Shown here piece by piece: positions 1 to 64,000 of a DNA stretch of 64,000 nt. Source of the DNA: Candidatus Latescibacterota bacterium. GTDB lineage: Bacteria > Latescibacterota > UBA2968 > GCA-2709665. The notes beneath the pieces were generated by a model, which ran no database searches, was not told the DNA's origin, and saw nothing but the letters and a program-made list of their open reading frames with translations. Position numbers and translations under genes: made by a program. The stretch is taken from contig OZ244937.1 of assembly GCA_965222075.1 (NCBI GenBank), forward strand, positions 3,584,001 to 3,648,000. The letters are read 5' to 3'. Position 1 is the stretch's first letter. Every line of letters begins with the position of its first letter.

Positions 1-999
1 TGCAAGGGTTGCCAGGCTGGGAGAGCTGTACCCCGCCGGGCTGTTTCCACCCCCCCAGATAAATTGACCTGTATCTTTGTGATAGGCGACCAGGGATCTG
101 TTATCGGGGCCTCCTGGGCTCACGATGGCCAGGCTGTCCAGCACAAGGGGTGAGCAGCTCATGCCCCATGTGTTTATTTTGGCGCCGTTCTCTTTCAGGG
201 TGTCTTTCGACCAGATCTTCCGGCCCGACGCCAGATCCAGGCAGTTGAGAATGCCCGTTGCGCCAAACGTGTACACCCGGTCCTTCACAATCGTGGGCGT
301 TGCACGGGGGCCAATGCCGGCGATGGTGGACTCGTACCTGGCCGTGTCGCTGTGTCGCCACCGAACCCGGCCGGATTTCAGATCGTAACAGATCACCTGT
401 TCCTGTTCTCCATGCTGTTCCTGTGTGACGGCGACTTGCCCGGCCACGGCAAAGGCCGACCAGCCGGCCCCAACCGGCTGCCGCCAGACGAGCCGGGGGG
501 GATGGTTTGACCAGTCAGACATCAGACGAACGCCGGGTAAGGTTGCGTTTCGCTCGGACCCGAGAAACTGAGGGTAGTCGGACGGGCTCCCTGTTGCCGC
601 CTCGGAAATCTGATCGCCGGGCTGAAGCGTGTGTTCTGTTACGGATGGGTCCCACCGGGATGTCCAGCGCCACTCCGGGATAGGAACCAGATCACCGCTT
701 ACACCCCGAATGCGGAAAAGCGCCGCAAACAATCCAAGAAACAGGATGACGGCAGCAAAAGAGACCAGACGGACTTTCAGTCTCAGCCGCGAAAATAACA
801 GGAGCCAGAGGATCAGTAACAGGAGCGTCACTACGAGCAGGCTTGTGGTTTGCATAACCTGCCGCTGCCGGTGCGACGAGTCCGGCGCCCAGATCACAGC
901 CACAATTAGAATGCTCAACACGGCGATCAGAAGGACAGGCCACCAGCGTATTCCCTTAACAGGGTGTTTTCCCAAAAGAAGTTTTTCCATGAAGAGCAT
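1..999 (-). CDS. PQQ-binding-like (BamB-type) beta-propeller protein with N-terminal TM segments, runs off window edge
   Basis: Own translation (absent from the ORF track): MLFMEKLLLGK..RWWPVLL..DYPQFLGSERNA..WRQPVGAGWSAFAV..GPRATPTI..LNCLDLASGRKIW. GAGGGG lies upstream of ATG 999; alternative start 990. Confidence 0.85.
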   Translation of the reverse strand, partial: MLFMEKLLLGKHPVKGIRWWPVLLIAVLSILIVAVIWAPDSSHRQRQVMQTTSLLVVTLLLLILWLLLFSRLRLKVRLVSFAAVILFLGLFAALFRIRGVSGDLVPIPEWRWTSRWDPSVTEHTLQPGDQISEAATGSPSDYPQFLGSERNATLPGVRLMSDWSNHPPRLVWRQPVGAGWSAFAVAGQVAVTQEQHGEQEQVICYDLKSGRVRWRHSDTARYESTIAGIGPRATPTIVKDRVYTFGATGILNCLDLASGRKIWSKDTLKENGAKINTWGMSCSPLVLDSLAIVSPGGPDNRSLVAYHKDTGQFIWGGGNSPAGYSSPSLATLA

Positions 1000-1095
1000 T
1001 GTTGCGATTCCCCTCAGTTTATGGGTTGTTCCGGTCCCGGCCCGGGCGGAATCCGGCGCCGATTCCATGAAGTTCTGGCCCCAGTGGCGGGGGGT
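989..1095 (+). pseudogene. N-terminal stub of a second PQQ-repeat protein (signal peptide + WPQWRG)
   Basis: MKSIVAIPLSLWVVPVPARAESGADSMKFWPQWRG, then homology stops. WPQWRG is the typical N-terminal motif of this family. Confidence 0.5.
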
Positions 1096-1101
1096 GGACG
1101 T

Positions 1102-3024
1102 TTATTTTTCGCGTTTCTCAAGTGCGGTGAGGGGCCAGTCGGGGTCGCGGAGGGCGCCGTAGATGACCCCCCCTTCGGCCTGTTTGGGCATCGGCGCGCC
1201 CAACAGGTAGCAGATGGTGGGGGCGACGTCAACCACGCGTACCTGGCGATTGAGCAGGCCCGCCCGGCGCACGCCCGCACCGGCCATGACAAAGGTGGAA
1301 TGCTGTCCCCCCATTCCAAAGCTGACCGAGGGGAGCTGTTTGCCGTGCGCGCCGTCGAATTCGGGCCGGAGCGCGTAGACGACATCTCCGACCAGGTCGC
1401 TCCAGAGGTTCACCATTTCCGCATCCGCCCGGGTGAGGGCCAGCGCAAAAGGGTGCCGGCCCGTCTTTGGGTCTTTGTATTCATACAGCGCGGCGATGAT
1501 TTCGCGCTGTACGGCCTCGTAGTCTTTCCTCGATACAATTCCCCCCGGTTCCCTTCCCTTCAGATTGATGAAGATGTGGACCAGGCCCACGTTGGCGGCC
1601 CGGGTGCGGCGCCAGTCGATTTCCCGGTTTGTTCCGCGCCCTTTGTAGACCAGGAATCCGGTTTGTTCCAGTACGTCGGCAATGTTTACAGCGCCGAACT
1701 GCTGTGAGGTCCCGCCGTGGTCCGATACGACGGCGAAGACGGTTTCGTCGTCCATCAGGCTCATCAAGCGGCCGACCATGCGGTCGATGGACGCATAGGT
1801 CCGGGCGACGCCCTGCCGGGAGCGCTTCAGCACCGCCGGGGTGGCGCCGCTGGTGGGGTCGGCCTGGCCTAAGAAGAAATGGCTGGTGTAGTCCGAGGCG
1901 TGCGTTTCCACCATCAGCAGATCCCAGTCACGGGAGCCGGCCAGGTAGTCGGCCACGTCGGCGAGGCGCTGGTGGTGGAATTCCAGGAGCTCAAAGTAGG
2001 TGTCGTCGTCAATCAGGCCCAGGGCGTCCCGGGCGGGGTTCTGGAGGAAGTTGCCCACGTGGCGGTCGATTTCTCGGGCAACGCTTTTGGGATGGGTGTA
2101 GCCGTCTGGCGGCCAGATCTGGGGCACAAAGAGCTCGAACATGTTCGCAGACCGGGTCAGGGTGATAAGTTTCATCCGGACATAGCCCCTGACTCTTTTT
2201 TTGTCGATTTCGAAGGCGTCGAGCCACCAGTCGCTCCATTCGCCCACGCCCAGGTCGGCCACTGCTTTTCGCCCATCCCGCGTTCGGCAGACCCGCACCC
2301 GGTCGTAGCCCCTGCTGGTTGAGGCGTAGATCAGGCCGTAGAAGGACACCGGCGTCCCTTTTTTTCCCCGGTTCATCGGCTCCCGCCCCCGGGCCAGGGG
2401 CTGGAGGGTGAGCACCACCTCTTTGGGGGGCCGCTTCGATGCGGGGAGGTTGCGCCAGCCTGTTGCCGGATCGATGGAGACGGGGTCGAATTCCCGGACG
2501 GTCTGCAGGGCGCTGGGGTCCAGGGTTTCCGGGTCGCGCTGCGAGACAAGCCGTCGGGGGGCCCATTTCCCGCCGACAAACAGGTGGTAGCCCGCAACTT
2601 GGTGGTGATTGGAAACACCGGGGCCGGTACCTTCCACCTGTACCCCTTTTTTGACCGTGGGCGGCCAGGACATTTCCCACTTGACCAGTATGGGAGTTTT
2701 GCCCGCCCGCTCCATGGTGTTCCAGATGTATTCCGATTCGGACAGGCCGGTGTTGATGCCCCACACGGTTTGATCGAGCCGGCGGCCCGGGGCATGGATG
2801 TTGAAGTCCATTATTTTGTGGGTGCCCGGCCAGGAGCCGGTGGACAGGGCCGTCCAGCCCGGCGGGGTCAGCGTGGGAAAGACGCCCACCATCGGCTGCC
2901 AGACGCCCCGTTTGATCAAAGATCCGATATTGGGGGCATAGCCAGCGTCGACCATGTTTTTGACGATTTCCATGCTGGCACCGTCCATTCCAACGACGAT
3001 CGCACGCCTGGCGGGACTCTGCAT
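1102..3024 (-). CDS. Alkaline phosphatase superfamily / nucleotide pyrophosphatase-phosphodiesterase
   Basis: VVGMDGA, FPTLTPPGWTALSTG (Thr nucleophile), VSDHGG, GAHG, RVVDVAPT. Start moved to ATG 3024 after GGAGG. Confidence 0.85.
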   Translation of the reverse strand: MQSPARRAIVVGMDGASMEIVKNMVDAGYAPNIGSLIKRGVWQPMVGVFPTLTPPGWTALSTGSWPGTHKIMDFNIHAPGRRLDQTVWGINTGLSESEYIWNTMERAGKTPILVKWEMSWPPTVKKGVQVEGTGPGVSNHHQVAGYHLFVGGKWAPRRLVSQRDPETLDPSALQTVREFDPVSIDPATGWRNLPASKRPPKEVVLTLQPLARGREPMNRGKKGTPVSFYGLIYASTSRGYDRVRVCRTRDGRKAVADLGVGEWSDWWLDAFEIDKKRVRGYVRMKLITLTRSANMFELFVPQIWPPDGYTHPKSVAREIDRHVGNFLQNPARDALGLIDDDTYFELLEFHHQRLADVADYLAGSRDWDLLMVETHASDYTSHFFLGQADPTSGATPAVLKRSRQGVARTYASIDRMVGRLMSLMDDETVFAVVSDHGGTSQQFGAVNIADVLEQTGFLVYKGRGTNREIDWRRTRAANVGLVHIFINLKGREPGGIVSRKDYEAVQREIIAALYEYKDPKTGRHPFALALTRADAEMVNLWSDLVGDVVYALRPEFDGAHGKQLPSVSFGMGGQHSTFVMAGAGVRRAGLLNRQVRVVDVAPTICYLLGAPMPKQAEGGVIYGALRDPDWPLTALEKREK

Positions 3025-3104
3025 AGGAACCTCCGTTTCGGTTGGATTTAAAGGAAGGACACGGAAGGGAGCTTGATTTGAACGGACCATCGACCGGATC
3101 GGCC

Positions 3105-4169
3105 TTAAACCGCATTTTCGTCCAGGGGGAGATCGATCCGGATGTTTCCTTTTTTCTGAGAGGCCATGAAACCGAGGAGGATTTCCAGGGCTTTTCGGGC
3201 CTCGCGCGGAGGGGAGATGGTCTGGCCGCCGTTTTCGATGGCGCCGATGATTTCCCGTATGGCGGAGGAGGTGTCGAAGCAGGTGAGCGATGCGGCCGGG
3301 AGAGGCCGGACCCCACCTGACGTTCCCACTTGGGCGAACTGCTCGTCGAAGGAGATCCAGCCCTCGGTTCCGGTCAATTCGGTGCTGCGCCGGCGTGAGA
3401 GGTACTTGGACCCGTTGTAGAAAGCCCGGACGCCGTTTTTGAAATGGATGTACCCGGTGCAGCCGGGTTCCAGGTCCGGGTTGCGGCCGCCGTCGCCCCG
3501 GTAGGGCCAGTAATCCTCATATCCCTCGTCCAACTCGGCAAAGACCCACTCGGGGTCCGAGTCCGCCAGGAAACAGATCAGGTCTATCATGTGCGTTCCG
3601 TTTCGGAAGAGCATGGCGCGGGGGCTGCCGAAGGTGAGGACGATGCGTTTGAGTTCCCCGATCGTCCCTTTTTCGATTTCTGCTTTGATCTGGCGAAAGA
3701 GGGGCTTCCAGCGGCGCGAATGGTTCACGCTCATAACGGCGTTGTTGCGCTCTACCGCTTCAATCATGCGGTCCGCGTCGGCCAGGGAGGTGGCGATGGG
3801 CTTTTCGCAGTAGATCCCCCTGACGCCGGATTCGGCCGCATCTACCACGATGTCCGCATGCCGGTTGTCCGAGGTGACCACGCTCAAGAGGTCGGGCTGC
3901 TGCTCGGCGATCATCTCTGTGTAGTCGGTATAGCCTTTCACACCCGGACAGCGGTTGGACCAGCCGGCCATGAAGTCGTCGATTTTTTCCTGGACGAGGT
4001 CGCAGACGCCCACGATTTCGGTTTCGGGCAAGAATGAATAGGCCCCGGCGTGCGAATGCGGCATGGAAGGGCCGAATCCGTGCTGGCCATCGGCCGGGGG
4101 ATTACCGGCGCCGATGCCGGTGAGGCCCACGATGCAGACGCGATAGGGTTTGTTTTCAGGCATTTCCAC
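3105..4169 (-). CDS. Gfo/Idh/MocA family oxidoreductase
   Basis: CIVGLTGIG, CEKP motif, NHSRRW, GTHMID. Confidence 0.9.
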   Translation of the reverse strand: MEMPENKPYRVCIVGLTGIGAGNPPADGQHGFGPSMPHSHAGAYSFLPETEIVGVCDLVQEKIDDFMAGWSNRCPGVKGYTDYTEMIAEQQPDLLSVVTSDNRHADIVVDAAESGVRGIYCEKPIATSLADADRMIEAVERNNAVMSVNHSRRWKPLFRQIKAEIEKGTIGELKRIVLTFGSPRAMLFRNGTHMIDLICFLADSDPEWVFAELDEGYEDYWPYRGDGGRNPDLEPGCTGYIHFKNGVRAFYNGSKYLSRRRSTELTGTEGWISFDEQFAQVGTSGGVRPLPAASLTCFDTSSAIREIIGAIENGGQTISPPREARKALEILLGFMASQKKGNIRIDLPLDENAV

Positions 4170-4190
4170 TCCTTATAGATGTGGTGGTTT

Positions 4191-5510
4191 TCAGATGTTC
4201 CCCAACACCTCCCGCGTTCGCTCCAGGGTGAGGTCAATGTCCTCTTCGGTATGCGCCAGAGAGATGCTGCCCTGTTTGGTGGGCAAGGGGAAGTGGTAGA
4301 CGCCCGTCCCGATGAGGGCGGTGCGGTAGCAGCCGTCAAAGTCGAAGTCGTGATGGTCTGCAATGTCGTGCCAGTCCACGGGTTCGTGGTCCATAAAGTA
4401 GGCGCAGAAGGCGGAGCCCTGCCGGCAGACCGTTGCCCCGCGTTCCGCGAACAGGCCTTCCAGCCCCTTTTGCATCCGCTCTCCCAGGCTGTAGAGGTGT
4501 TCGTAGTTCTCTGTTTCATTTTTTGCGAGCTTTTCTACGGTTGCTATGGTGGCGGCGCAGGGGATGGGATGGGCGTTGTAGGTACCTGCGATGAGCACCC
4601 GGCGGGACGGGTCCGGGTGGACGAAGTAGTCCATGAGGTCGGTGCGCCCGCCAATGGCCCCGATGGGATAGCCGTTGGCCAGGGCTTTGCCGAAGATGGA
4701 GAGGTCGGGCCTTATGCCGCAGAGGCTCTGGTAGCCGCCGAGCGCATGCCGGAAGCCGGTTTTGACTTCGTCAAAGACGAGTACGACGCCGGCCTCATCG
4801 CAGAGTTGCCGCAGGCCCTCAAGGTAGCCCGGCTGCGGTTTGACAATGCCGATGTTTTGTAAGACAGGCTCTAAGATGAGGGCGGCGATGGGATGCCGGT
4901 CGATGACGTAGCGGACGGAGGCCAGGTCGTTGTAGTTGACGACATGGATGTCCCGGAGGACGTGGCCGGGCACGCCCGCCGAGAGGGGAACGACTTTGTA
5001 TTCTCCGGGGGAGACGCGGGGGCCGACCGCGTCGAGAGGGGTCATGACGTTGACCGCCACATCGTTGTGCCAGCCGTTGTAGCCGCCCTGCACGACGAGG
5101 ATGCCGTCCCGTCCCGTGTGCGCCCTGGCAATGCGTATGGCGTGGTAGGAGGCTTCGGAGCCGGTGTTGGTGAGCATGACCTTTTCGACGGAGAGGACAT
5201 GCTGTACGATCAGTTCTGCGGTGCGGCCTTCCCAGGGGTTGGTACCAGATCCCATCAGCGAGGCGCCCTCTTTTAGGCACCGATGGACGGCAGCGTTCAC
5301 GTCGGGATCGTTGTGGCCCAGGATGTAGGGGGCGAATGCAGCGTGGTAGTCGATGTATTCGTTCCCGTCCGCGTCCCACACCCGGCTGCCCAGGCCGCGC
5401 ACGAAGGCGATTTCCGGCTCTACGGCCCGGTTGACGGAGACAACGCCTCCGGAGATGACGCGGCGGTTGGCTTTGAAGATGGATGCGGATTTCGCGCCCT
5501 GGGAGGACAT
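4191..5510 (-). CDS. Class III PLP aminotransferase (glutamate-1-semialdehyde aminomutase-like)
   Basis: WDADGNEYID, NTGSEA, LVFDEVKTGFR, FGKALANGYPIGA, GTYNAHP. Start ATG 5510 after GGAG. Confidence 0.9.
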   Translation of the reverse strand: MSSQGAKSASIFKANRRVISGGVVSVNRAVEPEIAFVRGLGSRVWDADGNEYIDYHAAFAPYILGHNDPDVNAAVHRCLKEGASLMGSGTNPWEGRTAELIVQHVLSVEKVMLTNTGSEASYHAIRIARAHTGRDGILVVQGGYNGWHNDVAVNVMTPLDAVGPRVSPGEYKVVPLSAGVPGHVLRDIHVVNYNDLASVRYVIDRHPIAALILEPVLQNIGIVKPQPGYLEGLRQLCDEAGVVLVFDEVKTGFRHALGGYQSLCGIRPDLSIFGKALANGYPIGAIGGRTDLMDYFVHPDPSRRVLIAGTYNAHPIPCAATIATVEKLAKNETENYEHLYSLGERMQKGLEGLFAERGATVCRQGSAFCAYFMDHEPVDWHDIADHHDFDFDGCYRTALIGTGVYHFPLPTKQGSISLAHTEEDIDLTLERTREVLGNI

Positions 5511-5551
5511 ACACGCTCCTTCTGTATTCCAGGGTGGGGAAGGGAGGGACG

Positions 5552-6520
5552 TCAGCAGATCATGCCGCGTTTGGACCGGATGCCGTGTGCGGACGGGTTT
5601 GCGCCGACCCAGCGCTCGTCCTGCGACTCGGATGCGAGCTGATAGCGGGAGTCCGAGGAGGTGCGGATGCGGTCTGTGTGATTGTCCGAGCTGGCGTGCA
5701 TGGTGTACATGCTGAAGACCAGCAGGTCGCCGAGTTTGTAATCCGCTGTCAGCCAGCGCCCGCCGAGTTTGTCGCGAACTTCCACAGCATCGGTGGAATA
5801 CGAGCCGGTGGAGTTCCACCTGATCCGGGATCTTTCTTCGGACGTAAGTTCGTGGTTTTCCGCCCTGGCGGTTTCGACGATCTGCGCCGCGTCGCCTTCG
5901 TTTTCACAGTATTTGTCCACGTCGGTTTGTCCGTAGGTCTGTTTGAGTTCGTCGAGACGGTGGGAGTGCTCCAGGAGCATCAGGCCGCCCATTTCGTAAG
6001 GGACGTCGCCTAAGGGCGTCCAGGAGGTGTACAGGTTTTTGGTGCCCCGTCCCATGTACACGATGTCGTAATGGGGCTGCGTTGGCGGTGTGATGCCGGG
6101 GGCTTTGACGCGGAACCAGGTGTAGTCGAAGTGGGCTACGGGGCCGCCCAGAAAACGTTCGTAGAAGGCGATCATGGGGCCGGAATAGAGCAGTTTCATA
6201 AGGGGCGGATTTTTGCGGGTGATGTCGTACATACCACCGATTTTGCCGCCGATCCTGTAAACGCCCTCCATGAGGGGATAGCGCTCGTCCAGCGCTCCCA
6301 GCGCGGCCAGGCGCTCCATGACTTCCCGACGGGCGGCCAGGACATCGTCCCTATCCAGCAGGCCAGGGAGGTAGATGTACCCGTCTTCGGCCATGCGCGC
6401 CTGGAGGACGTCCCGGTCGCTCAGGATGTCGTCAGACCTGCGTAGTTCACCGAAACAGTCCGTGGAGTCTCCCAGCCTGCTGCCGCAAAAGGTGAGCTCG
6501 AACATTTTTTCCACGCCCAT
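5552..6520 (-). CDS. Phytanoyl-CoA dioxygenase (PhyH) family Fe(II)/2OG dioxygenase
   Basis: HYD, WTPLGD, GGLMLLEHSH, MHAS, R-x-S-x-D-x-RYQ. Start ATG 6520 after AAGGAG. Confidence 0.88.
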   Translation of the reverse strand: MGVEKMFELTFCGSRLGDSTDCFGELRRSDDILSDRDVLQARMAEDGYIYLPGLLDRDDVLAARREVMERLAALGALDERYPLMEGVYRIGGKIGGMYDITRKNPPLMKLLYSGPMIAFYERFLGGPVAHFDYTWFRVKAPGITPPTQPHYDIVYMGRGTKNLYTSWTPLGDVPYEMGGLMLLEHSHRLDELKQTYGQTDVDKYCENEGDAAQIVETARAENHELTSEERSRIRWNSTGSYSTDAVEVRDKLGGRWLTADYKLGDLLVFSMYTMHASSDNHTDRIRTSSDSRYQLASESQDERWVGANPSAHGIRSKRGMIC

Positions 6521-6576
6521 AAACAGGATCTCCTTCTTTCGCATTGTGCTTACAGCACAACAAGGACCGGCTCCCT

Positions 6577-6735
6577 TCAACGTGACACGTCGACTTGTTG
6601 CACATTAATTATGCGGAAAAAGCAGAAAAGATACAAGTTAAAAGAGACGCGCTGTGCAGTTCCCGTCCGCCGGATCTGGGGGGTTACCAGTATATTTCGG
6701 ATGTCGGTCCGGTGGTCGTAAACGGGAAAACCCAT
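6577..6735 (-). pseudogene. N-terminal stub, probably of a cupin-domain protein
   Basis: Strong RBS AGGAAGGAG then MGFPVYDHRTDIRNILVTPQIR, degrading into AT-rich sequence. Family assignment is from recalled similarity. Confidence 0.45.
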
Positions 6736-6895
6736 GGGTGTCTCCTTCCTGGTCTCTGGGTGCGGTTGTCGACAAGTGAATTTTCTGGGAGGTTTTGAGC
6801 CGGGAATATATTATAATTCGGTCCGGTACGTCGGTAAAATAGAAGGATGTCAAACGCTAATTGGACCGTGTTTGGTCCGAAAACTGGAGGAGGCT

Positions 6896-8479
6896 ATGTC
6901 CGGACCTTTTGATTATGGGATTATCTACAACTGGGATGGAGCGCCCCACGGGTATTCGGAGGTGCCGCAGTCTGTGGATGCGTTTTTGGAAAAGACCTAC
7001 GCGCCCCTGGAAGAGACACAGGTGGGGGCGCTGTTCTGGTGCATCGGGGAGCATGCTGCCCGGTGGCCGGATTCCGTGATGGAATTGTTGGGGGATGTAC
7101 ATGGGCGACGGTATGAAAGTCCCGCGGCGTATTTCCACACCGAGAATATTCGCCAGATGCTGGAGCGGGGGGAAGATCCGCAGGCGTCGCTGATTGAGCG
7201 GGGCCACGAACTGGGCCTGGACGTGTATGCCTCGGTGCGCATGAACGATAACCACTTCAACGGGGCGCAGGTGGAGGACCTGGAGAGGCTGCACCATACC
7301 GAGCTGACGCAGATGCGGCGGGAACACCCGGAGTGGTTGCTGGGCGATCAGACTTCGGAGTGGTTTGCTCTCTCGTGGAACATGGCGGTGCCGGAAATCC
7401 GAGAGCACCGGTATGCGTATATCGAGGAGATATGCACGCGATATGATTGGGACGGAGTGGAGCTGGACTGGCAGCGGCATGCGTTTCACCTGCCGGAGGA
7501 TGAGGCCTACCGGCTTCGGTACGTGCTTACTGACCTGCAGCGGCGGGTGCGGCAGATGACGGAAGACCTGGCGAAGAAACGCGGCCGGCCGTTCTATCTG
7601 GCTGCGCGGGTGGCCGGTTCGCAGGAGATGTGCCGCCGCATTGGCTACGATATTCCGGTCTGGATCGAGGAAGGACTGGTGGATATACTGATCCTGGGGG
7701 GAGGCGCGGTGACCGACGCGTCTTTAGAGGTGTCCGTGTTTGTCGAGATGTGCCGGGAGAAGGGGATCGCGGTCTACCCTGGATTTGACAGCGGACTGCC
7801 CGACCCGTTCGTGGGACCGGAAGAGCGTGAAACCAAGGACCGAATGCGCACACGCGCAATTGCCAGCCGCTACCACAGGGCGGGCGCACACGGCATTTAT
7901 GTGTTCAACTGGCACGCAGACCGGAATTCCAAGCGCGAGTTACTCTCGCAGATCGGCTCTGTGGAAACGCTGCGCCGCAAAGACAAGATCTACGCGGCTA
8001 CCCACCGGTTCATCCAGAAAGAGGGACTCTGGCGCGGTGCTTACCGTATCGACCGAATCCGGGGCGAGGTCCCGGTGCCCCTCAAGAGCACCCTGACAGG
8101 AGAGATGCCGGCCATCACCCTGGACATCGCTGAGGATGTAGGAAAAGACAGCCCCTCCCATTTGGAGCTCCGTGTGCGTCTCGACCAGTGGGTGGTTGGC
8201 GATCGGGTTCGTGTATTCTGGGATGAAAAGGAACTGGAGGCCCCTGAGATCCGCTACTGCGTCCTGGACAATCCCCACCCCCCCGGAGGAGCCTTTCAAC
8301 CACCGCCTGGCATTCGGCGGATTTCGGACGTGAGCAGTGCGGCATGGCTGTGCTTTCCACTGCACCCATCGGAGCTGGAGCAGGGGCCGCACAAAGTCAA
8401 GGTCGGACTGATTGAACGCCATCCGCAGTTGGCCTGCGATATCGTTTTGACGGACGTGGAGGTGATTGTGCGGTATTGA
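6896..8479 (+). CDS. GHL10-like (family 10-like) TIM-barrel glycoside hydrolase-like protein
   Basis: IIYNWDG, YASVRMNDNH, EHPEWLL, YDWDGVELDWQRH. Start ATG 6896 after GGAGGAGG. Confidence 0.7.
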   Translation: MSGPFDYGIIYNWDGAPHGYSEVPQSVDAFLEKTYAPLEETQVGALFWCIGEHAARWPDSVMELLGDVHGRRYESPAAYFHTENIRQMLERGEDPQASLIERGHELGLDVYASVRMNDNHFNGAQVEDLERLHHTELTQMRREHPEWLLGDQTSEWFALSWNMAVPEIREHRYAYIEEICTRYDWDGVELDWQRHAFHLPEDEAYRLRYVLTDLQRRVRQMTEDLAKKRGRPFYLAARVAGSQEMCRRIGYDIPVWIEEGLVDILILGGGAVTDASLEVSVFVEMCREKGIAVYPGFDSGLPDPFVGPEERETKDRMRTRAIASRYHRAGAHGIYVFNWHADRNSKRELLSQIGSVETLRRKDKIYAATHRFIQKEGLWRGAYRIDRIRGEVPVPLKSTLTGEMPAITLDIAEDVGKDSPSHLELRVRLDQWVVGDRVRVFWDEKELEAPEIRYCVLDNPHPPGGAFQPPPGIRRISDVSSAAWLCFPLHPSELEQGPHKVKVGLIERHPQLACDIVLTDVEVIVRY

Positions 8480-8503
8480 CCTAACTTAAAAAAGGAGCCA
8501 TCC

Positions 8504-9565
8504 ATGAGCGATGTCAAATACCGTGTGGCGATTGTCGGGTGCGGCCGGATGGGACAGGTGTATGCACAGGCCTATTCAACCTATCCGGATACGGAGATCG
8601 TGGCGATTGCCGAATACAATACGGACCGGTGCCGGACCGTGGGGGAGCGGTTCGGGGTGAACGCGCTTTACCCGGATGCGGAGCGCCTGTTGCGGGAGGT
8701 TGTGCCGGATGTGGTTTCGGTGGTGACGCCGGTGAAGTATATCAAGGAGGCCGTGGTTGCCTGTGCCGAGGCGGGGGTGAAAGGGGTGACGGTGGAGAAG
8801 CCAATTGCAGGGGTACTTGCCGATGCGGATACGATGGTGGATGTATGTGCCAGGCGTGGGGTGGTGCTGGGTGGGGGCAATCTGCAGCGGGCGATGCACG
8901 AGGTTCAGGAGACCGCGCGGCGGATTCACGCGGGAGCGTTCGGAGATCTGGTCGGAGCGAGCGTACACGGGTTCGGCGGGGAGATCTCGGGGGGCGGGTG
9001 CCAGCATATTTCGGTACTGCGGCTGTTTGCGGATGCGGAGGTGGAAGAGGTGGTCGCCTGGGGGATGCCGGAGGAGGCGCTTGCCGGGGAGACGGACGAG
9101 GGATTGATCGTTCACGGGTGTTTCCGGATGCACTCCGGCCTGGACTGCCTGGTGTTCGGGACGGAGACGCCCAGCCGGGGGGTCGATGTGTGGACGCAGG
9201 ATACGCTGGTGCGGTGGGATTGGACGCCGCCGGAGATTTTCAAGGGATTCGATGGGGAGGGGCGCCGGGTGCGGATCAATCCGGGGTACGCGCCGTACAG
9301 GTGGCGCGAGTTCGGCTATCTGACAGGGTCGCTCCGGTCGTTCCTGGCCGCCGTGGAAGGGGAGGGCGAGCCCTGGATTACGGGACACGACCTGCGGCAG
9401 GCGCTGGAGGTTGCGATCGCGGCCAAGCTGTCCGCGCAGCGAGACAGCGCGCCGGTGAGGCTGCCGTTGGAAGACCGGTCCACAGCGCTGCTGCCACGTG
9501 CGTATCGATGGGTCGGGGGAGATCAGTCGGGGAAGCCACAGAGTGTGGAAGAGGCGGCGGGCTAA
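8504..9565 (+). CDS. Gfo/Idh/MocA family oxidoreductase
   Basis: VAIVGCGRMG, VEKPIA; RBS AAGGAG. Confidence 0.88.
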   Translation: MSDVKYRVAIVGCGRMGQVYAQAYSTYPDTEIVAIAEYNTDRCRTVGERFGVNALYPDAERLLREVVPDVVSVVTPVKYIKEAVVACAEAGVKGVTVEKPIAGVLADADTMVDVCARRGVVLGGGNLQRAMHEVQETARRIHAGAFGDLVGASVHGFGGEISGGGCQHISVLRLFADAEVEEVVAWGMPEEALAGETDEGLIVHGCFRMHSGLDCLVFGTETPSRGVDVWTQDTLVRWDWTPPEIFKGFDGEGRRVRINPGYAPYRWREFGYLTGSLRSFLAAVEGEGEPWITGHDLRQALEVAIAAKLSAQRDSAPVRLPLEDRSTALLPRAYRWVGGDQSGKPQSVEEAAG

Positions 9566-9582
9566 GAGACGATCCGTTCTAA

Positions 9583-9660
9583 AACCGCGGAGACGCGGAG
9601 ATTGCAGGGGGAAAACCAGAGCAGGGCGCAGTCTGATCCCGCCCTCACGTCTCCGTGGGG
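9583..9660. repeat. Imperfect inverted repeat between convergent genes (ACCGCGGAGACGCGGAG family)
   Basis: ccgcggagacgcggag (9585-9600) versus ctcacgtctccgtgg (~9644-9658). Related to copies at 14206 and 39359. Confidence 0.6.
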
Positions 9661-9667
9661 AATTTGA

Positions 9668-11125
9668 TCAGCCCCCGGGGGCCGTTGGATACGTACCGTA
9701 CTCGACAAGGATTTCCACATCTTCGACCACGATCCCGCCTTCGAAGCCGGCAGGCCTGTCTTGTAGAGATATTTCCAACACATTCCGGCCCTTCTGAGGG
9801 CGTACCTTTTCCAGGTGGAATTCCAGCAACTGCCCCGCGTACGGATCGCGGAATCGGATCGGGGCGCGACGGCAGGACTCGGTGGCCAGAGGGGCGCCGT
9901 TCAGGCGGACCTCGAGTCTGTCGGCTGAGACGAGATTGCTTACGCCGATCCGGAGGCGGATGCTCTGTATGCGGTCATTTGCAGGGTCATCGGCGATGGA
10001 GAAAGGGATCTGACGATGTTTCTCAGGGTCCGGTGAGGGGATCTCGAGGGGCAGAAAGGCGCCGTAGTCGTATTCGGATGCGGCGTCACAGCGGCGGCGC
10101 AGGAAGTAGTGTTTGTCGGCTTCTTGTACGAGGGTGGAATCGCCCAGTTGTGTGAGGAGACTGCGCTCGGACTCGCTCAGGGGCCAGGGGAGAAACCAGG
10201 TGTAGAGACCGTCAACACCGAGCTCCCGGAAATTGGCGGCGGCCGCCCGCATCATGGCGGCGGTGGAGTTGTCGGCCGTGTAGAATCGCCGGCTTTCGTC
10301 GCTGCCATAAGGTTGAAGCATGCCGTAGACCGAGATGTCGTATTCGTGGGCGGCCTGCACAAGCCAGCCGACCGGCATATTGGCGTCTACGACGAAGTCT
10401 ATGTAGAGCATGGGAACCACGAAGTCGACCAGCCCTTCCCGGAGCCAGGTGTGCACGTCCAGTCCGGTCTTCAGGTTCAGTTCTTCGGTGGGGTAGACGC
10501 GGGCGCCGATCTGGGCGGGACCGTCCGGGCGGCTGCGGACCATCTCAGCGGCCTTGCGGACGAAGTCGGTCATAACCGGGGTGTATTCGGACACGTCCTC
10601 GGGCCTCAGCCAGAAGGGACTTCCGCCGGGGGCGGCGGCGAAGTCCAGTTCCACGCCTTCGACGGCGTACTGCGTGGCGAGCTCTTTCAGGACGGCGGAC
10701 TGGTGGTCGCGCACTTCGGGGTGGGAAAAACTCCGCCCTCCGGTGGCGAGCGCGTGCTCGGGGGCCATGCCGCCGTAGCCGCCCATGCGCAGGCTGGCGA
10801 AGAAGTCCATGCCTTTTTCGTGGGCGCGGTCGACCAGGACGGTGAGAGGGTCGAGGCCGCGGGCGATGAGGCTTTGCATGTTCTCCCAGGCGCGCCATTC
10901 GTGGGCATGTTGAAATGGACGCCGATCACTACCGAACTGGAGGCCGATTTTGGAGGGATAGAAGAGGCCATCCGAGCGGGAGACGCCGTAGACGAAGGTG
11001 TCCACGGCCGTGCCGGCGACTTCATCGATGGGCACCCAGGCGTCTTCCATCCGCATCGGCGGTTCGAAGACGAAGAGGTAGTAGTGGCGGGCGTCGTTGA
11101 AGTAGATGGTGCGGTGCTTTCTCAT
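9668..11125 (-). CDS. GHL10-like TIM-barrel glycoside hydrolase-like protein
   Basis: IYFNDARH, FFASLRMG, VEGVELDF, WLREGLVD. Paralogous layout to 6896..8479. Confidence 0.7.
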   Translation of the reverse strand: MRKHRTIYFNDARHYYLFVFEPPMRMEDAWVPIDEVAGTAVDTFVYGVSRSDGLFYPSKIGLQFGSDRRPFQHAHEWRAWENMQSLIARGLDPLTVLVDRAHEKGMDFFASLRMGGYGGMAPEHALATGGRSFSHPEVRDHQSAVLKELATQYAVEGVELDFAAAPGGSPFWLRPEDVSEYTPVMTDFVRKAAEMVRSRPDGPAQIGARVYPTEELNLKTGLDVHTWLREGLVDFVVPMLYIDFVVDANMPVGWLVQAAHEYDISVYGMLQPYGSDESRRFYTADNSTAAMMRAAAANFRELGVDGLYTWFLPWPLSESERSLLTQLGDSTLVQEADKHYFLRRRCDAASEYDYGAFLPLEIPSPDPEKHRQIPFSIADDPANDRIQSIRLRIGVSNLVSADRLEVRLNGAPLATESCRRAPIRFRDPYAGQLLEFHLEKVRPQKGRNVLEISLQDRPAGFEGGIVVEDVEILVEYGTYPTAPGG

Positions 11126-11183
11126 AGTGGACACTCCTTGTTAAGCCCGGTGGTGCTTCTCCGGGGTTTTTTCTATGGCCGGT

Positions 11184-13418
11184 CTACCGGCGTTTTGTGA
11201 CGGCGCCGATGCGGTATTCCGGTGGTTCGTCCATTTCCAGAGCGGCATAGCTGAAGAAGGGATACACGCTCCACTCCACGCAGCCCAGGAGGTCGGGTTT
11301 GCCGTCGCCATTGAGGTCGCAGGGCCAGGCGTTCGGGCCGTGGATGGTGAAAGAGATCGGCTCGCCGAAGCACTTGAATTCGCGGGGAGCGTCGAATACC
11401 GGTTCGGCTGCGGAGCCGACGTTGCGCAGGAGGTAGATGCTGCCGGTGGCCGCGAGGCTGTAGACCAGGTCGATCAACCCGTCGCCGTCCCAATCGACCG
11501 CGCGGAAGGATTCGGTCCAGTGTTTTTCGCGGCCCACGATGGTATCGTCGATGAGTCTGCCATCGACGAGTTTGACCGGGCCTTGTTTTTTGAGGCGAAG
11601 GTTGCCTGCTGAATTGCGATACTGTGCGAACAGGGTCGCTTTTCTGGTGTTGTCGTGAGTGATGAAGTCCATCAACCCGTCGTTGTTCCAGTCCGCGAAG
11701 GCCGCTCCCGTACGCCAGAAGAAGGGGGCGTTGTCGTCCCTGGGGTAAGGGGAATTGGGTATTTCCCGATCCTCTGCCCTGCGGCCGGACTCGGCGCGGC
11801 GTTCGGGAGAATCGGGGAAGCCGTCCACTTCGAGAAACTGCCGGGCCCCGAATCCGGGCTCTTTTTTTGTGCCAATGTTTTTGAACCAGACGATGCGGTT
11901 GGTCTCGTTGGGGAGCACAAGGTCGTTCAGGCCGTCGCCGTCCCAGTCGATGAAGACGGGGTAGGGGTAGCCCATGTTGTGCCAGTGGCGGCTGCTGAGG
12001 ATTTCGTCCCGGAGCAGGCGGATGGGAACGCCCTCTGAATAGATGAACTGAGGTTCGCCGAAGGCCGGGCGCTCGTTGCTGCCTGTGTTGATGACGATGC
12101 GCGGCCGGCCGTAGCCGCCCCCGATGAGCAGGTCGTAGACGCCGTCATCGTTCCAGTCGCAGATGCAGGGCCAGGCCTGATCGCTGAGGGACATGACAGC
12201 AGAGATGGACTGGGCACGTGCCCGGTGTTTGAAGCGCGGCCGTCCCGTCCGGTCTCCGTCCAGTTCGTAGAAGGAGATGTTCTGAAACGTGTTGTGCTGG
12301 ACCAGGATGCCACGCCCGTCCGCGGCGGCAGCGACTGAGGAACACATTTCCGCATCGATGCCTTCCAACGCCATTTCCTCTCCGAACTCAGGCGAATCGC
12401 CTCTTAGGTTTTTCCGCCACATCAGGGGCTGAAAGTTGCCTTTGAGGGTGATGGTGTCAAGCTTTCCGTTGCCGTCGAGATCCAGGAAGGTCGATTTTTT
12501 TTCGATGTGGAGTTCCATCGGTTCGGCCGGCTCAAAAGGCCAGCCTTCAGGATTGGTGTTGCGGATGTAGTGGCCGTTCACGACCAGGTCGAGCGCGCCG
12601 TCCCCGTTGAGGTCCACGGCGTAGAGGCCGCTGTTTTGTGCCACAGGAGCGGGTAGGGATGGGCCGTGGACGAAGATCGGCATGCCGGAGGGCTCCCGTT
12701 CTCCGGTGTTGAGGAAGAAGGTGACCTCGTCTGCATTCATTTCGGCAAAGAGGATGTCGACCCGCCCATCGCCGGTAAAGTCGGCGAAGTCCGCCTGGGT
12801 GTAGACGCCGGGGAAGTCCTTCAGGTCGGTTGCGCCGGGCTTTTCGACATAGTGCAGGCGGGTGAGGTCGCCGAACGTGAAGTCATCGTCGGGTCCGACG
12901 CGGGGGTAACAGATGACGCCGCTAATCGGTGAGCCAGGACGGTAGTAGTAGTTCCAGCAGCCGGCCAGGTCCTGCCTGCCGTCTCCGGTCAGGTCGATCA
13001 GCTTCATGGAGGACAGGACGATGGGACGGGGCTCGCCCGCGTTGTAGCGCAGCAGATCGCCGACGCCGATCATGGGGACGTGGTCCTGCGGCTGCAGCGG
13101 GGGGCGTTTCTGGACGGTTTTGAAGCGAATTTCGTATTCTGTGTGCGCCGGGCCCGCAATGACCCACTCGATGCGGCCTCTGTCGCTGTAGGCAAAATCT
13201 TCGGTGCGCGCATGCGGGACGACCTCGCCGGCGGCCACATCGATGACCTGGATGGAATTGGGGTCCAGCACGCCCGGCAGGCCGGCCTGCTCGATCAGAG
13301 CGGCGAAGTTGATTATCGGGGATAGGGGAATGTGTCCCACGTCCGTTGGCAGCTTCGAGGTTACGGTCAGGCAGAAGCTGTTGTCGGGTTCTGCGGGTGG
13401 CATAAGGCTGTGGTCCAA
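11184..13418 (-). CDS. FG-GAP/VCBS repeat beta-propeller protein
   Basis: Multiple D-x-N/D-G-D-G-x-x-D-L repeats (DLTGDGRQDL, DLNGDGALDL, DWDGDGLNDL, DLNGDGKPDL). Confidence 0.88.
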   Translation of the reverse strand: MDHSLMPPAEPDNSFCLTVTSKLPTDVGHIPLSPIINFAALIEQAGLPGVLDPNSIQVIDVAAGEVVPHARTEDFAYSDRGRIEWVIAGPAHTEYEIRFKTVQKRPPLQPQDHVPMIGVGDLLRYNAGEPRPIVLSSMKLIDLTGDGRQDLAGCWNYYYRPGSPISGVICYPRVGPDDDFTFGDLTRLHYVEKPGATDLKDFPGVYTQADFADFTGDGRVDILFAEMNADEVTFFLNTGEREPSGMPIFVHGPSLPAPVAQNSGLYAVDLNGDGALDLVVNGHYIRNTNPEGWPFEPAEPMELHIEKKSTFLDLDGNGKLDTITLKGNFQPLMWRKNLRGDSPEFGEEMALEGIDAEMCSSVAAAADGRGILVQHNTFQNISFYELDGDRTGRPRFKHRARAQSISAVMSLSDQAWPCICDWNDDGVYDLLIGGGYGRPRIVINTGSNERPAFGEPQFIYSEGVPIRLLRDEILSSRHWHNMGYPYPVFIDWDGDGLNDLVLPNETNRIVWFKNIGTKKEPGFGARQFLEVDGFPDSPERRAESGRRAEDREIPNSPYPRDDNAPFFWRTGAAFADWNNDGLMDFITHDNTRKATLFAQYRNSAGNLRLKKQGPVKLVDGRLIDDTIVGREKHWTESFRAVDWDGDGLIDLVYSLAATGSIYLLRNVGSAAEPVFDAPREFKCFGEPISFTIHGPNAWPCDLNGDGKPDLLGCVEWSVYPFFSYAALEMDEPPEYRIGAVTKRR

Positions 13419-13497
13419 TGCGATTACTCCCCCGAAGGCTCATAAGGCCCCAGATCTGGGTCCTGGCCCCGGTGGAAGTTCTTGCCCATTTGGAGAA

Positions 13498-14184
13498 TCA
13501 GGATTGTTCCCATCCGCACTTGATAAACAGGTCTTTTATATCTTCAGGAACGGGGGCCTCTATGGTGAGCGGTTCTTTGGTGTAGGGATGGTCGAACGCG
13601 AGGTTGGTGGCCATAAGCAACAGGCGCCGGATGTTGAAGGTTGACCGAAAGAAGCGGTTCTGCGAACCATCGCCGTAGTTGGTGTCTCCGACGATGGGAT
13701 GGGAGATGTGGGCGAAGTGCTTGCGGATCTGGTGCATCCGGCCTGTGAGAGGTACCGCGCGGACCAGGGAATAACGGGCGGATGGATGTTTGCCTACCGG
13801 GGTCTGGAACTCAACCGTTCCTTCACAGGTGTAGCCGGTGATCGCTTCGGCGGGCTTTCTGTCCCGGCTCTCGCGGAGGGGATGTTCAATCCGTCCACTT
13901 TCGGGCGTGTACCCTCGGACGACGGCGAGATAGCGTTTTTTTATAGCGCGTCTTTCAAAGAGGAGGCACATCTTTCGGGCGGCTTCCGAACTCAGAGCGA
14001 AGAGGAGTACGCCCGATGTGGCGCGGTCCAATCGATGGATGGTGTAGACCGACCGGCCGAGCTGTCTGCGCAGCCTGGACATGCAGTTCGCTTCACGCGG
14101 AGCAAGCTTGGTGGAATGCACGAACAGGCCGCTTGGTTTGTGAACAGCGGCGTAGTGGTTGTCCTGGTAGAGGATTTCGAGCAC
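13498..14184 (-). CDS. truC: RluA/TruC family pseudouridine synthase
   Basis: HKPSGL, HRLDRATSG, TGRMHQIRKH, PIVGDTNYG; no S4 domain. Confidence 0.8.
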   Translation of the reverse strand: MLEILYQDNHYAAVHKPSGLFVHSTKLAPREANCMSRLRRQLGRSVYTIHRLDRATSGVLLFALSSEAARKMCLLFERRAIKKRYLAVVRGYTPESGRIEHPLRESRDRKPAEAITGYTCEGTVEFQTPVGKHPSARYSLVRAVPLTGRMHQIRKHFAHISHPIVGDTNYGDGSQNRFFRSTFNIRRLLLMATNLAFDHPYTKEPLTIEAPVPEDIKDLFIKCGWEQS

Positions 14185-14205
14185 GGTTGTAAGAAAAAGC
14201 TAAGC

Positions 14206-14270
14206 ATTCACCGCAGAGACGTAGAGGACGCGGAGAAAGACCGGAATCGTGTATCGTGTATCGTGTATCG
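14206..14270. repeat. Dispersed intergenic repeat followed by heptamer tandem (ATCGTGT)x3.5
   Basis: attcaccgcagagacgtagaggacgcggagaaa at 14206-14238 is near-identical to the reverse complement of 39359-39391. Tandem at 14246-14270. Confidence 0.75.
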
Positions 14271-14277
14271 AGAGAGG

Positions 14278-14583
14278 TCAATCTGAAGGCAGGTGGATTT
14301 TCCGTTTTTCCGCATCGGGGTGCTGCCGGTAGAAGATGGCGATGTGCCCGATCATACCGACCCCATGGCTTTTCGTCTTTCGTGCAATTTCGTCGGAGTG
14401 TGCGCGTTTTTTCTCTTTCTGTTCAATGAATTTGACTTTGATGAGTTCGTGTGTGTCCAAGGCCTGGTCAACGGTGTGGATTAAACCGTCGGTCACGCCG
14501 CTTTTTCCGATCTGTACAACCGGTTTTAAGTGATGCGCCAGGGATTTCAAGTACTTTCTGTCCGATCCTTTGAGTTTTCCCAT
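14278..14583 (-). CDS. yhbY: YhbY/CRS1 RNA-binding protein
   Basis: LKSLAHHLKPVVQIGKSG, HELIKVK, IGHIAIFYR. Confidence 0.92.
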   Translation of the reverse strand: MGKLKGSDRKYLKSLAHHLKPVVQIGKSGVTDGLIHTVDQALDTHELIKVKFIEQKEKKRAHSDEIARKTKSHGVGMIGHIAIFYRQHPDAEKRKIHLPSD

Positions 14584-14720
14584 GACGAACCCTTTACTCG
14601 GCCTGGATTGCCAAATCCAGACCATCTTCGCCAGATTTGGCAAATAGGTTACAGCCCCCATCTTGGTTGAGGGCAAAGACAGGGGCTGTGGAAGGGGTCT
14701 CGCTGCCGGTCAGCAGGCGT

Positions 14721-15469
14721 TCACCCGATTTCGAGCAGTTCGACTTCGAAAATCAGAACCGAATTCGGCGGGATACCGGGACGGCCGCGTTCCCCATAGG
14801 CAAGGCCCGATGGGATAAAGAGTTGCCATTTTGCGCCTACCTTCATCAACTGCAGGGCCTCCGTCCAGCCAGAAATGACGTCGTTGACCGGAAAGCTTGC
14901 AGGCTGCCCCCGTTTATAGGAGCTGTCGAATTCACTTCCGTCGATAAAGGTGCCCCGGTAGTGGACGGTAACTTTACTGGTTGCCATGGGAGTTTTTCCG
15001 GTTCCGGCCTTGAGTATTTTGTACTGCAAACCGCTCGGCAGGGTTACGACGCCTTCCTTGTTCTTGTTTTCGACAGGAAGGCCTCGCCTGTCTTTTTGCT
15101 TTCTTCCCCTGTCTTTTTGCTTTCTTCCCCTGTCTTTTTGCTTTCTTCCCCTGTCTTTTTGCTTTCTTCGGCTTGCTGCTTCGCGTTGGTCCTCCGCCGG
15201 GTCTGGAATGCCACAATCGATGCATTCATTTCGGCCTCTGTCATCAGGGTATCCCCACCGATCAGCGCAAACCTTACACCCTGTGCAATAATATTTGGAT
15301 CCGCTTCGATCGATTGAACCTGTAAGGTTTGATTTATGTTCATTCCAAAGCTGTATCCAATGCTGTAGCTGAGTTTGTCTTTTTCTGTCTTCAATTCGAG
15401 TTTGTCCTGCTTCCCGGCTTCACACCCCAGAAGGGCGATGGATAACACGACAGCCAATCCCAATCTCAT
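14721..15469 (-). pseudogene. FKBP-type peptidyl-prolyl isomerase lipoprotein (FkpA/Mip-like), frameshifted at ~15067-15070
   Basis: Lipobox LLGC, KLSYSIG N-domain, then [30 protein letters not shown] in the next frame. Adding one base at the A4 run restores FLS(E/K)NKNKEGV. Could be a sequencing error. Confidence 0.85.
15087..15170. repeat. Coding tandem repeat, 21 bp x4 (EESKKTG)
   Basis: cctgtctttttgctttcttcc repeated four times; last copy differs at its final base. Confidence 0.97.
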
Positions 15470-15749
15470 TGTAATCTCCTTAGATGAGGATGTACATCCG
15501 ATCCAGGCAGGCAAGTAAGTAGTGATGCAATAGTTTTTGTAAAAAACGGATAGTACTGGCCCTATGCTGAAGATTATTACATCTATAGCACAGTATTTAC
15601 AAAGAGTTAAGGCGATTTTTTCGTAGGGAATTCTACTCCTGTAATCCAGTGAGAGAGTTCACAATTACTTCTGCTTGACTACTTAGTTGTGCAAAACGAT
15701 TTACAAAAAATCTATTAACATATAAATGAAGGGACGAGCCCCAAGCCCC

Positions 15750-17597
15750 TTAATGATCATCGTCCCGCTCACTCAGCAGCTCCCCGCGCTGCAGCCGTTC
15801 GGCGTTTTCCGTGGACCAGAGAATCCCCTTCATCACTTTCTGTGCGGTGATATAACGCGTCGCCGCCAGCAGGTGCATCCGCTTCTCCTCCGGATCGTCC
15901 GACAGGTCGTAGTGCCGGAACGCCACCTCTAAGACCTGGAACATGTGCAGTTCCGCGTCCTCCCGCAGCATGATATGGGCCAGCGCGTGTCTGAGCTTCG
16001 TGATATCGTAGCCTTCCTCCAGGTACTGGCTCGCTAAGACCTCGGCCTCGAAGACCTTCTGGAAATCCGCAAACTCCTGGAACCGGTCCAGCATCTCATC
16101 CTCAGACGCGAATGGCTCATCCAGCCGCTGTCCCGGCCTGGGCAGGCGGGCCGCCGGCATGTTGAGCCAGCGCAGATAGGTCAAAAAGACCGCGCCGTGG
16201 AAAATTCCGCGCAGGAGTTCCTTGCTCGGCGCCAGGTGGAACGCCCGGTAAAGCGCGTGCGCGTAGGAATAGATATTCGCCACATCGTGCCAGTCCCCCT
16301 CGTTCTTGAGATGGAACCGCGCCGTGCGGATCGCACCGGCATAGGTCATGGCCCGGCAGATATCCGTGGGCTTCACGCCCTCTCGCAGCTTCGCCTCGAT
16401 CTCGGCGACAATCGGCTCGAACGCCTCTCCCAGCAGGGTCTGGGTAAAGGCCGAAACGTCCAGCGGCGCCTCGTTCGCCCGGTTTGCTTCCCAGATCTCG
16501 TCTAAGCGGGTGAAAATATCTTCTAAAACTGGCACGCTGTCTTCCCACCGGGCGGTCTCCTCGTGCCGCACCCTGCCCACCAGGTCAACCACGATCGGCC
16601 GCAAAATCTCATTCGCCCCTTCCCAGTCCACATAATCTAAGGCCTCGAACATCTTATTCGCAAAATCAAGCGCATGGCCGTCGCCGGTAAAGTAGAAATC
16701 CGTTGCGGTGGTAAACACAACATCCGCAATGGTCTCCTTGGGGTAGCCGCGGTCGTACATGGTCATCAGGATACGCTGCGCTGCACTGCTGCTGCGCTGG
16801 TCCACTAAGCGCCGGAACCAGCGTTTGAGGGTCGCCAGGTCAGGTTCGTCCGATGTTCTGGGCAGGGCAAACCCCTGCCGCCGCGAACTCCCCGATGTCC
16901 GGCGGGAAATCTGCGTCAGCCCGTGGACCAGGAAGAGATTGTGGTCCTTCTTGTCCACATCCTCCCACATATTCGCAGCTAAGGTCAGAATGGCCACCCC
17001 GGACGACCAGCCTTCACTCGATTTATACGACCCGTAAAAAAGCCCCTGCTGGATGATCTCCTGCGGTGCGGCACCCGCAGCCTTCAGCGCAGTAATCGCC
17101 TTGGCGATCAGGAGCGAACTGCGGTCTTTCAGGCCCTGTTCAAGAATGTACTTCCCCCGGTTGATCAGCCGGCGTCTGGCCGCCTCTTTTTCGCCCGGGG
17201 TAAGGCCCACGTAGAGATACCCGTCATCACGGACCTCCACGGGAAAGCTCTTCAGATCGTTTCCGGCTCCGGAGGTCACGAAGCAGCCGCCCGTCTTCAG
17301 GTCGAACTCCCAGTGGTGCCAGTGGCAGATCAGCACCCCGTCCCGGACGGTGCCCTTGGACATCGGATATCCCATGTGCGGGCAGCGGTTGTCCACCGCG
17401 TTGAACGTCCCCCCGTAAAGAAAAACAGCGATGTGGGTGCCGTCCACCGCAAACGGCTTCCCCTCGCCTTCTTCAAACGCATCGGCAGGGCACAATTTAT
17501 GGTAGACCAGCCTGCCCGGATCCACTTCCGATGAAGTGTCCAGGATCTTATCTCCATCTAAGAGGCTTTCCCGGATACCCTGGGTAGCGATAGCCAT
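15750..17597 (-). CDS. Rieske [2Fe-2S] domain protein with large helical C-terminal region
   Basis: CPHMG..CHWHHWEFDL Rieske motifs; RBS AAGGAGG. Confidence 0.85.
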   Translation of the reverse strand: MAIATQGIRESLLDGDKILDTSSEVDPGRLVYHKLCPADAFEEGEGKPFAVDGTHIAVFLYGGTFNAVDNRCPHMGYPMSKGTVRDGVLICHWHHWEFDLKTGGCFVTSGAGNDLKSFPVEVRDDGYLYVGLTPGEKEAARRRLINRGKYILEQGLKDRSSLLIAKAITALKAAGAAPQEIIQQGLFYGSYKSSEGWSSGVAILTLAANMWEDVDKKDHNLFLVHGLTQISRRTSGSSRRQGFALPRTSDEPDLATLKRWFRRLVDQRSSSAAQRILMTMYDRGYPKETIADVVFTTATDFYFTGDGHALDFANKMFEALDYVDWEGANEILRPIVVDLVGRVRHEETARWEDSVPVLEDIFTRLDEIWEANRANEAPLDVSAFTQTLLGEAFEPIVAEIEAKLREGVKPTDICRAMTYAGAIRTARFHLKNEGDWHDVANIYSYAHALYRAFHLAPSKELLRGIFHGAVFLTYLRWLNMPAARLPRPGQRLDEPFASEDEMLDRFQEFADFQKVFEAEVLASQYLEEGYDITKLRHALAHIMLREDAELHMFQVLEVAFRHYDLSDDPEEKRMHLLAATRYITAQKVMKGILWSTENAERLQRGELLSERDDDH

Positions 17598-17840
17598 AAC
17601 GATCCCTCCTTAGTGATGAGGACCTGAAGCAACTAACGATCTGATCCGGATGGACTACCTGAAAATTTACCTGGATCTGCTTACAAGGTAATTGATTTGA
17701 AACCAGATATCAAGCGTTCTTGGATAGATATGCCCTTGCCGCCCGGGCAAGGGACGATTCCCGGAATAAGCAACCCTCAAAAGCCTCTTGTTGACAGCGC
17801 ACAAATTACGTACATTACTGCCTCACCCAAACCAAACTTC

Positions 17841-17872
17841 CCATCTGTGTTCATCCGTGTCCATCGGTGGTT
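17841..17872. repeat. Degenerate decamer tandem repeat (CATCYGTG..)x3; partial copy at 37833-37854
   Basis: ccatctgtgt tcatccgtgt ccatcggtgg tt. Confidence 0.65.
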
Positions 17873-17905
17873 GCTTTTCTCTGCTTTCACAATGGAGACC
17901 CCAAA

Positions 17906-18973
17906 ATGAAAATCAAAACCATCACCGCCACCCCCGTCGCCATCCCCTACGCCGCACCCGTTGGCCCTTACATCGGACGCGGCGGCCTTCCGGGCACCCT
18001 GGGTGCCCACGGGCTGATCGTCAGAGTCGAAACCGATGCTGGACTCGTCGGCTGGGGCGAGGGAACCGGTGCCTTCGAAACCAACCCGGACGCCGTCCTC
18101 GCCGGCCGCCACGCAGCCGACATCGAAAGCGCGGTCGCAGCCTTAGAGGAGGCGGGCATCGGCAAAGGGCCCATGTCCGGCGTCGAAATGGCGCTCTGGG
18201 ACCTGCTGGGCAAACAGGCCGAGTTGCCCGTCTGCCGGCTCATGGGCGGCGTTGTGCGCACCGAAATCGACTTCTGCGCCTGCATGGGCCTCAAAGAACC
18301 GACCGAATCCGCCGCCACCGCCCGGGAATACGTCGACCGCTGGGGCTTCCGCTTTTTAAAAACAAAGGCCGGCGTCGACTCCAACCAGGATCTCCGCATC
18401 GCCCGCGCCGTTCAGAAGGAAGTCGGCGCCGTTGCCGTCTTCCGCCCGGACGCCAACGGTGGGTACCCCCCCGAGGAGACCGTCGCCATGATGAAAAAAA
18501 TGCGCGATCTCGGCATCCGCTTCTTCGAAGATCCCTGCTCCGTCGAGAACCCCGAAACCCTTGCCCGGGTCCGAAATGAAGTCGGCATGGGGATTCTCGT
18601 CAATGGAGGCGTGGGCCTTCCCGAAAGCGTCCGTCCCCTGCTTGAGGCCGGGGTGGCCGACATGCTCATGCCGGACACCCCGGGTGCGGGCGCCCTCATC
18701 CGCATCAAAAAGATAGCCGCCATTGCCGAAGTCTGGAACGTAGCCTGCCTGATGCACTGCTCCCACGACCTGGGCCTCAAAACCGCGGCCATCCTCCACA
18801 TCGCCGCGTCCACCCCCAATTTCTCCGGCCCCAACGACACCTGCTACCACGGCCTCACCGACGACATCCTGGCCGAACCCCTGACCTTCGAAAACGGCCG
18901 GATCAGCGTCCCCCTCGGCCCGGGCCTGGGCGTTGAAGTCGACGAGTCAAAAATCGAAAAGTACCGGGCTTAG
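17906..18973 (+). CDS. Mandelate racemase/muconate lactonizing enzyme family
   Basis: VETDAGLVGWGE, ALWDLLGK, KTKAG, DAN, FEDP, GPGLGVEVD. Confidence 0.9.
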   Translation: MKIKTITATPVAIPYAAPVGPYIGRGGLPGTLGAHGLIVRVETDAGLVGWGEGTGAFETNPDAVLAGRHAADIESAVAALEEAGIGKGPMSGVEMALWDLLGKQAELPVCRLMGGVVRTEIDFCACMGLKEPTESAATAREYVDRWGFRFLKTKAGVDSNQDLRIARAVQKEVGAVAVFRPDANGGYPPEETVAMMKKMRDLGIRFFEDPCSVENPETLARVRNEVGMGILVNGGVGLPESVRPLLEAGVADMLMPDTPGAGALIRIKKIAAIAEVWNVACLMHCSHDLGLKTAAILHIAASTPNFSGPNDTCYHGLTDDILAEPLTFENGRISVPLGPGLGVEVDESKIEKYRA

Positions 18974-18991
18974 AGCCTGTAGGGAGATCCC

Positions 18992-19831
18992 ATGAACCCT
19001 CACCACATTGACGACCGCGACTGGTCTGCCCTCACCCTGGGCGAGCGCATCCGTCAGGTCGAGTTGGAAGGCTATCTCGTCCTGCCCGACCTCTTAACGC
19101 CCGACCACATCGAACGGTTAAAGGCCGAAACCGCGCAGCTCGAAACCCGGCCCGTGGACTACAGCGTCCACCAGCGGGGATGCCCGAACATCCAGTTCAG
19201 GGGCGGGGCCATCACCGATCTGGCGGCCCATTCCCCCACCATCGCCTTCTTGAGGGAACTCTTCGGCGGCAACCCCATCATCATGCACTACGGCTACGCC
19301 CGCTCGGAACCCGGCCATCCCGGCATCAGCCTGCACACCGACGGACAGCCCTACGGTTCTGAGATCTTCGGCTACGAAGGCAGCGTCCCCTTAATGGTTC
19401 GGGTGCTTTACTACCTGGAGGACCTCACGCCCGAGGTCTCCCCCTTCCGGGTCGTCCCCCGGTCTCACCTCTCCCTGCACGCCGCCGCCAACCCCTACAA
19501 ACGCTACGCGTCCAACCCCGAAGAGGTTATGGTCCCCGCAAAAGCCGGATCGGCCGTGCTGATTAACCACAAAGTCTTCCACGGAAACTACCCCAACACA
19601 GGGAAATATGCCCGCGAAATGCTCGCCATCGGCTACCGCCCCGCCTGGGCGGGTCCGATCAAAGAGGTGCCCACCTGGGACGAGGGCGACCTGGCCAAAC
19701 TCCCCGATGCCGTGCGTCCCCTCTACGGCGACCGCAACACCCGCCACTGGGACTACCACGGTGGCAACAAACCCCCCAAGATGGCCAGCGAGGCCCCCGG
19801 CCTGAACCCCAGCCGCTGGGAAAGGGTATGA
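18992..19831 (+). CDS. PhyH family dioxygenase
   Basis: GYLVLPDLL, LHTDG, VVPRSH, FHGNYPN. Confidence 0.88.
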   Translation: MNPHHIDDRDWSALTLGERIRQVELEGYLVLPDLLTPDHIERLKAETAQLETRPVDYSVHQRGCPNIQFRGGAITDLAAHSPTIAFLRELFGGNPIIMHYGYARSEPGHPGISLHTDGQPYGSEIFGYEGSVPLMVRVLYYLEDLTPEVSPFRVVPRSHLSLHAAANPYKRYASNPEEVMVPAKAGSAVLINHKVFHGNYPNTGKYAREMLAIGYRPAWAGPIKEVPTWDEGDLAKLPDAVRPLYGDRNTRHWDYHGGNKPPKMASEAPGLNPSRWERV

Positions 19832-19861
19832 TAAAATCTTCTATTTCGAAATCCGCAATCC

Positions 19862-20749
19862 TCAGGTCCTCGGATCCCACTCCTCTCCCAGCTTGTCAAA
19901 CTGCTCGTAGAACGAATCCAGCACCGCCTGCGAAAGCGGGCCTTTCCCCACTAATTCCACGTTCTTCCGCGCGTGTTCCGGATTCGTGGTCCCCACAATC
20001 GCCGTATCGATCGCGTCCTGAGACAGCGTGAAGCGCAGCGACAGCTCCATCGGGTCCCCGGACGCGCCTTCGGGCACCTGAAGGTGCTGCCCCCGCTCCC
20101 AGTAGACATCGGCATAGCTATAAGGAGAGGCCGCCTGCCCGAAAGCGCCGTTGGCGATCGGACGCTTGGCGATCACCCCCATTCCGGCCGCCACGGCCCC
20201 GGGCAGCACCTCGTGCCGCGCCTTCTGGTCCACCAGGTTGAAAGAGGTCTGAAGCGTGCTGAAAAGGCCCATCCGGATCGCCTCCAGGGCGTCCTCCCCG
20301 TCTCCGCTGTAGCCCACGTAGCGGACCTTCCCGGCCTCCTTCGCCTGCATCACCGCCTCAACCGCCTCCCCCACCCGGAGCACCTCCGCCGAGCAGCTGT
20401 GAAGCTGCATCAGGTCGATATGGTCCGTCCCCAGCCGCTTGAGCGACCGGTCGATACTCTCCGTGATCACCTCCCGCGACCAGGGCTCACCGGTCGCTCC
20501 TCCGGCCACGTGCCCGCACTTGCTCGCCAGCACGTACTCCTCCCGCCGCCCGCCGATGAACCGCCCGATCAGTTCCTCACTGTTGTCGTAGCAGGCCGCG
20601 GTGTCGATAAACGTGACCCCGATGTCCAGCAGCGTGTTCAGCACCGCCTCGACCCGATCGTGCAGCGTGTCCTCAATCCCGAACCTCGCGCCTCCAAATC
20701 CGAGGCGGGTGACAACAAGGTCGGTCTTACCCAGCGTTCGTTTCTCCAT
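19862..20749 (-). CDS. Aldo/keto reductase
   Basis: RTLGKT..LGFG, IDTAACY, LASKCG, SLKRLGTDHIDLMQLH. Start ATG 20749. Confidence 0.92.
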   Translation of the reverse strand: MEKRTLGKTDLVVTRLGFGGARFGIEDTLHDRVEAVLNTLLDIGVTFIDTAACYDNSEELIGRFIGGRREEYVLASKCGHVAGGATGEPWSREVITESIDRSLKRLGTDHIDLMQLHSCSAEVLRVGEAVEAVMQAKEAGKVRYVGYSGDGEDALEAIRMGLFSTLQTSFNLVDQKARHEVLPGAVAAGMGVIAKRPIANGAFGQAASPYSYADVYWERGQHLQVPEGASGDPMELSLRFTLSQDAIDTAIVGTTNPEHARKNVELVGKGPLSQAVLDSFYEQFDKLGEEWDPRT

Positions 20750-20934
20750 ATCGCAACCTCCCAACATCTCTCCTCGGTTAAGTGGAAATGAACTTCGCAA
20801 AAGCAAACGTCCGGACAAGCCGGACGATAACAGGCCGGAAACCGTAGGCCACGGACCACATACCCAACTACCCAAATATAGACACAAATAGGCAGGCAAA
20901 CAAGGCCACAATGGAAAAGGCATTCTCGAAACCC

Positions 20935-20963
20935 TTGACAGAAGGGCCGTCCTATCTTACTTT
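20935..20963 (+). promoter_or_regulatory. Putative sigma70 promoter
   Basis: TTGACA-17nt-TACTTT upstream of 21017. Confidence 0.5.
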
Positions 20964-21016
20964 GAACACGATCAGCCCCTTGTTATCGTTCTAACGCATC
21001 TCCATAGAGGTTCCCC

Positions 21017-21343
21017 ATGCACACCGCAGAACTCGGCAGCACCGGTATCCGCGTCTCCCGCCTCTGTTTCGGCACCGGCACCCACGGCTGGGCCGGGCGC
21101 TCGGACCAGGAGCGCATGGACGCAGCCGGCATCGGCGTCTATGGCATGAAAGTGGTCGGCTGTGGCGACCTGGGAAACGACGCCCGGGACGCCATCCACT
21201 TCGTCCTCGACCTCCCCTCGGTAGACGCCATCACCATCGGCATGGCAAGCCGGGATGAAGTGGATGAAAACATCGGCTGGGTCGAATCCCACCTGCCTGT
21301 GCGTCGCACGCAGACAGGCGATCGGTCCTTCCAGCCGGTTTGA
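21017..21343 (+). pseudogene. Internally deleted aldo/keto reductase (N- and C-termini fused) carrying a 27-bp palindromic insert
   Basis: ELGSTGIRVSRLCFGT joined directly to GIGVYGMKV..AITIGMASRDEVDEN; catalytic core missing. Confidence 0.8.
21292..21318 (+). mobile_element. 27-bp palindromic insertion element, copy 1
   Basis: CCTGCCTGTGCGTCGCACGCAGACAGG; exact reverse complement of 58198-58224. Confidence 0.85.
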
Positions 21344-21379
21344 TCACCCTGCGCCAAAACAATACCGAAAGGAACCCGA

Positions 21380-22249
21380 ATGAACAAAATCGCCCAGCGG
21401 TTCAGCTTTGACAGCTATGTCGACGATGGCGGCTACACCCCGGACCTGTATCCCCACCACGAAATCGCCGAAGGTGTCGAGGGGGGATTCGACGGCGTGA
21501 CCGATGAACACATCGAACGCTTTCACGAACAGGGTTACCTGCCCATCCACAACGCCTTGACCGGCGCCGAAGTTCAGGATGTGCTTGCCGGGCTCATCGA
21601 CCTGATCAGTGGAAAAAATCCGGAGTTTAAAGGGGTCCAGTTTGAAAAAAGCGTCCGCGACATCCTGCACACGCTGTCCGGGGAAGAGCGGTGGGATGTC
21701 GTGCGAAAACTCAACTACTTCGTCGGCTACGACGAGCGCCTCACGGCCCTTACAAAACACCCCAAAATGCTGAGTGTGCTTGCTCGCGTCATCGGCGTCC
21801 CTCCCGAACTCTTCGCCCACCAGGCCATCCTCAAGCCGCCCAGAGTCGGCCGCGAGAAGCCCTGGCACCAGGACCACGCCTACTTCAACCTGCCCATGGG
21901 CACCCCCATCGTCAGCGTGTGGGTCTCCTTGGACGAGGCCACCCTCGAAAACGGCTGTATGCACGTCATCCCCGGCACCCACCGACAGGGGCCCCTGGTC
22001 CACTTCAAACGCCGCGACTGGCAGATCTGTGATGCCCATGTTCCCAACGACCACGTCGCGGCCGTGCCCCTCAAACCCGGCGGCTGCCTGCTCTGGCACG
22101 GCCTGATACACCACGGCACCCCGGCCAACACCTCCCCAAAGCGGCGTCGCGCCGTCCAGCTCCACTACATCCCCACAAGCGTAGAACGGACCACCTCCAA
22201 GGAACGCCTGGCCGTTTTTGGCAGCGAGGGCAAAGACGTGACCTGCTAA
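21380..22249 (+). CDS. PhyH family dioxygenase
   Basis: FHEQGYL, KPWHQD, WVSLDEATLENGCMHVIPGTH, HHGTPAN. Confidence 0.92.
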   Translation: MNKIAQRFSFDSYVDDGGYTPDLYPHHEIAEGVEGGFDGVTDEHIERFHEQGYLPIHNALTGAEVQDVLAGLIDLISGKNPEFKGVQFEKSVRDILHTLSGEERWDVVRKLNYFVGYDERLTALTKHPKMLSVLARVIGVPPELFAHQAILKPPRVGREKPWHQDHAYFNLPMGTPIVSVWVSLDEATLENGCMHVIPGTHRQGPLVHFKRRDWQICDAHVPNDHVAAVPLKPGGCLLWHGLIHHGTPANTSPKRRRAVQLHYIPTSVERTTSKERLAVFGSEGKDVTC

Positions 22250-22270
22250 CCCGCGCCGTTAAAATAGACC

Positions 22271-22309
22271 ACAAAGGCCCCAAAGGCAAACCTTCGGGGC
22301 CTTTGTTTG
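22271..22309 (+). terminator. Rho-independent terminator
   Basis: ACAAAGGCCCC-aagg..cctt-GGGGCCTTTGT stem followed by TT. Confidence 0.75.
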
Positions 22310-22441
22310 GGGAACAGAAACTCGATCCCATCTTGAAAGCGTAAAAACTCACCAAAAAGTGTTCACCGTATTGCATCTCAACCTCTTCCCTGTTCTTCCA
22401 TATCCTTACCGAGCCCTTCCGCGATCAAGGGAGAAAAAACC

Positions 22442-23293
22442 ATGTCCCCAAAACACCCCTCTGAAAAAACCAGAGCGCCCGAAGACGGGCCGGCCGAACA
22501 GACAGGGGAAAAACCGAAAAAACTCAAAAAAAAAGCCTATGAAAAAGAACTGGTCAAACTCCAGGTCAAACTGGTCAAATTACAGGAATGGATTAAACAC
22601 AAAGGATTGAAAGTCATTGTCATTTTCGAAGGCCGGGACGCCGCCGGCAAAGGGGGCACCATCAAGCGGATCACCCAGAGCCTGAATCCGCGCATCTGCC
22701 GGGTTGTGGCCCTGGGCACGCCGACCGAGCGTGAGACAACCCAGTGGTACTTTCAGCGCTACATCCCGCACCTCCCGGCCGCGGGAGAGATGGTCCTCTT
22801 CGACCGGAGCTGGTACAACCGCGCCGGTGTCGAGCGCGTTATGGGCTTCTGTACGGATGAGGAGTACGAGGAATTTTTCCGATCCTGTCCCGAGTTCGAA
22901 CGCATGCTTCTCCGGTCGGGCATCCTCCTGATCAAATACTGGTTCTCCGTAAGCGACGAAGAACAGGAATGCCGGTTTCAGGGCCGCATCCACGATCCCA
23001 CAAAGCGCTGGAAGCTCAGCCCGATGGACCTGGAGTCCCGCGCCCGGTGGGTGGAGTACTCCATCGCCAAGGACGAGATGTTCCGCCATACGGATATCAA
23101 ACAGGCCCCCTGGTACGTGGTGAATGCCGATTGTAAACGACGCGCGCGCCTCAACTGCATCCGCCACCTGCTGAGCATCATCCCCTACGAGGATTTAACG
23201 CCTAAACCGATCACATTGCCTCCACGGGAAGCGGACACAGGATACGTGCGCCCGCCGATAACAGACCAGACCTTCGTACCGGAAGTCTACTGA
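22442..23293 (+). CDS. ppk2: Polyphosphate kinase 2
   Basis: FEGRDAAGKGG, FDRSWYNRAGVERVMGFC, WKLSPMD. Confidence 0.96.
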   Translation: MSPKHPSEKTRAPEDGPAEQTGEKPKKLKKKAYEKELVKLQVKLVKLQEWIKHKGLKVIVIFEGRDAAGKGGTIKRITQSLNPRICRVVALGTPTERETTQWYFQRYIPHLPAAGEMVLFDRSWYNRAGVERVMGFCTDEEYEEFFRSCPEFERMLLRSGILLIKYWFSVSDEEQECRFQGRIHDPTKRWKLSPMDLESRARWVEYSIAKDEMFRHTDIKQAPWYVVNADCKRRARLNCIRHLLSIIPYEDLTPKPITLPPREADTGYVRPPITDQTFVPEVY

Positions 23294-23359
23294 GCATCCT
23301 GCTCATTCGGCTTATCCTGTCCACCTGTTTGTGCTTGTGAACGGAGAGGAGGTCCCAAA

Positions 23360-24250
23360 ATGCCCGAATTTCGCGGCGTTTTTCCCGCCATCATCACCCC
23401 CATGACCCCGGACGGCCGGTTCAACGAAGCCGCCTTCCGGAAAGTCATGGAGTTCAACATCCAGGCCGGCGTACACGGATTCTGGATCGCCGGCGGTACC
23501 GGCGAAAGCGTCCTGCTGGACGACGAGGAAAACGGCCGGATGGCCGAAGTCGCCGCCGACCAGTCTCAGGGCAGGGTTACCAACATCATGCACGTCGGCG
23601 CGCCCACCACAACGCGCGCTGCGAAAATGGCCGAACACGCCGCAAAGTCCGGCATCGAAGCCATCTGCTGCGTGCCCCCCTTCTTCTACAGGTCCAGCGA
23701 CGAGGCCATCGGCGAGCACTACAGGACCGTGGCCGCTGCCGCCGACCTGCCCCTCTTCATCTACAACCTGCCCCAGTGCACCGGCATCGAGATCACCCCC
23801 GCCTTAATGGCGAAAATCCAGGAGCGCGTACCCCAGCTGGCCGGGCTGAAGCACTCCGCCCCCACCTTCTCCAACGTGCGGAATTTCGCCAAAATGGGAC
23901 TCTCCTGTCTCATCGGCAGCTGTATGCTCATGCTCCCCGCCCTGACAATTGGCGCGACCGGCTGCGTCGACGGTCCGATCAACACCGCGCCCGAATGCTG
24001 GCTGGAGATCTGGAATGCCTACCGGGATGGAGACCTCAAACGTGCCGAAGCGGCCCAGGACCGGGCCGCGGAAGTGTGCGCGCTCTTTCTGAAATTCGGA
24101 TTCCATGCCGCCATGAAGGCCGCGCTCAGCGAACGGCTGGGCGTCGACTGTGGAGACCCCCGCCCGCCCCAACTCCCGCTCACCCCCGAGCAACGGGCGG
24201 ACCTGAGCAAAAACGTCGCCGAACTCGAGCTGGACAGGGTAACCGTCTGA
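23360..24250 (+). CDS. Dihydrodipicolinate synthase/N-acetylneuraminate lyase family aldolase
   Basis: FRGVFPAIITP, GGTGE, IYNLP, GLKHS. Confidence 0.9.
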   Translation: MPEFRGVFPAIITPMTPDGRFNEAAFRKVMEFNIQAGVHGFWIAGGTGESVLLDDEENGRMAEVAADQSQGRVTNIMHVGAPTTTRAAKMAEHAAKSGIEAICCVPPFFYRSSDEAIGEHYRTVAAAADLPLFIYNLPQCTGIEITPALMAKIQERVPQLAGLKHSAPTFSNVRNFAKMGLSCLIGSCMLMLPALTIGATGCVDGPINTAPECWLEIWNAYRDGDLKRAEAAQDRAAEVCALFLKFGFHAAMKAALSERLGVDCGDPRPPQLPLTPEQRADLSKNVAELELDRVTV

Positions 24251-24270
24251 AAGGTGAAGGAGAAAATCCC

Positions 24271-25881
24271 ATGCCCAGAACCGGCGCAGAGCAGGTTGTC
24301 GACGCCCTGATCGATGCGGGCGTTAAACACCTGTTCACGCTCTCCGGCAACCAGATCCTCTCCGTCTACGACGCCACCATCGGGCGCGACATCCAGCTTA
24401 TCCACACGCGCCACGAGGCCGCCGCCGTGCACATGGCCGATGGCTGGGGGCGGTTGACCGAAGGGCCGGGCGTCGCCCTGCTCACTGCCGGACCGGGGCA
24501 TCTCAACGGCCTCTCCGCCCTCTACGTTGCGCAAATGGCGGAATCCCCGGTCGTACTCCTGAGCGGGCACTGCCCCCACGCCCAAATCGGCAGTGGCGCG
24601 TTTCAGGAGATCGACCAGGTTGCCGCCGCCGGGCCGGTCACAAAGGGATCGTGGCTGGTCGAAGACCCCGGCCGCCTGGGCGCGGAGGTCGCCGCCGCCC
24701 TCTCCCTCTCCCGCACGGGACGCCCCGGCCCCGTCCACCTCAGCCTCCCTGCCGACGCTCTGGAAGCCCTCGCATCCGCGCCGTCCGAACCCCCTTCCGC
24801 CGCCGAACCGGACACCACCGAAATAGACGATGCCCGAATCGACGACACCCTCACCCTCCTTGCCGGTGCAAACCATCCCCTGATCCTGGCCGGACCGGCC
24901 ATGGGACGTCCCCTGCGATGGCCGGACGTGGAACGGCTCTCGGAGATCACAGGCATCCCCGCCCTGCCGATGGAAAGCCCGCGCGGGGTCAACGACCCCT
25001 GGCTGCATATGGCCGCGACCTGCCTCGCCGATGCAGACCTCGTGCTGCTTGTGGGAAAAAAGCTGGACTTCTCGCTCCGGTTCGGCCGGCCGCCTTTCTT
25101 CTCTAAGACATGCCGTTTCATCCGGATCGACGCCGATGAGGAACAGCTGCGTAAAGACGAACGTGTCGTACTCACCCTGCACAGCGATCCCACGCCGGTC
25201 GTCCGGCAGCTAACAGCAGCGGCACAGGCGCAAACCTGGCAGCCCGGCGCCTGGCGCGAAAAGGTCGCAGAAGCCCGGAGCACCACACCCCCCGAATGGG
25301 AACACCTGCGCCAGGCGTCCCATCAGCCTATCCACCCGTTGCGTGTGTGCGAGGCCCTTCAACCGTTTCTGAACGACGACGTATTCATCAGCGACGGGGG
25401 CGAGTTCGGCCAGTGGGCGCAGGCCAGCCTGGAAGCCCGATGCCGTCTCATCAACGGTCCCTCCGGCGCCATCGGCAGCGCCCTCCCTATGGCCCTTGCC
25501 GCCAAACTCGCACATCCACAGCGGCAGGTCTTCGTCCTCTTAGGCGACGGCACCTTCGGCTACCACGCCTTAGAACTCGACACCGCTCTGCGCTACACCC
25601 TGCCCATCATTGTCATTGTCGGCAACGACGCCCGCTGGAACGCCGAGCACCAGTTGCAAATCCGGAACTACGGCCCGGACCGCACCATCGGCTGCGACCT
25701 GCTCCCCTCCCGCTACGACAAAGTAGCGGAAGCCTTAGGCGCACATGGCGAATTCGTCCAGCGCCCCGAAGACCTCACCCCCGCGCTGGAACGCGCAGTC
25801 GTCTCGGCACTGCCCGCGTGCGTCAACATCGCCATCGAAAGCGTCCCCGCGCCCACGTTTCGATTAGAAGAGGGGGTATGA
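24271..25881 (+). CDS. Thiamine pyrophosphate-dependent enzyme (acetolactate synthase-like)
   Basis: RHEAAAVHMADG, TAGPG, GRPGPVHL, GDG..ND. Start ATG 24271. Confidence 0.92.
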   Translation: MPRTGAEQVVDALIDAGVKHLFTLSGNQILSVYDATIGRDIQLIHTRHEAAAVHMADGWGRLTEGPGVALLTAGPGHLNGLSALYVAQMAESPVVLLSGHCPHAQIGSGAFQEIDQVAAAGPVTKGSWLVEDPGRLGAEVAAALSLSRTGRPGPVHLSLPADALEALASAPSEPPSAAEPDTTEIDDARIDDTLTLLAGANHPLILAGPAMGRPLRWPDVERLSEITGIPALPMESPRGVNDPWLHMAATCLADADLVLLVGKKLDFSLRFGRPPFFSKTCRFIRIDADEEQLRKDERVVLTLHSDPTPVVRQLTAAAQAQTWQPGAWREKVAEARSTTPPEWEHLRQASHQPIHPLRVCEALQPFLNDDVFISDGGEFGQWAQASLEARCRLINGPSGAIGSALPMALAAKLAHPQRQVFVLLGDGTFGYHALELDTALRYTLPIIVIVGNDARWNAEHQLQIRNYGPDRTIGCDLLPSRYDKVAEALGAHGEFVQRPEDLTPALERAVVSALPACVNIAIESVPAPTFRLEEGV

Positions 25882-25919
25882 ACATCCTCATCACCTCAGC
25901 TTGTCCGGGAGAGCTATCC

Positions 25920-26456
25920 GTGAATAGACCCGAACTCGCCAGACGCATCATGGCAGCATCCTTTCTAACCGGCCAGTTCAAATTGCGGTCCGGACAGACC
26001 AGTTCATTCTACTGGGACAAATACAGATTCGAAAGCGACCCGGTATTGCTGAGCGCTATTGTGGATGAACTGGAGAATCTGCTGCCGTCCGCTTTCGACA
26101 AACTGGCCGGATTGGAGCTGGGCGGCGTTCCACTGGCAACCGGTCTATCTCTAAAAACGGGCAATCCCTGTCTATTTGTCCGCAAAGAGGCCAAACCCTA
26201 TGGAACCTGCAACCTGGTGGAGGGTGGATTCCACGCGGGAGAAACGGTCGTCGCCGTCGAAGACGTCGTAACCACCGCGGGACAGATGTGCGAATCAATC
26301 GCACGGATGAGGGAGGCAGGGTTGCAGGTTCAACATGCGATCTGTGTGATTGACCGCCAGCAGGGCGGCGAGGAGAACCTGAAAGCTATCGGATGCTCAC
26401 TGCATTCGGTCTTCTCACTGGAAGACCTCGAACACCTGGCTCAGGGCAGTGGGTAA
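25920..26456 (+). CDS. pyrE: Orotate phosphoribosyltransferase
   Basis: GQFKLRSG..YWDKY, VRKEAKPYG, VEDVVTTAG. Start GTG 25920 (in-frame ATG at 25878 also possible). Confidence 0.88.
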   Translation: MNRPELARRIMAASFLTGQFKLRSGQTSSFYWDKYRFESDPVLLSAIVDELENLLPSAFDKLAGLELGGVPLATGLSLKTGNPCLFVRKEAKPYGTCNLVEGGFHAGETVVAVEDVVTTAGQMCESIARMREAGLQVQHAICVIDRQQGGEENLKAIGCSLHSVFSLEDLEHLAQGSG

Positions 26457-26498
26457 TGCTGCTGCGACCTCCACCCTGATTTTAAGTGCCGGATATGC

Positions 26499-26527
26499 TT
26501 GAATCTTGACAGTTTGGACATTATATT
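26499..26527 (+). promoter_or_regulatory. Putative sigma70 promoter
   Basis: TTGAAT-17nt-TATATT upstream of 26585. Confidence 0.5.
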
Positions 26528-26584
26528 GGGTACAGTCAGAAGAGAACTTACCAAAAACTGTTCACAGTATTGAATATAGAAACA

Positions 26585-28675
26585 ATGTTAATCCCCGAAT
26601 CCGAGTGGCCCTCCCTTCGCCGGCGGGCCCAATCGCAGACGTTCAAGACCGCCGTACGCAGGCTCCGGCAGGACGTCGACGCATTCCTGGACAGGCCCAT
26701 CGACATCCCCTCCGAACCGGCGGGCTACTACCACGACTACTTCTGTGCCGAGCACGGCTGCCAGCTCACCTTCAACTCGGCGACCCCGACGGTGCACCGC
26801 TGCCCGGTCGACGGCGCGCAGTATGAGGGCACCCGCTATGACGCGGCCTGGCGCTGGTCGGCGAACAACCTCCTCTCCGAATCCGCAATCCGGCTGGCCC
26901 TGCGCTGGCGCCTGGAGGAGAACCCGGTCTACCTGAAACGCGTGGCCGACACCCTGACCGGCTACGCTGCGCGGTACGCGGACTACCGCCGTGTGGAACG
27001 TTCCAACACAAACCCGGGCGTGGCCACCTACACCACCTTAGACGAGGCCGTATGGCTCATCCCCCTGACCTGGGCGTTCGACCTGGTGCGCCCCGCCCTG
27101 TCGCAGGAACAGGCGGCCGCCATCGCCGACCAGTTGCTCGCCCCTGCCGCCGAATACCTCGTTCAGCGCCACTACGGAGGGATTCACAACTTCTCCTGCT
27201 GGCACAACGCCGCCATCGGCACCGTCGGCCTCGTGCTGGACCGGCCCGACCTGACCGACTTTGCGGTTGACGGAGAATTCGGCTTTCATGCGCAGCTGCG
27301 CGAGGGCGTCCTCTCCGACGGTCTGTGGTTCGAAGGCTCGGTGAGCTATCACTTCTACGCCTTAGCCGGCCTCCTCGCCCAGGCAAAAGCCACATACCAC
27401 ATCTCCGACCTCGACCTGCGGTCCCACCCAACCCTGCATGCCATGCTCTCCGCGCCCATCCAGTGCGCCTACCCGGACGGCTCCCTGCCCGCTCCCAACG
27501 ACTGCTGGTACTTTACCTCCCTCCTGGGCGACTGTTGCCACGGTGTCCCGCCCGCCCCTGCCTTCTACGAAATCGGCTACGCCTGGTACGACGATGCCCA
27601 TTTTGCCCGGGTGCTCCACAGCGCCTATGGCCATATCCTCCGCGACAGCTTAGACGCCCTGCTCTTCGGCAAAGACGAGATCCCGCCGGCCGGCCTGCAA
27701 CCCCAGCCCAGCGTCAACCTGTCCGGTTCCGGCTACGCCATCCTGCGCTCCCCACCGCCGGACCCGGAGTCCGACCCGGAAGACCAGCAATACCTCCTCT
27801 TAAAATACGGCCCCCACGGGGGCGGTCACGGCCACCCCGACAAGCTGAGCCTCATCCTCTACGCCCACGGCCGCCGCCTCGCCCCCGACCTGGGAACACC
27901 CGGCTACGGCCTTGACCTCTTCCAGACCTGGTACCGCCAGACCCTCAGCCACAACACCGCAACCCTCGACGGCCTGTCACAGCCCCCTGCCCAGGGACAA
28001 CTGCACCGCTTCCGGAGCGAGGGACCTTTCCAGTTGGCGGACGCCGGCGTAACCTGGGACAGCGGTCCCTACGGTGGAGTCTCCATGCGGCGCGTCATCC
28101 TCACCCGCCCGGACTATTTTCTGGACCTCTTCCTGGTCGAACCCGACCGCCCCCGTCGGATTGACTGGATCTACCGCACCGCCGGTGCCTGCGAAACATC
28201 CCTGGACCTCGAACCCGTCGCCACCGCCGGTGAGGGGGACGGATATGAACACCTCACCAGCGTGTACAGAGCAAATTCCAACAGCGACTTTGTGTCTACC
28301 TGGCAGTCCGATGGCGCCGGACTCCGGTGTTTTGTCCCGGGTTTCTCCAGCGCCGAGATCCTGACCGGCCTGGCCCCGGGCAACCCGCCCACAGACCTGC
28401 ACACAACCCTCATCCAGCGCCGCCACACCAGAACCACCGCCTTCCTCTCGGTCTTCCATCCTCATACCCATCCCCCCCGGATCACCTCCGTCGACTGGAC
28501 CGGCCGCGACCTGATGGAAACCGGCTGGGCCGGCTGCACCGTCCACCTTCCCGACGCCTCCGAACACTGGACCCTCCGCCTGACCCCCGACACGGTTGCA
28601 CCACCCGGCCCCGAGAACGTGGACGGCCATTTTGAATATTTCCTAAAGAATGTCGCAGGAGCCCCCGCACGTTAG
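26585..28675 (+). CDS. Heparinase II/III family (PL17 oligoalginate lyase-like) protein
   Basis: IHNF..WHNAA, DGLWFEGS, HGGGHGHPDKLS, DLGTPGYG, HNT; no signal peptide. Confidence 0.85.
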   Translation: MLIPESEWPSLRRRAQSQTFKTAVRRLRQDVDAFLDRPIDIPSEPAGYYHDYFCAEHGCQLTFNSATPTVHRCPVDGAQYEGTRYDAAWRWSANNLLSESAIRLALRWRLEENPVYLKRVADTLTGYAARYADYRRVERSNTNPGVATYTTLDEAVWLIPLTWAFDLVRPALSQEQAAAIADQLLAPAAEYLVQRHYGGIHNFSCWHNAAIGTVGLVLDRPDLTDFAVDGEFGFHAQLREGVLSDGLWFEGSVSYHFYALAGLLAQAKATYHISDLDLRSHPTLHAMLSAPIQCAYPDGSLPAPNDCWYFTSLLGDCCHGVPPAPAFYEIGYAWYDDAHFARVLHSAYGHILRDSLDALLFGKDEIPPAGLQPQPSVNLSGSGYAILRSPPPDPESDPEDQQYLLLKYGPHGGGHGHPDKLSLILYAHGRRLAPDLGTPGYGLDLFQTWYRQTLSHNTATLDGLSQPPAQGQLHRFRSEGPFQLADAGVTWDSGPYGGVSMRRVILTRPDYFLDLFLVEPDRPRRIDWIYRTAGACETSLDLEPVATAGEGDGYEHLTSVYRANSNSDFVSTWQSDGAGLRCFVPGFSSAEILTGLAPGNPPTDLHTTLIQRRHTRTTAFLSVFHPHTHPPRITSVDWTGRDLMETGWAGCTVHLPDASEHWTLRLTPDTVAPPGPENVDGHFEYFLKNVAGAPAR

Positions 28676-28753
28676 AGCGGGGTTTGACCTCCCGGGGCAA
28701 ACCACCACCGCGAACAATGATCTTGCGGCCAAAAGCCGCGAAAGGCTGATCTG

Positions 28754-30952
28754 ATGAATCCCAATCACGAGTGGATTCGACGGGCGCGCATCTTCTTGAT
28801 GGACAACTACCACCCGCCTTTCTGGCCGGATCTTGCTTTTGATGCGAAGAAGCTGATGGAGGTGGTGCGCGAGCATCACGCCAACGCCGTCCGCTTCGGC
28901 AGCGCCGGAAAATGGGCCGTATTCCCCAACGCGTTCTGGCCCGCGCACCCGCAACTCAACGGGCGGAACCTGGTTGAAGAGGTCCTGGACGAGGCCCACG
29001 CCCAGGGCGTGCGGGTAATTGTCTATGCTCCCCTCGGACACATCCTCCCCGACGATAACATCCTCCAACATCACCCGGAGTGGCTGCACCACCCAGCTCC
29101 GAACAGCCAGGCGCAGGGACGCCCGCATCACGGCGGCGGATCGCACCGACAAATCTGCTTTAACACGCCATACCGTGATGCCATCGTCGGGTTCGTCAAA
29201 CAACTCGTGACGGATCATGACATTGACGGGTTCTATACGGACTCGGCGACGCCGTATCACTCCCACCCGACGCCCCGGTCCTGTTTGTGCTACTGTGACC
29301 ATTGTTGCGAAAATTTCAAGCGGCAATTCGGGCGCCCGATGCCCTACGCCCCCGACCCACGCAGCCTGCCGGTCGCCGAGCAGGAGATCCTGGAGCAGTG
29401 GAGTCTGGCGTACGGGCAGATAGTGGCCGATGTGCTGATCGGACTGATCAACTGGATTCGCAAGACCCGAAATATCCCCGTACTGACGCATGGTACGGCG
29501 GTCGAACGGTGGCCTGAACGCCGGGTTATGGATGTCCACGACGGCTTCCTCTACGAGGCGGGAGGCGACTTCCTCCACCGCCTGGAGACAGCGAGTCTCG
29601 GCGAATCATCCGGTCATGCCATCTGGCAATACGTTGGCAGCCTGACCCCCTGGTCACGCCTGCAGTTCTTTTCCAGGGAGTTGGTCGAAGAGGCCGTGGC
29701 CAGCTTTGCATGCGGCGGAGCCATCAACCTTGCCTGCGGGGTCAACTTCGTTCTGGACCGCTCGGGCAGCATTCATCCGGATCTGCAAGACCTTTTCGCG
29801 ACCCTTGAGGCGAACGAGCCGTTATTTGAAGAACTTCACCCTACCCGTTTCGCGGCCGTTCCCTTCGTCCTGCCCGCACGGGTGTACCACATGCTGGACC
29901 GGCTGCGATTCCGCGTTGAACCGCTGGACATCCGTGACCGCCCGGCCGACGTGATTGACGGCCTGCAGGTGCCCAATCCGTCGCAACGAAAGTGCATCAA
30001 AGGCGCCTTCTCCTCCATACTCGCCAACAACCTGCCGGTTCACCTCATCGAAGAGCGACACCTTTCGGATCCGGAAATGTTGAGGCGGTACCCGCTGCTG
30101 TTCCTGCCTAACATCGGACACCTGACTCCGGAGGAAGTCCGCGCCGTGGCGAATTACGTCGAGCGCGGCGGGCGGCTGTTGGCGACATATCGGACGAGCC
30201 TCTATGGCCCGCAGCCGGATAAACTGCGCGACAACTTCGCGCTATCGGAGCTATTGGGTGTGGATCGCATCGCGTGCGAGCCCGACCGCTTGAAAGATCA
30301 TCACCGGCACTTCTGCCACTCCGGAACGTTCGACGTATATGGCCGATCGGTGTATGGCCAATGGCTGGCGCAGAACAGCCCGCATGAGATCTGGCCCATC
30401 AATCGGTTCGAACTGGTCAAGCCACACCCCGGAACCGATGTCGTGGCCAACATCGTATGGGGAGGCCGGGAGGAGGAACTTCTCTGGCCCGCCGTGACCT
30501 GCCGTGAGTTTGGCGACGGACGGGTCGTCTATCTGGCGGCCCCCATCGAGGAGCTGCATTTCGAGTTCCGCATGCCGATCGTTCGCGATCTGCTGGGCGG
30601 GATCGTGGATTGGCTCTGCCCGGAGGGCCGCCCGCTTGTGATGGACGGGCCGGACCAGCTGCTGGCCATCCCCAACGAAAAGCCCGGAGTGCAGGTGCTA
30701 TTCCTGATCAACCACACCGGCGAGCGCGTGGAGGGTCTGCCGGAGCTGTGGCCGCGGATTGGACGGCAATTCAACTACGTGCCCGCCGTGCCCGAGGTGA
30801 ACCTCCGCTGGCGGAGTGCCGAACCAGGCACGCCTCGTCGCGTATGGAACGTGTATACAGGCACCGACCTGGCCGTGACCCTGGATGGCCGCTACCTGAA
30901 AACGAGGTTGGAGAACGTCGGACAGTACGGGATCATTGCCGCTGAGTTCTGA
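28754..30952 (+). CDS. GHL6-like glycoside hydrolase with beta-galactosidase trimerization (GATase-like) domain
   Basis: CFNTPY, IDGFYTD, CYCDHC, LLFLPN..YVERGGRLLAT. Confidence 0.72.
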   Translation: MNPNHEWIRRARIFLMDNYHPPFWPDLAFDAKKLMEVVREHHANAVRFGSAGKWAVFPNAFWPAHPQLNGRNLVEEVLDEAHAQGVRVIVYAPLGHILPDDNILQHHPEWLHHPAPNSQAQGRPHHGGGSHRQICFNTPYRDAIVGFVKQLVTDHDIDGFYTDSATPYHSHPTPRSCLCYCDHCCENFKRQFGRPMPYAPDPRSLPVAEQEILEQWSLAYGQIVADVLIGLINWIRKTRNIPVLTHGTAVERWPERRVMDVHDGFLYEAGGDFLHRLETASLGESSGHAIWQYVGSLTPWSRLQFFSRELVEEAVASFACGGAINLACGVNFVLDRSGSIHPDLQDLFATLEANEPLFEELHPTRFAAVPFVLPARVYHMLDRLRFRVEPLDIRDRPADVIDGLQVPNPSQRKCIKGAFSSILANNLPVHLIEERHLSDPEMLRRYPLLFLPNIGHLTPEEVRAVANYVERGGRLLATYRTSLYGPQPDKLRDNFALSELLGVDRIACEPDRLKDHHRHFCHSGTFDVYGRSVYGQWLAQNSPHEIWPINRFELVKPHPGTDVVANIVWGGREEELLWPAVTCREFGDGRVVYLAAPIEELHFEFRMPIVRDLLGGIVDWLCPEGRPLVMDGPDQLLAIPNEKPGVQVLFLINHTGERVEGLPELWPRIGRQFNYVPAVPEVNLRWRSAEPGTPRRVWNVYTGTDLAVTLDGRYLKTRLENVGQYGIIAAEF

Positions 30953-31006
30953 GTAGCGCCAGAATCAGAGGGTCGTCTCCGCTGTAACGCAACGCTGGCC
31001 GTAAGA

Positions 31007-33346
31007 CTACCCCGCAGGCTCCAACCGCTGCACCGATTCCGCCTCCGAAGCGATCTGCTCCCAGTCCCACAACTGAGGAATGTATTCCACATTTGACCAC
31101 ATCTCCGCCTGATCGGCGTAGTGCGGGCTTCCCGGATGGCCCGATGCCCCCAGCGGCACGATCCACCGGGAGTTCGTCCAGTCCGATGGGTCGTGAATGT
31201 ACCGGTTCACGGACAGCCCCGTGGCGATAAACGGACGGTTCAGCGCATACCCTCCGGCAAGCGGAGTATCCCCGTCCCCGTGAATCGGCGCTCCGGGTGG
31301 GTCCAGGAGCACGGCGACCTCCGGGAAGACCCCCGATAGCGGGTGCTGCGGTGCGGTGCGATGCAGTCGCCCCCACTGCCACGCAGACATATCATCGCCA
31401 AGCCTCTCCTTGAGCGCCGCGACGGCGTCCTTGAGGGCGGACGCCAGCACGCCCGGCCAGTCGTGTCCGGGCGGCAGGACAGAGGAATCATTCCGTTCGA
31501 GGTCCAGCGTTATCTCCAGGGCAACCAGACGGACGTGGGCCTCCCCGCCTGCGGTCCCCGAAAGCGCCTCTCCCGCCAGATCGCCCACCAGGTGTCCGGC
31601 GATAAAACGCGTCACATGCGCCTTCGTCTGCGCGTAGATCGTCGGTTGTGCCAACTCGCGGTCCATGCGGCCGTCCCATGCCCGCAGCAGATCCAGCGCC
31701 TCTTTAGAATCCCCGTCTAAGGGCGTAACGCCAACCAGCGCCTCCGTAAGAACTCGCGCCGGGTTGGAGACCCGCTCGGCATGAATCCGCGCCATATCCT
31801 CCACGGTCGCCGTCCCCGGTTCGAGCTCCAGAATGCGCGTCTGAACGCGCCGGGCGCGGAACTCCGGGCTGAAATAAAGTCCTACATAGTATGGGTAATC
31901 GTGACCGGCCACGCGCTGGTTACACGTCACCGCGTACCCCGCTTCGGGGTTGATCGCCTTTGGAAGCTCGTTGTGGGGGATGTAGCCCTGCCACTCGTAG
32001 TCGCCCGTCCACCCCGGCACCGCCCGCCAGCCGTTCGACGCGGTCCGGATTGGGATCTTGCCTTCATGCAGGTATCCGAAAGTCCCGTGCACATCGGCCA
32101 CCGCGTAGTTGTTCACCCGGTCTGTCCACTTCCCGAACGCATCGTGTAGTTCCTCCACCGACCGCGACCACATCGCGTCCCGTGCCGCATCCACCCAGAG
32201 GGTCCCCTCAAGAAGGCCGGGGTCGCTGATCGCCACCCCCCATCCGGAAGCGGGCTCTCCCGCAACCACCGGCCCGTGGTGGGTCACCGTCACCTCGACC
32301 TCCACCGGCTTCCCGCCGCGCACACGAATCGTCTCGCTAAAAACCTCCGCCGGTTCCCACTCTCCCTTAAACGCATATTCCCGGCCACCGGGACCTTCCC
32401 GAAACTTTTCGACAAAAAGGTCCTGCGTATCCGCACTGCCATATGTCATCCCCCACGCCACGTGCTCGTTGTGGCAGAAGTGGAGCGCCCCGGGCATGCC
32501 CGGCACAGACGACCCGATCACCGTAAACCCCGGACACGACAGATGCACCTGGTAGTAAACGTTCGGCGTATCCAGCGCCCGGTGCGAGTCCCCCGCAACC
32601 AGCGGTAGCCCCGACCGGGTCAGCCTGCCGGAAATCGCCCATGCGTTCGACCCCGCGTCCCCCTCGTTCAGCCAGTTGGCGTCTTCCGCAGCCTTGCTCA
32701 GCGCTTCTAACCCGTCCAGCGCGGGGCCCGCGTACCCCTCCCCCGGCGGCACCGTAAGCAGATGCCCGCTCGGGTAGCCCCTGATCAGCCCGGCGACCTT
32801 CTCTGGCCCGGCCGCCTTTATCAGCCGCGTCCTGAAAAGCTTCGGCTCGAACGTTCCCAGCAGCGTGTTGCGCATCTTGTACACCGCCAGGCAGTGCCAG
32901 TTCTCCCACCGCTCGGGCGTCTCGCCCAGGATTGTGTACTCGATCGGCAGGGTCTGGGTCGAATCCAAAAACGCATTCACCCCTGCCGTATACGCATCCA
33001 CCATCCCCTTCGCTTCCTTACCTGCCGCCTCGTAATCCAGCACCGCCGTGCGCCCCATCCCCGCGGCCCGAAGCAGCCGGTCCTGATCCATGCCGCCCGG
33101 CCCGGCGAACTCCGCCCACCGCCCCAGCGCCCGGTGCCGGTCAAAGTCCATATGCCAGAGCCGGTCCTGCGCCGTCACAAATCCCTGCGCAAAAAAAAGG
33201 TCTCCCTCCTTCTCCGCCCTGATATGCGGAATCCCCCACCGGTCCCGGTACACCTCAACGGATTTTTCCAGTCCCCCCAGCCGCATCGGGCTTGTCACAT
33301 CCGGCAGCGCCGCCTTCAAATCCGATTCCGTAATCTCAACCGCCAT
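31007..33346 (-). CDS. Penicillin acylase family Ntn-hydrolase
   Basis: RDRWGIPHI, AQDRLW, GSNAWA nucleophile, GASGHPGSPHYADQ. Confidence 0.95.
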   Translation of the reverse strand: MAVEITESDLKAALPDVTSPMRLGGLEKSVEVYRDRWGIPHIRAEKEGDLFFAQGFVTAQDRLWHMDFDRHRALGRWAEFAGPGGMDQDRLLRAAGMGRTAVLDYEAAGKEAKGMVDAYTAGVNAFLDSTQTLPIEYTILGETPERWENWHCLAVYKMRNTLLGTFEPKLFRTRLIKAAGPEKVAGLIRGYPSGHLLTVPPGEGYAGPALDGLEALSKAAEDANWLNEGDAGSNAWAISGRLTRSGLPLVAGDSHRALDTPNVYYQVHLSCPGFTVIGSSVPGMPGALHFCHNEHVAWGMTYGSADTQDLFVEKFREGPGGREYAFKGEWEPAEVFSETIRVRGGKPVEVEVTVTHHGPVVAGEPASGWGVAISDPGLLEGTLWVDAARDAMWSRSVEELHDAFGKWTDRVNNYAVADVHGTFGYLHEGKIPIRTASNGWRAVPGWTGDYEWQGYIPHNELPKAINPEAGYAVTCNQRVAGHDYPYYVGLYFSPEFRARRVQTRILELEPGTATVEDMARIHAERVSNPARVLTEALVGVTPLDGDSKEALDLLRAWDGRMDRELAQPTIYAQTKAHVTRFIAGHLVGDLAGEALSGTAGGEAHVRLVALEITLDLERNDSSVLPPGHDWPGVLASALKDAVAALKERLGDDMSAWQWGRLHRTAPQHPLSGVFPEVAVLLDPPGAPIHGDGDTPLAGGYALNRPFIATGLSVNRYIHDPSDWTNSRWIVPLGASGHPGSPHYADQAEMWSNVEYIPQLWDWEQIASEAESVQRLEPAG

Positions 33347-33367
33347 CGCCGCTCCTTCTTCTTCTGC

Positions 33368-34531
33368 TCAATACCCAAATGCCCGAATCGCCTCCTCTGC
33401 TACCTCGATCCCGAACCCCGGCGCGTCGTTGGGCGCCAGCCAGCCGCCCTCCGGCACCGCCTGTCCCGGGCCGGCGGCCTCCTCCAGCGGCACCCCGGGC
33501 GCCGATCCGATAAAGCACTCGGCCCAGGGCGCATTAGAGGTTGCAAAGGTAAAGTGCTGCCCGTAAGGGGTGTTTCCGCCCCCGTGCAGGATCACGGAAA
33601 GTCCTGCCGCATCGGCCATGTGGGCAATCTTGACACACTCGGAAAGCCCTCCCACCCACTTGATATCCGGCTGCAGAATATCCAGCGACCCCGCCTTGAC
33701 CATCTGCATATAGGGCCAGCGCGTATACAGGTGCTCTCCCGATGCCAGCGAGACCCAGTTCACCGCTTCCCGCACCGCCCGGTGACCGTCGATATCCTCC
33801 GGAATCAGGTACTCCTCGATCCACTTCAACCGGTACGGCTTCAACCGTCTGGCCAGGCGGATCGTGTACTCCACATCGAACGCCATATAGCAATCCAGCA
33901 TCACCTCCACTTCATCTCCCACCTGCTCCCGGGTCTTGGCCACCAGCCGCTCGTTTTCGTCCAGTCCCCCCAGCCCGTCCGCCGGCCCGTAAGGACAGGC
34001 CAGCTTTACCGCCTTGAACCCCAGTTCGAGCTGCCAGTCCGTATCGTTCCCCGTCGCATAACAGAAAATCCGGTCCCGCACCGGCCCGCCCAACAGTTCG
34101 TAGACCGGCTTCCCCTGCAGCTTGCCCACAAGGTCCCACAGTGCCAGGTCCACCCCGCTCATTGCACACGCCGCCAGTCCGGTACTCCCGTAAGGCTTGG
34201 ACATGCGGAACATCATATCCCAGCATTTCTCGATCGCAAAACAGCTCTCTCCCGCCAGCACCGGCCCGAAGTGGTCGTCCACGATCGCCGCCACCGGCCT
34301 CCCAAACGTCGTCTGCCCCAGCCCGAAGGTCCCGTCCTCCGCCACCGCCTGCACCCACACCGCCCCCCACTTCTTCGGCTGCCACAGCGAGCGGTGCCGC
34401 TTGTAGGCCGGAAACCGCGACATCGGATTCGCCACCTCCGCGTCGGCCCCCCAGGAATCCCGCCGGGGCTGCGACCTCCTCTGCCGGGCCGGCAGATCGA
34501 CCTGCACCGCCCGAATCTCCTTGATCTTCAT
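33368..34531 (-). CDS. L-rhamnonate dehydratase-like enolase superfamily enzyme
   Basis: VANPMSRF, CYATGND, MLDCYM, WIEE, GEH, LQPD. Confidence 0.88.
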   Translation of the reverse strand: MKIKEIRAVQVDLPARQRRSQPRRDSWGADAEVANPMSRFPAYKRHRSLWQPKKWGAVWVQAVAEDGTFGLGQTTFGRPVAAIVDDHFGPVLAGESCFAIEKCWDMMFRMSKPYGSTGLAACAMSGVDLALWDLVGKLQGKPVYELLGGPVRDRIFCYATGNDTDWQLELGFKAVKLACPYGPADGLGGLDENERLVAKTREQVGDEVEVMLDCYMAFDVEYTIRLARRLKPYRLKWIEEYLIPEDIDGHRAVREAVNWVSLASGEHLYTRWPYMQMVKAGSLDILQPDIKWVGGLSECVKIAHMADAAGLSVILHGGGNTPYGQHFTFATSNAPWAECFIGSAPGVPLEEAAGPGQAVPEGGWLAPNDAPGFGIEVAEEAIRAFGY

Positions 34532-34641
34532 CGGTTACCCCTCTTTTTGGTCTCTTTCAACGCCTTCTCACACATATCCGGCACAGAATCGCCGTCTTTA
34601 CTCCCATCGTCCCCCGCTCCTGAATGGTGGATTGCGGTGTC

Positions 34642-35568
34642 TCACGCTTCCAGCACCATTCTCAGCAGCGCCATCCGAATATACAGCCCATTGTGCGCCT
34701 GCCGAAAGTAGGCCGCCCGGGGGTCCGAGTCTACCTCCGGAACGATCTCGTCCACCCGGGGCAGCGGGTGCATCACCCGCGCCTGCTCGGACAGGACCTC
34801 CATCACCTGCATATCGACAACATACCTCCCCCGCGCCTTCTCGTAGTCCTCAATCCGGTCCCCAAACCGCTCCCGCTGGATCCGGGTCTGGTAGATCACA
34901 TCCACCTTTCGGCCCACATCCAGCAGGTCCTTCTCCTCCTTAAACCGGACCCCGTGCCGCCGGAGGTAGTCCTTGATATCCTCCTTCATCCGGACCACAT
35001 CCGGGGCCACAAAATACAGGGTCACGTCGTCGTACTTGGCCAGCAGGTAGGCCAGAGAGCGGACCGTGCGGCCGTTGGCCAGGTCTCCCACCATTGCCAC
35101 CGAAATCCCGTCCAACCGCCCGATCTCCTTCTGAATCGTATACACGTCCAACAGCGCCTGGGTCGGGTGCTGCCCCGGTCCGTCCCCCGCGTTCAGAATA
35201 GGCACCGAAGCCACGTCGGCCGCTCGTCGGGCCGCCCCGCTTTGAAAGTGCCGCAGCACAATCACATCCGCGTACCCCTCCACAATCCGGATCGTATCCT
35301 CTAACGTCTCCCCCTTTGCCGCAGAGGAAAACTCCTGTGCGCTCTCGGTCGTAACCACCTCCCCCCCCAGGCGGTGCATGGCCGACTCGAACGAGAGGCG
35401 CGTCCGGGTGCTTGGCTCGTAGAAGAGCGTGGCCATAATCCGGCGGTTCAAAATGTTGGAGCCGTAGCGGCTTACAACCTCCTCCATCTCCCGGGTCACC
35501 GAAAAGATCTCGTTCAAGAGGTCACGGTCAAACTGCTGGGCCTCAACGACGTGGAAAAGCCGGTCCAT
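34642..35568 (-). CDS. pyrB: Aspartate carbamoyltransferase catalytic subunit
   Basis: FYEPSTRTRLSF, NAGDG..HPTQALLD, TRIQRER, HPLPR. Confidence 0.97.
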   Translation of the reverse strand: MDRLFHVVEAQQFDRDLLNEIFSVTREMEEVVSRYGSNILNRRIMATLFYEPSTRTRLSFESAMHRLGGEVVTTESAQEFSSAAKGETLEDTIRIVEGYADVIVLRHFQSGAARRAADVASVPILNAGDGPGQHPTQALLDVYTIQKEIGRLDGISVAMVGDLANGRTVRSLAYLLAKYDDVTLYFVAPDVVRMKEDIKDYLRRHGVRFKEEKDLLDVGRKVDVIYQTRIQRERFGDRIEDYEKARGRYVVDMQVMEVLSEQARVMHPLPRVDEIVPEVDSDPRAAYFRQAHNGLYIRMALLRMVLEA

Positions 35569-35590
35569 CGTAAAATCCTCCTTTGGGCAG

Positions 35591-35711
35591 AAAAAAAGCT
35601 CCCCTATCAGGAGGAGCGTCCGTCACATCCACATGCGGAAAAATCGTCTTTAGCTCGAAAAGAAAGTCCCATTTAAGATGCAAATATAGGGGCGGTTCCC
35701 CACTTTAGCAA
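35591..35711 (-). promoter_or_regulatory. pyrB promoter + 21-aa leader ORF + terminator hairpin (pyrL-like attenuator)
   Basis: TTGCTA(35711-35706)-17nt-TATATT(35688-35683). Leader ORF 35672-35607 MGLSFRAKDDFSACGCDGRSS*. Hairpin GCTCC-T-CCT-GAT-AGG-GGAGC + T7 at 35617-35591. Confidence 0.7.
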
Positions 35712-35821
35712 GAGGAAAATCGGCCCTCCCTCTGAAGATCTAAAAAAGGCTTGACACCGGGAGGTGGAATGAGCATATACGTGCGAACAGATCACACGAT
35801 CATCCACGCCTTTACAAACAG

Positions 35822-37777
35822 ATGAACGATGCGTCTTCCGCCGGGCATACCTCTCACCCTCTCAATCATCCTCTCGGGGCTTCTCACCATGGCCTCATCT
35901 CCTGGCTGTGGGATGCAGACGTGCTGGAATCCGAGATTCTGACAACAGAAGACCACACAGCCGTCTACCTGTCCGGTCCGGACCTGCTCGGGGAAGCCTT
36001 TGGACCGGCCTTCCGGTCCCTCCTCTCATCAAAACGGACCCTTCCCGACCGCCTCTCCGTCAGGACCTATCCCGGCAAAAAAGCGGCCTGGGAAGTCCGT
36101 GGAGAATCGTTCTATCTAAACGGTGAGCCGATCCTGCTGCGGGGTATAGGCACCCTGTCTATCGGCGGGAACCTGTCCCCGGAGGCCGTCGAGCAGTCCC
36201 TCGCAACCTACCGGGACCTCAACCTCAACTTCGTCCTGCCCTATTCCCGGTACAATGCGAACCTCGATGCTTTCGAGAACGCTCTGGACCTCATTCACCG
36301 TTACAAAATGCACGCGGTCGTCTGGATCGGCGGTCCTCCGGGCCACTTCATCGCCGGGGTTGCCGCATACAGCGAAAAGCCGCTCCGCGACGAATGGTGG
36401 CTCAGACACCTGCGGTATAAAAACCACCCCGCGCTCCTGGGGTGGAACATGTGCGACGACACCTTCGACAGGTACGACCCCTTTCTGGAACGCACACACC
36501 GGGTCATTAAAAAATACGACGCGGAAAACGCCCTCACCCTCACCCTGATGGACCCCAGACATCCGGAACAGTTGCCCGATAGCGCCTTTCAAAAATGGAT
36601 CGACCGCGTCGACTATCCCATGACCTATCTCTACCCCCTTCAAAAAGACGACATTTACGGCACCGTGGACATCGAGGGCGGTCTGGAAGACCTGCAGCGC
36701 CTCATTGCCAACACGCAGCGCATCTGGAAAAAACCCGTCTACATCCAGATCTGGTGCCAGGCGCACATGCAGGGCGTCGCCTACGGTCGGGTCGGCCTGG
36801 GCCCGGGAGAAACCTTCCTGCCCTCGCCCGAACAGCAGCGGTTGATGACCACCTACATCCTGCAGTCCGGCGCCCGCGGTATCGTCTACTTCAACTCCAG
36901 CAGCATCCTGGACGAACACCTCGGCATGGGCAGACGAAACGAAATCGGCATCCTCTGGCACGAACTCTCTCCGATAGAAACCCTCATCGCCGGAGGCGTG
37001 CGAACCCCTCTAAAAACGGACCAGGAACAGGTCGAAGCGACCGCATACACCTGCAACGGGGAAACCGCTATTCTGTTGAGCAAACACATCCCCAAATCCA
37101 ACCGGTACGTGTCAAACGGCGAGGTTCGCAACCTGATCCTCACCCTGCCGGAAGAGGCGGGAAGGGCGTTTTATCACCTGCAATTTCCAGACGTACAGCA
37201 ACTGGCGGTCACCCCTGTGGATGGCCGCCTTCAGATTCATATCCCGCGGTTTGATCTCACCGCCCTTGTCCTCGCAACTCCGGACCCGAACCGCTCGGAA
37301 CGGATCCGGGACGCCTACCGGGCAAAACTGGGGCGCCTCTCCCGAATGGCCCTCGAGATCCTGATTGATAAAAGGGCGAAAACGGAAGTTGTGCTGGACC
37401 ACCTGCCCCCGAACATCCGCGATGTCCACCTGCGATTGGTACAACAGGGCGAACGAATCTGTGAGCGGGCGATACGCGCCTATCTTGCCCGAAATGAGCG
37501 TGAAACATACACGCTGTGCCGGCAGAACCTGAGCATATATCGAACCATCGAGGCGTCGGTTATGCAGACTGCGGAAGCCTCAATCGAAGATAGGGACCTG
37601 TCGCTTGAGCAGAAACGCCATACCAATATTTATTTTTCCCTGCCCAGATATTACGCCTCGTTAAACGCCGTACCCGATATCGAACCCGGGCAGTTAAAAG
37701 CCGAAACACTGGAACGTATCGACACGCTTTTTTCCCGGATTTCGGACAAAAAAATAACCCGCTCCGCTCTATGTTAA
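35822..37777 (+). CDS. Glycoside hydrolase-like TIM-barrel protein (GH2-like); 5' end probably frameshifted
   Basis: FYLNGEPILLRG, KNHPALLGWNMCDD. A lipoprotein signal peptide lies in another frame from ATG 35829. Confidence 0.6.
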   Translation: MNDASSAGHTSHPLNHPLGASHHGLISWLWDADVLESEILTTEDHTAVYLSGPDLLGEAFGPAFRSLLSSKRTLPDRLSVRTYPGKKAAWEVRGESFYLNGEPILLRGIGTLSIGGNLSPEAVEQSLATYRDLNLNFVLPYSRYNANLDAFENALDLIHRYKMHAVVWIGGPPGHFIAGVAAYSEKPLRDEWWLRHLRYKNHPALLGWNMCDDTFDRYDPFLERTHRVIKKYDAENALTLTLMDPRHPEQLPDSAFQKWIDRVDYPMTYLYPLQKDDIYGTVDIEGGLEDLQRLIANTQRIWKKPVYIQIWCQAHMQGVAYGRVGLGPGETFLPSPEQQRLMTTYILQSGARGIVYFNSSSILDEHLGMGRRNEIGILWHELSPIETLIAGGVRTPLKTDQEQVEATAYTCNGETAILLSKHIPKSNRYVSNGEVRNLILTLPEEAGRAFYHLQFPDVQQLAVTPVDGRLQIHIPRFDLTALVLATPDPNRSERIRDAYRAKLGRLSRMALEILIDKRAKTEVVLDHLPPNIRDVHLRLVQQGERICERAIRAYLARNERETYTLCRQNLSIYRTIEASVMQTAEASIEDRDLSLEQKRHTNIYFSLPRYYASLNAVPDIEPGQLKAETLERIDTLFSRISDKKITRSALC

Positions 37778-37855
37778 AAAAGAAGGTAGTGTCTCTTGAC
37801 GCTTAAAATTGCGGGTAGAGTCGTTTCAGTTTAATCCGTGCTTCATCGGTGGTTT

Positions 37856-38941
37856 CTATTTTTTAGGATTCACAAGCTCCAGCAAGGCCTGACGGGCGCG
37901 AGAGTCTTGGCTGCGACCCAGAACCCGAATTGCCTGCTTGCGCACATTCAGATACGGATGTTTTCGGGCAATTTCTACCAATTTTGGGATGCCTTTATCT
38001 GCTGGCAGGCGAATCAGGATATTGATAACCAGCATCTGCATATCCCTATTCGCATCATTTTGGCTAATTTCTTCCACCAGCAGTAGTGCCTTTTCCGGGT
38101 TTTTGCGTGCGAAAATGTAGCTGGCCTTTTTGCGAATATAGGAATCGGGATGCGTGCGAATGACTTTTGCCAGAAGCGCTGACGCCTCTTCCTCCGACGA
38201 CAATTGTGCGGCGGCACGCAAGGCAGTGTTCTGAACGCCCTTATCGGCGTCTTGAAATATTCTGTCGGTCAATAATTCCAAGACGCCTTCGGGCTTCTTT
38301 TGAATAAGGAGAAATATTGCTCGCGAGCGCATACGTGGGCTGGGAGCGTTAATCACGATGTCTTTGATGATTTTTGATACTTGAGGAGAGTCAAAGAGAA
38401 GGAGTATTTGCAGCACCTGGAGACGTACCCCCTCGTTGTCAGTGCGATCCAGGAGTGTTAGGGCCGCATCAAGTACATGTTCGTCGCGCGTGTGCTGCAA
38501 AGCGTACAGGGCTGTAAGGGCGATCTCTTCGTTCGTGCTCTGTTTCATCGATTGGAGGATTTCATCGTATTTGGGATTCCCTGTGCTGGAGAGTTGTCGG
38601 GCAAGTTTGACAAGGTTGGCCCGAGCGTCATTGATCCACTTGCTTCTGCTGTTCACGTGGATAAAGTTTTCATAGCAGGCAACAGCTTTTTCTGGCTGAT
38701 CCTGCTTTTTCAAAGTGTAACACTGCCAGAATTTGGCGTCATCCACCCACGCGCTTTTGGGATATCGCTGCAACATATCTTTAAAAGCGTTTGATGCCTC
38801 GTTCCACTGTTCGTCCAGAATGAGATTGTATGCTTGTTGGTAGACTTTGTAGCCATCATCCTGTTTTTTTGCCGCATTCAGACCGTTTGCAAAGACGAAT
38901 GCGAGCAGTAGGACGATGATGAAAGACAGGTTCCCACGCAT
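37856..38941 (-). CDS. Secreted TPR (BamD-like) + HEAT repeat protein
   Basis: Signal peptide, YQQAY..YPKSAWVDDAKFW, repeated VRxxAIxxL HEAT units; lower GC than neighbours. Confidence 0.78.
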   Translation of the reverse strand: MRGNLSFIIVLLLAFVFANGLNAAKKQDDGYKVYQQAYNLILDEQWNEASNAFKDMLQRYPKSAWVDDAKFWQCYTLKKQDQPEKAVACYENFIHVNSRSKWINDARANLVKLARQLSSTGNPKYDEILQSMKQSTNEEIALTALYALQHTRDEHVLDAALTLLDRTDNEGVRLQVLQILLLFDSPQVSKIIKDIVINAPSPRMRSRAIFLLIQKKPEGVLELLTDRIFQDADKGVQNTALRAAAQLSSEEEASALLAKVIRTHPDSYIRKKASYIFARKNPEKALLLVEEISQNDANRDMQMLVINILIRLPADKGIPKLVEIARKHPYLNVRKQAIRVLGRSQDSRARQALLELVNPKK

Positions 38942-38974
38942 GGCACACTCTCCTCTTGTATGATCATTGTGTGG

Positions 38975-39325
38975 TTAGAGGATTATTTTGCCGGAATTGG
39001 ACAGTGAGGTGGTTTCAGCGTCGAGTTGTTGGATTTCTTCGAGATTGATGCGCAACAGGATTGCCTTGCGATTGAGGCAGATACACTGCTTCTCACCAAG
39101 TCGATTCCCGGCAGATCTTGTTTGGCTTCCAGGTTCGAGATTTGCAGCAGGATGACTTCCAGGTCAGAAATGAGCTCTCGCAATGGCTGTTGTTCTGGTT
39201 GGGTGAGCTGTACACGAAGCGGTTCGGCTTCTTGTACCAGTTGTCGTGATACGTGTTTTAGATGATAAAGATCAATTGCGTCCGGGGTTACGAGATCCGA
39301 TTCGAAGTTCACCAGACCGATGATT
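38975..39325 (-). pseudogene. C-terminal fragment of a hypothetical (anti-sigma-like) gene, frameshifted ~39080
   Basis: LRELISDLEVILLQISNL..DLVRSSV continues as NRKAILLRINLEE in another frame. 5' part absent; abuts the repeat at 39359. Confidence 0.5.
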
Positions 39326-39358
39326 CGTTATCGTCCATCAGGAGGTTCTAATTCAATT

Positions 39359-39391
39359 TTTCTCTGCGTCCTCCGCATCTCTGCGGTGAAT
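39359..39391. repeat. Dispersed intergenic repeat (TCTCTGCGTCCTCCGCATCTCTGCGGTGAA)
   Basis: Reverse complement matches 14206-14238 with few mismatches. Confidence 0.75.
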
Positions 39392-39394
39392 TTT

Positions 39395-40501
39395 TTAACC
39401 CCCATTCCCCATCAGCGCCTCAGATACCGCATCGTGAAACGCCGGCCTGAGCGCTCGAATTTCCTGGTTTTCCCGCGTGGGATGAACGCGGTTGGTCAGC
39501 AGCAGCACCCCCAGGTCCCGCTCCGGGTCTGCCCACATCGACGTTCCCGTAAACCCCAGGTGTCCATAAGAACGGGGTAAAAAGAACCGGCCCGCCGAGC
39601 TCCCCTCCTCGGAAACCGTATCCCAACCCAGCGCCCGGGTGCTGCCGGGTACAATACCGGCCCGCGACGTAAACCTCCCGACCTGGACCACCGAAAAAAT
39701 CCGGCATCCCTCCCATCTCCCTTCGCAGAGAAACAGCCGCAAAAACCGCCCCAGATCGTCCGCCGTCCCGAAAAGTCCGGCGTGGGGCGCCACCCCGCCC
39801 ATTCCCGCCGCATTCTCGTCGTGCACCTCTCCGTGCACCAGTCTATCCCGCCATGCCCTGTCGTACTCCGTGGGTGGAATGCGCGCCAACAGGTCAGCCC
39901 CCGGACGGTAAATCGTCTCCTCCATCCCAACCGGATCGAAAATCAGGCGCTGAGCCAGCCGGTCCAGCCGCTCCCCGCTCACCTGTTCAACCAGCGCTCC
40001 CAGCAGCAGGAACCCCAGATCGCTGTAGACCGTCTCCTGTCCCGGCTCGTACGCCAGCGCAACCCCACAGATTGCCTCCAGGACCTCTGCCTTCGACCGG
40101 CAGGTCTGGTAAAAAGGCCGGTGTGCGGGCAGCCCCCCGCAGTGGGCCAGCAGGTGCCGGGCCGTCACCTGGTCTCGCCCCTCGCCCGTAAACGCCAAAA
40201 TCCGTTCCCCAACCGGCGCGTCCAGGTCCAGGCGCCCCGCCTCCTCCAGGACCATACAGAGCGTCGTCGTCACGACCACCTTCGTCAGCGATGCCAGATC
40301 GTACAGATCGTCGGGCCGAACCTCTCGAGCACTGGCGTCGTACGTATGGCGACCCACCGCCCACCGCGCCGCCATCCCCTCCCGCCGCACGACCAGCCCC
40401 ACCCCCCCCGGCGTCGTGCGCCCGGACACGTGCTGCACAAGCACCTGCCGAGCCCGTACCAACCGCTCCAGGTCAAACCCGAGCCGTTCGGCATCGCTCA
40501 T
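39395..40501 (-). CDS. Serine hydrolase, class C beta-lactamase-like
   Basis: DLASLTK (SxxK), YSD, GEVHDENA, HAGLF, GHLGFTGT. Confidence 0.92.
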   Translation of the reverse strand: MSDAERLGFDLERLVRARQVLVQHVSGRTTPGGVGLVVRREGMAARWAVGRHTYDASAREVRPDDLYDLASLTKVVVTTTLCMVLEEAGRLDLDAPVGERILAFTGEGRDQVTARHLLAHCGGLPAHRPFYQTCRSKAEVLEAICGVALAYEPGQETVYSDLGFLLLGALVEQVSGERLDRLAQRLIFDPVGMEETIYRPGADLLARIPPTEYDRAWRDRLVHGEVHDENAAGMGGVAPHAGLFGTADDLGRFLRLFLCEGRWEGCRIFSVVQVGRFTSRAGIVPGSTRALGWDTVSEEGSSAGRFFLPRSYGHLGFTGTSMWADPERDLGVLLLTNRVHPTRENQEIRALRPAFHDAVSEALMGNGG

Positions 40502-40526
40502 TTCACTCTCCACTCTCCACTTTCAC

Positions 40527-40607
40527 TTGACCCTTCCCAAATCCAGGGATATATTACCCCCTAAGATGAGATTCGTCGCCGACAGCATGCTGGGAAAACT
40601 CGCGCGG
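40527..40607 (+). pseudogene. Promoter plus N-terminal stub of a Mut7-C RNase-domain protein
   Basis: TTGACC-17nt-TATATT (40527-40555); ATG 40566 MRFVADSMLGKLAR, then homology lost. Confidence 0.6.
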
Positions 40608-40641
40608 AGCATCTCTCCCGGGAACCTCGAAAGGAATCGCC

Positions 40642-40983
40642 ATGACCCAGACCGAGAGCCGCATCGCCTTTGTCACCACAGGCTCTGAGGACGAAGCCCT
40701 CAAAATCGGCCGCACCCTCGTTGAAGAAGGCCTGGCCGCCTGCGCAAACCTCCTGCCGCAGATCCGGTCCATCTACCGCTGGCAGGACAAAATTGAAGAC
40801 GAACCCGAAGTCCTCATGATCCTTAAGACCACCCAATCCCGCCTGCCGGCCCTCATCGACCGCGTGCAAGAACTCCACAGCTACGACGTCCCCGAAATCG
40901 TCGCCGTCCCCATCGTCGCCGGCCTCAAACCCTACCTGGACTGGGTCCGGGAGAACACGCAAGATCGTTCAGCACAGACTTGA
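40642..40983 (+). CDS. cutA: Divalent-cation tolerance protein CutA
   Basis: LAACANL..SIYRWQDKIE, HSYDVPEI. Confidence 0.95.
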   Translation: MTQTESRIAFVTTGSEDEALKIGRTLVEEGLAACANLLPQIRSIYRWQDKIEDEPEVLMILKTTQSRLPALIDRVQELHSYDVPEIVAVPIVAGLKPYLDWVRENTQDRSAQT

Positions 40984-41113
40984 GGTAGCCGATATCCTGC
41001 TGTGCAAACCACTCCCGGTCCCCCGGCCCGGGCGCCTCAATGCAGATCGGCCCATCAAACCCGCCCTCCTTCAACAGCCCCAGGTACTCCCGGTGGTTGA
41101 TCGCCCCGTCCGG
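40960..41113 (-). pseudogene. C-terminal fragment of a sugar phosphate isomerase/epimerase (TIM barrel)
   Basis: PDGAINHREYLGLLKEGGFDGPICIEAPGPGDREWFAQQDIGYLK with no 5' part. Confidence 0.6.
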
Positions 41114-41152
41114 GGATCTCTATATTAACAACGCAAGCAAAAAAAGACAACC

Positions 41153-41257
41153 GGTATCGTCTACTTCCAAGAATCGGCCTCCACCCTCAAATTCATCTCC
41201 CTGGTGTTCGTCATCTTAGGCGTGGTGGGCCTACACCTCTCGGACGCGCAACGCTGA
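41153..41257 (+). pseudogene. C-terminal fragment of an SMR (EmrE/QacE) transporter
   Basis: GIVYFQESASTLKFISLVFVILGVVGLHLS. Confidence 0.65.
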
Positions 41258-41653
41258 GCCTGAAAAAAAAGAAGGCAAACCGTCCCCATGCCTGCCGAAT
41301 GTTCCCAGTGGCATCATCAGGCCCTTTCGGTCCTCCCGCCATTCGGGTGTGCAGACAACCCACCTCCCGAATTTCAAAACACGGCCTCTGAAACCCCTTG
41401 CTGTTATCCTCTTCTATGTGGTATATTTCGCTATACTCAATCTCAATAACAAGGCCTGGCTGCACAAGGGGTTATCCGATGGCACAGAATCACAAAGAGT
41501 CGAACTTCACCTCCCGCTCGAAACGCTGGTCAACACCCTCTGTAAGCTGCCGCACGAAGACCTGGTCGAGATCAAGCACCGGATTGAGGAGCGCCTGCAG
41601 AATGCAGGTCCAGGAGGTGGTATCGGCATACTGGTGTCCCATCACAGGAGATA

Positions 41654-44485
41654 GTGATCATGTACATCAGATTCCCATGCTTTCGGATTACGGTTTCCCT
41701 TATCGTCTTCTTCATAACCGTAGCGCGCATTGCCGAGGCGCTTGTACAGGATGCCGAAGACCCCGACGAAGAGGAGATAGTCTACGAACTCGAACCGATT
41801 ACGGTGACCGGCTCCCGTATCAAAAGCGAAGAGACTCGTTCGCCTGCCCCGGTCGTCATCCTGTCCAGGGAGGAAATCAAGGCCCAGGGCCTGGCTTCAA
41901 TCGGAGACGTGCTGCAAACCCTCACCGTGCAGTCCAATGCCATCAACACCCAGGCTAACAACGGTGGAGACGGCTCTACCCGCGTAAATCTCCGCGGACT
42001 CGGTTCCCATCGAACCCTGGTGCTGGTCAACGGCCGTCGCTTCGTGCCGGGCGGTGTTGGCGCGAATTCATCCGTTGACCTGAATTCCATTCCCGCCTCC
42101 GCCGTCGAACGCGTCGAGGTGCTCAAGGACGGCGCCTCGGCTGTGTATGGCTCGGACGCCATCGGGGGTGTGGTCAACATCATCACAAGGTCGGAGATGG
42201 AGGGGCTGGAAGTCGAATTCTACGAGGGCGTTTCAGGCACGGGCGACGGCGAAGCGCTCGATTTCAGCGCAACCGCCGGTCTGAAGAGCGAAAAGGGCAG
42301 CATCTTATTTTCGGCCGGCTACCACAACCAGAAACCCGTCTGGACCGGCGACCGTAGTTTCAGCGCATCGGATAAGACCTACGACTGGGAGAAGAACGAC
42401 GGGACCTTCACCACCAGCGGCAGCTCGGCGACCCCGGAAGGCCATATCATCGACCACCTGGGGGAGGAGGGCAACGAAGCCTGGCAGGCAGTGGTCGCGG
42501 CTGCCGGTGAAGACACCGGCGATTATCACCGCGCCCCAAACGCGGGCTGGCGCCCCTTCAACTGGGCGGGCAACTCCTCGGACGGCAGTGGCGACCTGTA
42601 CAATTACCAGCCGGAAAATTATCTCTACACGCCGCAGACGCGATACACCACCTTTCTCAGCGGTTCTTATGAATTTGCAGAGGAGGCGAAAACCTTTTTC
42701 GAGGTATCCTACACCAATCGGCAATCCGATCAGAAACTGGCCCCGACCCCCCTCTTCATCCTGAGCGAGGCCCTCACGTTATCGGCCACCAACAGATACA
42801 ATGCGTTTGGCCGCGATTTTATCGACGTCCGCCGTCGCTTCGTCGAAGCGGGCAATCGTAATTTCCTTCAGGATATCAACACCTATCGTATCGTACTGGG
42901 CCTGGAATATCGGCTTCCGGGCTTCGACACAAATCTGTCTTATTCCTACGGTCGCAGCGAGGGGACGAGTATCAACCAGGGCCGATTCATCCGTAGCAAT
43001 CTTGCCCAGGCGCTGGGGCCGGACGCGGATTGCACCGATGACTGCGTGCCTCTCGATCTGCTACACGGCGCCAACACCATTACACCGGAGATGCTGGACT
43101 ATATCCAGTATACCGGTATCGCCAGAGGCTATTCCAAGCAGAAGATCCTTCAGTGCAACCTGACCGGAGAGATCGCGCAACTACCGGCCGGCCCGCTGGC
43201 CGTGGCTGCGGGCGTGTCTTCTCGCTGGGAGGCGGGGTCCTATATTCCCGATCCGGTAACCGCATCGGGAAATACCACCGGTAGTAAGGAAGAATCCACC
43301 GAAGGCGCCTATTCGGTCAGGGCTGTGTACGCGGAGACCAATCTGCCACTGTATGAAGCGGAAGCATTTGATCTTGATCTGACGGCTGCCGGCCGCGCCT
43401 TCAATTACGACACCTTCGGTACGGGCTTTACCTACGAAGCAGGTACGCGCCTCGAACTTCCCCAGGGGCTGACGTTTCGGGCCACGTTCTCCAATGCGTT
43501 TCGTGCCCCCGGCATCGCCGAAATGTTCCTCGGTGAAAGCGACACCTTCCCGATGGTAAGCGATCCCTGTAGCGTGGTAGACGAAGCGGGCAATACCCGG
43601 GCGTTGACCGCTCAGCAAAAGCGAAATTGCGCCGCTGCGGGCATCCCGGCCGATTTCCAGGACTCGCGGGCACAGCTCAGAGCCAAGGTGGGTGGCTCTA
43701 CGGACCTCGATCCGGAGAAAGCCGCCATGATCACGGCAGGTCTGGTTTACCAACCGGGCTTTCTGGAAAATCTCGATATTACGGTAAGTTACTACACCAA
43801 CACGATCGACGATGTGATCGGTGCACTACCCGCCGGCCTCATCTTAAGCAACTGCTACTCGCAGGACACGCCGTCCTACTGCAATCAAATCGTGCGAGAC
43901 CCGAACACGAAGCTGATTACCAATATCCTGTCACGCGGTGCCAACCTTGGGGAAACCGAAACCAGCGGCCTGGATATTGAATTCGATTACATTGCCGATT
44001 CGCCACTGGGCACCGTCTCCGCGCAGATGGAAAGCAACCTGCTCGTGAAATACGAACAAATGCTGCCGTCAGCCAGCGGTCTTGAGTTGATCAAGGGCAG
44101 GGGGTACTACGATTTAGGCGTGTTCCCCAGATGGCGTCATGCCGCTTCTGTTGGCCTGAGGCGGCAGCGAGCCTCGGTTGGTCTAACCTGGCAGTACGTC
44201 GGCGGCTTCCTGGAGTGCGAAGATGACGATTGCAAGGGCCTGTATCGCTCGGACGTGGCGGAAAGACCGAAAAGCCGCAAGGTCAACCCGAACAGTACCT
44301 TTCGTCTGCACGGATCATACAGACTGGTGACACGCATTGGAATTTCCGTACTGACCATCGGAATGAACAACGTCTTCAATCAGACTCCAGCGGTGATATA
44401 CAATGGCTTTCTCGGCACTTCGGATGCCAGCACCTACGACTTCATGGGAAGGTATCTGTACCTGCGTCTATCTCATTACCTGTAA
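41654..44485 (+). CDS. TonB-dependent receptor
   Basis: ITVTGSRI, VNLRGLG..RTLVLVNGRR, ERVEVLKDGASAVYGSDAIGGVVNII, C-terminal GRYLYLRLSHYL. Confidence 0.95.
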   Translation: MIMYIRFPCFRITVSLIVFFITVARIAEALVQDAEDPDEEEIVYELEPITVTGSRIKSEETRSPAPVVILSREEIKAQGLASIGDVLQTLTVQSNAINTQANNGGDGSTRVNLRGLGSHRTLVLVNGRRFVPGGVGANSSVDLNSIPASAVERVEVLKDGASAVYGSDAIGGVVNIITRSEMEGLEVEFYEGVSGTGDGEALDFSATAGLKSEKGSILFSAGYHNQKPVWTGDRSFSASDKTYDWEKNDGTFTTSGSSATPEGHIIDHLGEEGNEAWQAVVAAAGEDTGDYHRAPNAGWRPFNWAGNSSDGSGDLYNYQPENYLYTPQTRYTTFLSGSYEFAEEAKTFFEVSYTNRQSDQKLAPTPLFILSEALTLSATNRYNAFGRDFIDVRRRFVEAGNRNFLQDINTYRIVLGLEYRLPGFDTNLSYSYGRSEGTSINQGRFIRSNLAQALGPDADCTDDCVPLDLLHGANTITPEMLDYIQYTGIARGYSKQKILQCNLTGEIAQLPAGPLAVAAGVSSRWEAGSYIPDPVTASGNTTGSKEESTEGAYSVRAVYAETNLPLYEAEAFDLDLTAAGRAFNYDTFGTGFTYEAGTRLELPQGLTFRATFSNAFRAPGIAEMFLGESDTFPMVSDPCSVVDEAGNTRALTAQQKRNCAAAGIPADFQDSRAQLRAKVGGSTDLDPEKAAMITAGLVYQPGFLENLDITVSYYTNTIDDVIGALPAGLILSNCYSQDTPSYCNQIVRDPNTKLITNILSRGANLGETETSGLDIEFDYIADSPLGTVSAQMESNLLVKYEQMLPSASGLELIKGRGYYDLGVFPRWRHAASVGLRRQRASVGLTWQYVGGFLECEDDDCKGLYRSDVAERPKSRKVNPNSTFRLHGSYRLVTRIGISVLTIGMNNVFNQTPAVIYNGFLGTSDASTYDFMGRYLYLRLSHYL

Positions 44486-44603
44486 ACAGAGGCACGCCGT
44501 ATCAGTTCCCGGAGCCGGATGACGGTTTATTGGATCTGTCGTCTCGCCAGGACGGCGCAGTCCAGGTGTTGAACCAGTTCCATCAGGGCCGGTCTTCGCC
44601 AAG

Positions 44604-44740
44604 TTGCCCCTATCCGGCTTTATCATTCTGGGGCTGTTGATTGTACAATTCAACTCCTTCCGCAAGACCTTTATCATCCTGAGCACTATTCCTCTTGGCC
44701 TGATCGGGGTCGTGTTCGGACTGCTCGTGTTCCGCTTATG
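44604..44740 (+). pseudogene. Internal fragment of an AcrB/RND transporter
   Basis: GFIILGLLIVQFNSFRKTFIILSTIPLGLIGVVFGLL. Confidence 0.7.
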
Positions 44741-44855
44741 GCACAGGTTTCCTCGCAGGCTTAAGGCCCGGTACGATGGGTTGGTTCGCTGTGCGCGCAC
44801 ACACGGGAGGGAGATTTTCACCGCGCGGTACTGACAGGACGCCCTCACGCTTATT

Positions 44856-46070
44856 ATGAAACCAAAGCATTACACTATAACCCCCAACCTCCGTCCCCGC
44901 CTGCGCGCCGCGGGGTTGGTGCTGCCGCTACTGGCCTTCATCGGCTTCACCTTTGTCGCGCCGCTGGCGACGATGCTGGTGCGCAGCGTGTACGACCCGG
45001 TGGTCGCCGATGTCCTGCCCCAAACTCTGGCCCTGTTGAGCCAATGGGACGGAGTGAGCGCCCCTGGCGAGGCGGTGTACGAATCGGCCGCACGCGAACT
45101 CCTGCAAGCGCGCGAGGAACGGACCCTCGGTCAGGTCGCCAGCCGCGTCAACCGCGTGCGCGGCGGGTTGCGCAGCGTGTTGACGCGTAGCGCGCGGAGG
45201 CTCCGCCGCATTCACCAGGGGCCCTGGCGCGACGCCATGATCGGCGTAGACGCCGCCTGGGGCGATGCGCAGACCTGGCACGCCATCCGCAGCGCCGGGG
45301 AGCGTTTCACCGCGCGGCACTATCTGAACGCCCTCGACCTGCAAGGCCGGCCCGACGGCGCCATCGCCCGCCAACCCGAAGAGCGCCGCATCTACCTGCC
45401 CCTGTTGTGGCGCACCCTGGGGGTGAGCCTGAGCATTACCGCCCTGTGCCTGCTGCTCGGCTATCCAATAGCGCACTTGATCGCGCACGCGCCCCCGCGT
45501 CTTGGCAACCTGCTCCTGATCCTCGTGCTCATTCCCTTCTGGACGTCGCTGCTGGTGCGGACGACGTCCTGGATCGTGTTGCTCCAGACCCAGGGCGTGC
45601 TCAACGACGTGCTCGTGGCGCTGGAGCTGATCGGCGATGACGGCCGGCTCGCCATGATCTACAACATGACCGGCACGTTGGTGGCGATGACCCACGTGCT
45701 GCTGCCCTTCATGATTCTACCCCTCTACTCAATCATGCGCGCCATCCCGCCGCTCCAGATGAGCGCCGCGGCCTCGCTGGGCGCAAGTCCCTTTCAGGCG
45801 TTCTGGCGCGTGTACTGGCCGCAGACCCTGCCCGGCGTGAGCGCGGGATCGCTGCTGGTGTTTATCCTCGCCATCGGCTACTACATCACCCCCGCGCTGG
45901 TGGGCGGCAGCAGCGGGCAACTCATTTCCAACATGATCGCCTACCACATGCAGACCTCGCTCAACTGGGGTCTCGCCGCGGCGCTCGGCGGCATCCTGCT
46001 GGCGTGCGTGGGCGCGCTCTATTTGCTCTACGACCGCGTGGTCGGCATCGAGCGGATGAGGTTGGGCTGA
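44856..46070 (+). CDS. Polyamine-type ABC transporter permease (PotB/PotH-like)
   Basis: LLGYPIA, PFWTSLLVR, AAASLGASP EAA loop. Confidence 0.9.
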   Translation: MKPKHYTITPNLRPRLRAAGLVLPLLAFIGFTFVAPLATMLVRSVYDPVVADVLPQTLALLSQWDGVSAPGEAVYESAARELLQAREERTLGQVASRVNRVRGGLRSVLTRSARRLRRIHQGPWRDAMIGVDAAWGDAQTWHAIRSAGERFTARHYLNALDLQGRPDGAIARQPEERRIYLPLLWRTLGVSLSITALCLLLGYPIAHLIAHAPPRLGNLLLILVLIPFWTSLLVRTTSWIVLLQTQGVLNDVLVALELIGDDGRLAMIYNMTGTLVAMTHVLLPFMILPLYSIMRAIPPLQMSAAASLGASPFQAFWRVYWPQTLPGVSAGSLLVFILAIGYYITPALVGGSSGQLISNMIAYHMQTSLNWGLAAALGGILLACVGALYLLYDRVVGIERMRLG

Positions 46071-46071
46071 G

Positions 46072-46896
46072 ATGGCGTCCGGGGGAAGGCGGGAACGCAT
46101 CGGCCGCTTTTTCTATCTGGCGTTCTGCGTGGCTGTGTTCTCGTTTCTGGTTGCGCCGATCCTGGTGATCGTGCCGTTGAGCTTCAACGCCGAGCCTTAC
46201 TTCACCTTCACCGAGGGCATGTTGCGCCTGGATGCGGAGGCGTATTCGTTGCGTTGGTACCGGCAGATCGTCGAAGACGAGGTATGGACGCGCGCGCTGT
46301 TTAACAGCCTGATCATCGGCGTCGCCTCCACGGCGCTGGCGACCGCGCTGGGCACGCTCGCCGCGCTGGGGCTGTCGAGCCCGGCCATGCCCGGCCGCCG
46401 CCTGGCGATGGGGTTGCTGATCTCGCCGATGGTGACCCCGGTGATCATCTCGGCGGCGGGCATGTTCTTCTTCTACTCGAGCCTGGGCCTGGCTCAGACC
46501 CACATCGGTTTGATCCTGGCGCACGCCGCGCTGGGCACGCCGTTCGTCGTGATCACGGTGACCGCCACGCTGTCCGCTTTCGATACAAACCTGACGCGCG
46601 CGGCCGCCAGCCTGGGTGCCGGACCGCTGCGCACCTTCCGCCGCGTGCAACTGCCGCTGATCGCGCCTGGGGTCGTCTCCGGGGCGCTCTTCGCCTTCGC
46701 AGCTTCTTTCGACGAAGTGGTCGTAGTGCTCTTCATGGCCGCCATTGAACAGCGCACGATCCCGCGCCAGATGTGGGCCGGCATCCGAGAGCAGATCAGC
46801 CCGACCATCCTGGCGGTGGCGACGTTCCTGATCGTCTTTGCCGTGTTGCTGCTCTTCACCGTCGAATGGATTCGGCGGCGTTCGGCGTCGGCTTGA
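46072..46896 (+). CDS. Polyamine-type ABC transporter permease (PotC/PotI-like)
   Basis: PLSFN, SLRWY, AAASLGA, SFDEVVV. Confidence 0.9.
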   Translation: MASGGRRERIGRFFYLAFCVAVFSFLVAPILVIVPLSFNAEPYFTFTEGMLRLDAEAYSLRWYRQIVEDEVWTRALFNSLIIGVASTALATALGTLAALGLSSPAMPGRRLAMGLLISPMVTPVIISAAGMFFFYSSLGLAQTHIGLILAHAALGTPFVVITVTATLSAFDTNLTRAAASLGAGPLRTFRRVQLPLIAPGVVSGALFAFAASFDEVVVVLFMAAIEQRTIPRQMWAGIREQISPTILAVATFLIVFAVLLLFTVEWIRRRSASA

Positions 46897-46987
46897 GCGA
46901 CCCGGGCGACGCGCCTGGCATGGCTCGACGGCTTTTTTAGCTTATATTCAATTACCCATCGATACATAATGTCCAAAGGCCACCGGA

Positions 46988-48094
46988 ATGCACCGAAACA
47001 ATAGCGCGTACGTCCAATTCGAGCGCGTCAGTAAGAGCTTCGACGGCCGGACCCTGGTCATCGACAACCTGGATCTCAGCGTCCGCAAGGGGGAGTTTCT
47101 AACCTTGCTCGGGCCGTCCGGGTCGGGCAAGACGACCTGCCTGATGATGCTCGCAGGCTTCGAAACGCCCACATCGGGCGCCATCCGCATTGACGGCCGC
47201 TCCGTACACGCACTGCCCCCGCGCAAGCGCGGCATTGGCATGGTATTTCAGAACTACGCGCTGTTCCCGCACATGACGGTGGGCCGCAACCTCGCCTTCC
47301 CCCTGGAGGTGCGCGGGCTCGACCGCGAGCAGTGCCGCGAACGCGTGGCGCATGCCCTGCATCTGGTGCGCCTCGACGGGCTGGAGGACCGGCGGCCAGC
47401 ACAACTCTCCGGCGGCCAGCAGCAGCGCGTTGCGATCGCCCGCGCGCTGGTATTCGAGCCCGATCTGGTGCTGATGGACGAACCGCTCGGCGCGCTCGAC
47501 CGACGCCTGCGCGAGGAGATGCAGTACGAAATTCGGCGCATCCACAAGAGCCTGGGCGTAACCGTGGTGTACGTCACCCACGACCAGCAGGAGGCGATGG
47601 TCATGTCGGACCGGATCGCCGTGCTGCGCGGAGGAGACATTGAGCAGATCGCCGGACCCGAGGCCCTCTACGAAGAGCCGAAGCGCTCGTTCGTAGCCCG
47701 CTTCATCGGCGAAAACAACCGCCTCCACGGCCGGGTGACAAAAGTGGAAGGGGACATCTGCGAAGTGGAGACCGGCGGTCAAATCATCCGGGCGTTGCGC
47801 GTGGCGCCGTGCCAGTCCGGCGACGCCATCACGCTCTCGATCCGTCCGGAGCGCGTCGCCATTTCGCCCGAGCCGGGCCTGTACACCAACGAACTCGACG
47901 CAAAAATCGAGGATATCACCTTTTTGGGCGACCACTTGCGGCTTCGCATAAGCGTGTGCGGCCGCTCGGATTTCATCGCCAAAATACCCAATATCGTGGG
48001 GCACGGTGCCAAGCTGGAAGGCGACCGAGTCCGCATCGGTTGGACACCGACAGACTGCCGGGTGTTGGACCCGGACGAGGAGGACACGACATGA
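46988..48094 (+). CDS. Polyamine ABC transporter ATP-binding protein (PotA-like)
   Basis: GPSGSGKTT, LSGGQQQR, LMDEP, TOBE domain. Confidence 0.93.
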   Translation: MHRNNSAYVQFERVSKSFDGRTLVIDNLDLSVRKGEFLTLLGPSGSGKTTCLMMLAGFETPTSGAIRIDGRSVHALPPRKRGIGMVFQNYALFPHMTVGRNLAFPLEVRGLDREQCRERVAHALHLVRLDGLEDRRPAQLSGGQQQRVAIARALVFEPDLVLMDEPLGALDRRLREEMQYEIRRIHKSLGVTVVYVTHDQQEAMVMSDRIAVLRGGDIEQIAGPEALYEEPKRSFVARFIGENNRLHGRVTKVEGDICEVETGGQIIRALRVAPCQSGDAITLSIRPERVAISPEPGLYTNELDAKIEDITFLGDHLRLRISVCGRSDFIAKIPNIVGHGAKLEGDRVRIGWTPTDCRVLDPDEEDTT

Positions 48095-49191
48095 AGGACA
48101 TGCGGAAGAAGACAGTTCGTATTGCGGCGCTGGTGGCTCTGGCCATGCTGATGGTGGGCCGCGCGGTTGCCGATGACCAATCGCTGACGGTGGTTTCCTG
48201 GGGCGGTTCCTATGCGCGCGCGTGCGTCAAGGGCTACCACGAGCGGTTCATCGCCGAAACGGGCATTGCGATCAACCTGGAAGACTACAACGGCGGGCTG
48301 GCGCAGATTCGCGCGCAGGTCGACGTGGGCAACGTGTACTGGGACGTGGTCGACCTGGAAATCCCCGACATGGTGCGCGGCTGTGACGAGGGCCTGCTGG
48401 AACGGGTTGCGGTCGACTCGCTGGCAGCGGGCGTCGACGGAACGCCGGCGGCAGAGGACTTTGTCCCTGGAACGGTGACGGAGTGCGGCCCGGCCACAAT
48501 ATTCTACTCCACCGTATACGCCTACAACAAGAAGCATATCCCGGGCGAGAAACCCACCACCATGGCCGACTTCTTCGATCTGGAGAAATTTCCGGGGCGC
48601 CGTGGCATGCGGCGCTCGCCTCTGGTGAACCTGGAGTTTGCGCTGATGGCCGACGGTGTGCCGGTCGACTCGATTTACGCCACGCTCGACACGCCCGGGG
48701 GCGTGGACCGCGCCTTCCGCAAGCTGGACACCATCAAAGAGCACGTCGTGTGGTGGGAGGCCGGTGCGCAGCCCCCGCAGATGCTGGCCGACGGGGAGGT
48801 GGTGATGAGCACGGCCTACAACGGGCGCATCTTCAATGCCCAGGTGCTGGAAAACCAGCCCTTTGTCATTGTGTGGGACGGCCAGGTCCTCGACACGGGC
48901 GGGCTCGCCATTGTCGCGGGAACGCCCAATCTCGAAGCGGCGCGGAAGTTTGTCGCGTTTGCCTCAACGGCCCAGTCCATCGCCGACCTCGGTCGGTACA
49001 TTTCCTACGGCCCGACGCGCCGCTCCGCGATGCCGCTGATATCGACGCACGCCGAGAAGGGCGTGGACATGACCCCGCACATGCCCACCAGCCCGCAGAA
49101 TGCGAAGCGCGCCCTGCACAACGACTGGGAATGGTGGAGTGACCACGGAGACGAAATGAACGAGCGCTTCAGCGCCTGGCTGGCCCGGTGA
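48091..49191 (+). CDS. Polyamine ABC transporter substrate-binding protein
   Basis: Signal peptide, LTVVSWGGSY, FDLEKFPGRRG. Start ATG 48091 after GGAGG. Confidence 0.9.
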   Translation: MKDMRKKTVRIAALVALAMLMVGRAVADDQSLTVVSWGGSYARACVKGYHERFIAETGIAINLEDYNGGLAQIRAQVDVGNVYWDVVDLEIPDMVRGCDEGLLERVAVDSLAAGVDGTPAAEDFVPGTVTECGPATIFYSTVYAYNKKHIPGEKPTTMADFFDLEKFPGRRGMRRSPLVNLEFALMADGVPVDSIYATLDTPGGVDRAFRKLDTIKEHVVWWEAGAQPPQMLADGEVVMSTAYNGRIFNAQVLENQPFVIVWDGQVLDTGGLAIVAGTPNLEAARKFVAFASTAQSIADLGRYISYGPTRRSAMPLISTHAEKGVDMTPHMPTSPQNAKRALHNDWEWWSDHGDEMNERFSAWLAR

Positions 49192-49206
49192 GGGAGGATT
49201 CCATAA

Positions 49207-49323
49207 GTTAAGCAACCAGAAATCTCCCGGCTTAAAAGCGGTAAGTTTTCCCATTACAGCGTCGAACGGCTGATGCGGTTCCTTGAACGCCTCAAGCATT
49301 CATGTTGCCTGTCCGGAGAGTGA
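49207..49323 (+). pseudogene. Fragment of an XRE/HigA-type HTH antitoxin
   Basis: VKQPEISRLKSGKFSHYSVERLMRFLERL, no start codon. Confidence 0.6.
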
Positions 49324-49423
49324 AGGTGCCAAAAAGGTCATTGCGATATAGTCAGAAGCGGTTTCATAACTGGCTTTGCGGCCCCAGAGCGTGCCTGGGG
49401 GCCGTGGACAAGGAGCGTATGCG

Positions 49424-50251
49424 ATGAAGACGACGAATGCAGCCACAGATGTCCCGATTCAGGGCGAGCCGAGCCAGGTTCATCCCATGTCTGAGTACGA
49501 GAAATTTCTCTTTGACCTCAAGGGCTTTCTCGTCATTCCAGGTGTGCTCACCGACGAGGAAATTAGAACGGTGCGTAAGCACACGGAAATCCTGTTGAAA
49601 AACCCCGAAAGCCTGCCCGAGCACCACCGGGCGCCAATTGCCGGGCCAGCGGAATTTCTCATCGATCATCCAAGAGTCATGGGGCTCTTGCAGGCGGTGA
49701 TCGACCCAAAGCGTGAGCGCATTCGTCTGGAAAGCGTCTTTATTTCCGGCCGCTCCGTCGAAAACACCGAAAATCCGTGGCGGCCCCATGTGGGCGGGAC
49801 AAACCTCGACCCCTCGCTGTCCTACCGTTTTCACAACGGTCGAATCTACAGCGGGATGACGCGCATTGTCTGGGAACTGAACGAGGTCAAAAAGGGGAAG
49901 GGCGGCACATATCTGGTGCCCGGCTCGCATAAAGCCAATCTGGCTTCGGCCCAGGACGGGACGTGGCCGGAGGAAGCGGATGATCCGGACTCGGGGGTTT
50001 GGGAGACCTATGGATGTCCGCCGGGAAGTCTCATCATGTTCTCAGAAGGCGTGCGGCATTCCGGATCACCCTGGACAAACCCGGACCATCCCCGCCGCGC
50101 TATTCTCATTGCTTACAACCATGTGACGGTTCGGTTCCACGAGCCCAAACCCTGCATGAATCCGGAGGTGATCGGCGGCATGTCCAAAGCGCATCGGAAA
50201 TTCTTCCAGGACGTTTGGGTTCTGGGCAATGTTCGGCCAAAAAATAAGTAA
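49424..50251 (+). CDS. PhyH family dioxygenase-like protein
   Basis: FDLKGFLVIPGVL, VWELNEV..GGTYLVPGSHK, RHSG. Confidence 0.8.
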   Translation: MKTTNAATDVPIQGEPSQVHPMSEYEKFLFDLKGFLVIPGVLTDEEIRTVRKHTEILLKNPESLPEHHRAPIAGPAEFLIDHPRVMGLLQAVIDPKRERIRLESVFISGRSVENTENPWRPHVGGTNLDPSLSYRFHNGRIYSGMTRIVWELNEVKKGKGGTYLVPGSHKANLASAQDGTWPEEADDPDSGVWETYGCPPGSLIMFSEGVRHSGSPWTNPDHPRRAILIAYNHVTVRFHEPKPCMNPEVIGGMSKAHRKFFQDVWVLGNVRPKNK

Positions 50252-50356
50252 GAAACACATAGATGCCTTAAAATCCTACCAGGTATCAGCCATCAATCTG
50301 TCCTCAGAAGAACTGGCAAAGGATCTCTCCGATGCCAGGAATCTGTAGTATCAATA

Positions 50357-51916
50357 GGGTGTAGGTTTTGATTTACGCAGCTTTTTTCAAAAAGAGGGAC
50401 CCCAAATCCGGGTACGAATGTATTTTTGGGTGTAACCACTTAAGCCCAAAACCCGGAAGGGGGTCCCAGATGGAAGATACACAGAATCTGAGTGCTTGTA
50501 TAGCGAAATTGCAAGAAAATGTCCTCCAGTGGGAGCAACACCTGCAGTCGGAGCAATCAGGACCAGAGGCATTCGGCGAGGTGATGGACGAGCTTCGAGC
50601 CTCTTTGGACGACATCGGTCGGGCCGGGTTCCAACACCTGGCGCAGGCCTGTGAGATCGCGGACGAGACGGTGGTAAGTGAGGATCGGGTATACCGATTC
50701 AAGCAAGTGGTCAACAAGGAGTGGATGACCCTGTGGGGCAAGGTTGTGATGCCACGACGGCTGTATCAGCACGATCGGGGCGGAGCAAGCCGGGTGCCTT
50801 TGGATGAGCGCTGCGGCATGGTGAATCGTTTCATGGTGCCAGCGCTGGAGCGCGTGACGGCCTTTCTGGGCGCCCGCCTGGTCCCGTCCGAAGTCGAGGA
50901 CAGCCTGCGTGAAGTGCTGCCCCAGCCGCCTTCCCGCACCGCGATTCAGCACCTGTTGACCACCGTCGGGCAGGGTGCTGAGGACGGCGCCGAAGCGCTG
51001 GAGTGGGCCTTGCAAGAGGCCGCGCCCCTAAATGCGGAGGGCGACACCTTGGTGGTGAGTTGGGACGGCGTCACCGTGCCCCTGCGCGAGCCAGCGCCCA
51101 AACGCGGACGCCCACCCCAACGACCGATGGCCACCCACACCCACACCGTGCCCACCGCTTGGAAGGAGGCGGGTGTGGGCATGGTCGCTACCTACCGGAC
51201 GCCGCTGCATCCAAAGACGGAAGAACCCCAACGCGTCGATGTGCGCTATGCCGCGCGTATGCCCCAAGCCAAGATGGAGACCCTGGTCAACGGCTTGGTG
51301 GACCAGACGGCAAAGGCCTTGAAGCAGGGGGGCTATGACCATCGAGTCGTGTTGGCCGACGGCAAACGAGCGATCTGGCATACTGTGGACCAGCAAAGTG
51401 TGTTCGACGGGTTCACCCGCATTCTGGACTTCTATCACGCGGCGCACCACCTGTCCAAGGCCGCCGAGTCCCTCTTCGGCAAGGCGACGACGAAAGCGGA
51501 TCGCTGGTACCGACGCTGGCGGCACAAATTGCGCCATTTACCCGATGCCATAAAGGGACTGATCCGCTCCCTGTCCTACCACCGCCGCAAACTGCGAAGA
51601 GGTTCGCAACGCTATCGCCAAGCAAGCGTCGAACTGGGCTACTTCCGCAACAACCAGGATAAAATGGAATACGCCCGCTACCATGCCTTGGGGTTGATCA
51701 TTGCCAGTGGCCCTGTGGAGGCCGCTGCCAAGACCCTCGTCGGCCACCGACTCAAACGCAGCGGTATGCGCTGGACGCGCAAGGGAGGCCAGCAGATTCT
51801 CAATCTACGAGTCCTCGTTCAATCGAAACGATGGGATGCTTTCTGGAACTGGTACCTGCTGCAAACCACACCTATAACAATTCACAGAATCGCAGCGTAA
51901 AAACGAGGCTACACCC
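50357..51916 (+). mobile_element. ISKra4-like insertion sequence, complete
   Basis: Imperfect terminal IRs GGGTGTAG..TTTACGC / GCGTAAA..CTACACCC; 9-bp TSD GTATCAATA at 50348-50356 and 51917-51925. Confidence 0.9.
50470..51900 (+). CDS. ISKra4/UPF0236-type DDE transposase
   Basis: SWDG, LADGKRAIW, LDFYHAAHHL, IASGPVEAAAK, RLKRSGMRW. Confidence 0.9.
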   Translation: MEDTQNLSACIAKLQENVLQWEQHLQSEQSGPEAFGEVMDELRASLDDIGRAGFQHLAQACEIADETVVSEDRVYRFKQVVNKEWMTLWGKVVMPRRLYQHDRGGASRVPLDERCGMVNRFMVPALERVTAFLGARLVPSEVEDSLREVLPQPPSRTAIQHLLTTVGQGAEDGAEALEWALQEAAPLNAEGDTLVVSWDGVTVPLREPAPKRGRPPQRPMATHTHTVPTAWKEAGVGMVATYRTPLHPKTEEPQRVDVRYAARMPQAKMETLVNGLVDQTAKALKQGGYDHRVVLADGKRAIWHTVDQQSVFDGFTRILDFYHAAHHLSKAAESLFGKATTKADRWYRRWRHKLRHLPDAIKGLIRSLSYHRRKLRRGSQRYRQASVELGYFRNNQDKMEYARYHALGLIIASGPVEAAAKTLVGHRLKRSGMRWTRKGGQQILNLRVLVQSKRWDAFWNWYLLQTTPITIHRIAA

Positions 51917-51932
51917 GTATCAATACATCCCC

Positions 51933-52282
51933 ACTGCTTGGAAAATAACCTTTCGGTCTCCGTCATCCGCAATCCCGCCCCACCCTTTCCCATGCCTTCG
52001 GCGAGGCCTTTTTCTTGCGCGCCCAAGAAAAAGGCCGAAAAAGAAGGGCGCCGCTCAAGCGCCGCGGGGGCTGCTTTTCCGCGAATTGTCCCTGTGGTGG
52101 AAGCGGAAGCTTCTGCCCTGCGAGCGCTTGGGGATTCACAAGGCGCAGGTGATGGACGGAACCGCGCGGAAAAGCCCCATCCCCCCGCCCCAAAGGCGGG
52201 GGAGGCGAGACGCGGCAACGATTTTCATCATTATGGGTGCCCCAATGGGGGCATGGCAACTGCTTGGAAAATAACCTTTCGG
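51933..52282. repeat. Highly structured ~300-bp non-coding element flanked by 24-bp direct repeats
   Basis: ACTGCTTGGAAAATAACCTTTCGG at 51933-51956 and 52259-52282. Stems at 52005-52036, 52073-83/52165-75 and 52180-52203. Confidence 0.75.
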
Positions 52283-52326
52283 ATACCCAGGTTCAACAGT
52301 TTTTTTACTTCTACCGAATTGACCAA

Positions 52327-52355
52327 TTGACAAACACTCAGTGTTATGTTATATT
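52327..52355 (+). promoter_or_regulatory. hsdM promoter with palindromic operator in the spacer
   Basis: TTGACA-17nt-TATATT with extended TG; AACACT-C-AGTGTT at 52333-52345. Confidence 0.75.
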
Positions 52356-52361
52356 TCAGAC

Positions 52362-54200
<1,839 letters not shown>

Positions 54201-54233
54201 CACGGACACTGACATTCTACGGAGGCAGGAAAA

Positions 54234-54605
54234 ATGGGAGCGACGCACGTAACGGTCAGGATTACGAATCCCGCTGACCCGGACAGGTTCTGGGAGGGGC
54301 TTTTTCTGGTTGACACCGGCGCCACGGATTCCCTGGCGCCCAGGCCGCAACTGGAAGCCATCGGCCTCAAGCCCGAGGGGAAACGCGTGTATGAACTGGC
54401 CGATGGCAGCGAGATCGCAGCGGACGTCGCCGTTGCCAAGATTGAGTTCATGGGCGAGTTCGTCGGCGGGACGATCATCTTCGGCGAGGCTGACGCGGAG
54501 CCGCTTTTGGGCGTGACGGCGCTGGAATCCGTGGGCATTGAAGTGGACCCGCTGAATCAGCGGTTGAAGAGGTTGCCGGCCGTTCGGCTTAAGGGGCTGG
54601 CGTGA
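54234..54605 (+). CDS. Clan AA (retropepsin-like) aspartic protease
   Basis: FLVDTGAT, YELADG, PLLGVTALE; stop codon overlaps the hsdS start (GTGA). Confidence 0.85.
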   Translation: MGATHVTVRITNPADPDRFWEGLFLVDTGATDSLAPRPQLEAIGLKPEGKRVYELADGSEIAADVAVAKIEFMGEFVGGTIIFGEADAEPLLGVTALESVGIEVDPLNQRLKRLPAVRLKGLA

Positions 54606-55834
54606 CGACAAGGGAGACAACCCGCCTTGCGGACCTGTGCGATCTGATCGCGGAGCCGGTCAAACCCGGTGCGCGGCCAGATGCGCTCTATCTTGGCCTT
54701 GAACATCTTGCCTCGGGGCGGCTTGTTCGCATCGGTGGCGGGTCGGCTTCAGACGTGCGAAGCACGGCCTCGGCCTTCCAACCCGGCGACGTCCTGTACG
54801 GCAAGCTCCGGCCTTACCTGGACAAGGCTGTCCTCGCTAAGGAGGCGGGCGTCTGCACGACGGAGTTGCTGATGCTCCGGGCCAAGGAAAACGTGGACCC
54901 GCGGTTTCTTGCCACGGTCGTCCACTCTCCCGGCTTTCTTGATTATGCCGTCGCGGGAACCACGGGCGTCCAGCATCCGAGGACATCGTGGGCACACATA
55001 CGCGACTTTGAACTATCCGCATTTACGCTCGATGAGCAGCGACGTATTGCCGACCTACTTTGGCTTATACACGAGGCAATGAGCCGATCAGAGAGATTGG
55101 TTGAAGAAGGTCAAGACCTCAAACGCGCCGCGATGCGAATGCTGTTCACACGCGGGCTACGGGGCGAGGCGCAGAAGGAAACCGAGATTGGCCCGGTGCC
55201 GGCGAGTTGGAATGCAGAACCCATTGGAATGCTGACAACTATAGTTTATCGATATCCAACCTACTACAGAATCAACTACAAGGTTAGCGGTGTGCCTGAA
55301 GTGCGAGGCGAGTTGCTTAGGGACGGCGGCGAGATCGAAACAGACCTGTCTCTGTTCCGATTCATTGATGCTGAAACGGCATCGCACTTTCCAAAGGTCC
55401 GGCTTGATGCTGGCGACATAGTCATGTCGGTCCGTGGCACAATGGGAAAGGTTGGCATCGTCCGAGAAGCCCATATTGGAGCTGTCATTACTGCCAACCT
55501 TATTCGTCTAGCGCCCGACCGGCGGCGAATATTACCTGAGTTCTTCAAGGCCACCCTCGTTTCCGAGCGTTTCTTCAGATCACTAGAGATGGCTTCTCCA
55601 CAGACTACAATCAAAACCATCACTGCCCCAGTCCTGAAATCATTACGCCTGCCAGTCCCTCCAACACTCGACGAGCAGCGGGAGATTGTGACCATCCTGG
55701 ACGCCATCGGACGCAAGATTGACCTGCACCGCCGAAAGCGCGCCGTGCTGGAGGAGCTTTTCAAGGCACTGCTCCACAAGCTGATGACGGGGGAGGTGCG
55801 GGTGGAGGGTTTCCCTTCACATCGAATCGGGTAG
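54602..55834 (+). CDS. hsdS: Type I R-M specificity subunit
   Basis: Two TRDs with conserved regions (LDEQRRIA, KETEIGPVPASW, PPTLDEQREIV, LLHKLMTGEVRV). Confidence 0.93.
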   Translation: MTTRETTRLADLCDLIAEPVKPGARPDALYLGLEHLASGRLVRIGGGSASDVRSTASAFQPGDVLYGKLRPYLDKAVLAKEAGVCTTELLMLRAKENVDPRFLATVVHSPGFLDYAVAGTTGVQHPRTSWAHIRDFELSAFTLDEQRRIADLLWLIHEAMSRSERLVEEGQDLKRAAMRMLFTRGLRGEAQKETEIGPVPASWNAEPIGMLTTIVYRYPTYYRINYKVSGVPEVRGELLRDGGEIETDLSLFRFIDAETASHFPKVRLDAGDIVMSVRGTMGKVGIVREAHIGAVITANLIRLAPDRRRILPEFFKATLVSERFFRSLEMASPQTTIKTITAPVLKSLRLPVPPTLDEQREIVTILDAIGRKIDLHRRKRAVLEELFKALLHKLMTGEVRVEGFPSHRIG

Positions 55835-55846
55835 AGGGAACCAAAG

Positions 55847-56749
55847 ATGATTCGAAGTCTTTTCGATGTTCCGGGTCTTAAGCCGTACATTAACCCTGGT
55901 GTATGGGGCAAGGGGCTTGGAGGCCCGATACATACCCTTGACATCCCTCCAATAGATGCACAACTGTGGAGGTACATGAACTTTGCCAAATTCGTATCCA
56001 TGCTAGAAACACGGCAGTTGTTTTTCACCAGGGCAGATAAGCTGGACGACCCCTTTGAAGGGGTTTGGTCAGAGCCGACTTTAAGGCAGCTCGATAGCCT
56101 AATTGTGCATGGTGACGACAAGGGGCGTACGGATCCAGTCACCGGAGATAGATACCTGAGTGAGAAGGAGGCAGCTCGTTCGTGGAAACGCATCATAGGT
56201 GGACACTCTCAAGTGAAAAGGCGATTCACGCTCCTAAACTGTTGGCGTGAAGGCGAGCATGAATCGGAGGCAATGTGGAATCAAACTCCCCGGCATGGTG
56301 AAAAGTACGAACTTGCCATCAGATCCGACTTCAAGTCCCTCGCACATAGTTTCCCCAGCCGCAGCCGCCTACCCGACATAGTAGCGAGAGTTCAGTATAT
56401 TCCGTATCAGACCAAAGAAATGCCTCTGGGTCTTGCTGCTCCTTATTTCCATAAGCGCATTGAATTCCAGGACGAGCGCGAAGTGAGGGCAATTATGTCC
56501 GCCACCCCATATGTACCAGATCCTGCCCATCCCGATCGTGATGACGTGATGGTTCCGGATTACTCAAAAGACGTTTGCGATGTCGGTCTCGGTTACGAAG
56601 TCAACCCTGCTGATTTGATTCACGAGGTGGTTATCAGTCCTCATGCTCAGTCTTGGCTTTCTGAGCTGGTAGTGAGAGTAATAGAGCGGTATGGGCTTAA
56701 AATCCCCGTTAGCCAATCGCAACTCCTTGGGATCCCTCGTTGGAAATGA
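55847..56749 (+). CDS. DUF2971-like protein
   Basis: LWRYMNFAKF, DDPFEG, NCW..ESEAMW, KRIEFQDEREVR, EVVISP; lower GC. Confidence 0.7.
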   Translation: MIRSLFDVPGLKPYINPGVWGKGLGGPIHTLDIPPIDAQLWRYMNFAKFVSMLETRQLFFTRADKLDDPFEGVWSEPTLRQLDSLIVHGDDKGRTDPVTGDRYLSEKEAARSWKRIIGGHSQVKRRFTLLNCWREGEHESEAMWNQTPRHGEKYELAIRSDFKSLAHSFPSRSRLPDIVARVQYIPYQTKEMPLGLAAPYFHKRIEFQDEREVRAIMSATPYVPDPAHPDRDDVMVPDYSKDVCDVGLGYEVNPADLIHEVVISPHAQSWLSELVVRVIERYGLKIPVSQSQLLGIPRWK

Positions 56750-56927
56750 ATATTGAGTCCCCTCCGAAAACGGGGGATATAAAAGCCTGGTGTAAGTGGT
56801 CAGGGTTGGATATTGTGATTTAGCGTGTGGCGACGATATAACGTGTAGGTGCGGCATATCAACTCAGGGTCAACCTACGGAGTTGTTCAGGCCTATGGTA
56901 TGGAGGTTTTTCGCAAGAAAACCCCTC

Positions 56928-58481
56928 TTATGCGGGGAGCATCGGGGGTGTTGTGAGGTAATTCTTGATCCGAACCAGGTTGACCCATAGGCCACGACAC
57001 CGCGCCCACAATTGGTGTGGCCTCAGTCCGCGATAGCGCGTCTTGCCATCTTTGGTGTAGTAGCTCAACTGAAAGATGCTGGCTTCGACGTTATTGCGTC
57101 GGTTTCTGATGTGGTCAGGCAGGGCTTCAATCTGTTTGCGTTTGAGGTAATTGTCGATGTGCTGTTCTTTAAAGTATCGGGGTTTGCCATCCATGATGAT
57201 TTTGTATTTTCCCGGTTTGTATTCTTGGGCTATGTGAACCTCTCCGGTTTGTTGATCAATGACGGTGACGCCGTCTTCTGTGCGTTCATAAATGAAACGT
57301 CCTGGGGTTCCTTGCAGGCCACTGTAATAGAATTGCTTGTCCTGTTCTTTTGCATACTCGGCGTTGGATTGATCATTATAGGCCCCATCCATTGACACTT
57401 CCAAGACGTCACCCACCACCTGTTGCGTCCGCTCGATGGCCGCTTGGACAAACGCATTGTCGGGCGTCGTCGCCGGTTTGACGTCAACGTCCGTGATCAA
57501 ATTGAGGCCGTCCTCACCACAGGTCTCGGTGAGGTTGACACTGTATCCTTTCACCTTGTCCTTCCCTTTCCTGCGAAAGGCCGCCTCTTCATCATCGGCA
57601 GACTGCAAGGAGGATGAGGAGATCTCTTCAGGAGGCTTCGGAAGCACCTGTTTGGAGGACGATAAAACGGTATATTGATCCCCCATAACACGCACGATCA
57701 GACCATAGTGACCGCTGTCTTTGTCGGTATAGGTCGCTTGAAGCCTGCTCAATAACTGCCCGAATTCCTGCAGCTTCTCACACTTTTCAACGCGGGTGAG
57801 ACCATAGACAACCTGATGCGCCTTCACCTTGAGCAATCCGTCCAAAACCTGCTGATTTTTTGCCGATAATCGTCGCTTTTGGGACTTGTCCAACGACCCC
57901 CAGAACGCTTGTAAGCAACTCACCACCAACTGCAACCGACAACAAAGGGCAATGTTCGAGCCGATCAACTTACTGTCCATTCGGATGTGCTGACCCAATA
58001 CACCAAAGGCGTTGGCCTGCGTCCTGGTTAAGCTGGAAAAGGTCTCTCCAATCAGATCTCGACCGGCTTCGAGTTGATCCGCATACAATGCCTGCTTGAA
58101 CAAATAATACGTGGACTCCGCAGGCACTTCATCGCATAGATTCATCAACCCCAATGCCCGCATCACCAGGATGTTGAACCGACAATGCTCGAATAGTCCT
58201 GTCTGCGTGCGACGCACAGGCAGGTGGGCATCGCTCCACCCAAAGCCCTCCTTCAAGATCATCATCGACACCAGTTGACGAATCGGCGCATTGGGGCGGC
58301 CTTGGTTGGGATCAAACAACACCGAAAACACATCCTCATCTATCTTTGAGGTGACGTGCTGGTAAAACAGATTATGCCACGACTTCGGATCATTCAACTG
58401 GTCCTGCTTGCGCCTCTTGAAATGCGACTCGAAGCCCGAAAACAGATCCGGTTGGCTGCATGACGCGCTTCTCTTATACAT
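56928..58481 (-). CDS. DDE transposase with a 9-aa in-frame insert (LPVRRTQTG)
   Basis: GRPNAP, RMDSKLIGSNI, MDGAY, RNNVEASIF. Confidence 0.88.
   Translation of the reverse strand: MYKRSASCSQPDLFSGFESHFKRRKQDQLNDPKSWHNLFYQHVTSKIDEDVFSVLFDPNQGRPNAPIRQLVSMMILKEGFGWSDAHLPVRRTQTGLFEHCRFNILVMRALGLMNLCDEVPAESTYYLFKQALYADQLEAGRDLIGETFSSLTRTQANAFGVLGQHIRMDSKLIGSNIALCCRLQLVVSCLQAFWGSLDKSQKRRLSAKNQQVLDGLLKVKAHQVVYGLTRVEKCEKLQEFGQLLSRLQATYTDKDSGHYGLIVRVMGDQYTVLSSSKQVLPKPPEEISSSSLQSADDEEAAFRRKGKDKVKGYSVNLTETCGEDGLNLITDVDVKPATTPDNAFVQAAIERTQQVVGDVLEVSMDGAYNDQSNAEYAKEQDKQFYYSGLQGTPGRFIYERTEDGVTVIDQQTGEVHIAQEYKPGKYKIIMDGKPRYFKEQHIDNYLKRKQIEALPDHIRNRRNNVEASIFQLSYYTKDGKTRYRGLRPHQLWARCRGLWVNLVRIKNYLTTPPMLPA
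58198..58224 (-). mobile_element. 27-bp palindromic insertion element, copy 2
   Basis: Identical to copy 1; excision turns WSDAH-LPVRRTQTG-LFE into WSDAQLFE. Confidence 0.9.
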
Positions 58482-58743
58482 CGATACTGTACCCTCGCTT
58501 TTTCCTTTTTACATCCGCAACTTTGAAACCTTTTCTCTCTTGGAATTTAATACTTTTTCCTCAATAAGTAAACTCGACTTTTCGGAGTGGACTCAATATT
58601 GGGTACCTAAGCTTGGAGTTTGAGAGGCCGCAGCGCCTGTTTTGCGTCACTCAGTTCCGGGGAACCAAAATGGATGGCGTTTCTGGCATACCGCCCGTTC
58701 AACTTCGCGCGGATCGACGAGTCACACCATGCTGGATCATGAA

Positions 58744-58840
58744 GTGAGACCCGACGACATCTCAGCACTGTTCGCGGCCGGCGAGTACGAGACGCTGGAG
58801 TTCAAGGCCACGACCGAGACGCGTCGCGAGGCTACCATGA
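58744..58840 (+). pseudogene. N-terminal stub of an AlbA_2/Schlafen-domain protein
   Basis: MRPDDISALFAAGEYETLEFKATTETRREA. Confidence 0.6.
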
Positions 58841-59116
58841 GTGATGTATAACGTTTCTGTTGGTTCTGGCCAAGTCTTAGGATCAGACAACTTGAACTTG
58901 GCGCCGTGTATTGGAGGACGTCCCCATCCTCGATAGGGGGGTGGGGGTCCCCAAAGACATCGATTGGGACGGATACGGATGACCTGATCGGCGTCAATAT
59001 CGGCCGTGGTTTCCACGAAAGGGGCACAGCCATATTCTGAGTCCCACAAGCTGATGGGACGACCCTTCACCGCTTTTGACACCCGACGGAGTTGGTCCGC
59101 GCCTTTCTTTATCGGA

Positions 59117-59143
59117 CCTGTCTGCGTGCAACGCACAGGCAGG
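59117..59143 (-). mobile_element. 27-bp palindromic insertion element, copy 3 (one substitution)
   Basis: CCTGCCTGTGCGTTGCACGCAGACAGG; excision gives STTDPIKK. Confidence 0.88.
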
Positions 59144-59449
59144 TCGGTTGTGCTTTGGATGCGCTCATGTAATAAAGGCAGCGCAAAGCTTCGCTCCTCA
59201 TCGGGAAGAAAGGCGAGGGTGCTGTAGCCTTGCCCAATCGTAATGGGCTTGTTGCCCCATATCGGGGTGGGATGATGCTCAATGGTTCGGTCGCGTAAAG
59301 TCCGCGCTGACAATCGCGGCCAAGCCGTGTGATCTCCCACAAAAAGGGGACGATCATCTACTTTTATCTCATCAGCATAAAGCTTCAACAACGCGTTTTG
59401 GTCTGGACGACCATCTTGAAGGGCTTCATAGACACTTGGCCACTGCCGA

Positions 59450-59474
59450 CCTGCCTGTGCTGAAGGCAGACAGG
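59450..59474 (+). mobile_element. 25-bp variant of the palindromic element, copy 4
   Basis: CCTGCCTGTGCTGAAGGCAGACAGG; excision fuses the two transposase ORFs as PVFRRQWPSVYE. Confidence 0.85.
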
Positions 59475-59978
59475 CGAAAAACTGGAGCAAGGGATAGCTC
59501 GGCAAAGCTATTGGCCGATGGGGTTAACAACACTGCGTCGAGCAGATCAAACAGCGCATCTTTGGCTGTGCCTAATCCTTCATAGGCGGTTTGACGAAAG
59601 GCGCTCAGCCGCTCATACTGTTTTCCAAAAACCGGATCTGAGATCGCACAGGCATCTTGAATATACTTGACTTCCGAGGGGTCTGACGATAGCTTTCTCA
59701 TCGTGGGCTCCTTAGTAGAATACAGACTCTTTAGCGAAAGGCTGTATTCAATTTACTTTGGAGCCCCTTCTATTTCAACTCTTTTAGTCTAAACACGAGT
59801 GTCATAGCAATAGCACGAAACGAAGCGCGACAGCGATCTATCACCGCGCTGGACACAGGTTCTGCCCGAGGACGCGCTACAAGCACCGACAAAACTCAAC
59901 CGGCGAATCGGAAACGCTGGCATTCAAGGCAACAAGGCCGACGCCCCGCCGCGAAGGGACCGAACGAGAGGCAAGCAA

Positions 59979-60317
59979 TTGCGGCTGCCCAATGCACATC
60001 TGACCTGGATCGATCAGGAGAAGATTTCGGACTACCTGCTATCGTCCACAAATCCACGTGGCAAGGCCAAGGCGGATTTTTTCTTGAGCTTCGGGTTCAG
60101 CCTGGCTCGCTGGGAGCAGCTTGCGGAAGCATTGAGACGTCACGCGACGTCCCATGCGGTCGCCCGAGTTGTGGAGACCGCATACGGCCCTCGCTATCAT
60201 GTTGATGGCGAAATAGAGACTCCAGACGGGCGCAATCCGCTTGTGAGAACTGTCTGGCAGATTGACCTTGGGAGCGATTATCCCAGGTTCATTACGGCGC
60301 ACCCATACAGGAGCTGA
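59979..60317 (+). CDS. DUF6883-like protein
   Basis: KISDYLLS..GKAKADFF, TPDGRNPLVRTVW, PRFITAHP. Confidence 0.75.
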   Translation: MRLPNAHLTWIDQEKISDYLLSSTNPRGKAKADFFLSFGFSLARWEQLAEALRRHATSHAVARVVETAYGPRYHVDGEIETPDGRNPLVRTVWQIDLGSDYPRFITAHPYRS

Positions 60318-60320
60318 GAA

Positions 60321-60563
60321 ATGTTCAAGGAACATGAGCAGATCGTTCTGACCGCCGACGTTCTGGGCGATGAGGGAGAGGAATTGAAGCCGGGAGACGC
60401 CGGCACCGTCATCCACGTCCATCCCGCTAACGCAGCCGTTGTTGTGGAGTTCATGTCCCTGGATGGCGACACCGTGGCCATCGCGACCGTGCTGCCGTCA
60501 CAGGCGCGTCCGGTAACGAGCGCGGACATCACCCACGCGAGGACGGTTCCGGAAGCTGTCTGA
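60321..60563 (+). CDS. DUF4926-like (SH3-fold) protein
   Basis: IVLTADV..LKPGDAGTVIHVH..VEFMSLDGDTVAIATV. Confidence 0.8.
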   Translation: MFKEHEQIVLTADVLGDEGEELKPGDAGTVIHVHPANAAVVVEFMSLDGDTVAIATVLPSQARPVTSADITHARTVPEAV

Positions 60564-60828
60564 TGTTCCGCCCTGTCCGCCGGTAAGCCGATAGAGAATT
60601 GGGGATGGGACGCCAGATCTCAACCCTGACTCTGGTCGATTGTGAAAAGTGTATCCTGCGCGAGGCCAGAGACGGTTTTGGCGACCTTCCGGAGTACTAC
60701 CCGTGCCCGCGAGACCAGGCAATCGAAGCGTCTCGGCGGGTCGGAGACGCTGGAGTTCACGGAGCGGCTGGAGTTGGAGATGCCGCAGTGTCTGCCCCGC
60801 ATCGCCCGTTTCAGGGGACCCGACCGGT

Positions 60829-63780
60829 ATGACTGAACTCAACATAACTGAAGCAGGCATCGTCCAGTTCCCCATGGTCCGCCACGCGGCCGAGATCGGG
60901 TGGACTCCGATCTCGCCGCAGGCAGCGATGCGCAAGCGCGGCGGCGAGACCGGGATGTTGTTCCGGGACGAGCTGGAAGGAGCACTCGGGCGGTTCAACC
61001 CCTGGATGACGGACGAGGCCATCCGCTCCGTGGTCGAGCGGCTCGAAGCGGTCCCGGCGACGATTGAGGGCAACCGCGAGATGCTTTCCTGGCTGCGCGG
61101 CGAGCGGCAATGGTACGACGAGGTCGAGAGCCGCCATCGGCACGTTCAGATCGTCGATTTCGATCGGTCAGCCGAGAACGTCTTTTATGTCACCTGGGAA
61201 TGGAGACTCAAGCCTCCTGCTCGCAAGGGCAACCGGGCCGATGTGATGTTTGTCGTCAATGGCGTACCGGTCGCCATCGTCGAGCACAAGAATCCCAAAG
61301 ACCGCAACGCCATCGAACGAGCCGTCACGCAGCTCAAGCGCTACGAGCAGGAGACGCCCGAGCTGATGGGCGCGGCGCAGCTCTTCAACGTCACGCACCT
61401 CCTTGACTACTGGTATGGTGTGACCTGGAACGCCAACCGGCGTTTCATGGCGCGCTGGAAGGAACGCCCGGAAGAGAGCTACCGCTTCGTGGTCCAGTCG
61501 TTCTTTGAGCCGACGGACTTCCTGCGCACACTGCGGGACTGGATCCTTTTCTACGTCGAAGACGGCGAGACGCGGAAATCCGTGCTGCGCCAGCACCAGC
61601 GCCGCGCGGTCGACCGCATCGTGGAGCGCTGCGCCGAGCCGGCGAAGCGGCGCGGGCTCATCTGGCATACGCAGGGCTCCGGCAAGACCTTTACCCTGCT
61701 CACCGCCGCGCGTTTGGTCCTGGAACGCAAGGATCAGTTCCGCACACCGACGGTGGTCGTGGTTGTGGATCGGACGGAAATCGAAGGACAGCTCAAGGGC
61801 TGGGTTGAAAGGCTCTTGGGCGAGATGCAGCAGCAGGACATTGCGGTCTGGCGGGCGAACTCCAGGTCCGAGATGCAGGAACTGCTCAAGACCGACAAAC
61901 GTGGCCTGATTATCTCGATGATCCACAAGTTCGAGGGGATCGATAGGGACGCGAGCACCCGCGACAACATCTACGTCTTCATCGACGAAGCACACCGCTC
62001 GGTCGCCAGGGAGCTCGGCACCTACATGATGGCGGCGGTGCCGAATGCCACCATCATCGGTTTCACCGGCACGCCGATCGCCAGGACCGACCAGGGCGAG
62101 GGCACGTTCAAGATTTTCGGCGTTGATGACGAGTTGGGCTATCTCGACAAGTACTCCATCGCCGAGTCGATCGAGGACGAAACAACGCTGCCGCTCCGCC
62201 ACACCATGGCGCCGAGCGAGATGACGGTGCCGGCCGAGCGGCTCGACAAGGAGTTCTTTGAACTGGCCGAGGCCGAAGGCGTTACCGACGTCGACGAGCT
62301 CAACAGGATCCTCGATCGAGCGGTCGGCCTGCGTACCTTCCTGGCCGCTGACGACCGGATCGAGAAGGTCGCCGCGTTCGTCGCCGAACACTTCAAGGAG
62401 AACGTGGCGCCGCTCGGGTACAAGGCATTTCTTGTGGGCGTGAACCGTGAGGCTTGTGCCAAATACAAGCGCGCGCTGGACAGGCTTCTGCCGCCCGAGT
62501 GGTCGGAGGCCGTCTACACCAAAAACGCGGCCGATGTCATTGACCGTCCGCTCGTCGCGGAGTTGCAGCTATCGACGAAACGCGAGGAGGACGTGCGCCT
62601 CACGTTCAAGAAGGCGGATGAGAATCCGAAGCTCCTCATTGTCACCGACAAGCTGCTGACGGGCTATGACGCGTCGCTTCTCTACTGCATGTATCTCGAC
62701 AAGCCCATGCGGGACCATGTACTCCTGCAGGCGATCGCGCGTGTGAACCGCCCTCACGTGGACGCGAACGGCGTCCGCAAGCGCATTGGCCTCGTCGTCG
62801 ACTTCGTGGGTGTGCTGCGCGAATTGAAAAAGGCATTGCGGTTCGACTCGACCGATGTCAGCGGCGTGATCGAGGATCTCGATCTTCTTCTCAAGGACTG
62901 TCTGGACAAGATCGATCGGGCGAAAATGGAATACCTTGGCGACGAGGGGAGCGGCGGCGCGGACGAGCGCCTGGAGAAGATTGTCTACGGCCGCTTCCTG
63001 GATCCGGAGTCGCGCAAGGCGTTCTGCGAAGCCTACAAAGAGATCGAGGCGCTTTGGGAGATCCTGTCGCCCTCGCCGGAACTGCGCGACCACATGGATA
63101 CGTTTAAGCGGCTGGCGGGACTCTACGCCGTTGTCCTGAACGCTTATAAGGGTAAAGTCACGTACGAGGAGGCTCTCGGACGCAAGACGCACGGGATGGT
63201 GCAGGATAGCGCTACCCAGGAAGGCCTTGGAGACCTGATCAAAACAGTGACGTTCGACGTGAGCACCGTCCAAGCGCTTCGAGGCGAGCCGGGCTCCGAC
63301 GAGGCCAAGGTTTTCAACCTGGTGCGGGGCCTGCGGGCCGAGGTCGAAGGCGAGCCGGACAAGGCACCCGTGCTTCGACCGCTCAAGGATCGCGCCGAGC
63401 GCATCCTGGAGGACCTTCAGAACCGCAACACGACCAGCCTCGTCGCGATGGACCAACTGGCGACGCTGGCGAAAGAGAAAGAAGAGGCAGTCAAAGCCGC
63501 GAAAGACAGCGGTCTGTCCACCCGTGCATTCGGTGTGTACTGGACGCTCAAGGAGGCGGAGGCGCTCAGGGCCGTCGGTATTGCTGCCACAAAACTGGCG
63601 CAGGAAGCGGAAACGCTCCTCGCCCGCTTCCCGAACGCAACTCTAAACGCCGACGAACAGCGGAGGCTTCGAGCCGCTCTTTATCGGCCTCTTCTCGGTG
63701 TTGACGGAGATGAACGCGCCCGAATCGTCGAGACCATACTCGAAATTCTGCTGGATACTGACACAGATGCACGTTCATGA
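60829..63780 (+). CDS. hsdR: Type I R-M restriction subunit
   Basis: [18 protein letters not shown] nuclease motif, [32 protein letters not shown]. Start ATG 60829. Confidence 0.95.
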
Positions 63781-64000
63781 GGAAAGGCGCTGCGTCATTC
63801 GCAATCGCGTTGATTATTGGGCGCAGCGGACTCGGTGTTCTCCCAAGGGTTGTTCGCGTTCAACACATGACCCGGAAATGGGGCTCCTGCTCGACATCGG
63901 GGGTCATCACACTCGCCATCGATCTGGCCGATCAGGAACCGGGGTTTCGGGACTTCGTCATCGCGCACGAGCTGTTGCACCTGCGCATTCCCAACCACGG
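63767..64000 (+). pseudogene. M48/YgjP-like metal-dependent hydrolase, partial, apparent +1 frameshift at 63830
   Basis: [10 protein letters not shown], then in the next frame [36 protein letters not shown] (HExxH). Confidence 0.8.

Follow-up and report, generated by a model that had tools for sequence, protein, structure and literature searches.

A probable mobile DNA element consisting of a single 25-36 bp hairpin in a Candidatus Latescibacterota genome

Four short palindromes were found in the window (the whole 64-kb stretch of Candidatus Latescibacterota DNA that was analysed), and we consider it highly probable (about 85%) that they are members of a genome-wide family of mobile elements, each of which consists of a single hairpin and is inserted with base-exact precision and without duplication of the target.

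Results

Four hairpin copies in the window and their empty sites

The pattern CCTGYCTG-N9-13-CAGRCAGG gave four matches within the 64-kb window, whereas no match was obtained in 100 dinucleotide-preserving shuffles. The matches were the four copies that an earlier sequence-only reading had picked out (Table 1). Their mutual relationships were also as it had stated: on the plus strand, copy 2 reads as the exact reverse complement of copy 1, and copy 3 is one base off copy 2. A search of the window against Rfam at the gathering score gave no match. The predicted fold of the 27-mers and 25-mers was only moderate (-5.0 to -6.9 kcal/mol as DNA, z -1.5 to -1.7), that of one 33-mer of the family was strong (-15.6 kcal/mol, z -3.9), and the folded members were imperfect hairpins with bulged bases.

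Table 1 Hairpin copies, their host genes, and a polymorphic site in the window.
Feature	Position	Strand	Description
Copy 1	21292..21318	+	27 bp, CCTGCCTGT...GCAGACAGG orientation on the plus strand; in frame; predicted to add LPVRRTQTG
Host of copy 1	21017..21343	+	Remnant ORF, 108 aa, without Pfam match
Copy 2	58198..58224	-	27 bp, sequence as copy 1; sense-oriented in a minus-strand transposase gene; predicted to add LPVRRTQTG
Host of copy 2	56928..58481	-	IS transposase ORF, 517 aa, DUF772 domain
Copy 3	59117..59143	-	27 bp, one base off copy 2; predicted to add LPVRCTQTG
Copy 4	59450..59474	+	25 bp; frameshifts the same DDE_5 transposase gene as copy 3
Host of copies 3 and 4	58762..59701	-	DDE_5 transposase gene in two frames (59426-59701, 58762-59505)
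Polymorphic site	59430..59431		Runs X2 and X3 with an additional 27-bp member of the CCTGCCCG...CAGGCGGG subfamily; window without it

The host ORF of copy 1 has a longer counterpart in relative G001, with approximately 470 bp extra between the two matched halves. The host IS of copy 2 is present as one copy in this genome and is multi-copy in relatives. The DDE_5 gene, in which copy 4 is oriented on the sense strand opposite to copies 2 and 3, is shortened at its C-terminus compared with homologs of 437-454 aa. No paralogs of the three host genes were found within the genome, and the empty sites were therefore taken from relatives.

Empty sites were found for all four copies. A same-genus ortholog (L209) lacked exactly the 27 bp of copy 1, the boundary being ambiguous by 1 nt, and exactly 27 bp of copy 2 were absent from 7/7 related IS copies of relatives (L199-L204 and L206), which read GAATAGT|TGGGC at this point. 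For copy 3, a 9-residue gap was located exactly at the insertion in all seven homologous DDE_5 transposases (QSTTD-PI(K/Q)KG). In the homologous DDE_5 transposases, PVFRR(Q/R)WPS was likewise unbroken at the site of copy 4 (7/7). The peptides that had been proposed to result from exact removal were correct from the sequence, and the homologs agreed for WSDAQLFE as well as for the two DDE_5 sites.

A further empty site was obtained in a CusA-like gene elsewhere in the genome, where exactly 27 bp were absent from 7/7 alignable orthologs (TTTTCCGA|TCACC); 11 loci had been tried, four of which had no nucleotide match in that stretch. These empty orthologs come from several genera. A 36-bp element in a UvrA homolog corresponds to 12 residues, which aligned with a gap of a solved UvrA. 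A phage terminase was also considered as a clean foreign empty site; it was rejected, as its gap was 17 residues and not a clean 9. The claim of precise insertion was thus borne out by the sites in the window and in the CusA-like gene.

A genome-wide family

The whole genome contained 284 hairpins of 19-60 bp with CCTG[CT]CTG...CAG[AG]CAGG ends, the commonest lengths being 33, 27, 30, 25 or 36 bp. Strict matches of 36 bp or less numbered 225 in the genome versus 0 in the reversed genome. Among 40 relatives, the counts ranged from 0 to 193 per genome, and the same range was found within one genus. While the ends were constant, the interior was variable and self-complementary, with co-varying inner arms, differing loops, and many subfamilies. 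The size of 25-27 bp assigned by the sequence-only reading accordingly holds for the window copies, whereas the family comprises subfamilies of 25-36 bp with variable interiors. Elements were also found within elements, as 54-mers at five loci and 60-mers at three; each of these nested forms had flanks of its own, and composites with extra cargo move as units.

The DNA on both sides was non-coding for 215 of the 284 elements, compared with 773 of 3000 random sites, and the bulk of the surviving copies sit in DNA that does not code or is decaying, IS remnants among it. Insertion into coding sequences, which the sequence-only reading had described, does occur; however, it accounts for only about 17-48 of the 284 copies, and the family is mainly intergenic, as REPs are. 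Neighbour gaps of less than 1 kb were observed in 99 of 283 cases (approximately 15 expected), and the dense clusters sit in ORF-poor DNA and not around any gene.

The copies that survive within genes are those whose length is a multiple of three. Among 107 distinct sequences, 80 had a length divisible by three, and 95 were free of stop triplets on both strands, whereas in 300 shuffles of the interiors the number of stop-free sequences averaged 58.7 and did not exceed 73. Since stop triplets are almost absent from either strand, in-gene copies are predicted to add 9-12 residues, e.g., (D)LPVRRTQTG; at the level of the sequence, peptides such as LPVRRTQTG are added in frame, in agreement with the earlier claim.

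Recent activity and target site

In a pair of IS copies with approximately 99% identity, one copy carried four elements that the other lacks (27, 27, 25, and 25 bp), each with A|T flanks. The extra 27-mer at 59430, seen in runs X2 and X3 of two other studies, has the same sequence as one of these four. These differences show that the element has been recently active, as had been proposed.

A non-mobile origin, in which relatives would have precisely deleted an ancestral sequence or the elements would stem from an adapter or from the assembly, was weighed against these observations. Palindromes are prone to deletion, and short-read contigs break at the elements. Among the records listed for the Logan contigs, which break at repeats, copies 2 and 3 had no 31-letter bridging on both sides, and an RNA-library contig across copy 2 had only 21 letters on its right. 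However, elements were present in runs of several studies, copy 4 was bridged by contigs of both X2 and X3, and many insertions are in frame. In the CusA-like gene, moreover, seven empty orthologs from several genera stand against one filled, and the four differences between the near-identical IS copies are all in one direction; nesting, variable loops, and the many subfamilies are also at odds with deletion or artefact. We therefore consider a non-mobile origin extremely improbable.

At the verified sites (the CusA-like gene, the IS pair, and copies 1 and 2), no target-site duplication was found and no target base was lost. In 97 oriented copies, a purine was found at -1 in 93, a pyrimidine at +1 in 88, and C at -4 in 79. 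Most targets of this genome read C-S-A|T or C-G|C. C at -4 was less frequent in foreign genomes (34 of 86 cases) and in the symmetric subfamily (47 of 105).

Distribution in other phyla and phages

Named genome records contained the exact 27-mer pattern in no fewer than 118 stretches, and viral contigs in 17; its carriers include MAGs whose labels span many different phyla, as well as phage contigs. The only recurrent neighbours at 80 foreign loci were response regulators (at 5 loci) and ABC ATPases (at 4). Near the viral loci, nothing recurred except phage structural genes, and these came from four related phages.

Search for the mobilizing enzyme

The elements themselves carry no gene, and no cognate enzyme was found among the candidates sought in this genome, its relatives, and foreign genomes, consistent with the non-autonomous nature proposed from the sequence. 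A PF01797 search of the genome gave one intact IS200-type tnpA (G000:C1:2071937-2072296); its own hairpins are unrelated to the family, and no family member lies within 1.5 kb of it. PF07282 (tnpB), PF00078 (reverse transcriptase), and PF01548 (IS110) gave no match in the genome (97.6% complete), and PF04986 gave a single broken fragment. The lack of a PF00078 match counts against an RNA route in this genome. In relatives, large ORFs with a weak match to Y1_Tnp were rejected as transposases, as these are DUF1156 methylase genes.

A RAYT-like ORF of 255 aa with an HVH motif was found at G000:C1:3242104-3242871. An ordinary REP family mobilized by this RAYT could account for several properties of the hairpins. 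As in REPs, the hairpins are GC-rich imperfect palindromes of 20-40 bp, occur in hundreds of copies per genome, are mostly extragenic, and are distributed patchily among close relatives. Occasional in-gene copies, including those in uvrA and uvrD, are another likeness, REPs within these and similar genes being on record (PMC3733652). Furthermore, with the RAYT-like protein as the query, matches were obtained in 12/13 genomes with at least 14 elements versus 5/28 with fewer, an association that is confounded by kinship of the genomes and rests on a threshold chosen post hoc.

Other findings are difficult to reconcile with such a system. The ORF scored 55.6 bits against NF047646, below the family cut-off of 80 bits, and no family member lies within about 1.1 kb of it. 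The proposed check for an HUH/RAYT or IS200/IS605 TnpA gene flanked by the same hairpin was negative in this genome and at 16 RAYT-like loci of relatives, one of which had a single 33-mer beside the gene. The NF047646 search gave matches in 31/41 relatives and 4/5 foreign genomes regardless of the element count. Y1_Tnp matches were similarly uncoupled from the elements (133 elements and no match in G019, one element and 75 matches in G038), and a Gallionellaceae MAG had 13 RAYT-family matches and one element. The RAYT of G009 (100.8 bits) is flanked by different repeats of its own, CGAGGGCAGGGATGCCCTCG units, and the RAYT-like proteins of element-rich Opitutales and Bacillota MAGs share only approximately 28-31% identity with the ORF found here.

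The hairpins themselves also differ from REPs. REPs have a conserved GTAG or CGTC tetranucleotide at one end (PMC3733652); neither tag is present here, the ends being CCTG[CT]CTG and CAG[AG]CAGG and conservation of the flanks being confined to the -1 purine, the +1 pyrimidine, and the -4 C. The inverted doublets of REPIN/REPtron systems are absent, with 24 of 221 neighbour gaps below 120 bp and no preferred spacing. In addition, the exact insertion unit, the single hairpin, is visible here, and the same sequence recurs in phages and across records with the labels of many phyla. On balance, mobilization of an ordinary REP family by the RAYT of the genome seems unlikely.

The family might also be regarded as minimal MITEs, in which the two terminal inverted repeats of a DDE-type IS remain after deletion of the interior and are moved by its transposase. 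The constant ends and co-varying inner arms resemble terminal repeats, and the composites with cargo behave as units. No convincing longer element with matching 16-nt ends was found at 0.2-8 kb in the genome, however; nearly all of the 62 candidate end pairs were separate hairpins, and the few others had three mismatches. As MITEs would also be expected to differ from this family in target-site duplication, which no verified site shows, and no transposase recurs near the elements in the 80 foreign loci, we regard this origin as very unlikely.

Alternatively, no dedicated transposase may be involved, the cutting being performed by a universal host enzyme that acts on single-stranded DNA and forms a 5'-phosphotyrosine, e.g., a type IA topoisomerase. 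Type IA topoisomerases prefer C at -4. C at -4 of the left junction was frequent in the oriented copies, and all elements end with CAGG, which places C at -4 of the right junction as well; the failure to find a cognate transposase and the presence of identical elements in phages and across MAGs with the labels of many phyla would also fit. On the other hand, the low frequency of C at -4 in foreign genomes and in the symmetric subfamily does not, and a universal enzyme leaves counts of 0 to 193 among congeners unexplained. We regard movement by such a host enzyme as very unlikely.

Discussion

The family described here appears to be a mobile single hairpin, and we compared it with other known systems. 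No description of this hairpin family was found in the main texts of open-access papers and preprints. The SDRs of heterocyst-forming cyanobacteria, which Elhai reportedly described in 2008, are said to be 21-27 nt long, mobile as judged from nesting and presence/absence, and without a known transposase; they are also said to be confined to one cyanobacterial group, and some to be built of heptamer repeats. Nesting and the size range reported for the SDRs are shared, whereas the present elements would differ from them in their ends (CCTGCCTG/CAGGCAGG), their length of 25-36 bp, and their occurrence in many phyla. The Rickettsia palindromic elements (RPEs), attributed to Ogata in 2000, are reportedly about 100-150 bp long and restricted to Rickettsia, and are said to sit in frame in protein-coding genes, adding a peptide without destroying the frame. 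Palindromic in-frame insertion that adds a peptide is thus a likeness, whereas the present family is 25-36 bp long and mostly intergenic and has unrelated ends. RPEs are CGTC-tagged and linked to REPs (PMC3733652). The sequence-only reading had stressed that the element is far smaller than MITEs or RPEs. The family is indeed small, at 25-36 bp; however, repeats of this kind, very small, palindromic, and mobile, have been described before, as have REPs inside genes (PMC3733652), and the reports attributed to Elhai and to Ogata belong here as well. MITEs differ in that there is no target-site duplication here and no parent IS with the same ends in this genome.

The IS200/IS605 elements have two different end hairpins and are cleaved some bases away from the stems. 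The absence of target duplication, the fixed orientation by an asymmetric motif (C at -4 and purine at -1), and the bulged imperfect hairpins are shared with this group. In contrast, one hairpin is the whole element here, the only intact tnpA has unrelated hairpins, tnpB was not found, and there is no significant strand bias relative to replication (56 versus 41 oriented copies on the replichores). Because a route via single-stranded DNA of the lagging strand predicts an orientation bias, the last result counts against that route.

A mechanism can be proposed on this basis. The insertions show the entire hairpin, and no other sequence, placed between a purine and a pyrimidine of the target. 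The element would travel as folded single-stranded DNA, with cutting and rejoining at the two feet of the stem. Catalysis may be provided in trans by an enzyme leaving a 3'-OH and a 5'-phosphotyrosine. We tentatively assign this enzyme to the class of IS200/IS605 TnpA-type or RAYT-like HUH proteins, at somewhat less than even odds. The failure to tie an enzyme to the elements, the moderate fold of the 27-mers, and the 17-residue gap of the phage terminase weigh against our overall interpretation. A bolder reading, which we think rather improbable, is that of a pan-prokaryotic "nano-transposon", a single hairpin of 25-36 bp whose composition (length divisible by 3, no stop in six frames) would be shaped for harmless landing in genes, which would cross phyla partly on phages, and whose machinery would belong to none of the transposase families known so far, being a conserved enzyme of the host or a trans-acting protein that has escaped recognition.

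The multiplication of REP-like palindromes is the subject of a decades-long debate in which most of the evidence has been indirect. In the present family, what moves can be delimited to the single base: a whole hairpin, inserted without duplication at a purine|pyrimidine step and capable of nesting. Fresh insertions in one genome and polymorphism between samples provide a defined substrate for biochemistry. The occurrence of the same 27-mer across phyla and in phage contigs raises the questions of which conserved machinery reads it and how it travels. Furthermore, lengths divisible by three are in excess and stop triplets are lacking, which suggests that the parasite itself has been selected to land in genes without harm. 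If this is true, the family would continually supply proteins such as CusA, UvrA, UvrD, HsdR, and Cas4-Cas1 with insertions of 9-12 residues, and if the nano-transposon reading is true, no smaller mobile DNA would so far have been defined at base resolution.

Hairpin copies in the window and their host genes

The sequence-only reading had described four short hairpins in the window. The proposed pattern, CCTG(C/T)CTG-N9-13-CAG(A/G)CAGG, matched the window at exactly these four places, as listed in the table, and matched none of 100 dinucleotide-preserving shuffles.

Hairpin copies in the window and the genes that host them
Feature	Position in window	Strand	Description	Result
Copy 1	21292-21318		27 bp	pattern match
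Copy 2	58198-58224		reverse complement of copy 1	pattern match
Copy 3	59117-59143		one-base difference from copy 2	pattern match
Copy 4	59450-59474		25 bp, ends as in other copies	pattern match
Host of copy 1	21017-21343		108-aa remnant ORF	no Pfam match
Host of copy 2	56928-58481	minus	517-aa ORF	DUF772 transposase
Host of copies 3 and 4	58762-59505 and 59426-59701	minus	gene in two frames	DDE_5 transposase

The host ORF of copy 1 resembles an internally deleted gene, and a same-genus locus (L209, G001:C216:2075-2979) has about 470 bp extra between the halves that match it. The DDE_5 gene (58762-59701) has been inactivated three times, by a 27-bp in-frame element, by a 25-bp frameshifting element, and by loss of the C-terminal ~160 residues relative to homologs of 437-454 aa. 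Directly past these IS remnants, by-eye reading of the translation gave a 1043-aa ORF resembling a type I restriction R subunit (60649-63780, plus strand). Contigs from an RNA library labelled sponge metagenome (run X16) were at least 99% identical to the IS hosting copy 2 over 57900-58466 (one match, for example, differed at a single position over 346 letters), which hints at habitat and does not imply transcription across copy 2.

Empty sites and recent movement

No paralogs of the three host genes were found within the same genome; hence, relatives were used as the source of empty sites, and these bore out precise insertion for each copy. The collinear L209 ortholog lacked exactly 27 bp at copy 1, with a boundary ambiguity of one base, and all seven IS copies related to the host of copy 2, from six relatives, lacked exactly 27 bp at GAATAGT/TGGGC. 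Seven homologous transposases (57-77% identical within the alignment) all had a nine-residue gap exactly at LPVRCTQTG of copy 3, and the homologs were unbroken at PVFRR(Q/R)WPS, where the 25-bp copy 4 splits the frame. Copy 4 was also bridged by contigs from two other studies, which carried an additional 27-bp element at 59430, about 20 bp away, that is absent in the window.

Outside the window, a CusA-like gene gave unambiguous boundaries and zero duplication, the empty site being TTTTCCGA/TCACC and the filled site TTTTCCGA-element-TCACC; the 27 bp were exactly absent in seven alignable orthologs (eleven loci tried, four without a nucleotide match there). Solved CusA likewise lacked the stretch, but within a wider local gap of ~33 residues, and in a UvrA homolog the 12 residues contributed by a 36-bp element corresponded to a gap against solved UvrA.

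Recent activity, also claimed, was confirmed by a 1.7-kb IS with two copies ~99% identical in the own genome. Two older elements were common to both, and one copy carried four extra elements (27, 27, 25, and 25 bp), all base-exact with A/T flanks. Furthermore, elements were nested, a 27-mer within a 27-mer (54 bp) at five loci and within a 33-mer (60 bp) at three; since these composites lie at separate loci with their own flanks, the element ends determine what moves.

Taken together, the base-exact empty sites and the fresh differences between IS copies uphold the claim of a non-autonomous mobile element. The hairpin is a single-hairpin element, defined by its ends and recently active, that inserts base-exactly at a purine/pyrimidine step without target duplication.

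Target site and sequence make-up

A target logo was built from 97 oriented copies of an asymmetric subfamily in the own genome. Position -1 was a purine in 93 and position +1 a pyrimidine in 88, mostly complementary to the -1 base, and C occupied position -4 in 79. The orientation of these 97 copies by replichore (56 versus 41) showed no significant bias. In foreign genomes, G at -1 (69/86) and a pyrimidine at +1 (73/86) were maintained, and C at -4 was weak (34/86).

Among 107 distinct sequences, 95 had no stop triplet on either strand, against a mean of 58.7 (sd 4.6, maximum 73) in 300 shuffles of the interiors, a crude control because shuffling destroys the palindrome; the length was divisible by three in 80. 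Hairpins are tolerated in genes because of this length and absence of stops. The dominant frame of in-gene copies gave predicted peptides (D)LP...Q(A/T)G, which would fit insertion in GA/T of an Asp codon.

The family in the own genome

The own genome is a single contig (5.36 Mb, 59.3% G+C) of which the window forms bases 3584001-3648000. It held 284 hairpins of 19-60 bp with constant CCTG(C/T)CTG...CAG(A/G)CAGG ends and with interiors that vary among subfamilies yet remain self-complementary; 225 were of 36 bp or less, as against none in the reversed genome. Lengths peaked at 33 (93 copies), 27 (50), 30 (19), 25 (17), and 36 bp (13), which widens the proposed 25-27 bp element to subfamilies of 25-36 bp.

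The proposed insertion into coding sequences applied to a minority of copies: 17-48 of the 284 had plausible coding frames, and most flanks looked non-coding, on both sides in 215/284 against 773/3000 random positions. Pfam-confirmed hosts encoded a CusA/AcrB-type pump, a UvrA homolog (two elements), UvrD, HsdR, a Cas4-Cas1 fusion, xanthine-dehydrogenase-type and ABC proteins, an amidase, a glycosyltransferase, and a histidine kinase; two tested host ORFs (L010 and L017) had no Pfam match. Neighbouring hairpins lay less than 1 kb apart in 99 of 283 gaps (~15 expected), and the densest clusters occupied ORF-poor DNA. A second dispersed repeat with GTTAGCCAATCGTCCGG directly adjoined some hairpins (e.g. 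G000:C1 4226324, 4359896, 4935305, 3988235, 4466355, and 4771169), as if these inserted at a fixed place in it.

Distribution

The 40 relatives held 0 to 193 hairpins, a range also seen within one genus, and the reversed pattern gave no match among them. At least 118 stretches from named genome records contained the exact 27-mer, the two loop bases being left free. Among the matches listed, record titles named Thermodesulfobacteriota, Nitrospirota, Verrucomicrobiota, Kiritimatiellae, Latescibacterota, Methylomirabilis, Brocadiaceae, Anaerolineae, Bacillota, Spirochaeta, Planctomycetota, and Elusimicrobia, as well as a 3.8-kb contig binned as a Methanosarcinales archaeon, to which we give little weight. 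Element-bearing loci ranged from 38 to 68% G+C. An Opitutales MAG held 46 family members and a Bacillota MAG 24, three of which (25-mer, 29-mer, and 30-mer) were identical to own-genome sequences; Gallionellaceae, Mariprofundaceae, and Nitrospira MAGs held one apiece.

Seventeen viral-contig stretches also carried the 27-mer, each locus of 1-15 kb holding 1-5 family members (mostly at least two), and four related contigs of these had tailed-phage genes for terminase, capsid, or cement proteins. In a large-terminase gene (L228 6468-8930; L233; IMG/VR contigs), the 27-mer was in frame as TCLRATHRQ, within a 17-residue gap against two related phages; another gap, of 7 residues, lies upstream. An artefact or ancestral sequence, as an explanation of the hairpins, is contradicted by the empty sites and the evidence of movement.

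Search for a mobilizing enzyme

The IS200 TnpA or RAYT (REP-associated tyrosine transposase) gene flanked by family hairpins, suggested by the sequence-only reading, was not found in the own genome. The one intact IS200-type tnpA had hairpins unrelated to the family, and two tnpA remnants were present; one (G000:C1:611297-611461; L180 1395-1658; N-terminal SIRHTVWECKYH) was broken by nested family elements. Searches there for tnpB, reverse transcriptase, and IS110 gave no match, and IS91 was a broken fragment. Rfam gave no match in the window. A minimal MITE belonging to an unseen IS would be another explanation; a longer element sharing the termini of the hairpins was searched for in the own genome and not found.

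A true REP/RAYT system was also considered. A RAYT-like ORF of 255 aa that carries an HVH motif reached 55.6 bits against NF047646, short of the 80-bit cut-off, and family hairpins were not found flanking it. As a query, it matched 12 of 13 genomes with at least 14 elements versus 5 of 28 with fewer, the threshold being post hoc and the genomes kin. A sensitive RAYT family model matched 31/41 relatives and 4/5 foreign genomes irrespective of element count, and in distant genomes rich in elements the RAYT-like proteins shared just ~28-31% identity with the own ORF. The RAYT of relative G009 is flanked by a repeat of its own, a different family from the hairpins: L174 (G009:C3:191500-194500) has a textbook layout, with a 201-aa ORF (1006-1611; 100.8 bits to NF047646) and ~230-bp units with CGAGGGCAGGGATGCCCTCG palindromes, one upstream and three downstream (721-949 and 1625-2488). 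REPs (PMC3733652) resemble the hairpins in size and copy number, in lying mostly outside genes, and in having a few copies within repair genes, but are defined by GTAG/CGTC tags, doublets, and flanked RAYT genes, none of which was seen for the hairpins.

A universal host enzyme, e.g. a type IA topoisomerase, might instead move the hairpins. No recurrent gene adjoined the elements in 80 foreign loci. In relative G002, L176 (G002:C2:152000-171999) encodes large DUF1156 plus N6-adenine methylase proteins (11396-14974 and 17130-20000) with a Y1_Tnp-like segment (residues 309-384), beside an AAA_15 ATPase and a SNF2 helicase that bears a NOV_C domain; it looks like a defence island.

Discussion

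The element would move as folded single-stranded DNA, and an HUH-type enzyme that forms a 5'-phosphotyrosine, as IS200/IS605 TnpA does, would carry out the movement, because such chemistry yields duplication-free, one-orientation insertion beside an asymmetric target. Since no cognate gene was found and no significant strand bias was seen, we hold this reading to a probability of about 0.4.

RPEs insert in frame as these hairpins do, yet are several times longer, and cyanobacterial SDRs resemble them in size and nesting. No description of the family was found in the main text of open-access papers and preprints. The hairpins offer a base-exact view of the movement of such palindromes, their spread covers labelled phyla and phages, and their make-up is compatible with coding.

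Follow-up and report, generated by a model that had tools for sequence, protein, structure and literature searches.

A 27-bp hairpin insertion in a transposase gene of Candidatus Latescibacterota and its probable membership of a superfamily of tiny palindromic elements

Elhai et al. (2008) are said to have described mobile repeats of approx. 21-27 nt from Nostocaceae (SDR1-8), some of which form hairpins. These SDRs are reportedly also found nested in larger mobile elements. They are not known to have a mobilising enzyme. A section of one article (PMC5861425) gives SDRs as reported only from Nostocaceae, and they are cited as small dispersed repeats in part of another (PMC3116915). The latter article describes REP/REPIN sequences, i.e., imperfect palindromes of 20-40 bp that occur in hundreds of copies without target duplication; REPs are extragenic and are thought to be moved in trans by RAYT, a Y1 protein that reads the hairpin and whose gene is flanked by REPs (PMC3116915). 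Rickettsia palindromic elements (RPEs) are larger. A review describes them as palindromic selfish DNA of approx. 100-150 bp with a conserved encoded peptide, which lies in frame in unrelated metabolic genes and is translated, about half of the copies being located in ORFs (PMC10969869).

Here, we analyse a 27-bp palindrome that interrupts a transposase gene in a genome of Candidatus Latescibacterota, which is one contig of 5.36 Mb with 59.3% GC. The palindrome was found within a 64-kb window, by which we mean the whole stretch of DNA under analysis. The 27 bp are very probably one copy of a lineage-specific superfamily of tiny hairpin-forming insertion elements.

The 27-bp insert and its host element

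The window contains four hairpin elements, which are given here with the genes that hold them:

56754-58595, minus strand: whole insertion sequence (IS), 1842 bp including the insert, with 17-bp inverted repeats at 56754-56770 and 58579-58595
56928-58481, minus strand: transposase ORF of 517 aa (508 plus the 9-aa insert), with an N-terminal DUF772 domain, IS5/IS1182 type
58198-58224, plus strand (the strand with the T.G wobble): 27-bp hairpin micro-insert, exact 27-mer CCTGTCTGCGTGCGACGCACAGGCAGG
58762-59701, minus strand: DDE_5 transposase gene in two pieces (ORFs 59426-59701 and 58762-59505)
59117-59143, plus strand: 27-mer with one mismatch (loop AA, not GA), in frame in the DDE_5 ORF
59450-59474, minus strand: 25-bp member of the same hairpin family, which contains TGA and frameshifts the DDE_5 transposase
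21017-21343, plus strand: 108-aa ORF that holds the third 27-mer and matched no Pfam family
21292-21318, minus strand: second exact 27-mer, eight codons before the stop of the 108-aa ORF, read as LPVRRTQTG

With its two 13-bp arms, the 27-mer forms an almost perfect palindrome. As single-stranded DNA it is predicted to fold into a hairpin (-6.7 kcal/mol, DNA fold), whose outer stem has a T.G wobble on the plus strand and a C.A mismatch at the same place on the other strand. It gave three matches in the window vs. none expected from 100 shuffles, and Rfam returned no match over the whole 64 kb. As the sequence-only reading had stated, its length is a multiple of three (3n) and neither strand contains TAA, TAG or TGA; recomputation gave the same six translations. 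It should be noted, however, that stop-freeness in six frames is unremarkable for a single sequence, as it is shared by 34.3% of 100,000 shuffles of the 27-mer and by 31.3% of 100,000 random genomic 27-mers. That reading had also assigned one strand and one codon phase to all three 27-mers of the window relative to their host genes. Indeed, each lies opposite to the coding strand of its ORF and in the same phase, encoding LPVR(R/C)TQTG (LPVRCTQTG at 59117-59143, in the DDE_5, IS701-like transposase ORF), but only one of the hosts is an intact, recognisable gene, the DDE_5 gene being frameshifted and the 108-aa ORF being without a Pfam family. When 59450-59474 is removed in silico, both DDE_5 ORFs join into an open stretch of 321 codons, vs. 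253 as the sequence stands.

The host element, which we take to be an IS5/IS1182-type insertion sequence, shows each of the features tested: a DDE transposase with DUF772 at its N-terminus, terminal inverted repeats, and a 4-bp target duplication. Residues 61-133 of the transposase match DUF772 (PF05598, profile positions 1-65 of 74, E 1.4e-5), and its homologues bear PF01609 or PF13751. The IS keeps both inverted repeats, as had been read from the sequence, with 16 of the 17 positions matching; ATAT stands on both flanks (56750-56753 and 58596-58599), and the 4-bp direct repeats vary by IS copy (ATAT, AACA, GCCT, and AGTT). Because its GC content is 50.4% in a window of 60.1%, the IS is probably a recent arrival. 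It is single-copy, i.e., neither blastn nor tblastn found further copies in the same genome. The exact 517-aa protein is on record from eight contigs. In the AlphaFold model of the transposase, mean pLDDT is 51 and the N-terminal third falls below 50; at such values, the predicted placement of the insert, in a coil that separates two helices, cannot be relied upon.

The stretch 58198-58224 is confirmed as a true insertion that leaves the ORF open. It is read as ...SDAH-LPVRRTQTG-LFEH, with LPVRRTQTG forming residues 87-95, within the DUF772 domain; the insertion turns CAA (Q) into CAC (H) and adds these nine residues. They are absent from 22 of 26 aligned homologous proteins, and among the 2473 transposase homologues found in the protein search, the close ones are mostly 508 aa long. 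At the DNA level, the sequence GATGCCCA|ACTATTC runs uninterrupted through all ten aligned related IS loci, which were taken from genomes of Candidatus Latescibacterota, and the alignment shows an exact 27-bp gap with no duplicated base. The addition of nine amino acids to a full-length transposase, as originally proposed, is thereby borne out. The IS site was also compared across 52 related genomes of the order, 11 of which gave site-spanning matches; all 58 of these matches are 27 nt shorter than the query span (one by more). It had been suggested that the insert could hitch-hike on the IS, and that other copies of the IS be compared for its presence. The comparison lends the suggestion no support, since every one of the 58 site-spanning copies in these relatives is without the insert.

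In metagenomes, a 20-nt pattern across the IS/insert junction matched 18 loci, all of them by chance and in unrelated coding sequences. Contigs from four public runs end at the repeat, and one of them (run X9, record 27) spans the left junction. No contig skips the 27 bp or shows an empty allele beside the filled one at 58198, although contigs carry no weight on this point. As the insert is 27 bp long and stop-free, it is read through. However, the open ORF is uninformative with regard to function, because a stop-free 3n insert keeps any frame open by construction, and an active transposase cannot be concluded from an open frame in an IS.

Inserts of this kind are not limited to one site in the transposase. 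Near-identical public variants (88-97% to the insert-free form) range from 508 to 578 aa, so that hairpins inflate the apparent variation in protein length in metagenomic catalogues. Aligned with one another, these variants carry inserts at eight sites in combinatorial patterns of presence and absence: the present site, six other in-frame sites (9-11 aa), and one frameshifting site near the C-terminus. The present site is also found with a second, 11-aa unit nested inside. To judge from the aligned variants, such varied insert sets would reflect ongoing colonisation of the host IS. In addition, a protein of another IS sub-lineage (P0009) has the identical nine residues at the identical site, which may indicate either a hot spot or exchange between copies.

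The hairpin superfamily in the genome and in the phylum

The superfamily was defined by the pattern CCTG[TC]CTG-N(0-50)-CAG[GA]CAGG, and a unit of 40 bp or less was counted as a simple copy. The genome contains 288 matches, vs. none for a backwards-pattern control, and 225 simple copies, which collapse to 176 independent sites when common flanks are merged. The elements measure 19-39 bp and are mostly of 27 and 33 bp (93 copies of 33 bp, 50 of 27 bp, 19 of 30 bp, 17 of 25 bp, 13 of 36 bp, and 8 of 19 bp). The outer 8 bp of the stem, CCTG(Y)CTG...CAG(R)CAGG, are conserved, while the inner stem and the loop vary between subfamilies with pairing kept. Comparison of the copies and their flanks with all other parts of the genome gave 247 alignments, in which the partners were paralogous repeats; many of these pairs differ in that a unit of 19, 27, 30 or 33 bp is precisely present or absent, with no duplicated flank, and in some alignments one unit is nested in another. 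Insertion is precise at the foot of the hairpin, creates no target duplication, and usually occurs between a purine and a pyrimidine: among the 98 copies that could be oriented (TG/CA), base -1 is a purine in 89, base +1 is a pyrimidine in 93, and flank position +4 is G in 79. The landing places comprise intergenic DNA, other hairpins, MITEs, IS transposase genes, and housekeeping genes.

Within Candidatus Latescibacterota, high copy numbers of the superfamily are confined to a single family. The pattern was detected in 55 of 151 sampled genomes of the phylum. In the family of the window's genome (f1), 17 of 18 genomes are positive, with counts of up to 215, 193, and 190; the sister family (f2) is patchy (15 of 30 genomes, one with 79), and elsewhere in the phylum the elements occur in ones and twos. 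The exact 27-mer is present in 12 of 41 close genomes, and the dominant loop variants differ from genome to genome.

Passenger amplification on a larger mobile element, although not seen for the present IS, does occur and is directly visible in two relatives, G009 and G019, where the carrier is a MITE, i.e., a repeat of approx. 200-330 bp with its own terminal inverted repeats. All 20 of the 28-mers fetched from G009 share one common flank (18 without a coding flank and two with one), and all 11 of the 27-mers analysed in G019, out of 20 loci, have MITE-type flanks. Copies of this MITE differ from each other by additional tiny hairpins. No paired ends of the MITE were found in the window's genome. 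Because many copies in the relatives ride on the MITE, copy numbers overstate the number of independent insertions.

Proposed movement, genic copies and element length

The elements may be non-autonomous and may be moved in trans by an enzyme that would recognise the base of the folded hairpin on single-stranded or extruded DNA and cut exactly at its ends. Such movement would be comparable to IS200/IS605 and REP/RAYT transposition, which depends on hairpins and duplicates no target. At the present locus, the element was inserted after ...GATGCCCA and before ACTATTC... in an IS5/IS1182-type element of low GC, probably itself a recent acquisition. Purifying selection at the level of the host would then remove most genic copies, and the survivors would favour the frame that encodes a hydrophilic loop bounded by Pro and Gly (x-LP...Q-T/A-G). 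The hairpin has a conserved asymmetry, the T.G wobble being confined to one strand, as would suit an enzyme that recognises a single strand; a single-strand hairpin cut-and-paste or copy mechanism operated by such an enzyme can be put forward tentatively. With respect to the direction of replication, the elements are oriented 57:41 (p=0.13), and so weak a bias counts against a strictly lagging-strand single-strand mechanism, which predicts a stronger one.

No mobilising enzyme was found by a Y1 survey, a search for matching ends, or an inspection of the genes between neighbouring elements. The genome has two Y1_Tnp matches, the intact one being IS200-like with its own, unrelated hairpins. A classical Y1/HUH transposase was rejected as the mobiliser: no element lies within 3 kb of the intact Y1 gene, and across 53 genomes, Y1_Tnp does not co-vary with element load. 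For example, G019 has 133 elements and no Y1_Tnp match, G038 has 68 Y1_Tnp matches and one element, and G004 has 32 Y1_Tnp matches and no match of the 27- and 33-bp forms. A search for an autonomous partner with matching ends 100-4000 bp apart returned four weak pairs, none of them repeated or enclosing a gene, and no recurrent gene family was seen between neighbouring elements (40 pairs).

To count the copies that reside in genes, we applied a strict test, under which an element counts as genic if each of its flanks has 180 stop-free, coding-like bases; random positions pass it in 82% of cases within genes and in 1.6% of cases outside them. Our own gene calls, based on codon usage, comprise 4026 genes (86.8% of the genome) and miss atypical genes. 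By the strict test, 31 of the 225 copies are clearly intragenic, i.e., 31 of 176 sites (approx. 18%), vs. approx. 70% expected if insertion were random and harmless. Coding sequence continues on both flanks of 27 in-frame copies, and a Pfam match was obtained for 16 of the 20 hosts scanned. These hosts include atpC (ATP synthase epsilon), purL (FGAM synthase), a UvrA-like gene with two inserts, AcrB, UvrD, Cas4-Cas1, a sigma-54 activator, and a histidine kinase, among others. In atpC, the 33-bp insert is located in a loop of the beta-sandwich domain. None of the 20 orthologue matches in the family has it, their length being reduced by exactly 33 nt in every case, and the DNA alignment, which took four of five relatives (L167 was left out), shows no duplication. 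Three intragenic copies whose lengths are not 3n (19, 31, and 34 bp) break the frame, and their removal restores it.

The 27 in-frame copies are distributed over phases 0/1/2 as 8/2/17, which differs from the shares of 0.25/0.41/0.34 predicted by R|Y targeting in coding sequence (p=0.0006). Similarly, 8 of 13 genic 27-mers use one orientation and phase, vs. 18% predicted by the non-genic flank matrix. Cysteines are encoded in phase 1, the least used, and in phase 0. This phase bias agrees with a filter that acts on the peptide once the element has inserted.

Both the 3n excess and the poverty in stops are family-wide traits across the genome and are not limited to genes. A 3n length is found at 139 of the 176 independent sites (79%), with peaks at 27, 30, 33, and 36 bp. 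The sequence-only reading had proposed selection for "stealth" insertion, had called for length class to be tabulated against coding location, and had named an enrichment of 3n copies in intact genes as its touchstone. No significant enrichment was found: 27 of 31 intragenic sites are 3n vs. 112 of 145 elsewhere (77%; Fisher p=0.33), because 3n dominates everywhere. This is essentially the outcome that the reading had named as refuting it. With looser gene calls, the corresponding counts are 75 of 82 vs. 105 of 143 (p=0.0009), in a set that includes ORF ends and doubtful ORFs. With regard to stops, 204 of the 225 copies and 96 of the 109 distinct variants (88%) are free of them, vs. 55% of inner-shuffled controls, 72% of hairpin-preserving shuffles, and 26.5% of random genomic stretches; the nominal p of 7e-5 for the variants is overstated, the variants being related.

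Two explanations of these traits have to be weighed. According to the first, which we give slightly less than an even chance of being right, a founder effect was combined with host selection of the ordinary kind: a handful of master copies were 27 and 33 bp long by chance, their poverty in stops followed from a palindromic composition rich in G+C, and the in-frame genic copies are those that were not lethal. More than half of all copies belong to just two clusters, a 33-mer cluster with 79 copies and a 27-mer cluster with 43, and about one third of single 27-mers are stop-free by chance, both of which agree with a founder effect, as does the predominance of a 28-bp sister of the 27-mer in G009 (32 copies vs. 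nine 27-mers). The phase bias, too, is as expected from filtering at the peptide level. However, the 33-bp class comprises many different inner stems of equal length, and a founder effect predicts neither the ladder of lengths in steps of three nor the contrast between clusters and singletons.

It is precisely these last observations that speak for the second explanation, adaptation at the level of the element, in which 3n, stop-free lineages with a harmless loop leave more descendants since their copies in genes and transposases persist and are carried along; the family would then have been shaped to be invisible to translation. We consider it unlikely, although several results point towards it. 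Outside genes, where no filter on frame operates, 112 of 145 sites have a 3n length; the ladder of peaks rises by 3, although growth of the stem adds 2 per pair; clusters of at least two copies are 3n in 10 of 14 cases vs. 5 of 20 singletons (p=0.013); and the variants exceed the stop-freeness of hairpin-preserving shuffles, as given above. Moreover, the 27- and 33-bp forms make up 26-76% of the 25-36-bp matches in seven other genomes, vs. 17% expected for two of twelve lengths. On the other hand, 3n copies are not significantly enriched in genes, genes are a minor home and are avoided even by 3n copies, and few subfamilies are truly independent, so that the p-values for related variants are overstated. 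Forms that are not 3n have spread as well, with 25-mers at 13 sites and 19-mers at 7 sites in this genome, and with the 28-bp sister reaching 15 copies in G020 and 11 in G019 besides its 32 in G009. The "stealth" proposal is only partly borne out: the underlying regularities of length, stops, and clusters stand, but a significant concentration of 3n copies in genes does not.

A third explanation, in which the inserts have a role for the host or the IS, e.g., as hairpins that damp expression of the transposase or as part of a process by which the host marks IS genes or disables them, appears very improbable. The eight insertion sites in one transposase family and the location of three of the four window elements in transposase genes would agree with it, but most copies lie outside genes and outside IS, like units are also found in atpC, purL, and uvrA, and inserts that preserve the frame, as at seven of the eight sites, would be a poor way of disabling a gene. 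Least probable, by a small margin, is an ordinary MITE, i.e., two terminal inverted repeats of a DDE-type IS in back-to-back fusion, mobilised by the transposase of that IS. The two 13-bp arms of the palindrome and the many non-coding, non-autonomous copies would agree with it, but no target-site duplication is present at any empty/filled pair examined, and no gene was found enclosed by a pair of matching ends at a distance of 100-4000 bp.

Comparison with known systems

A superfamily of tiny hairpin-forming insertion elements, as preferred here, has several implications. If hairpins of 25-36 bp really move, they would stand at the lower size limit of mobile DNA, and would do so in an uncultured phylum. 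It is conceivable, albeit doubtful, that they represent the smallest coding-compatible mobile DNA, in which selection among lineages has tuned a 3n length (27/30/33/36), freedom from stops, and a harmless loop bounded by Pro and Gly. Hairpins tuned in this manner could settle in essential genes as well as in transposase genes of IS and MITEs, and could be carried within and between genomes. The superfamily offers a natural test case of whether selection can make selfish DNA compatible with translation, and its genic copies show a route by which conserved proteins, among them ATP synthase epsilon, FGAM synthase, and UvrA, acquire short peptide loops. From a practical point of view, the copies break short-read assemblies at every copy. 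A full-text search of the literature found nothing on the 13-mers of the element or on palindromic repeats in Latescibacter*.

In contrast to an MITE derived from a DDE-type IS, the present hairpins show no target-site duplication at the empty/filled pairs examined, and the search over 100-4000 bp found no parent IS with the same ends. They share the absence of target duplication and the hairpin ends with palindromic elements derived from IS200/IS605; with regard to the fixed 4-5-nt target and the replication-linked strand bias of IS200/IS605, they show a loose R|Y flank preference with G at +4 in 79 of 98 copies and the 57:41 orientation given above. They resemble REPs in size, in copy number, and in the absence of target duplication. 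Unlike in the REP/RAYT system, the intact Y1 gene is not flanked by the hairpins. As regards the extragenic location of REPs, the hairpins are mostly but not only extragenic, with 31 of 176 sites being intragenic. The SDRs of cyanobacteria are, to go by their descriptions, similar in size and in nesting. Copies in frame in housekeeping genes and a ladder of lengths in steps of three belong to the present hairpins and cannot be attributed to SDRs from the descriptions.

Like RPEs, the hairpins lie in frame in unrelated protein-coding genes (27 copies). Unlike RPEs, they measure only 19-39 bp (approx. a fifth of the size), have approx. 18% of their sites in genes, belong to Latescibacterota, and are also found inside one another, inside MITEs, and inside IS genes. 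By analogy, the tiny hairpins thus appear to be an RPE-like phenomenon in miniature, of a kind that is known from Rickettsia and cyanobacteria.

Host genes of the hairpins in the window

Three features concern hairpin host genes and a neighbouring gene (window coordinates):

19862-20923, - strand: aldo-keto reductase gene, adjoining the following ORF
21017-21343: 108-aa ORF, host of the third 27-mer
59450-59474: 25-bp member of the hairpin superfamily with an internal TGA, within the DDE_5 (IS701-like) transposase gene

The DDE_5 transposase gene is split into two ORFs by the 25-bp hairpin, and when this unit is removed in silico, the open stretch of the gene comprises 321 codons vs. 253 with the unit in place. 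In the same gene, a run X8 contig (a public sequencing run from another sample) carries 27 additional nucleotides (26 + 1) at 59430, which belong to a different GC-rich palindrome. Another hairpin family differs in presence/absence between samples at this site.

The 108-aa ORF that hosts the third 27-mer did not match any Pfam family. Judged by eye, its ends resemble both ends of an aldo-keto reductase such as that encoded by the adjoining gene, and therefore this ORF may be a collapsed remnant.

Hairpins, carriers, and Y1_Tnp-like matches at the genome scale

Tiny hairpins also occur in local clusters of up to eight per 7 kb on contig C1 of genome G000 (493700-500450 and 2826500-2832700). These two regions are partly duplicated, and the proteins encoded between their hairpin elements are 93% identical. 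For the whole genome, cumulative GC skew is lowest at 4.22 Mb and highest at 1.38 Mb, which are likely to mark the origin and the terminus, respectively; genes co-oriented with replication outnumber the remaining genes by about 2:1 on one arm, and by 1.5:1 on the second arm.

In two related genomes (G009 and G019; loci L126-L165), the 27/28-mer sits near one end of a repeat that resembles a MITE and is about 200-330 bp long, with terminal inverted repeats of roughly 18 bp; copies of this repeat vary in the additional tiny hairpins nested in them. The window's genome contains no paired ends of the repeat. Several element-rich relatives (G002, G003, G020, and G021) exhibit weak Y1_Tnp-like matches with E values between 1e-8 and 1e-10, which cover profile positions 40-121 and lie in open frames of 1200-1440 aa; in G021, one of them begins about 300 bp from a 27-mer (L015, G021:C1:4546152-4549178). 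The window's genome has no weak Y1_Tnp-like match inside such a frame.

The low-GC patch and possible activity of the IS family

Window positions 55800-59800 comprise a low-GC patch (50-53% vs. 60%), in which two different IS elements adjoin each other and a 300-aa ORF, for which no family match was found, ends at an IS boundary. In one contig of run X12 (depth 3.2), the right end of the IS5/IS1182-type element is joined to its left end (58596 to 56753) with GG between, the abutted ends being four bases apart. Such an end-to-end junction is what a circularised IS or two tandem copies would give, and the IS family may be active in the community behind run X12.
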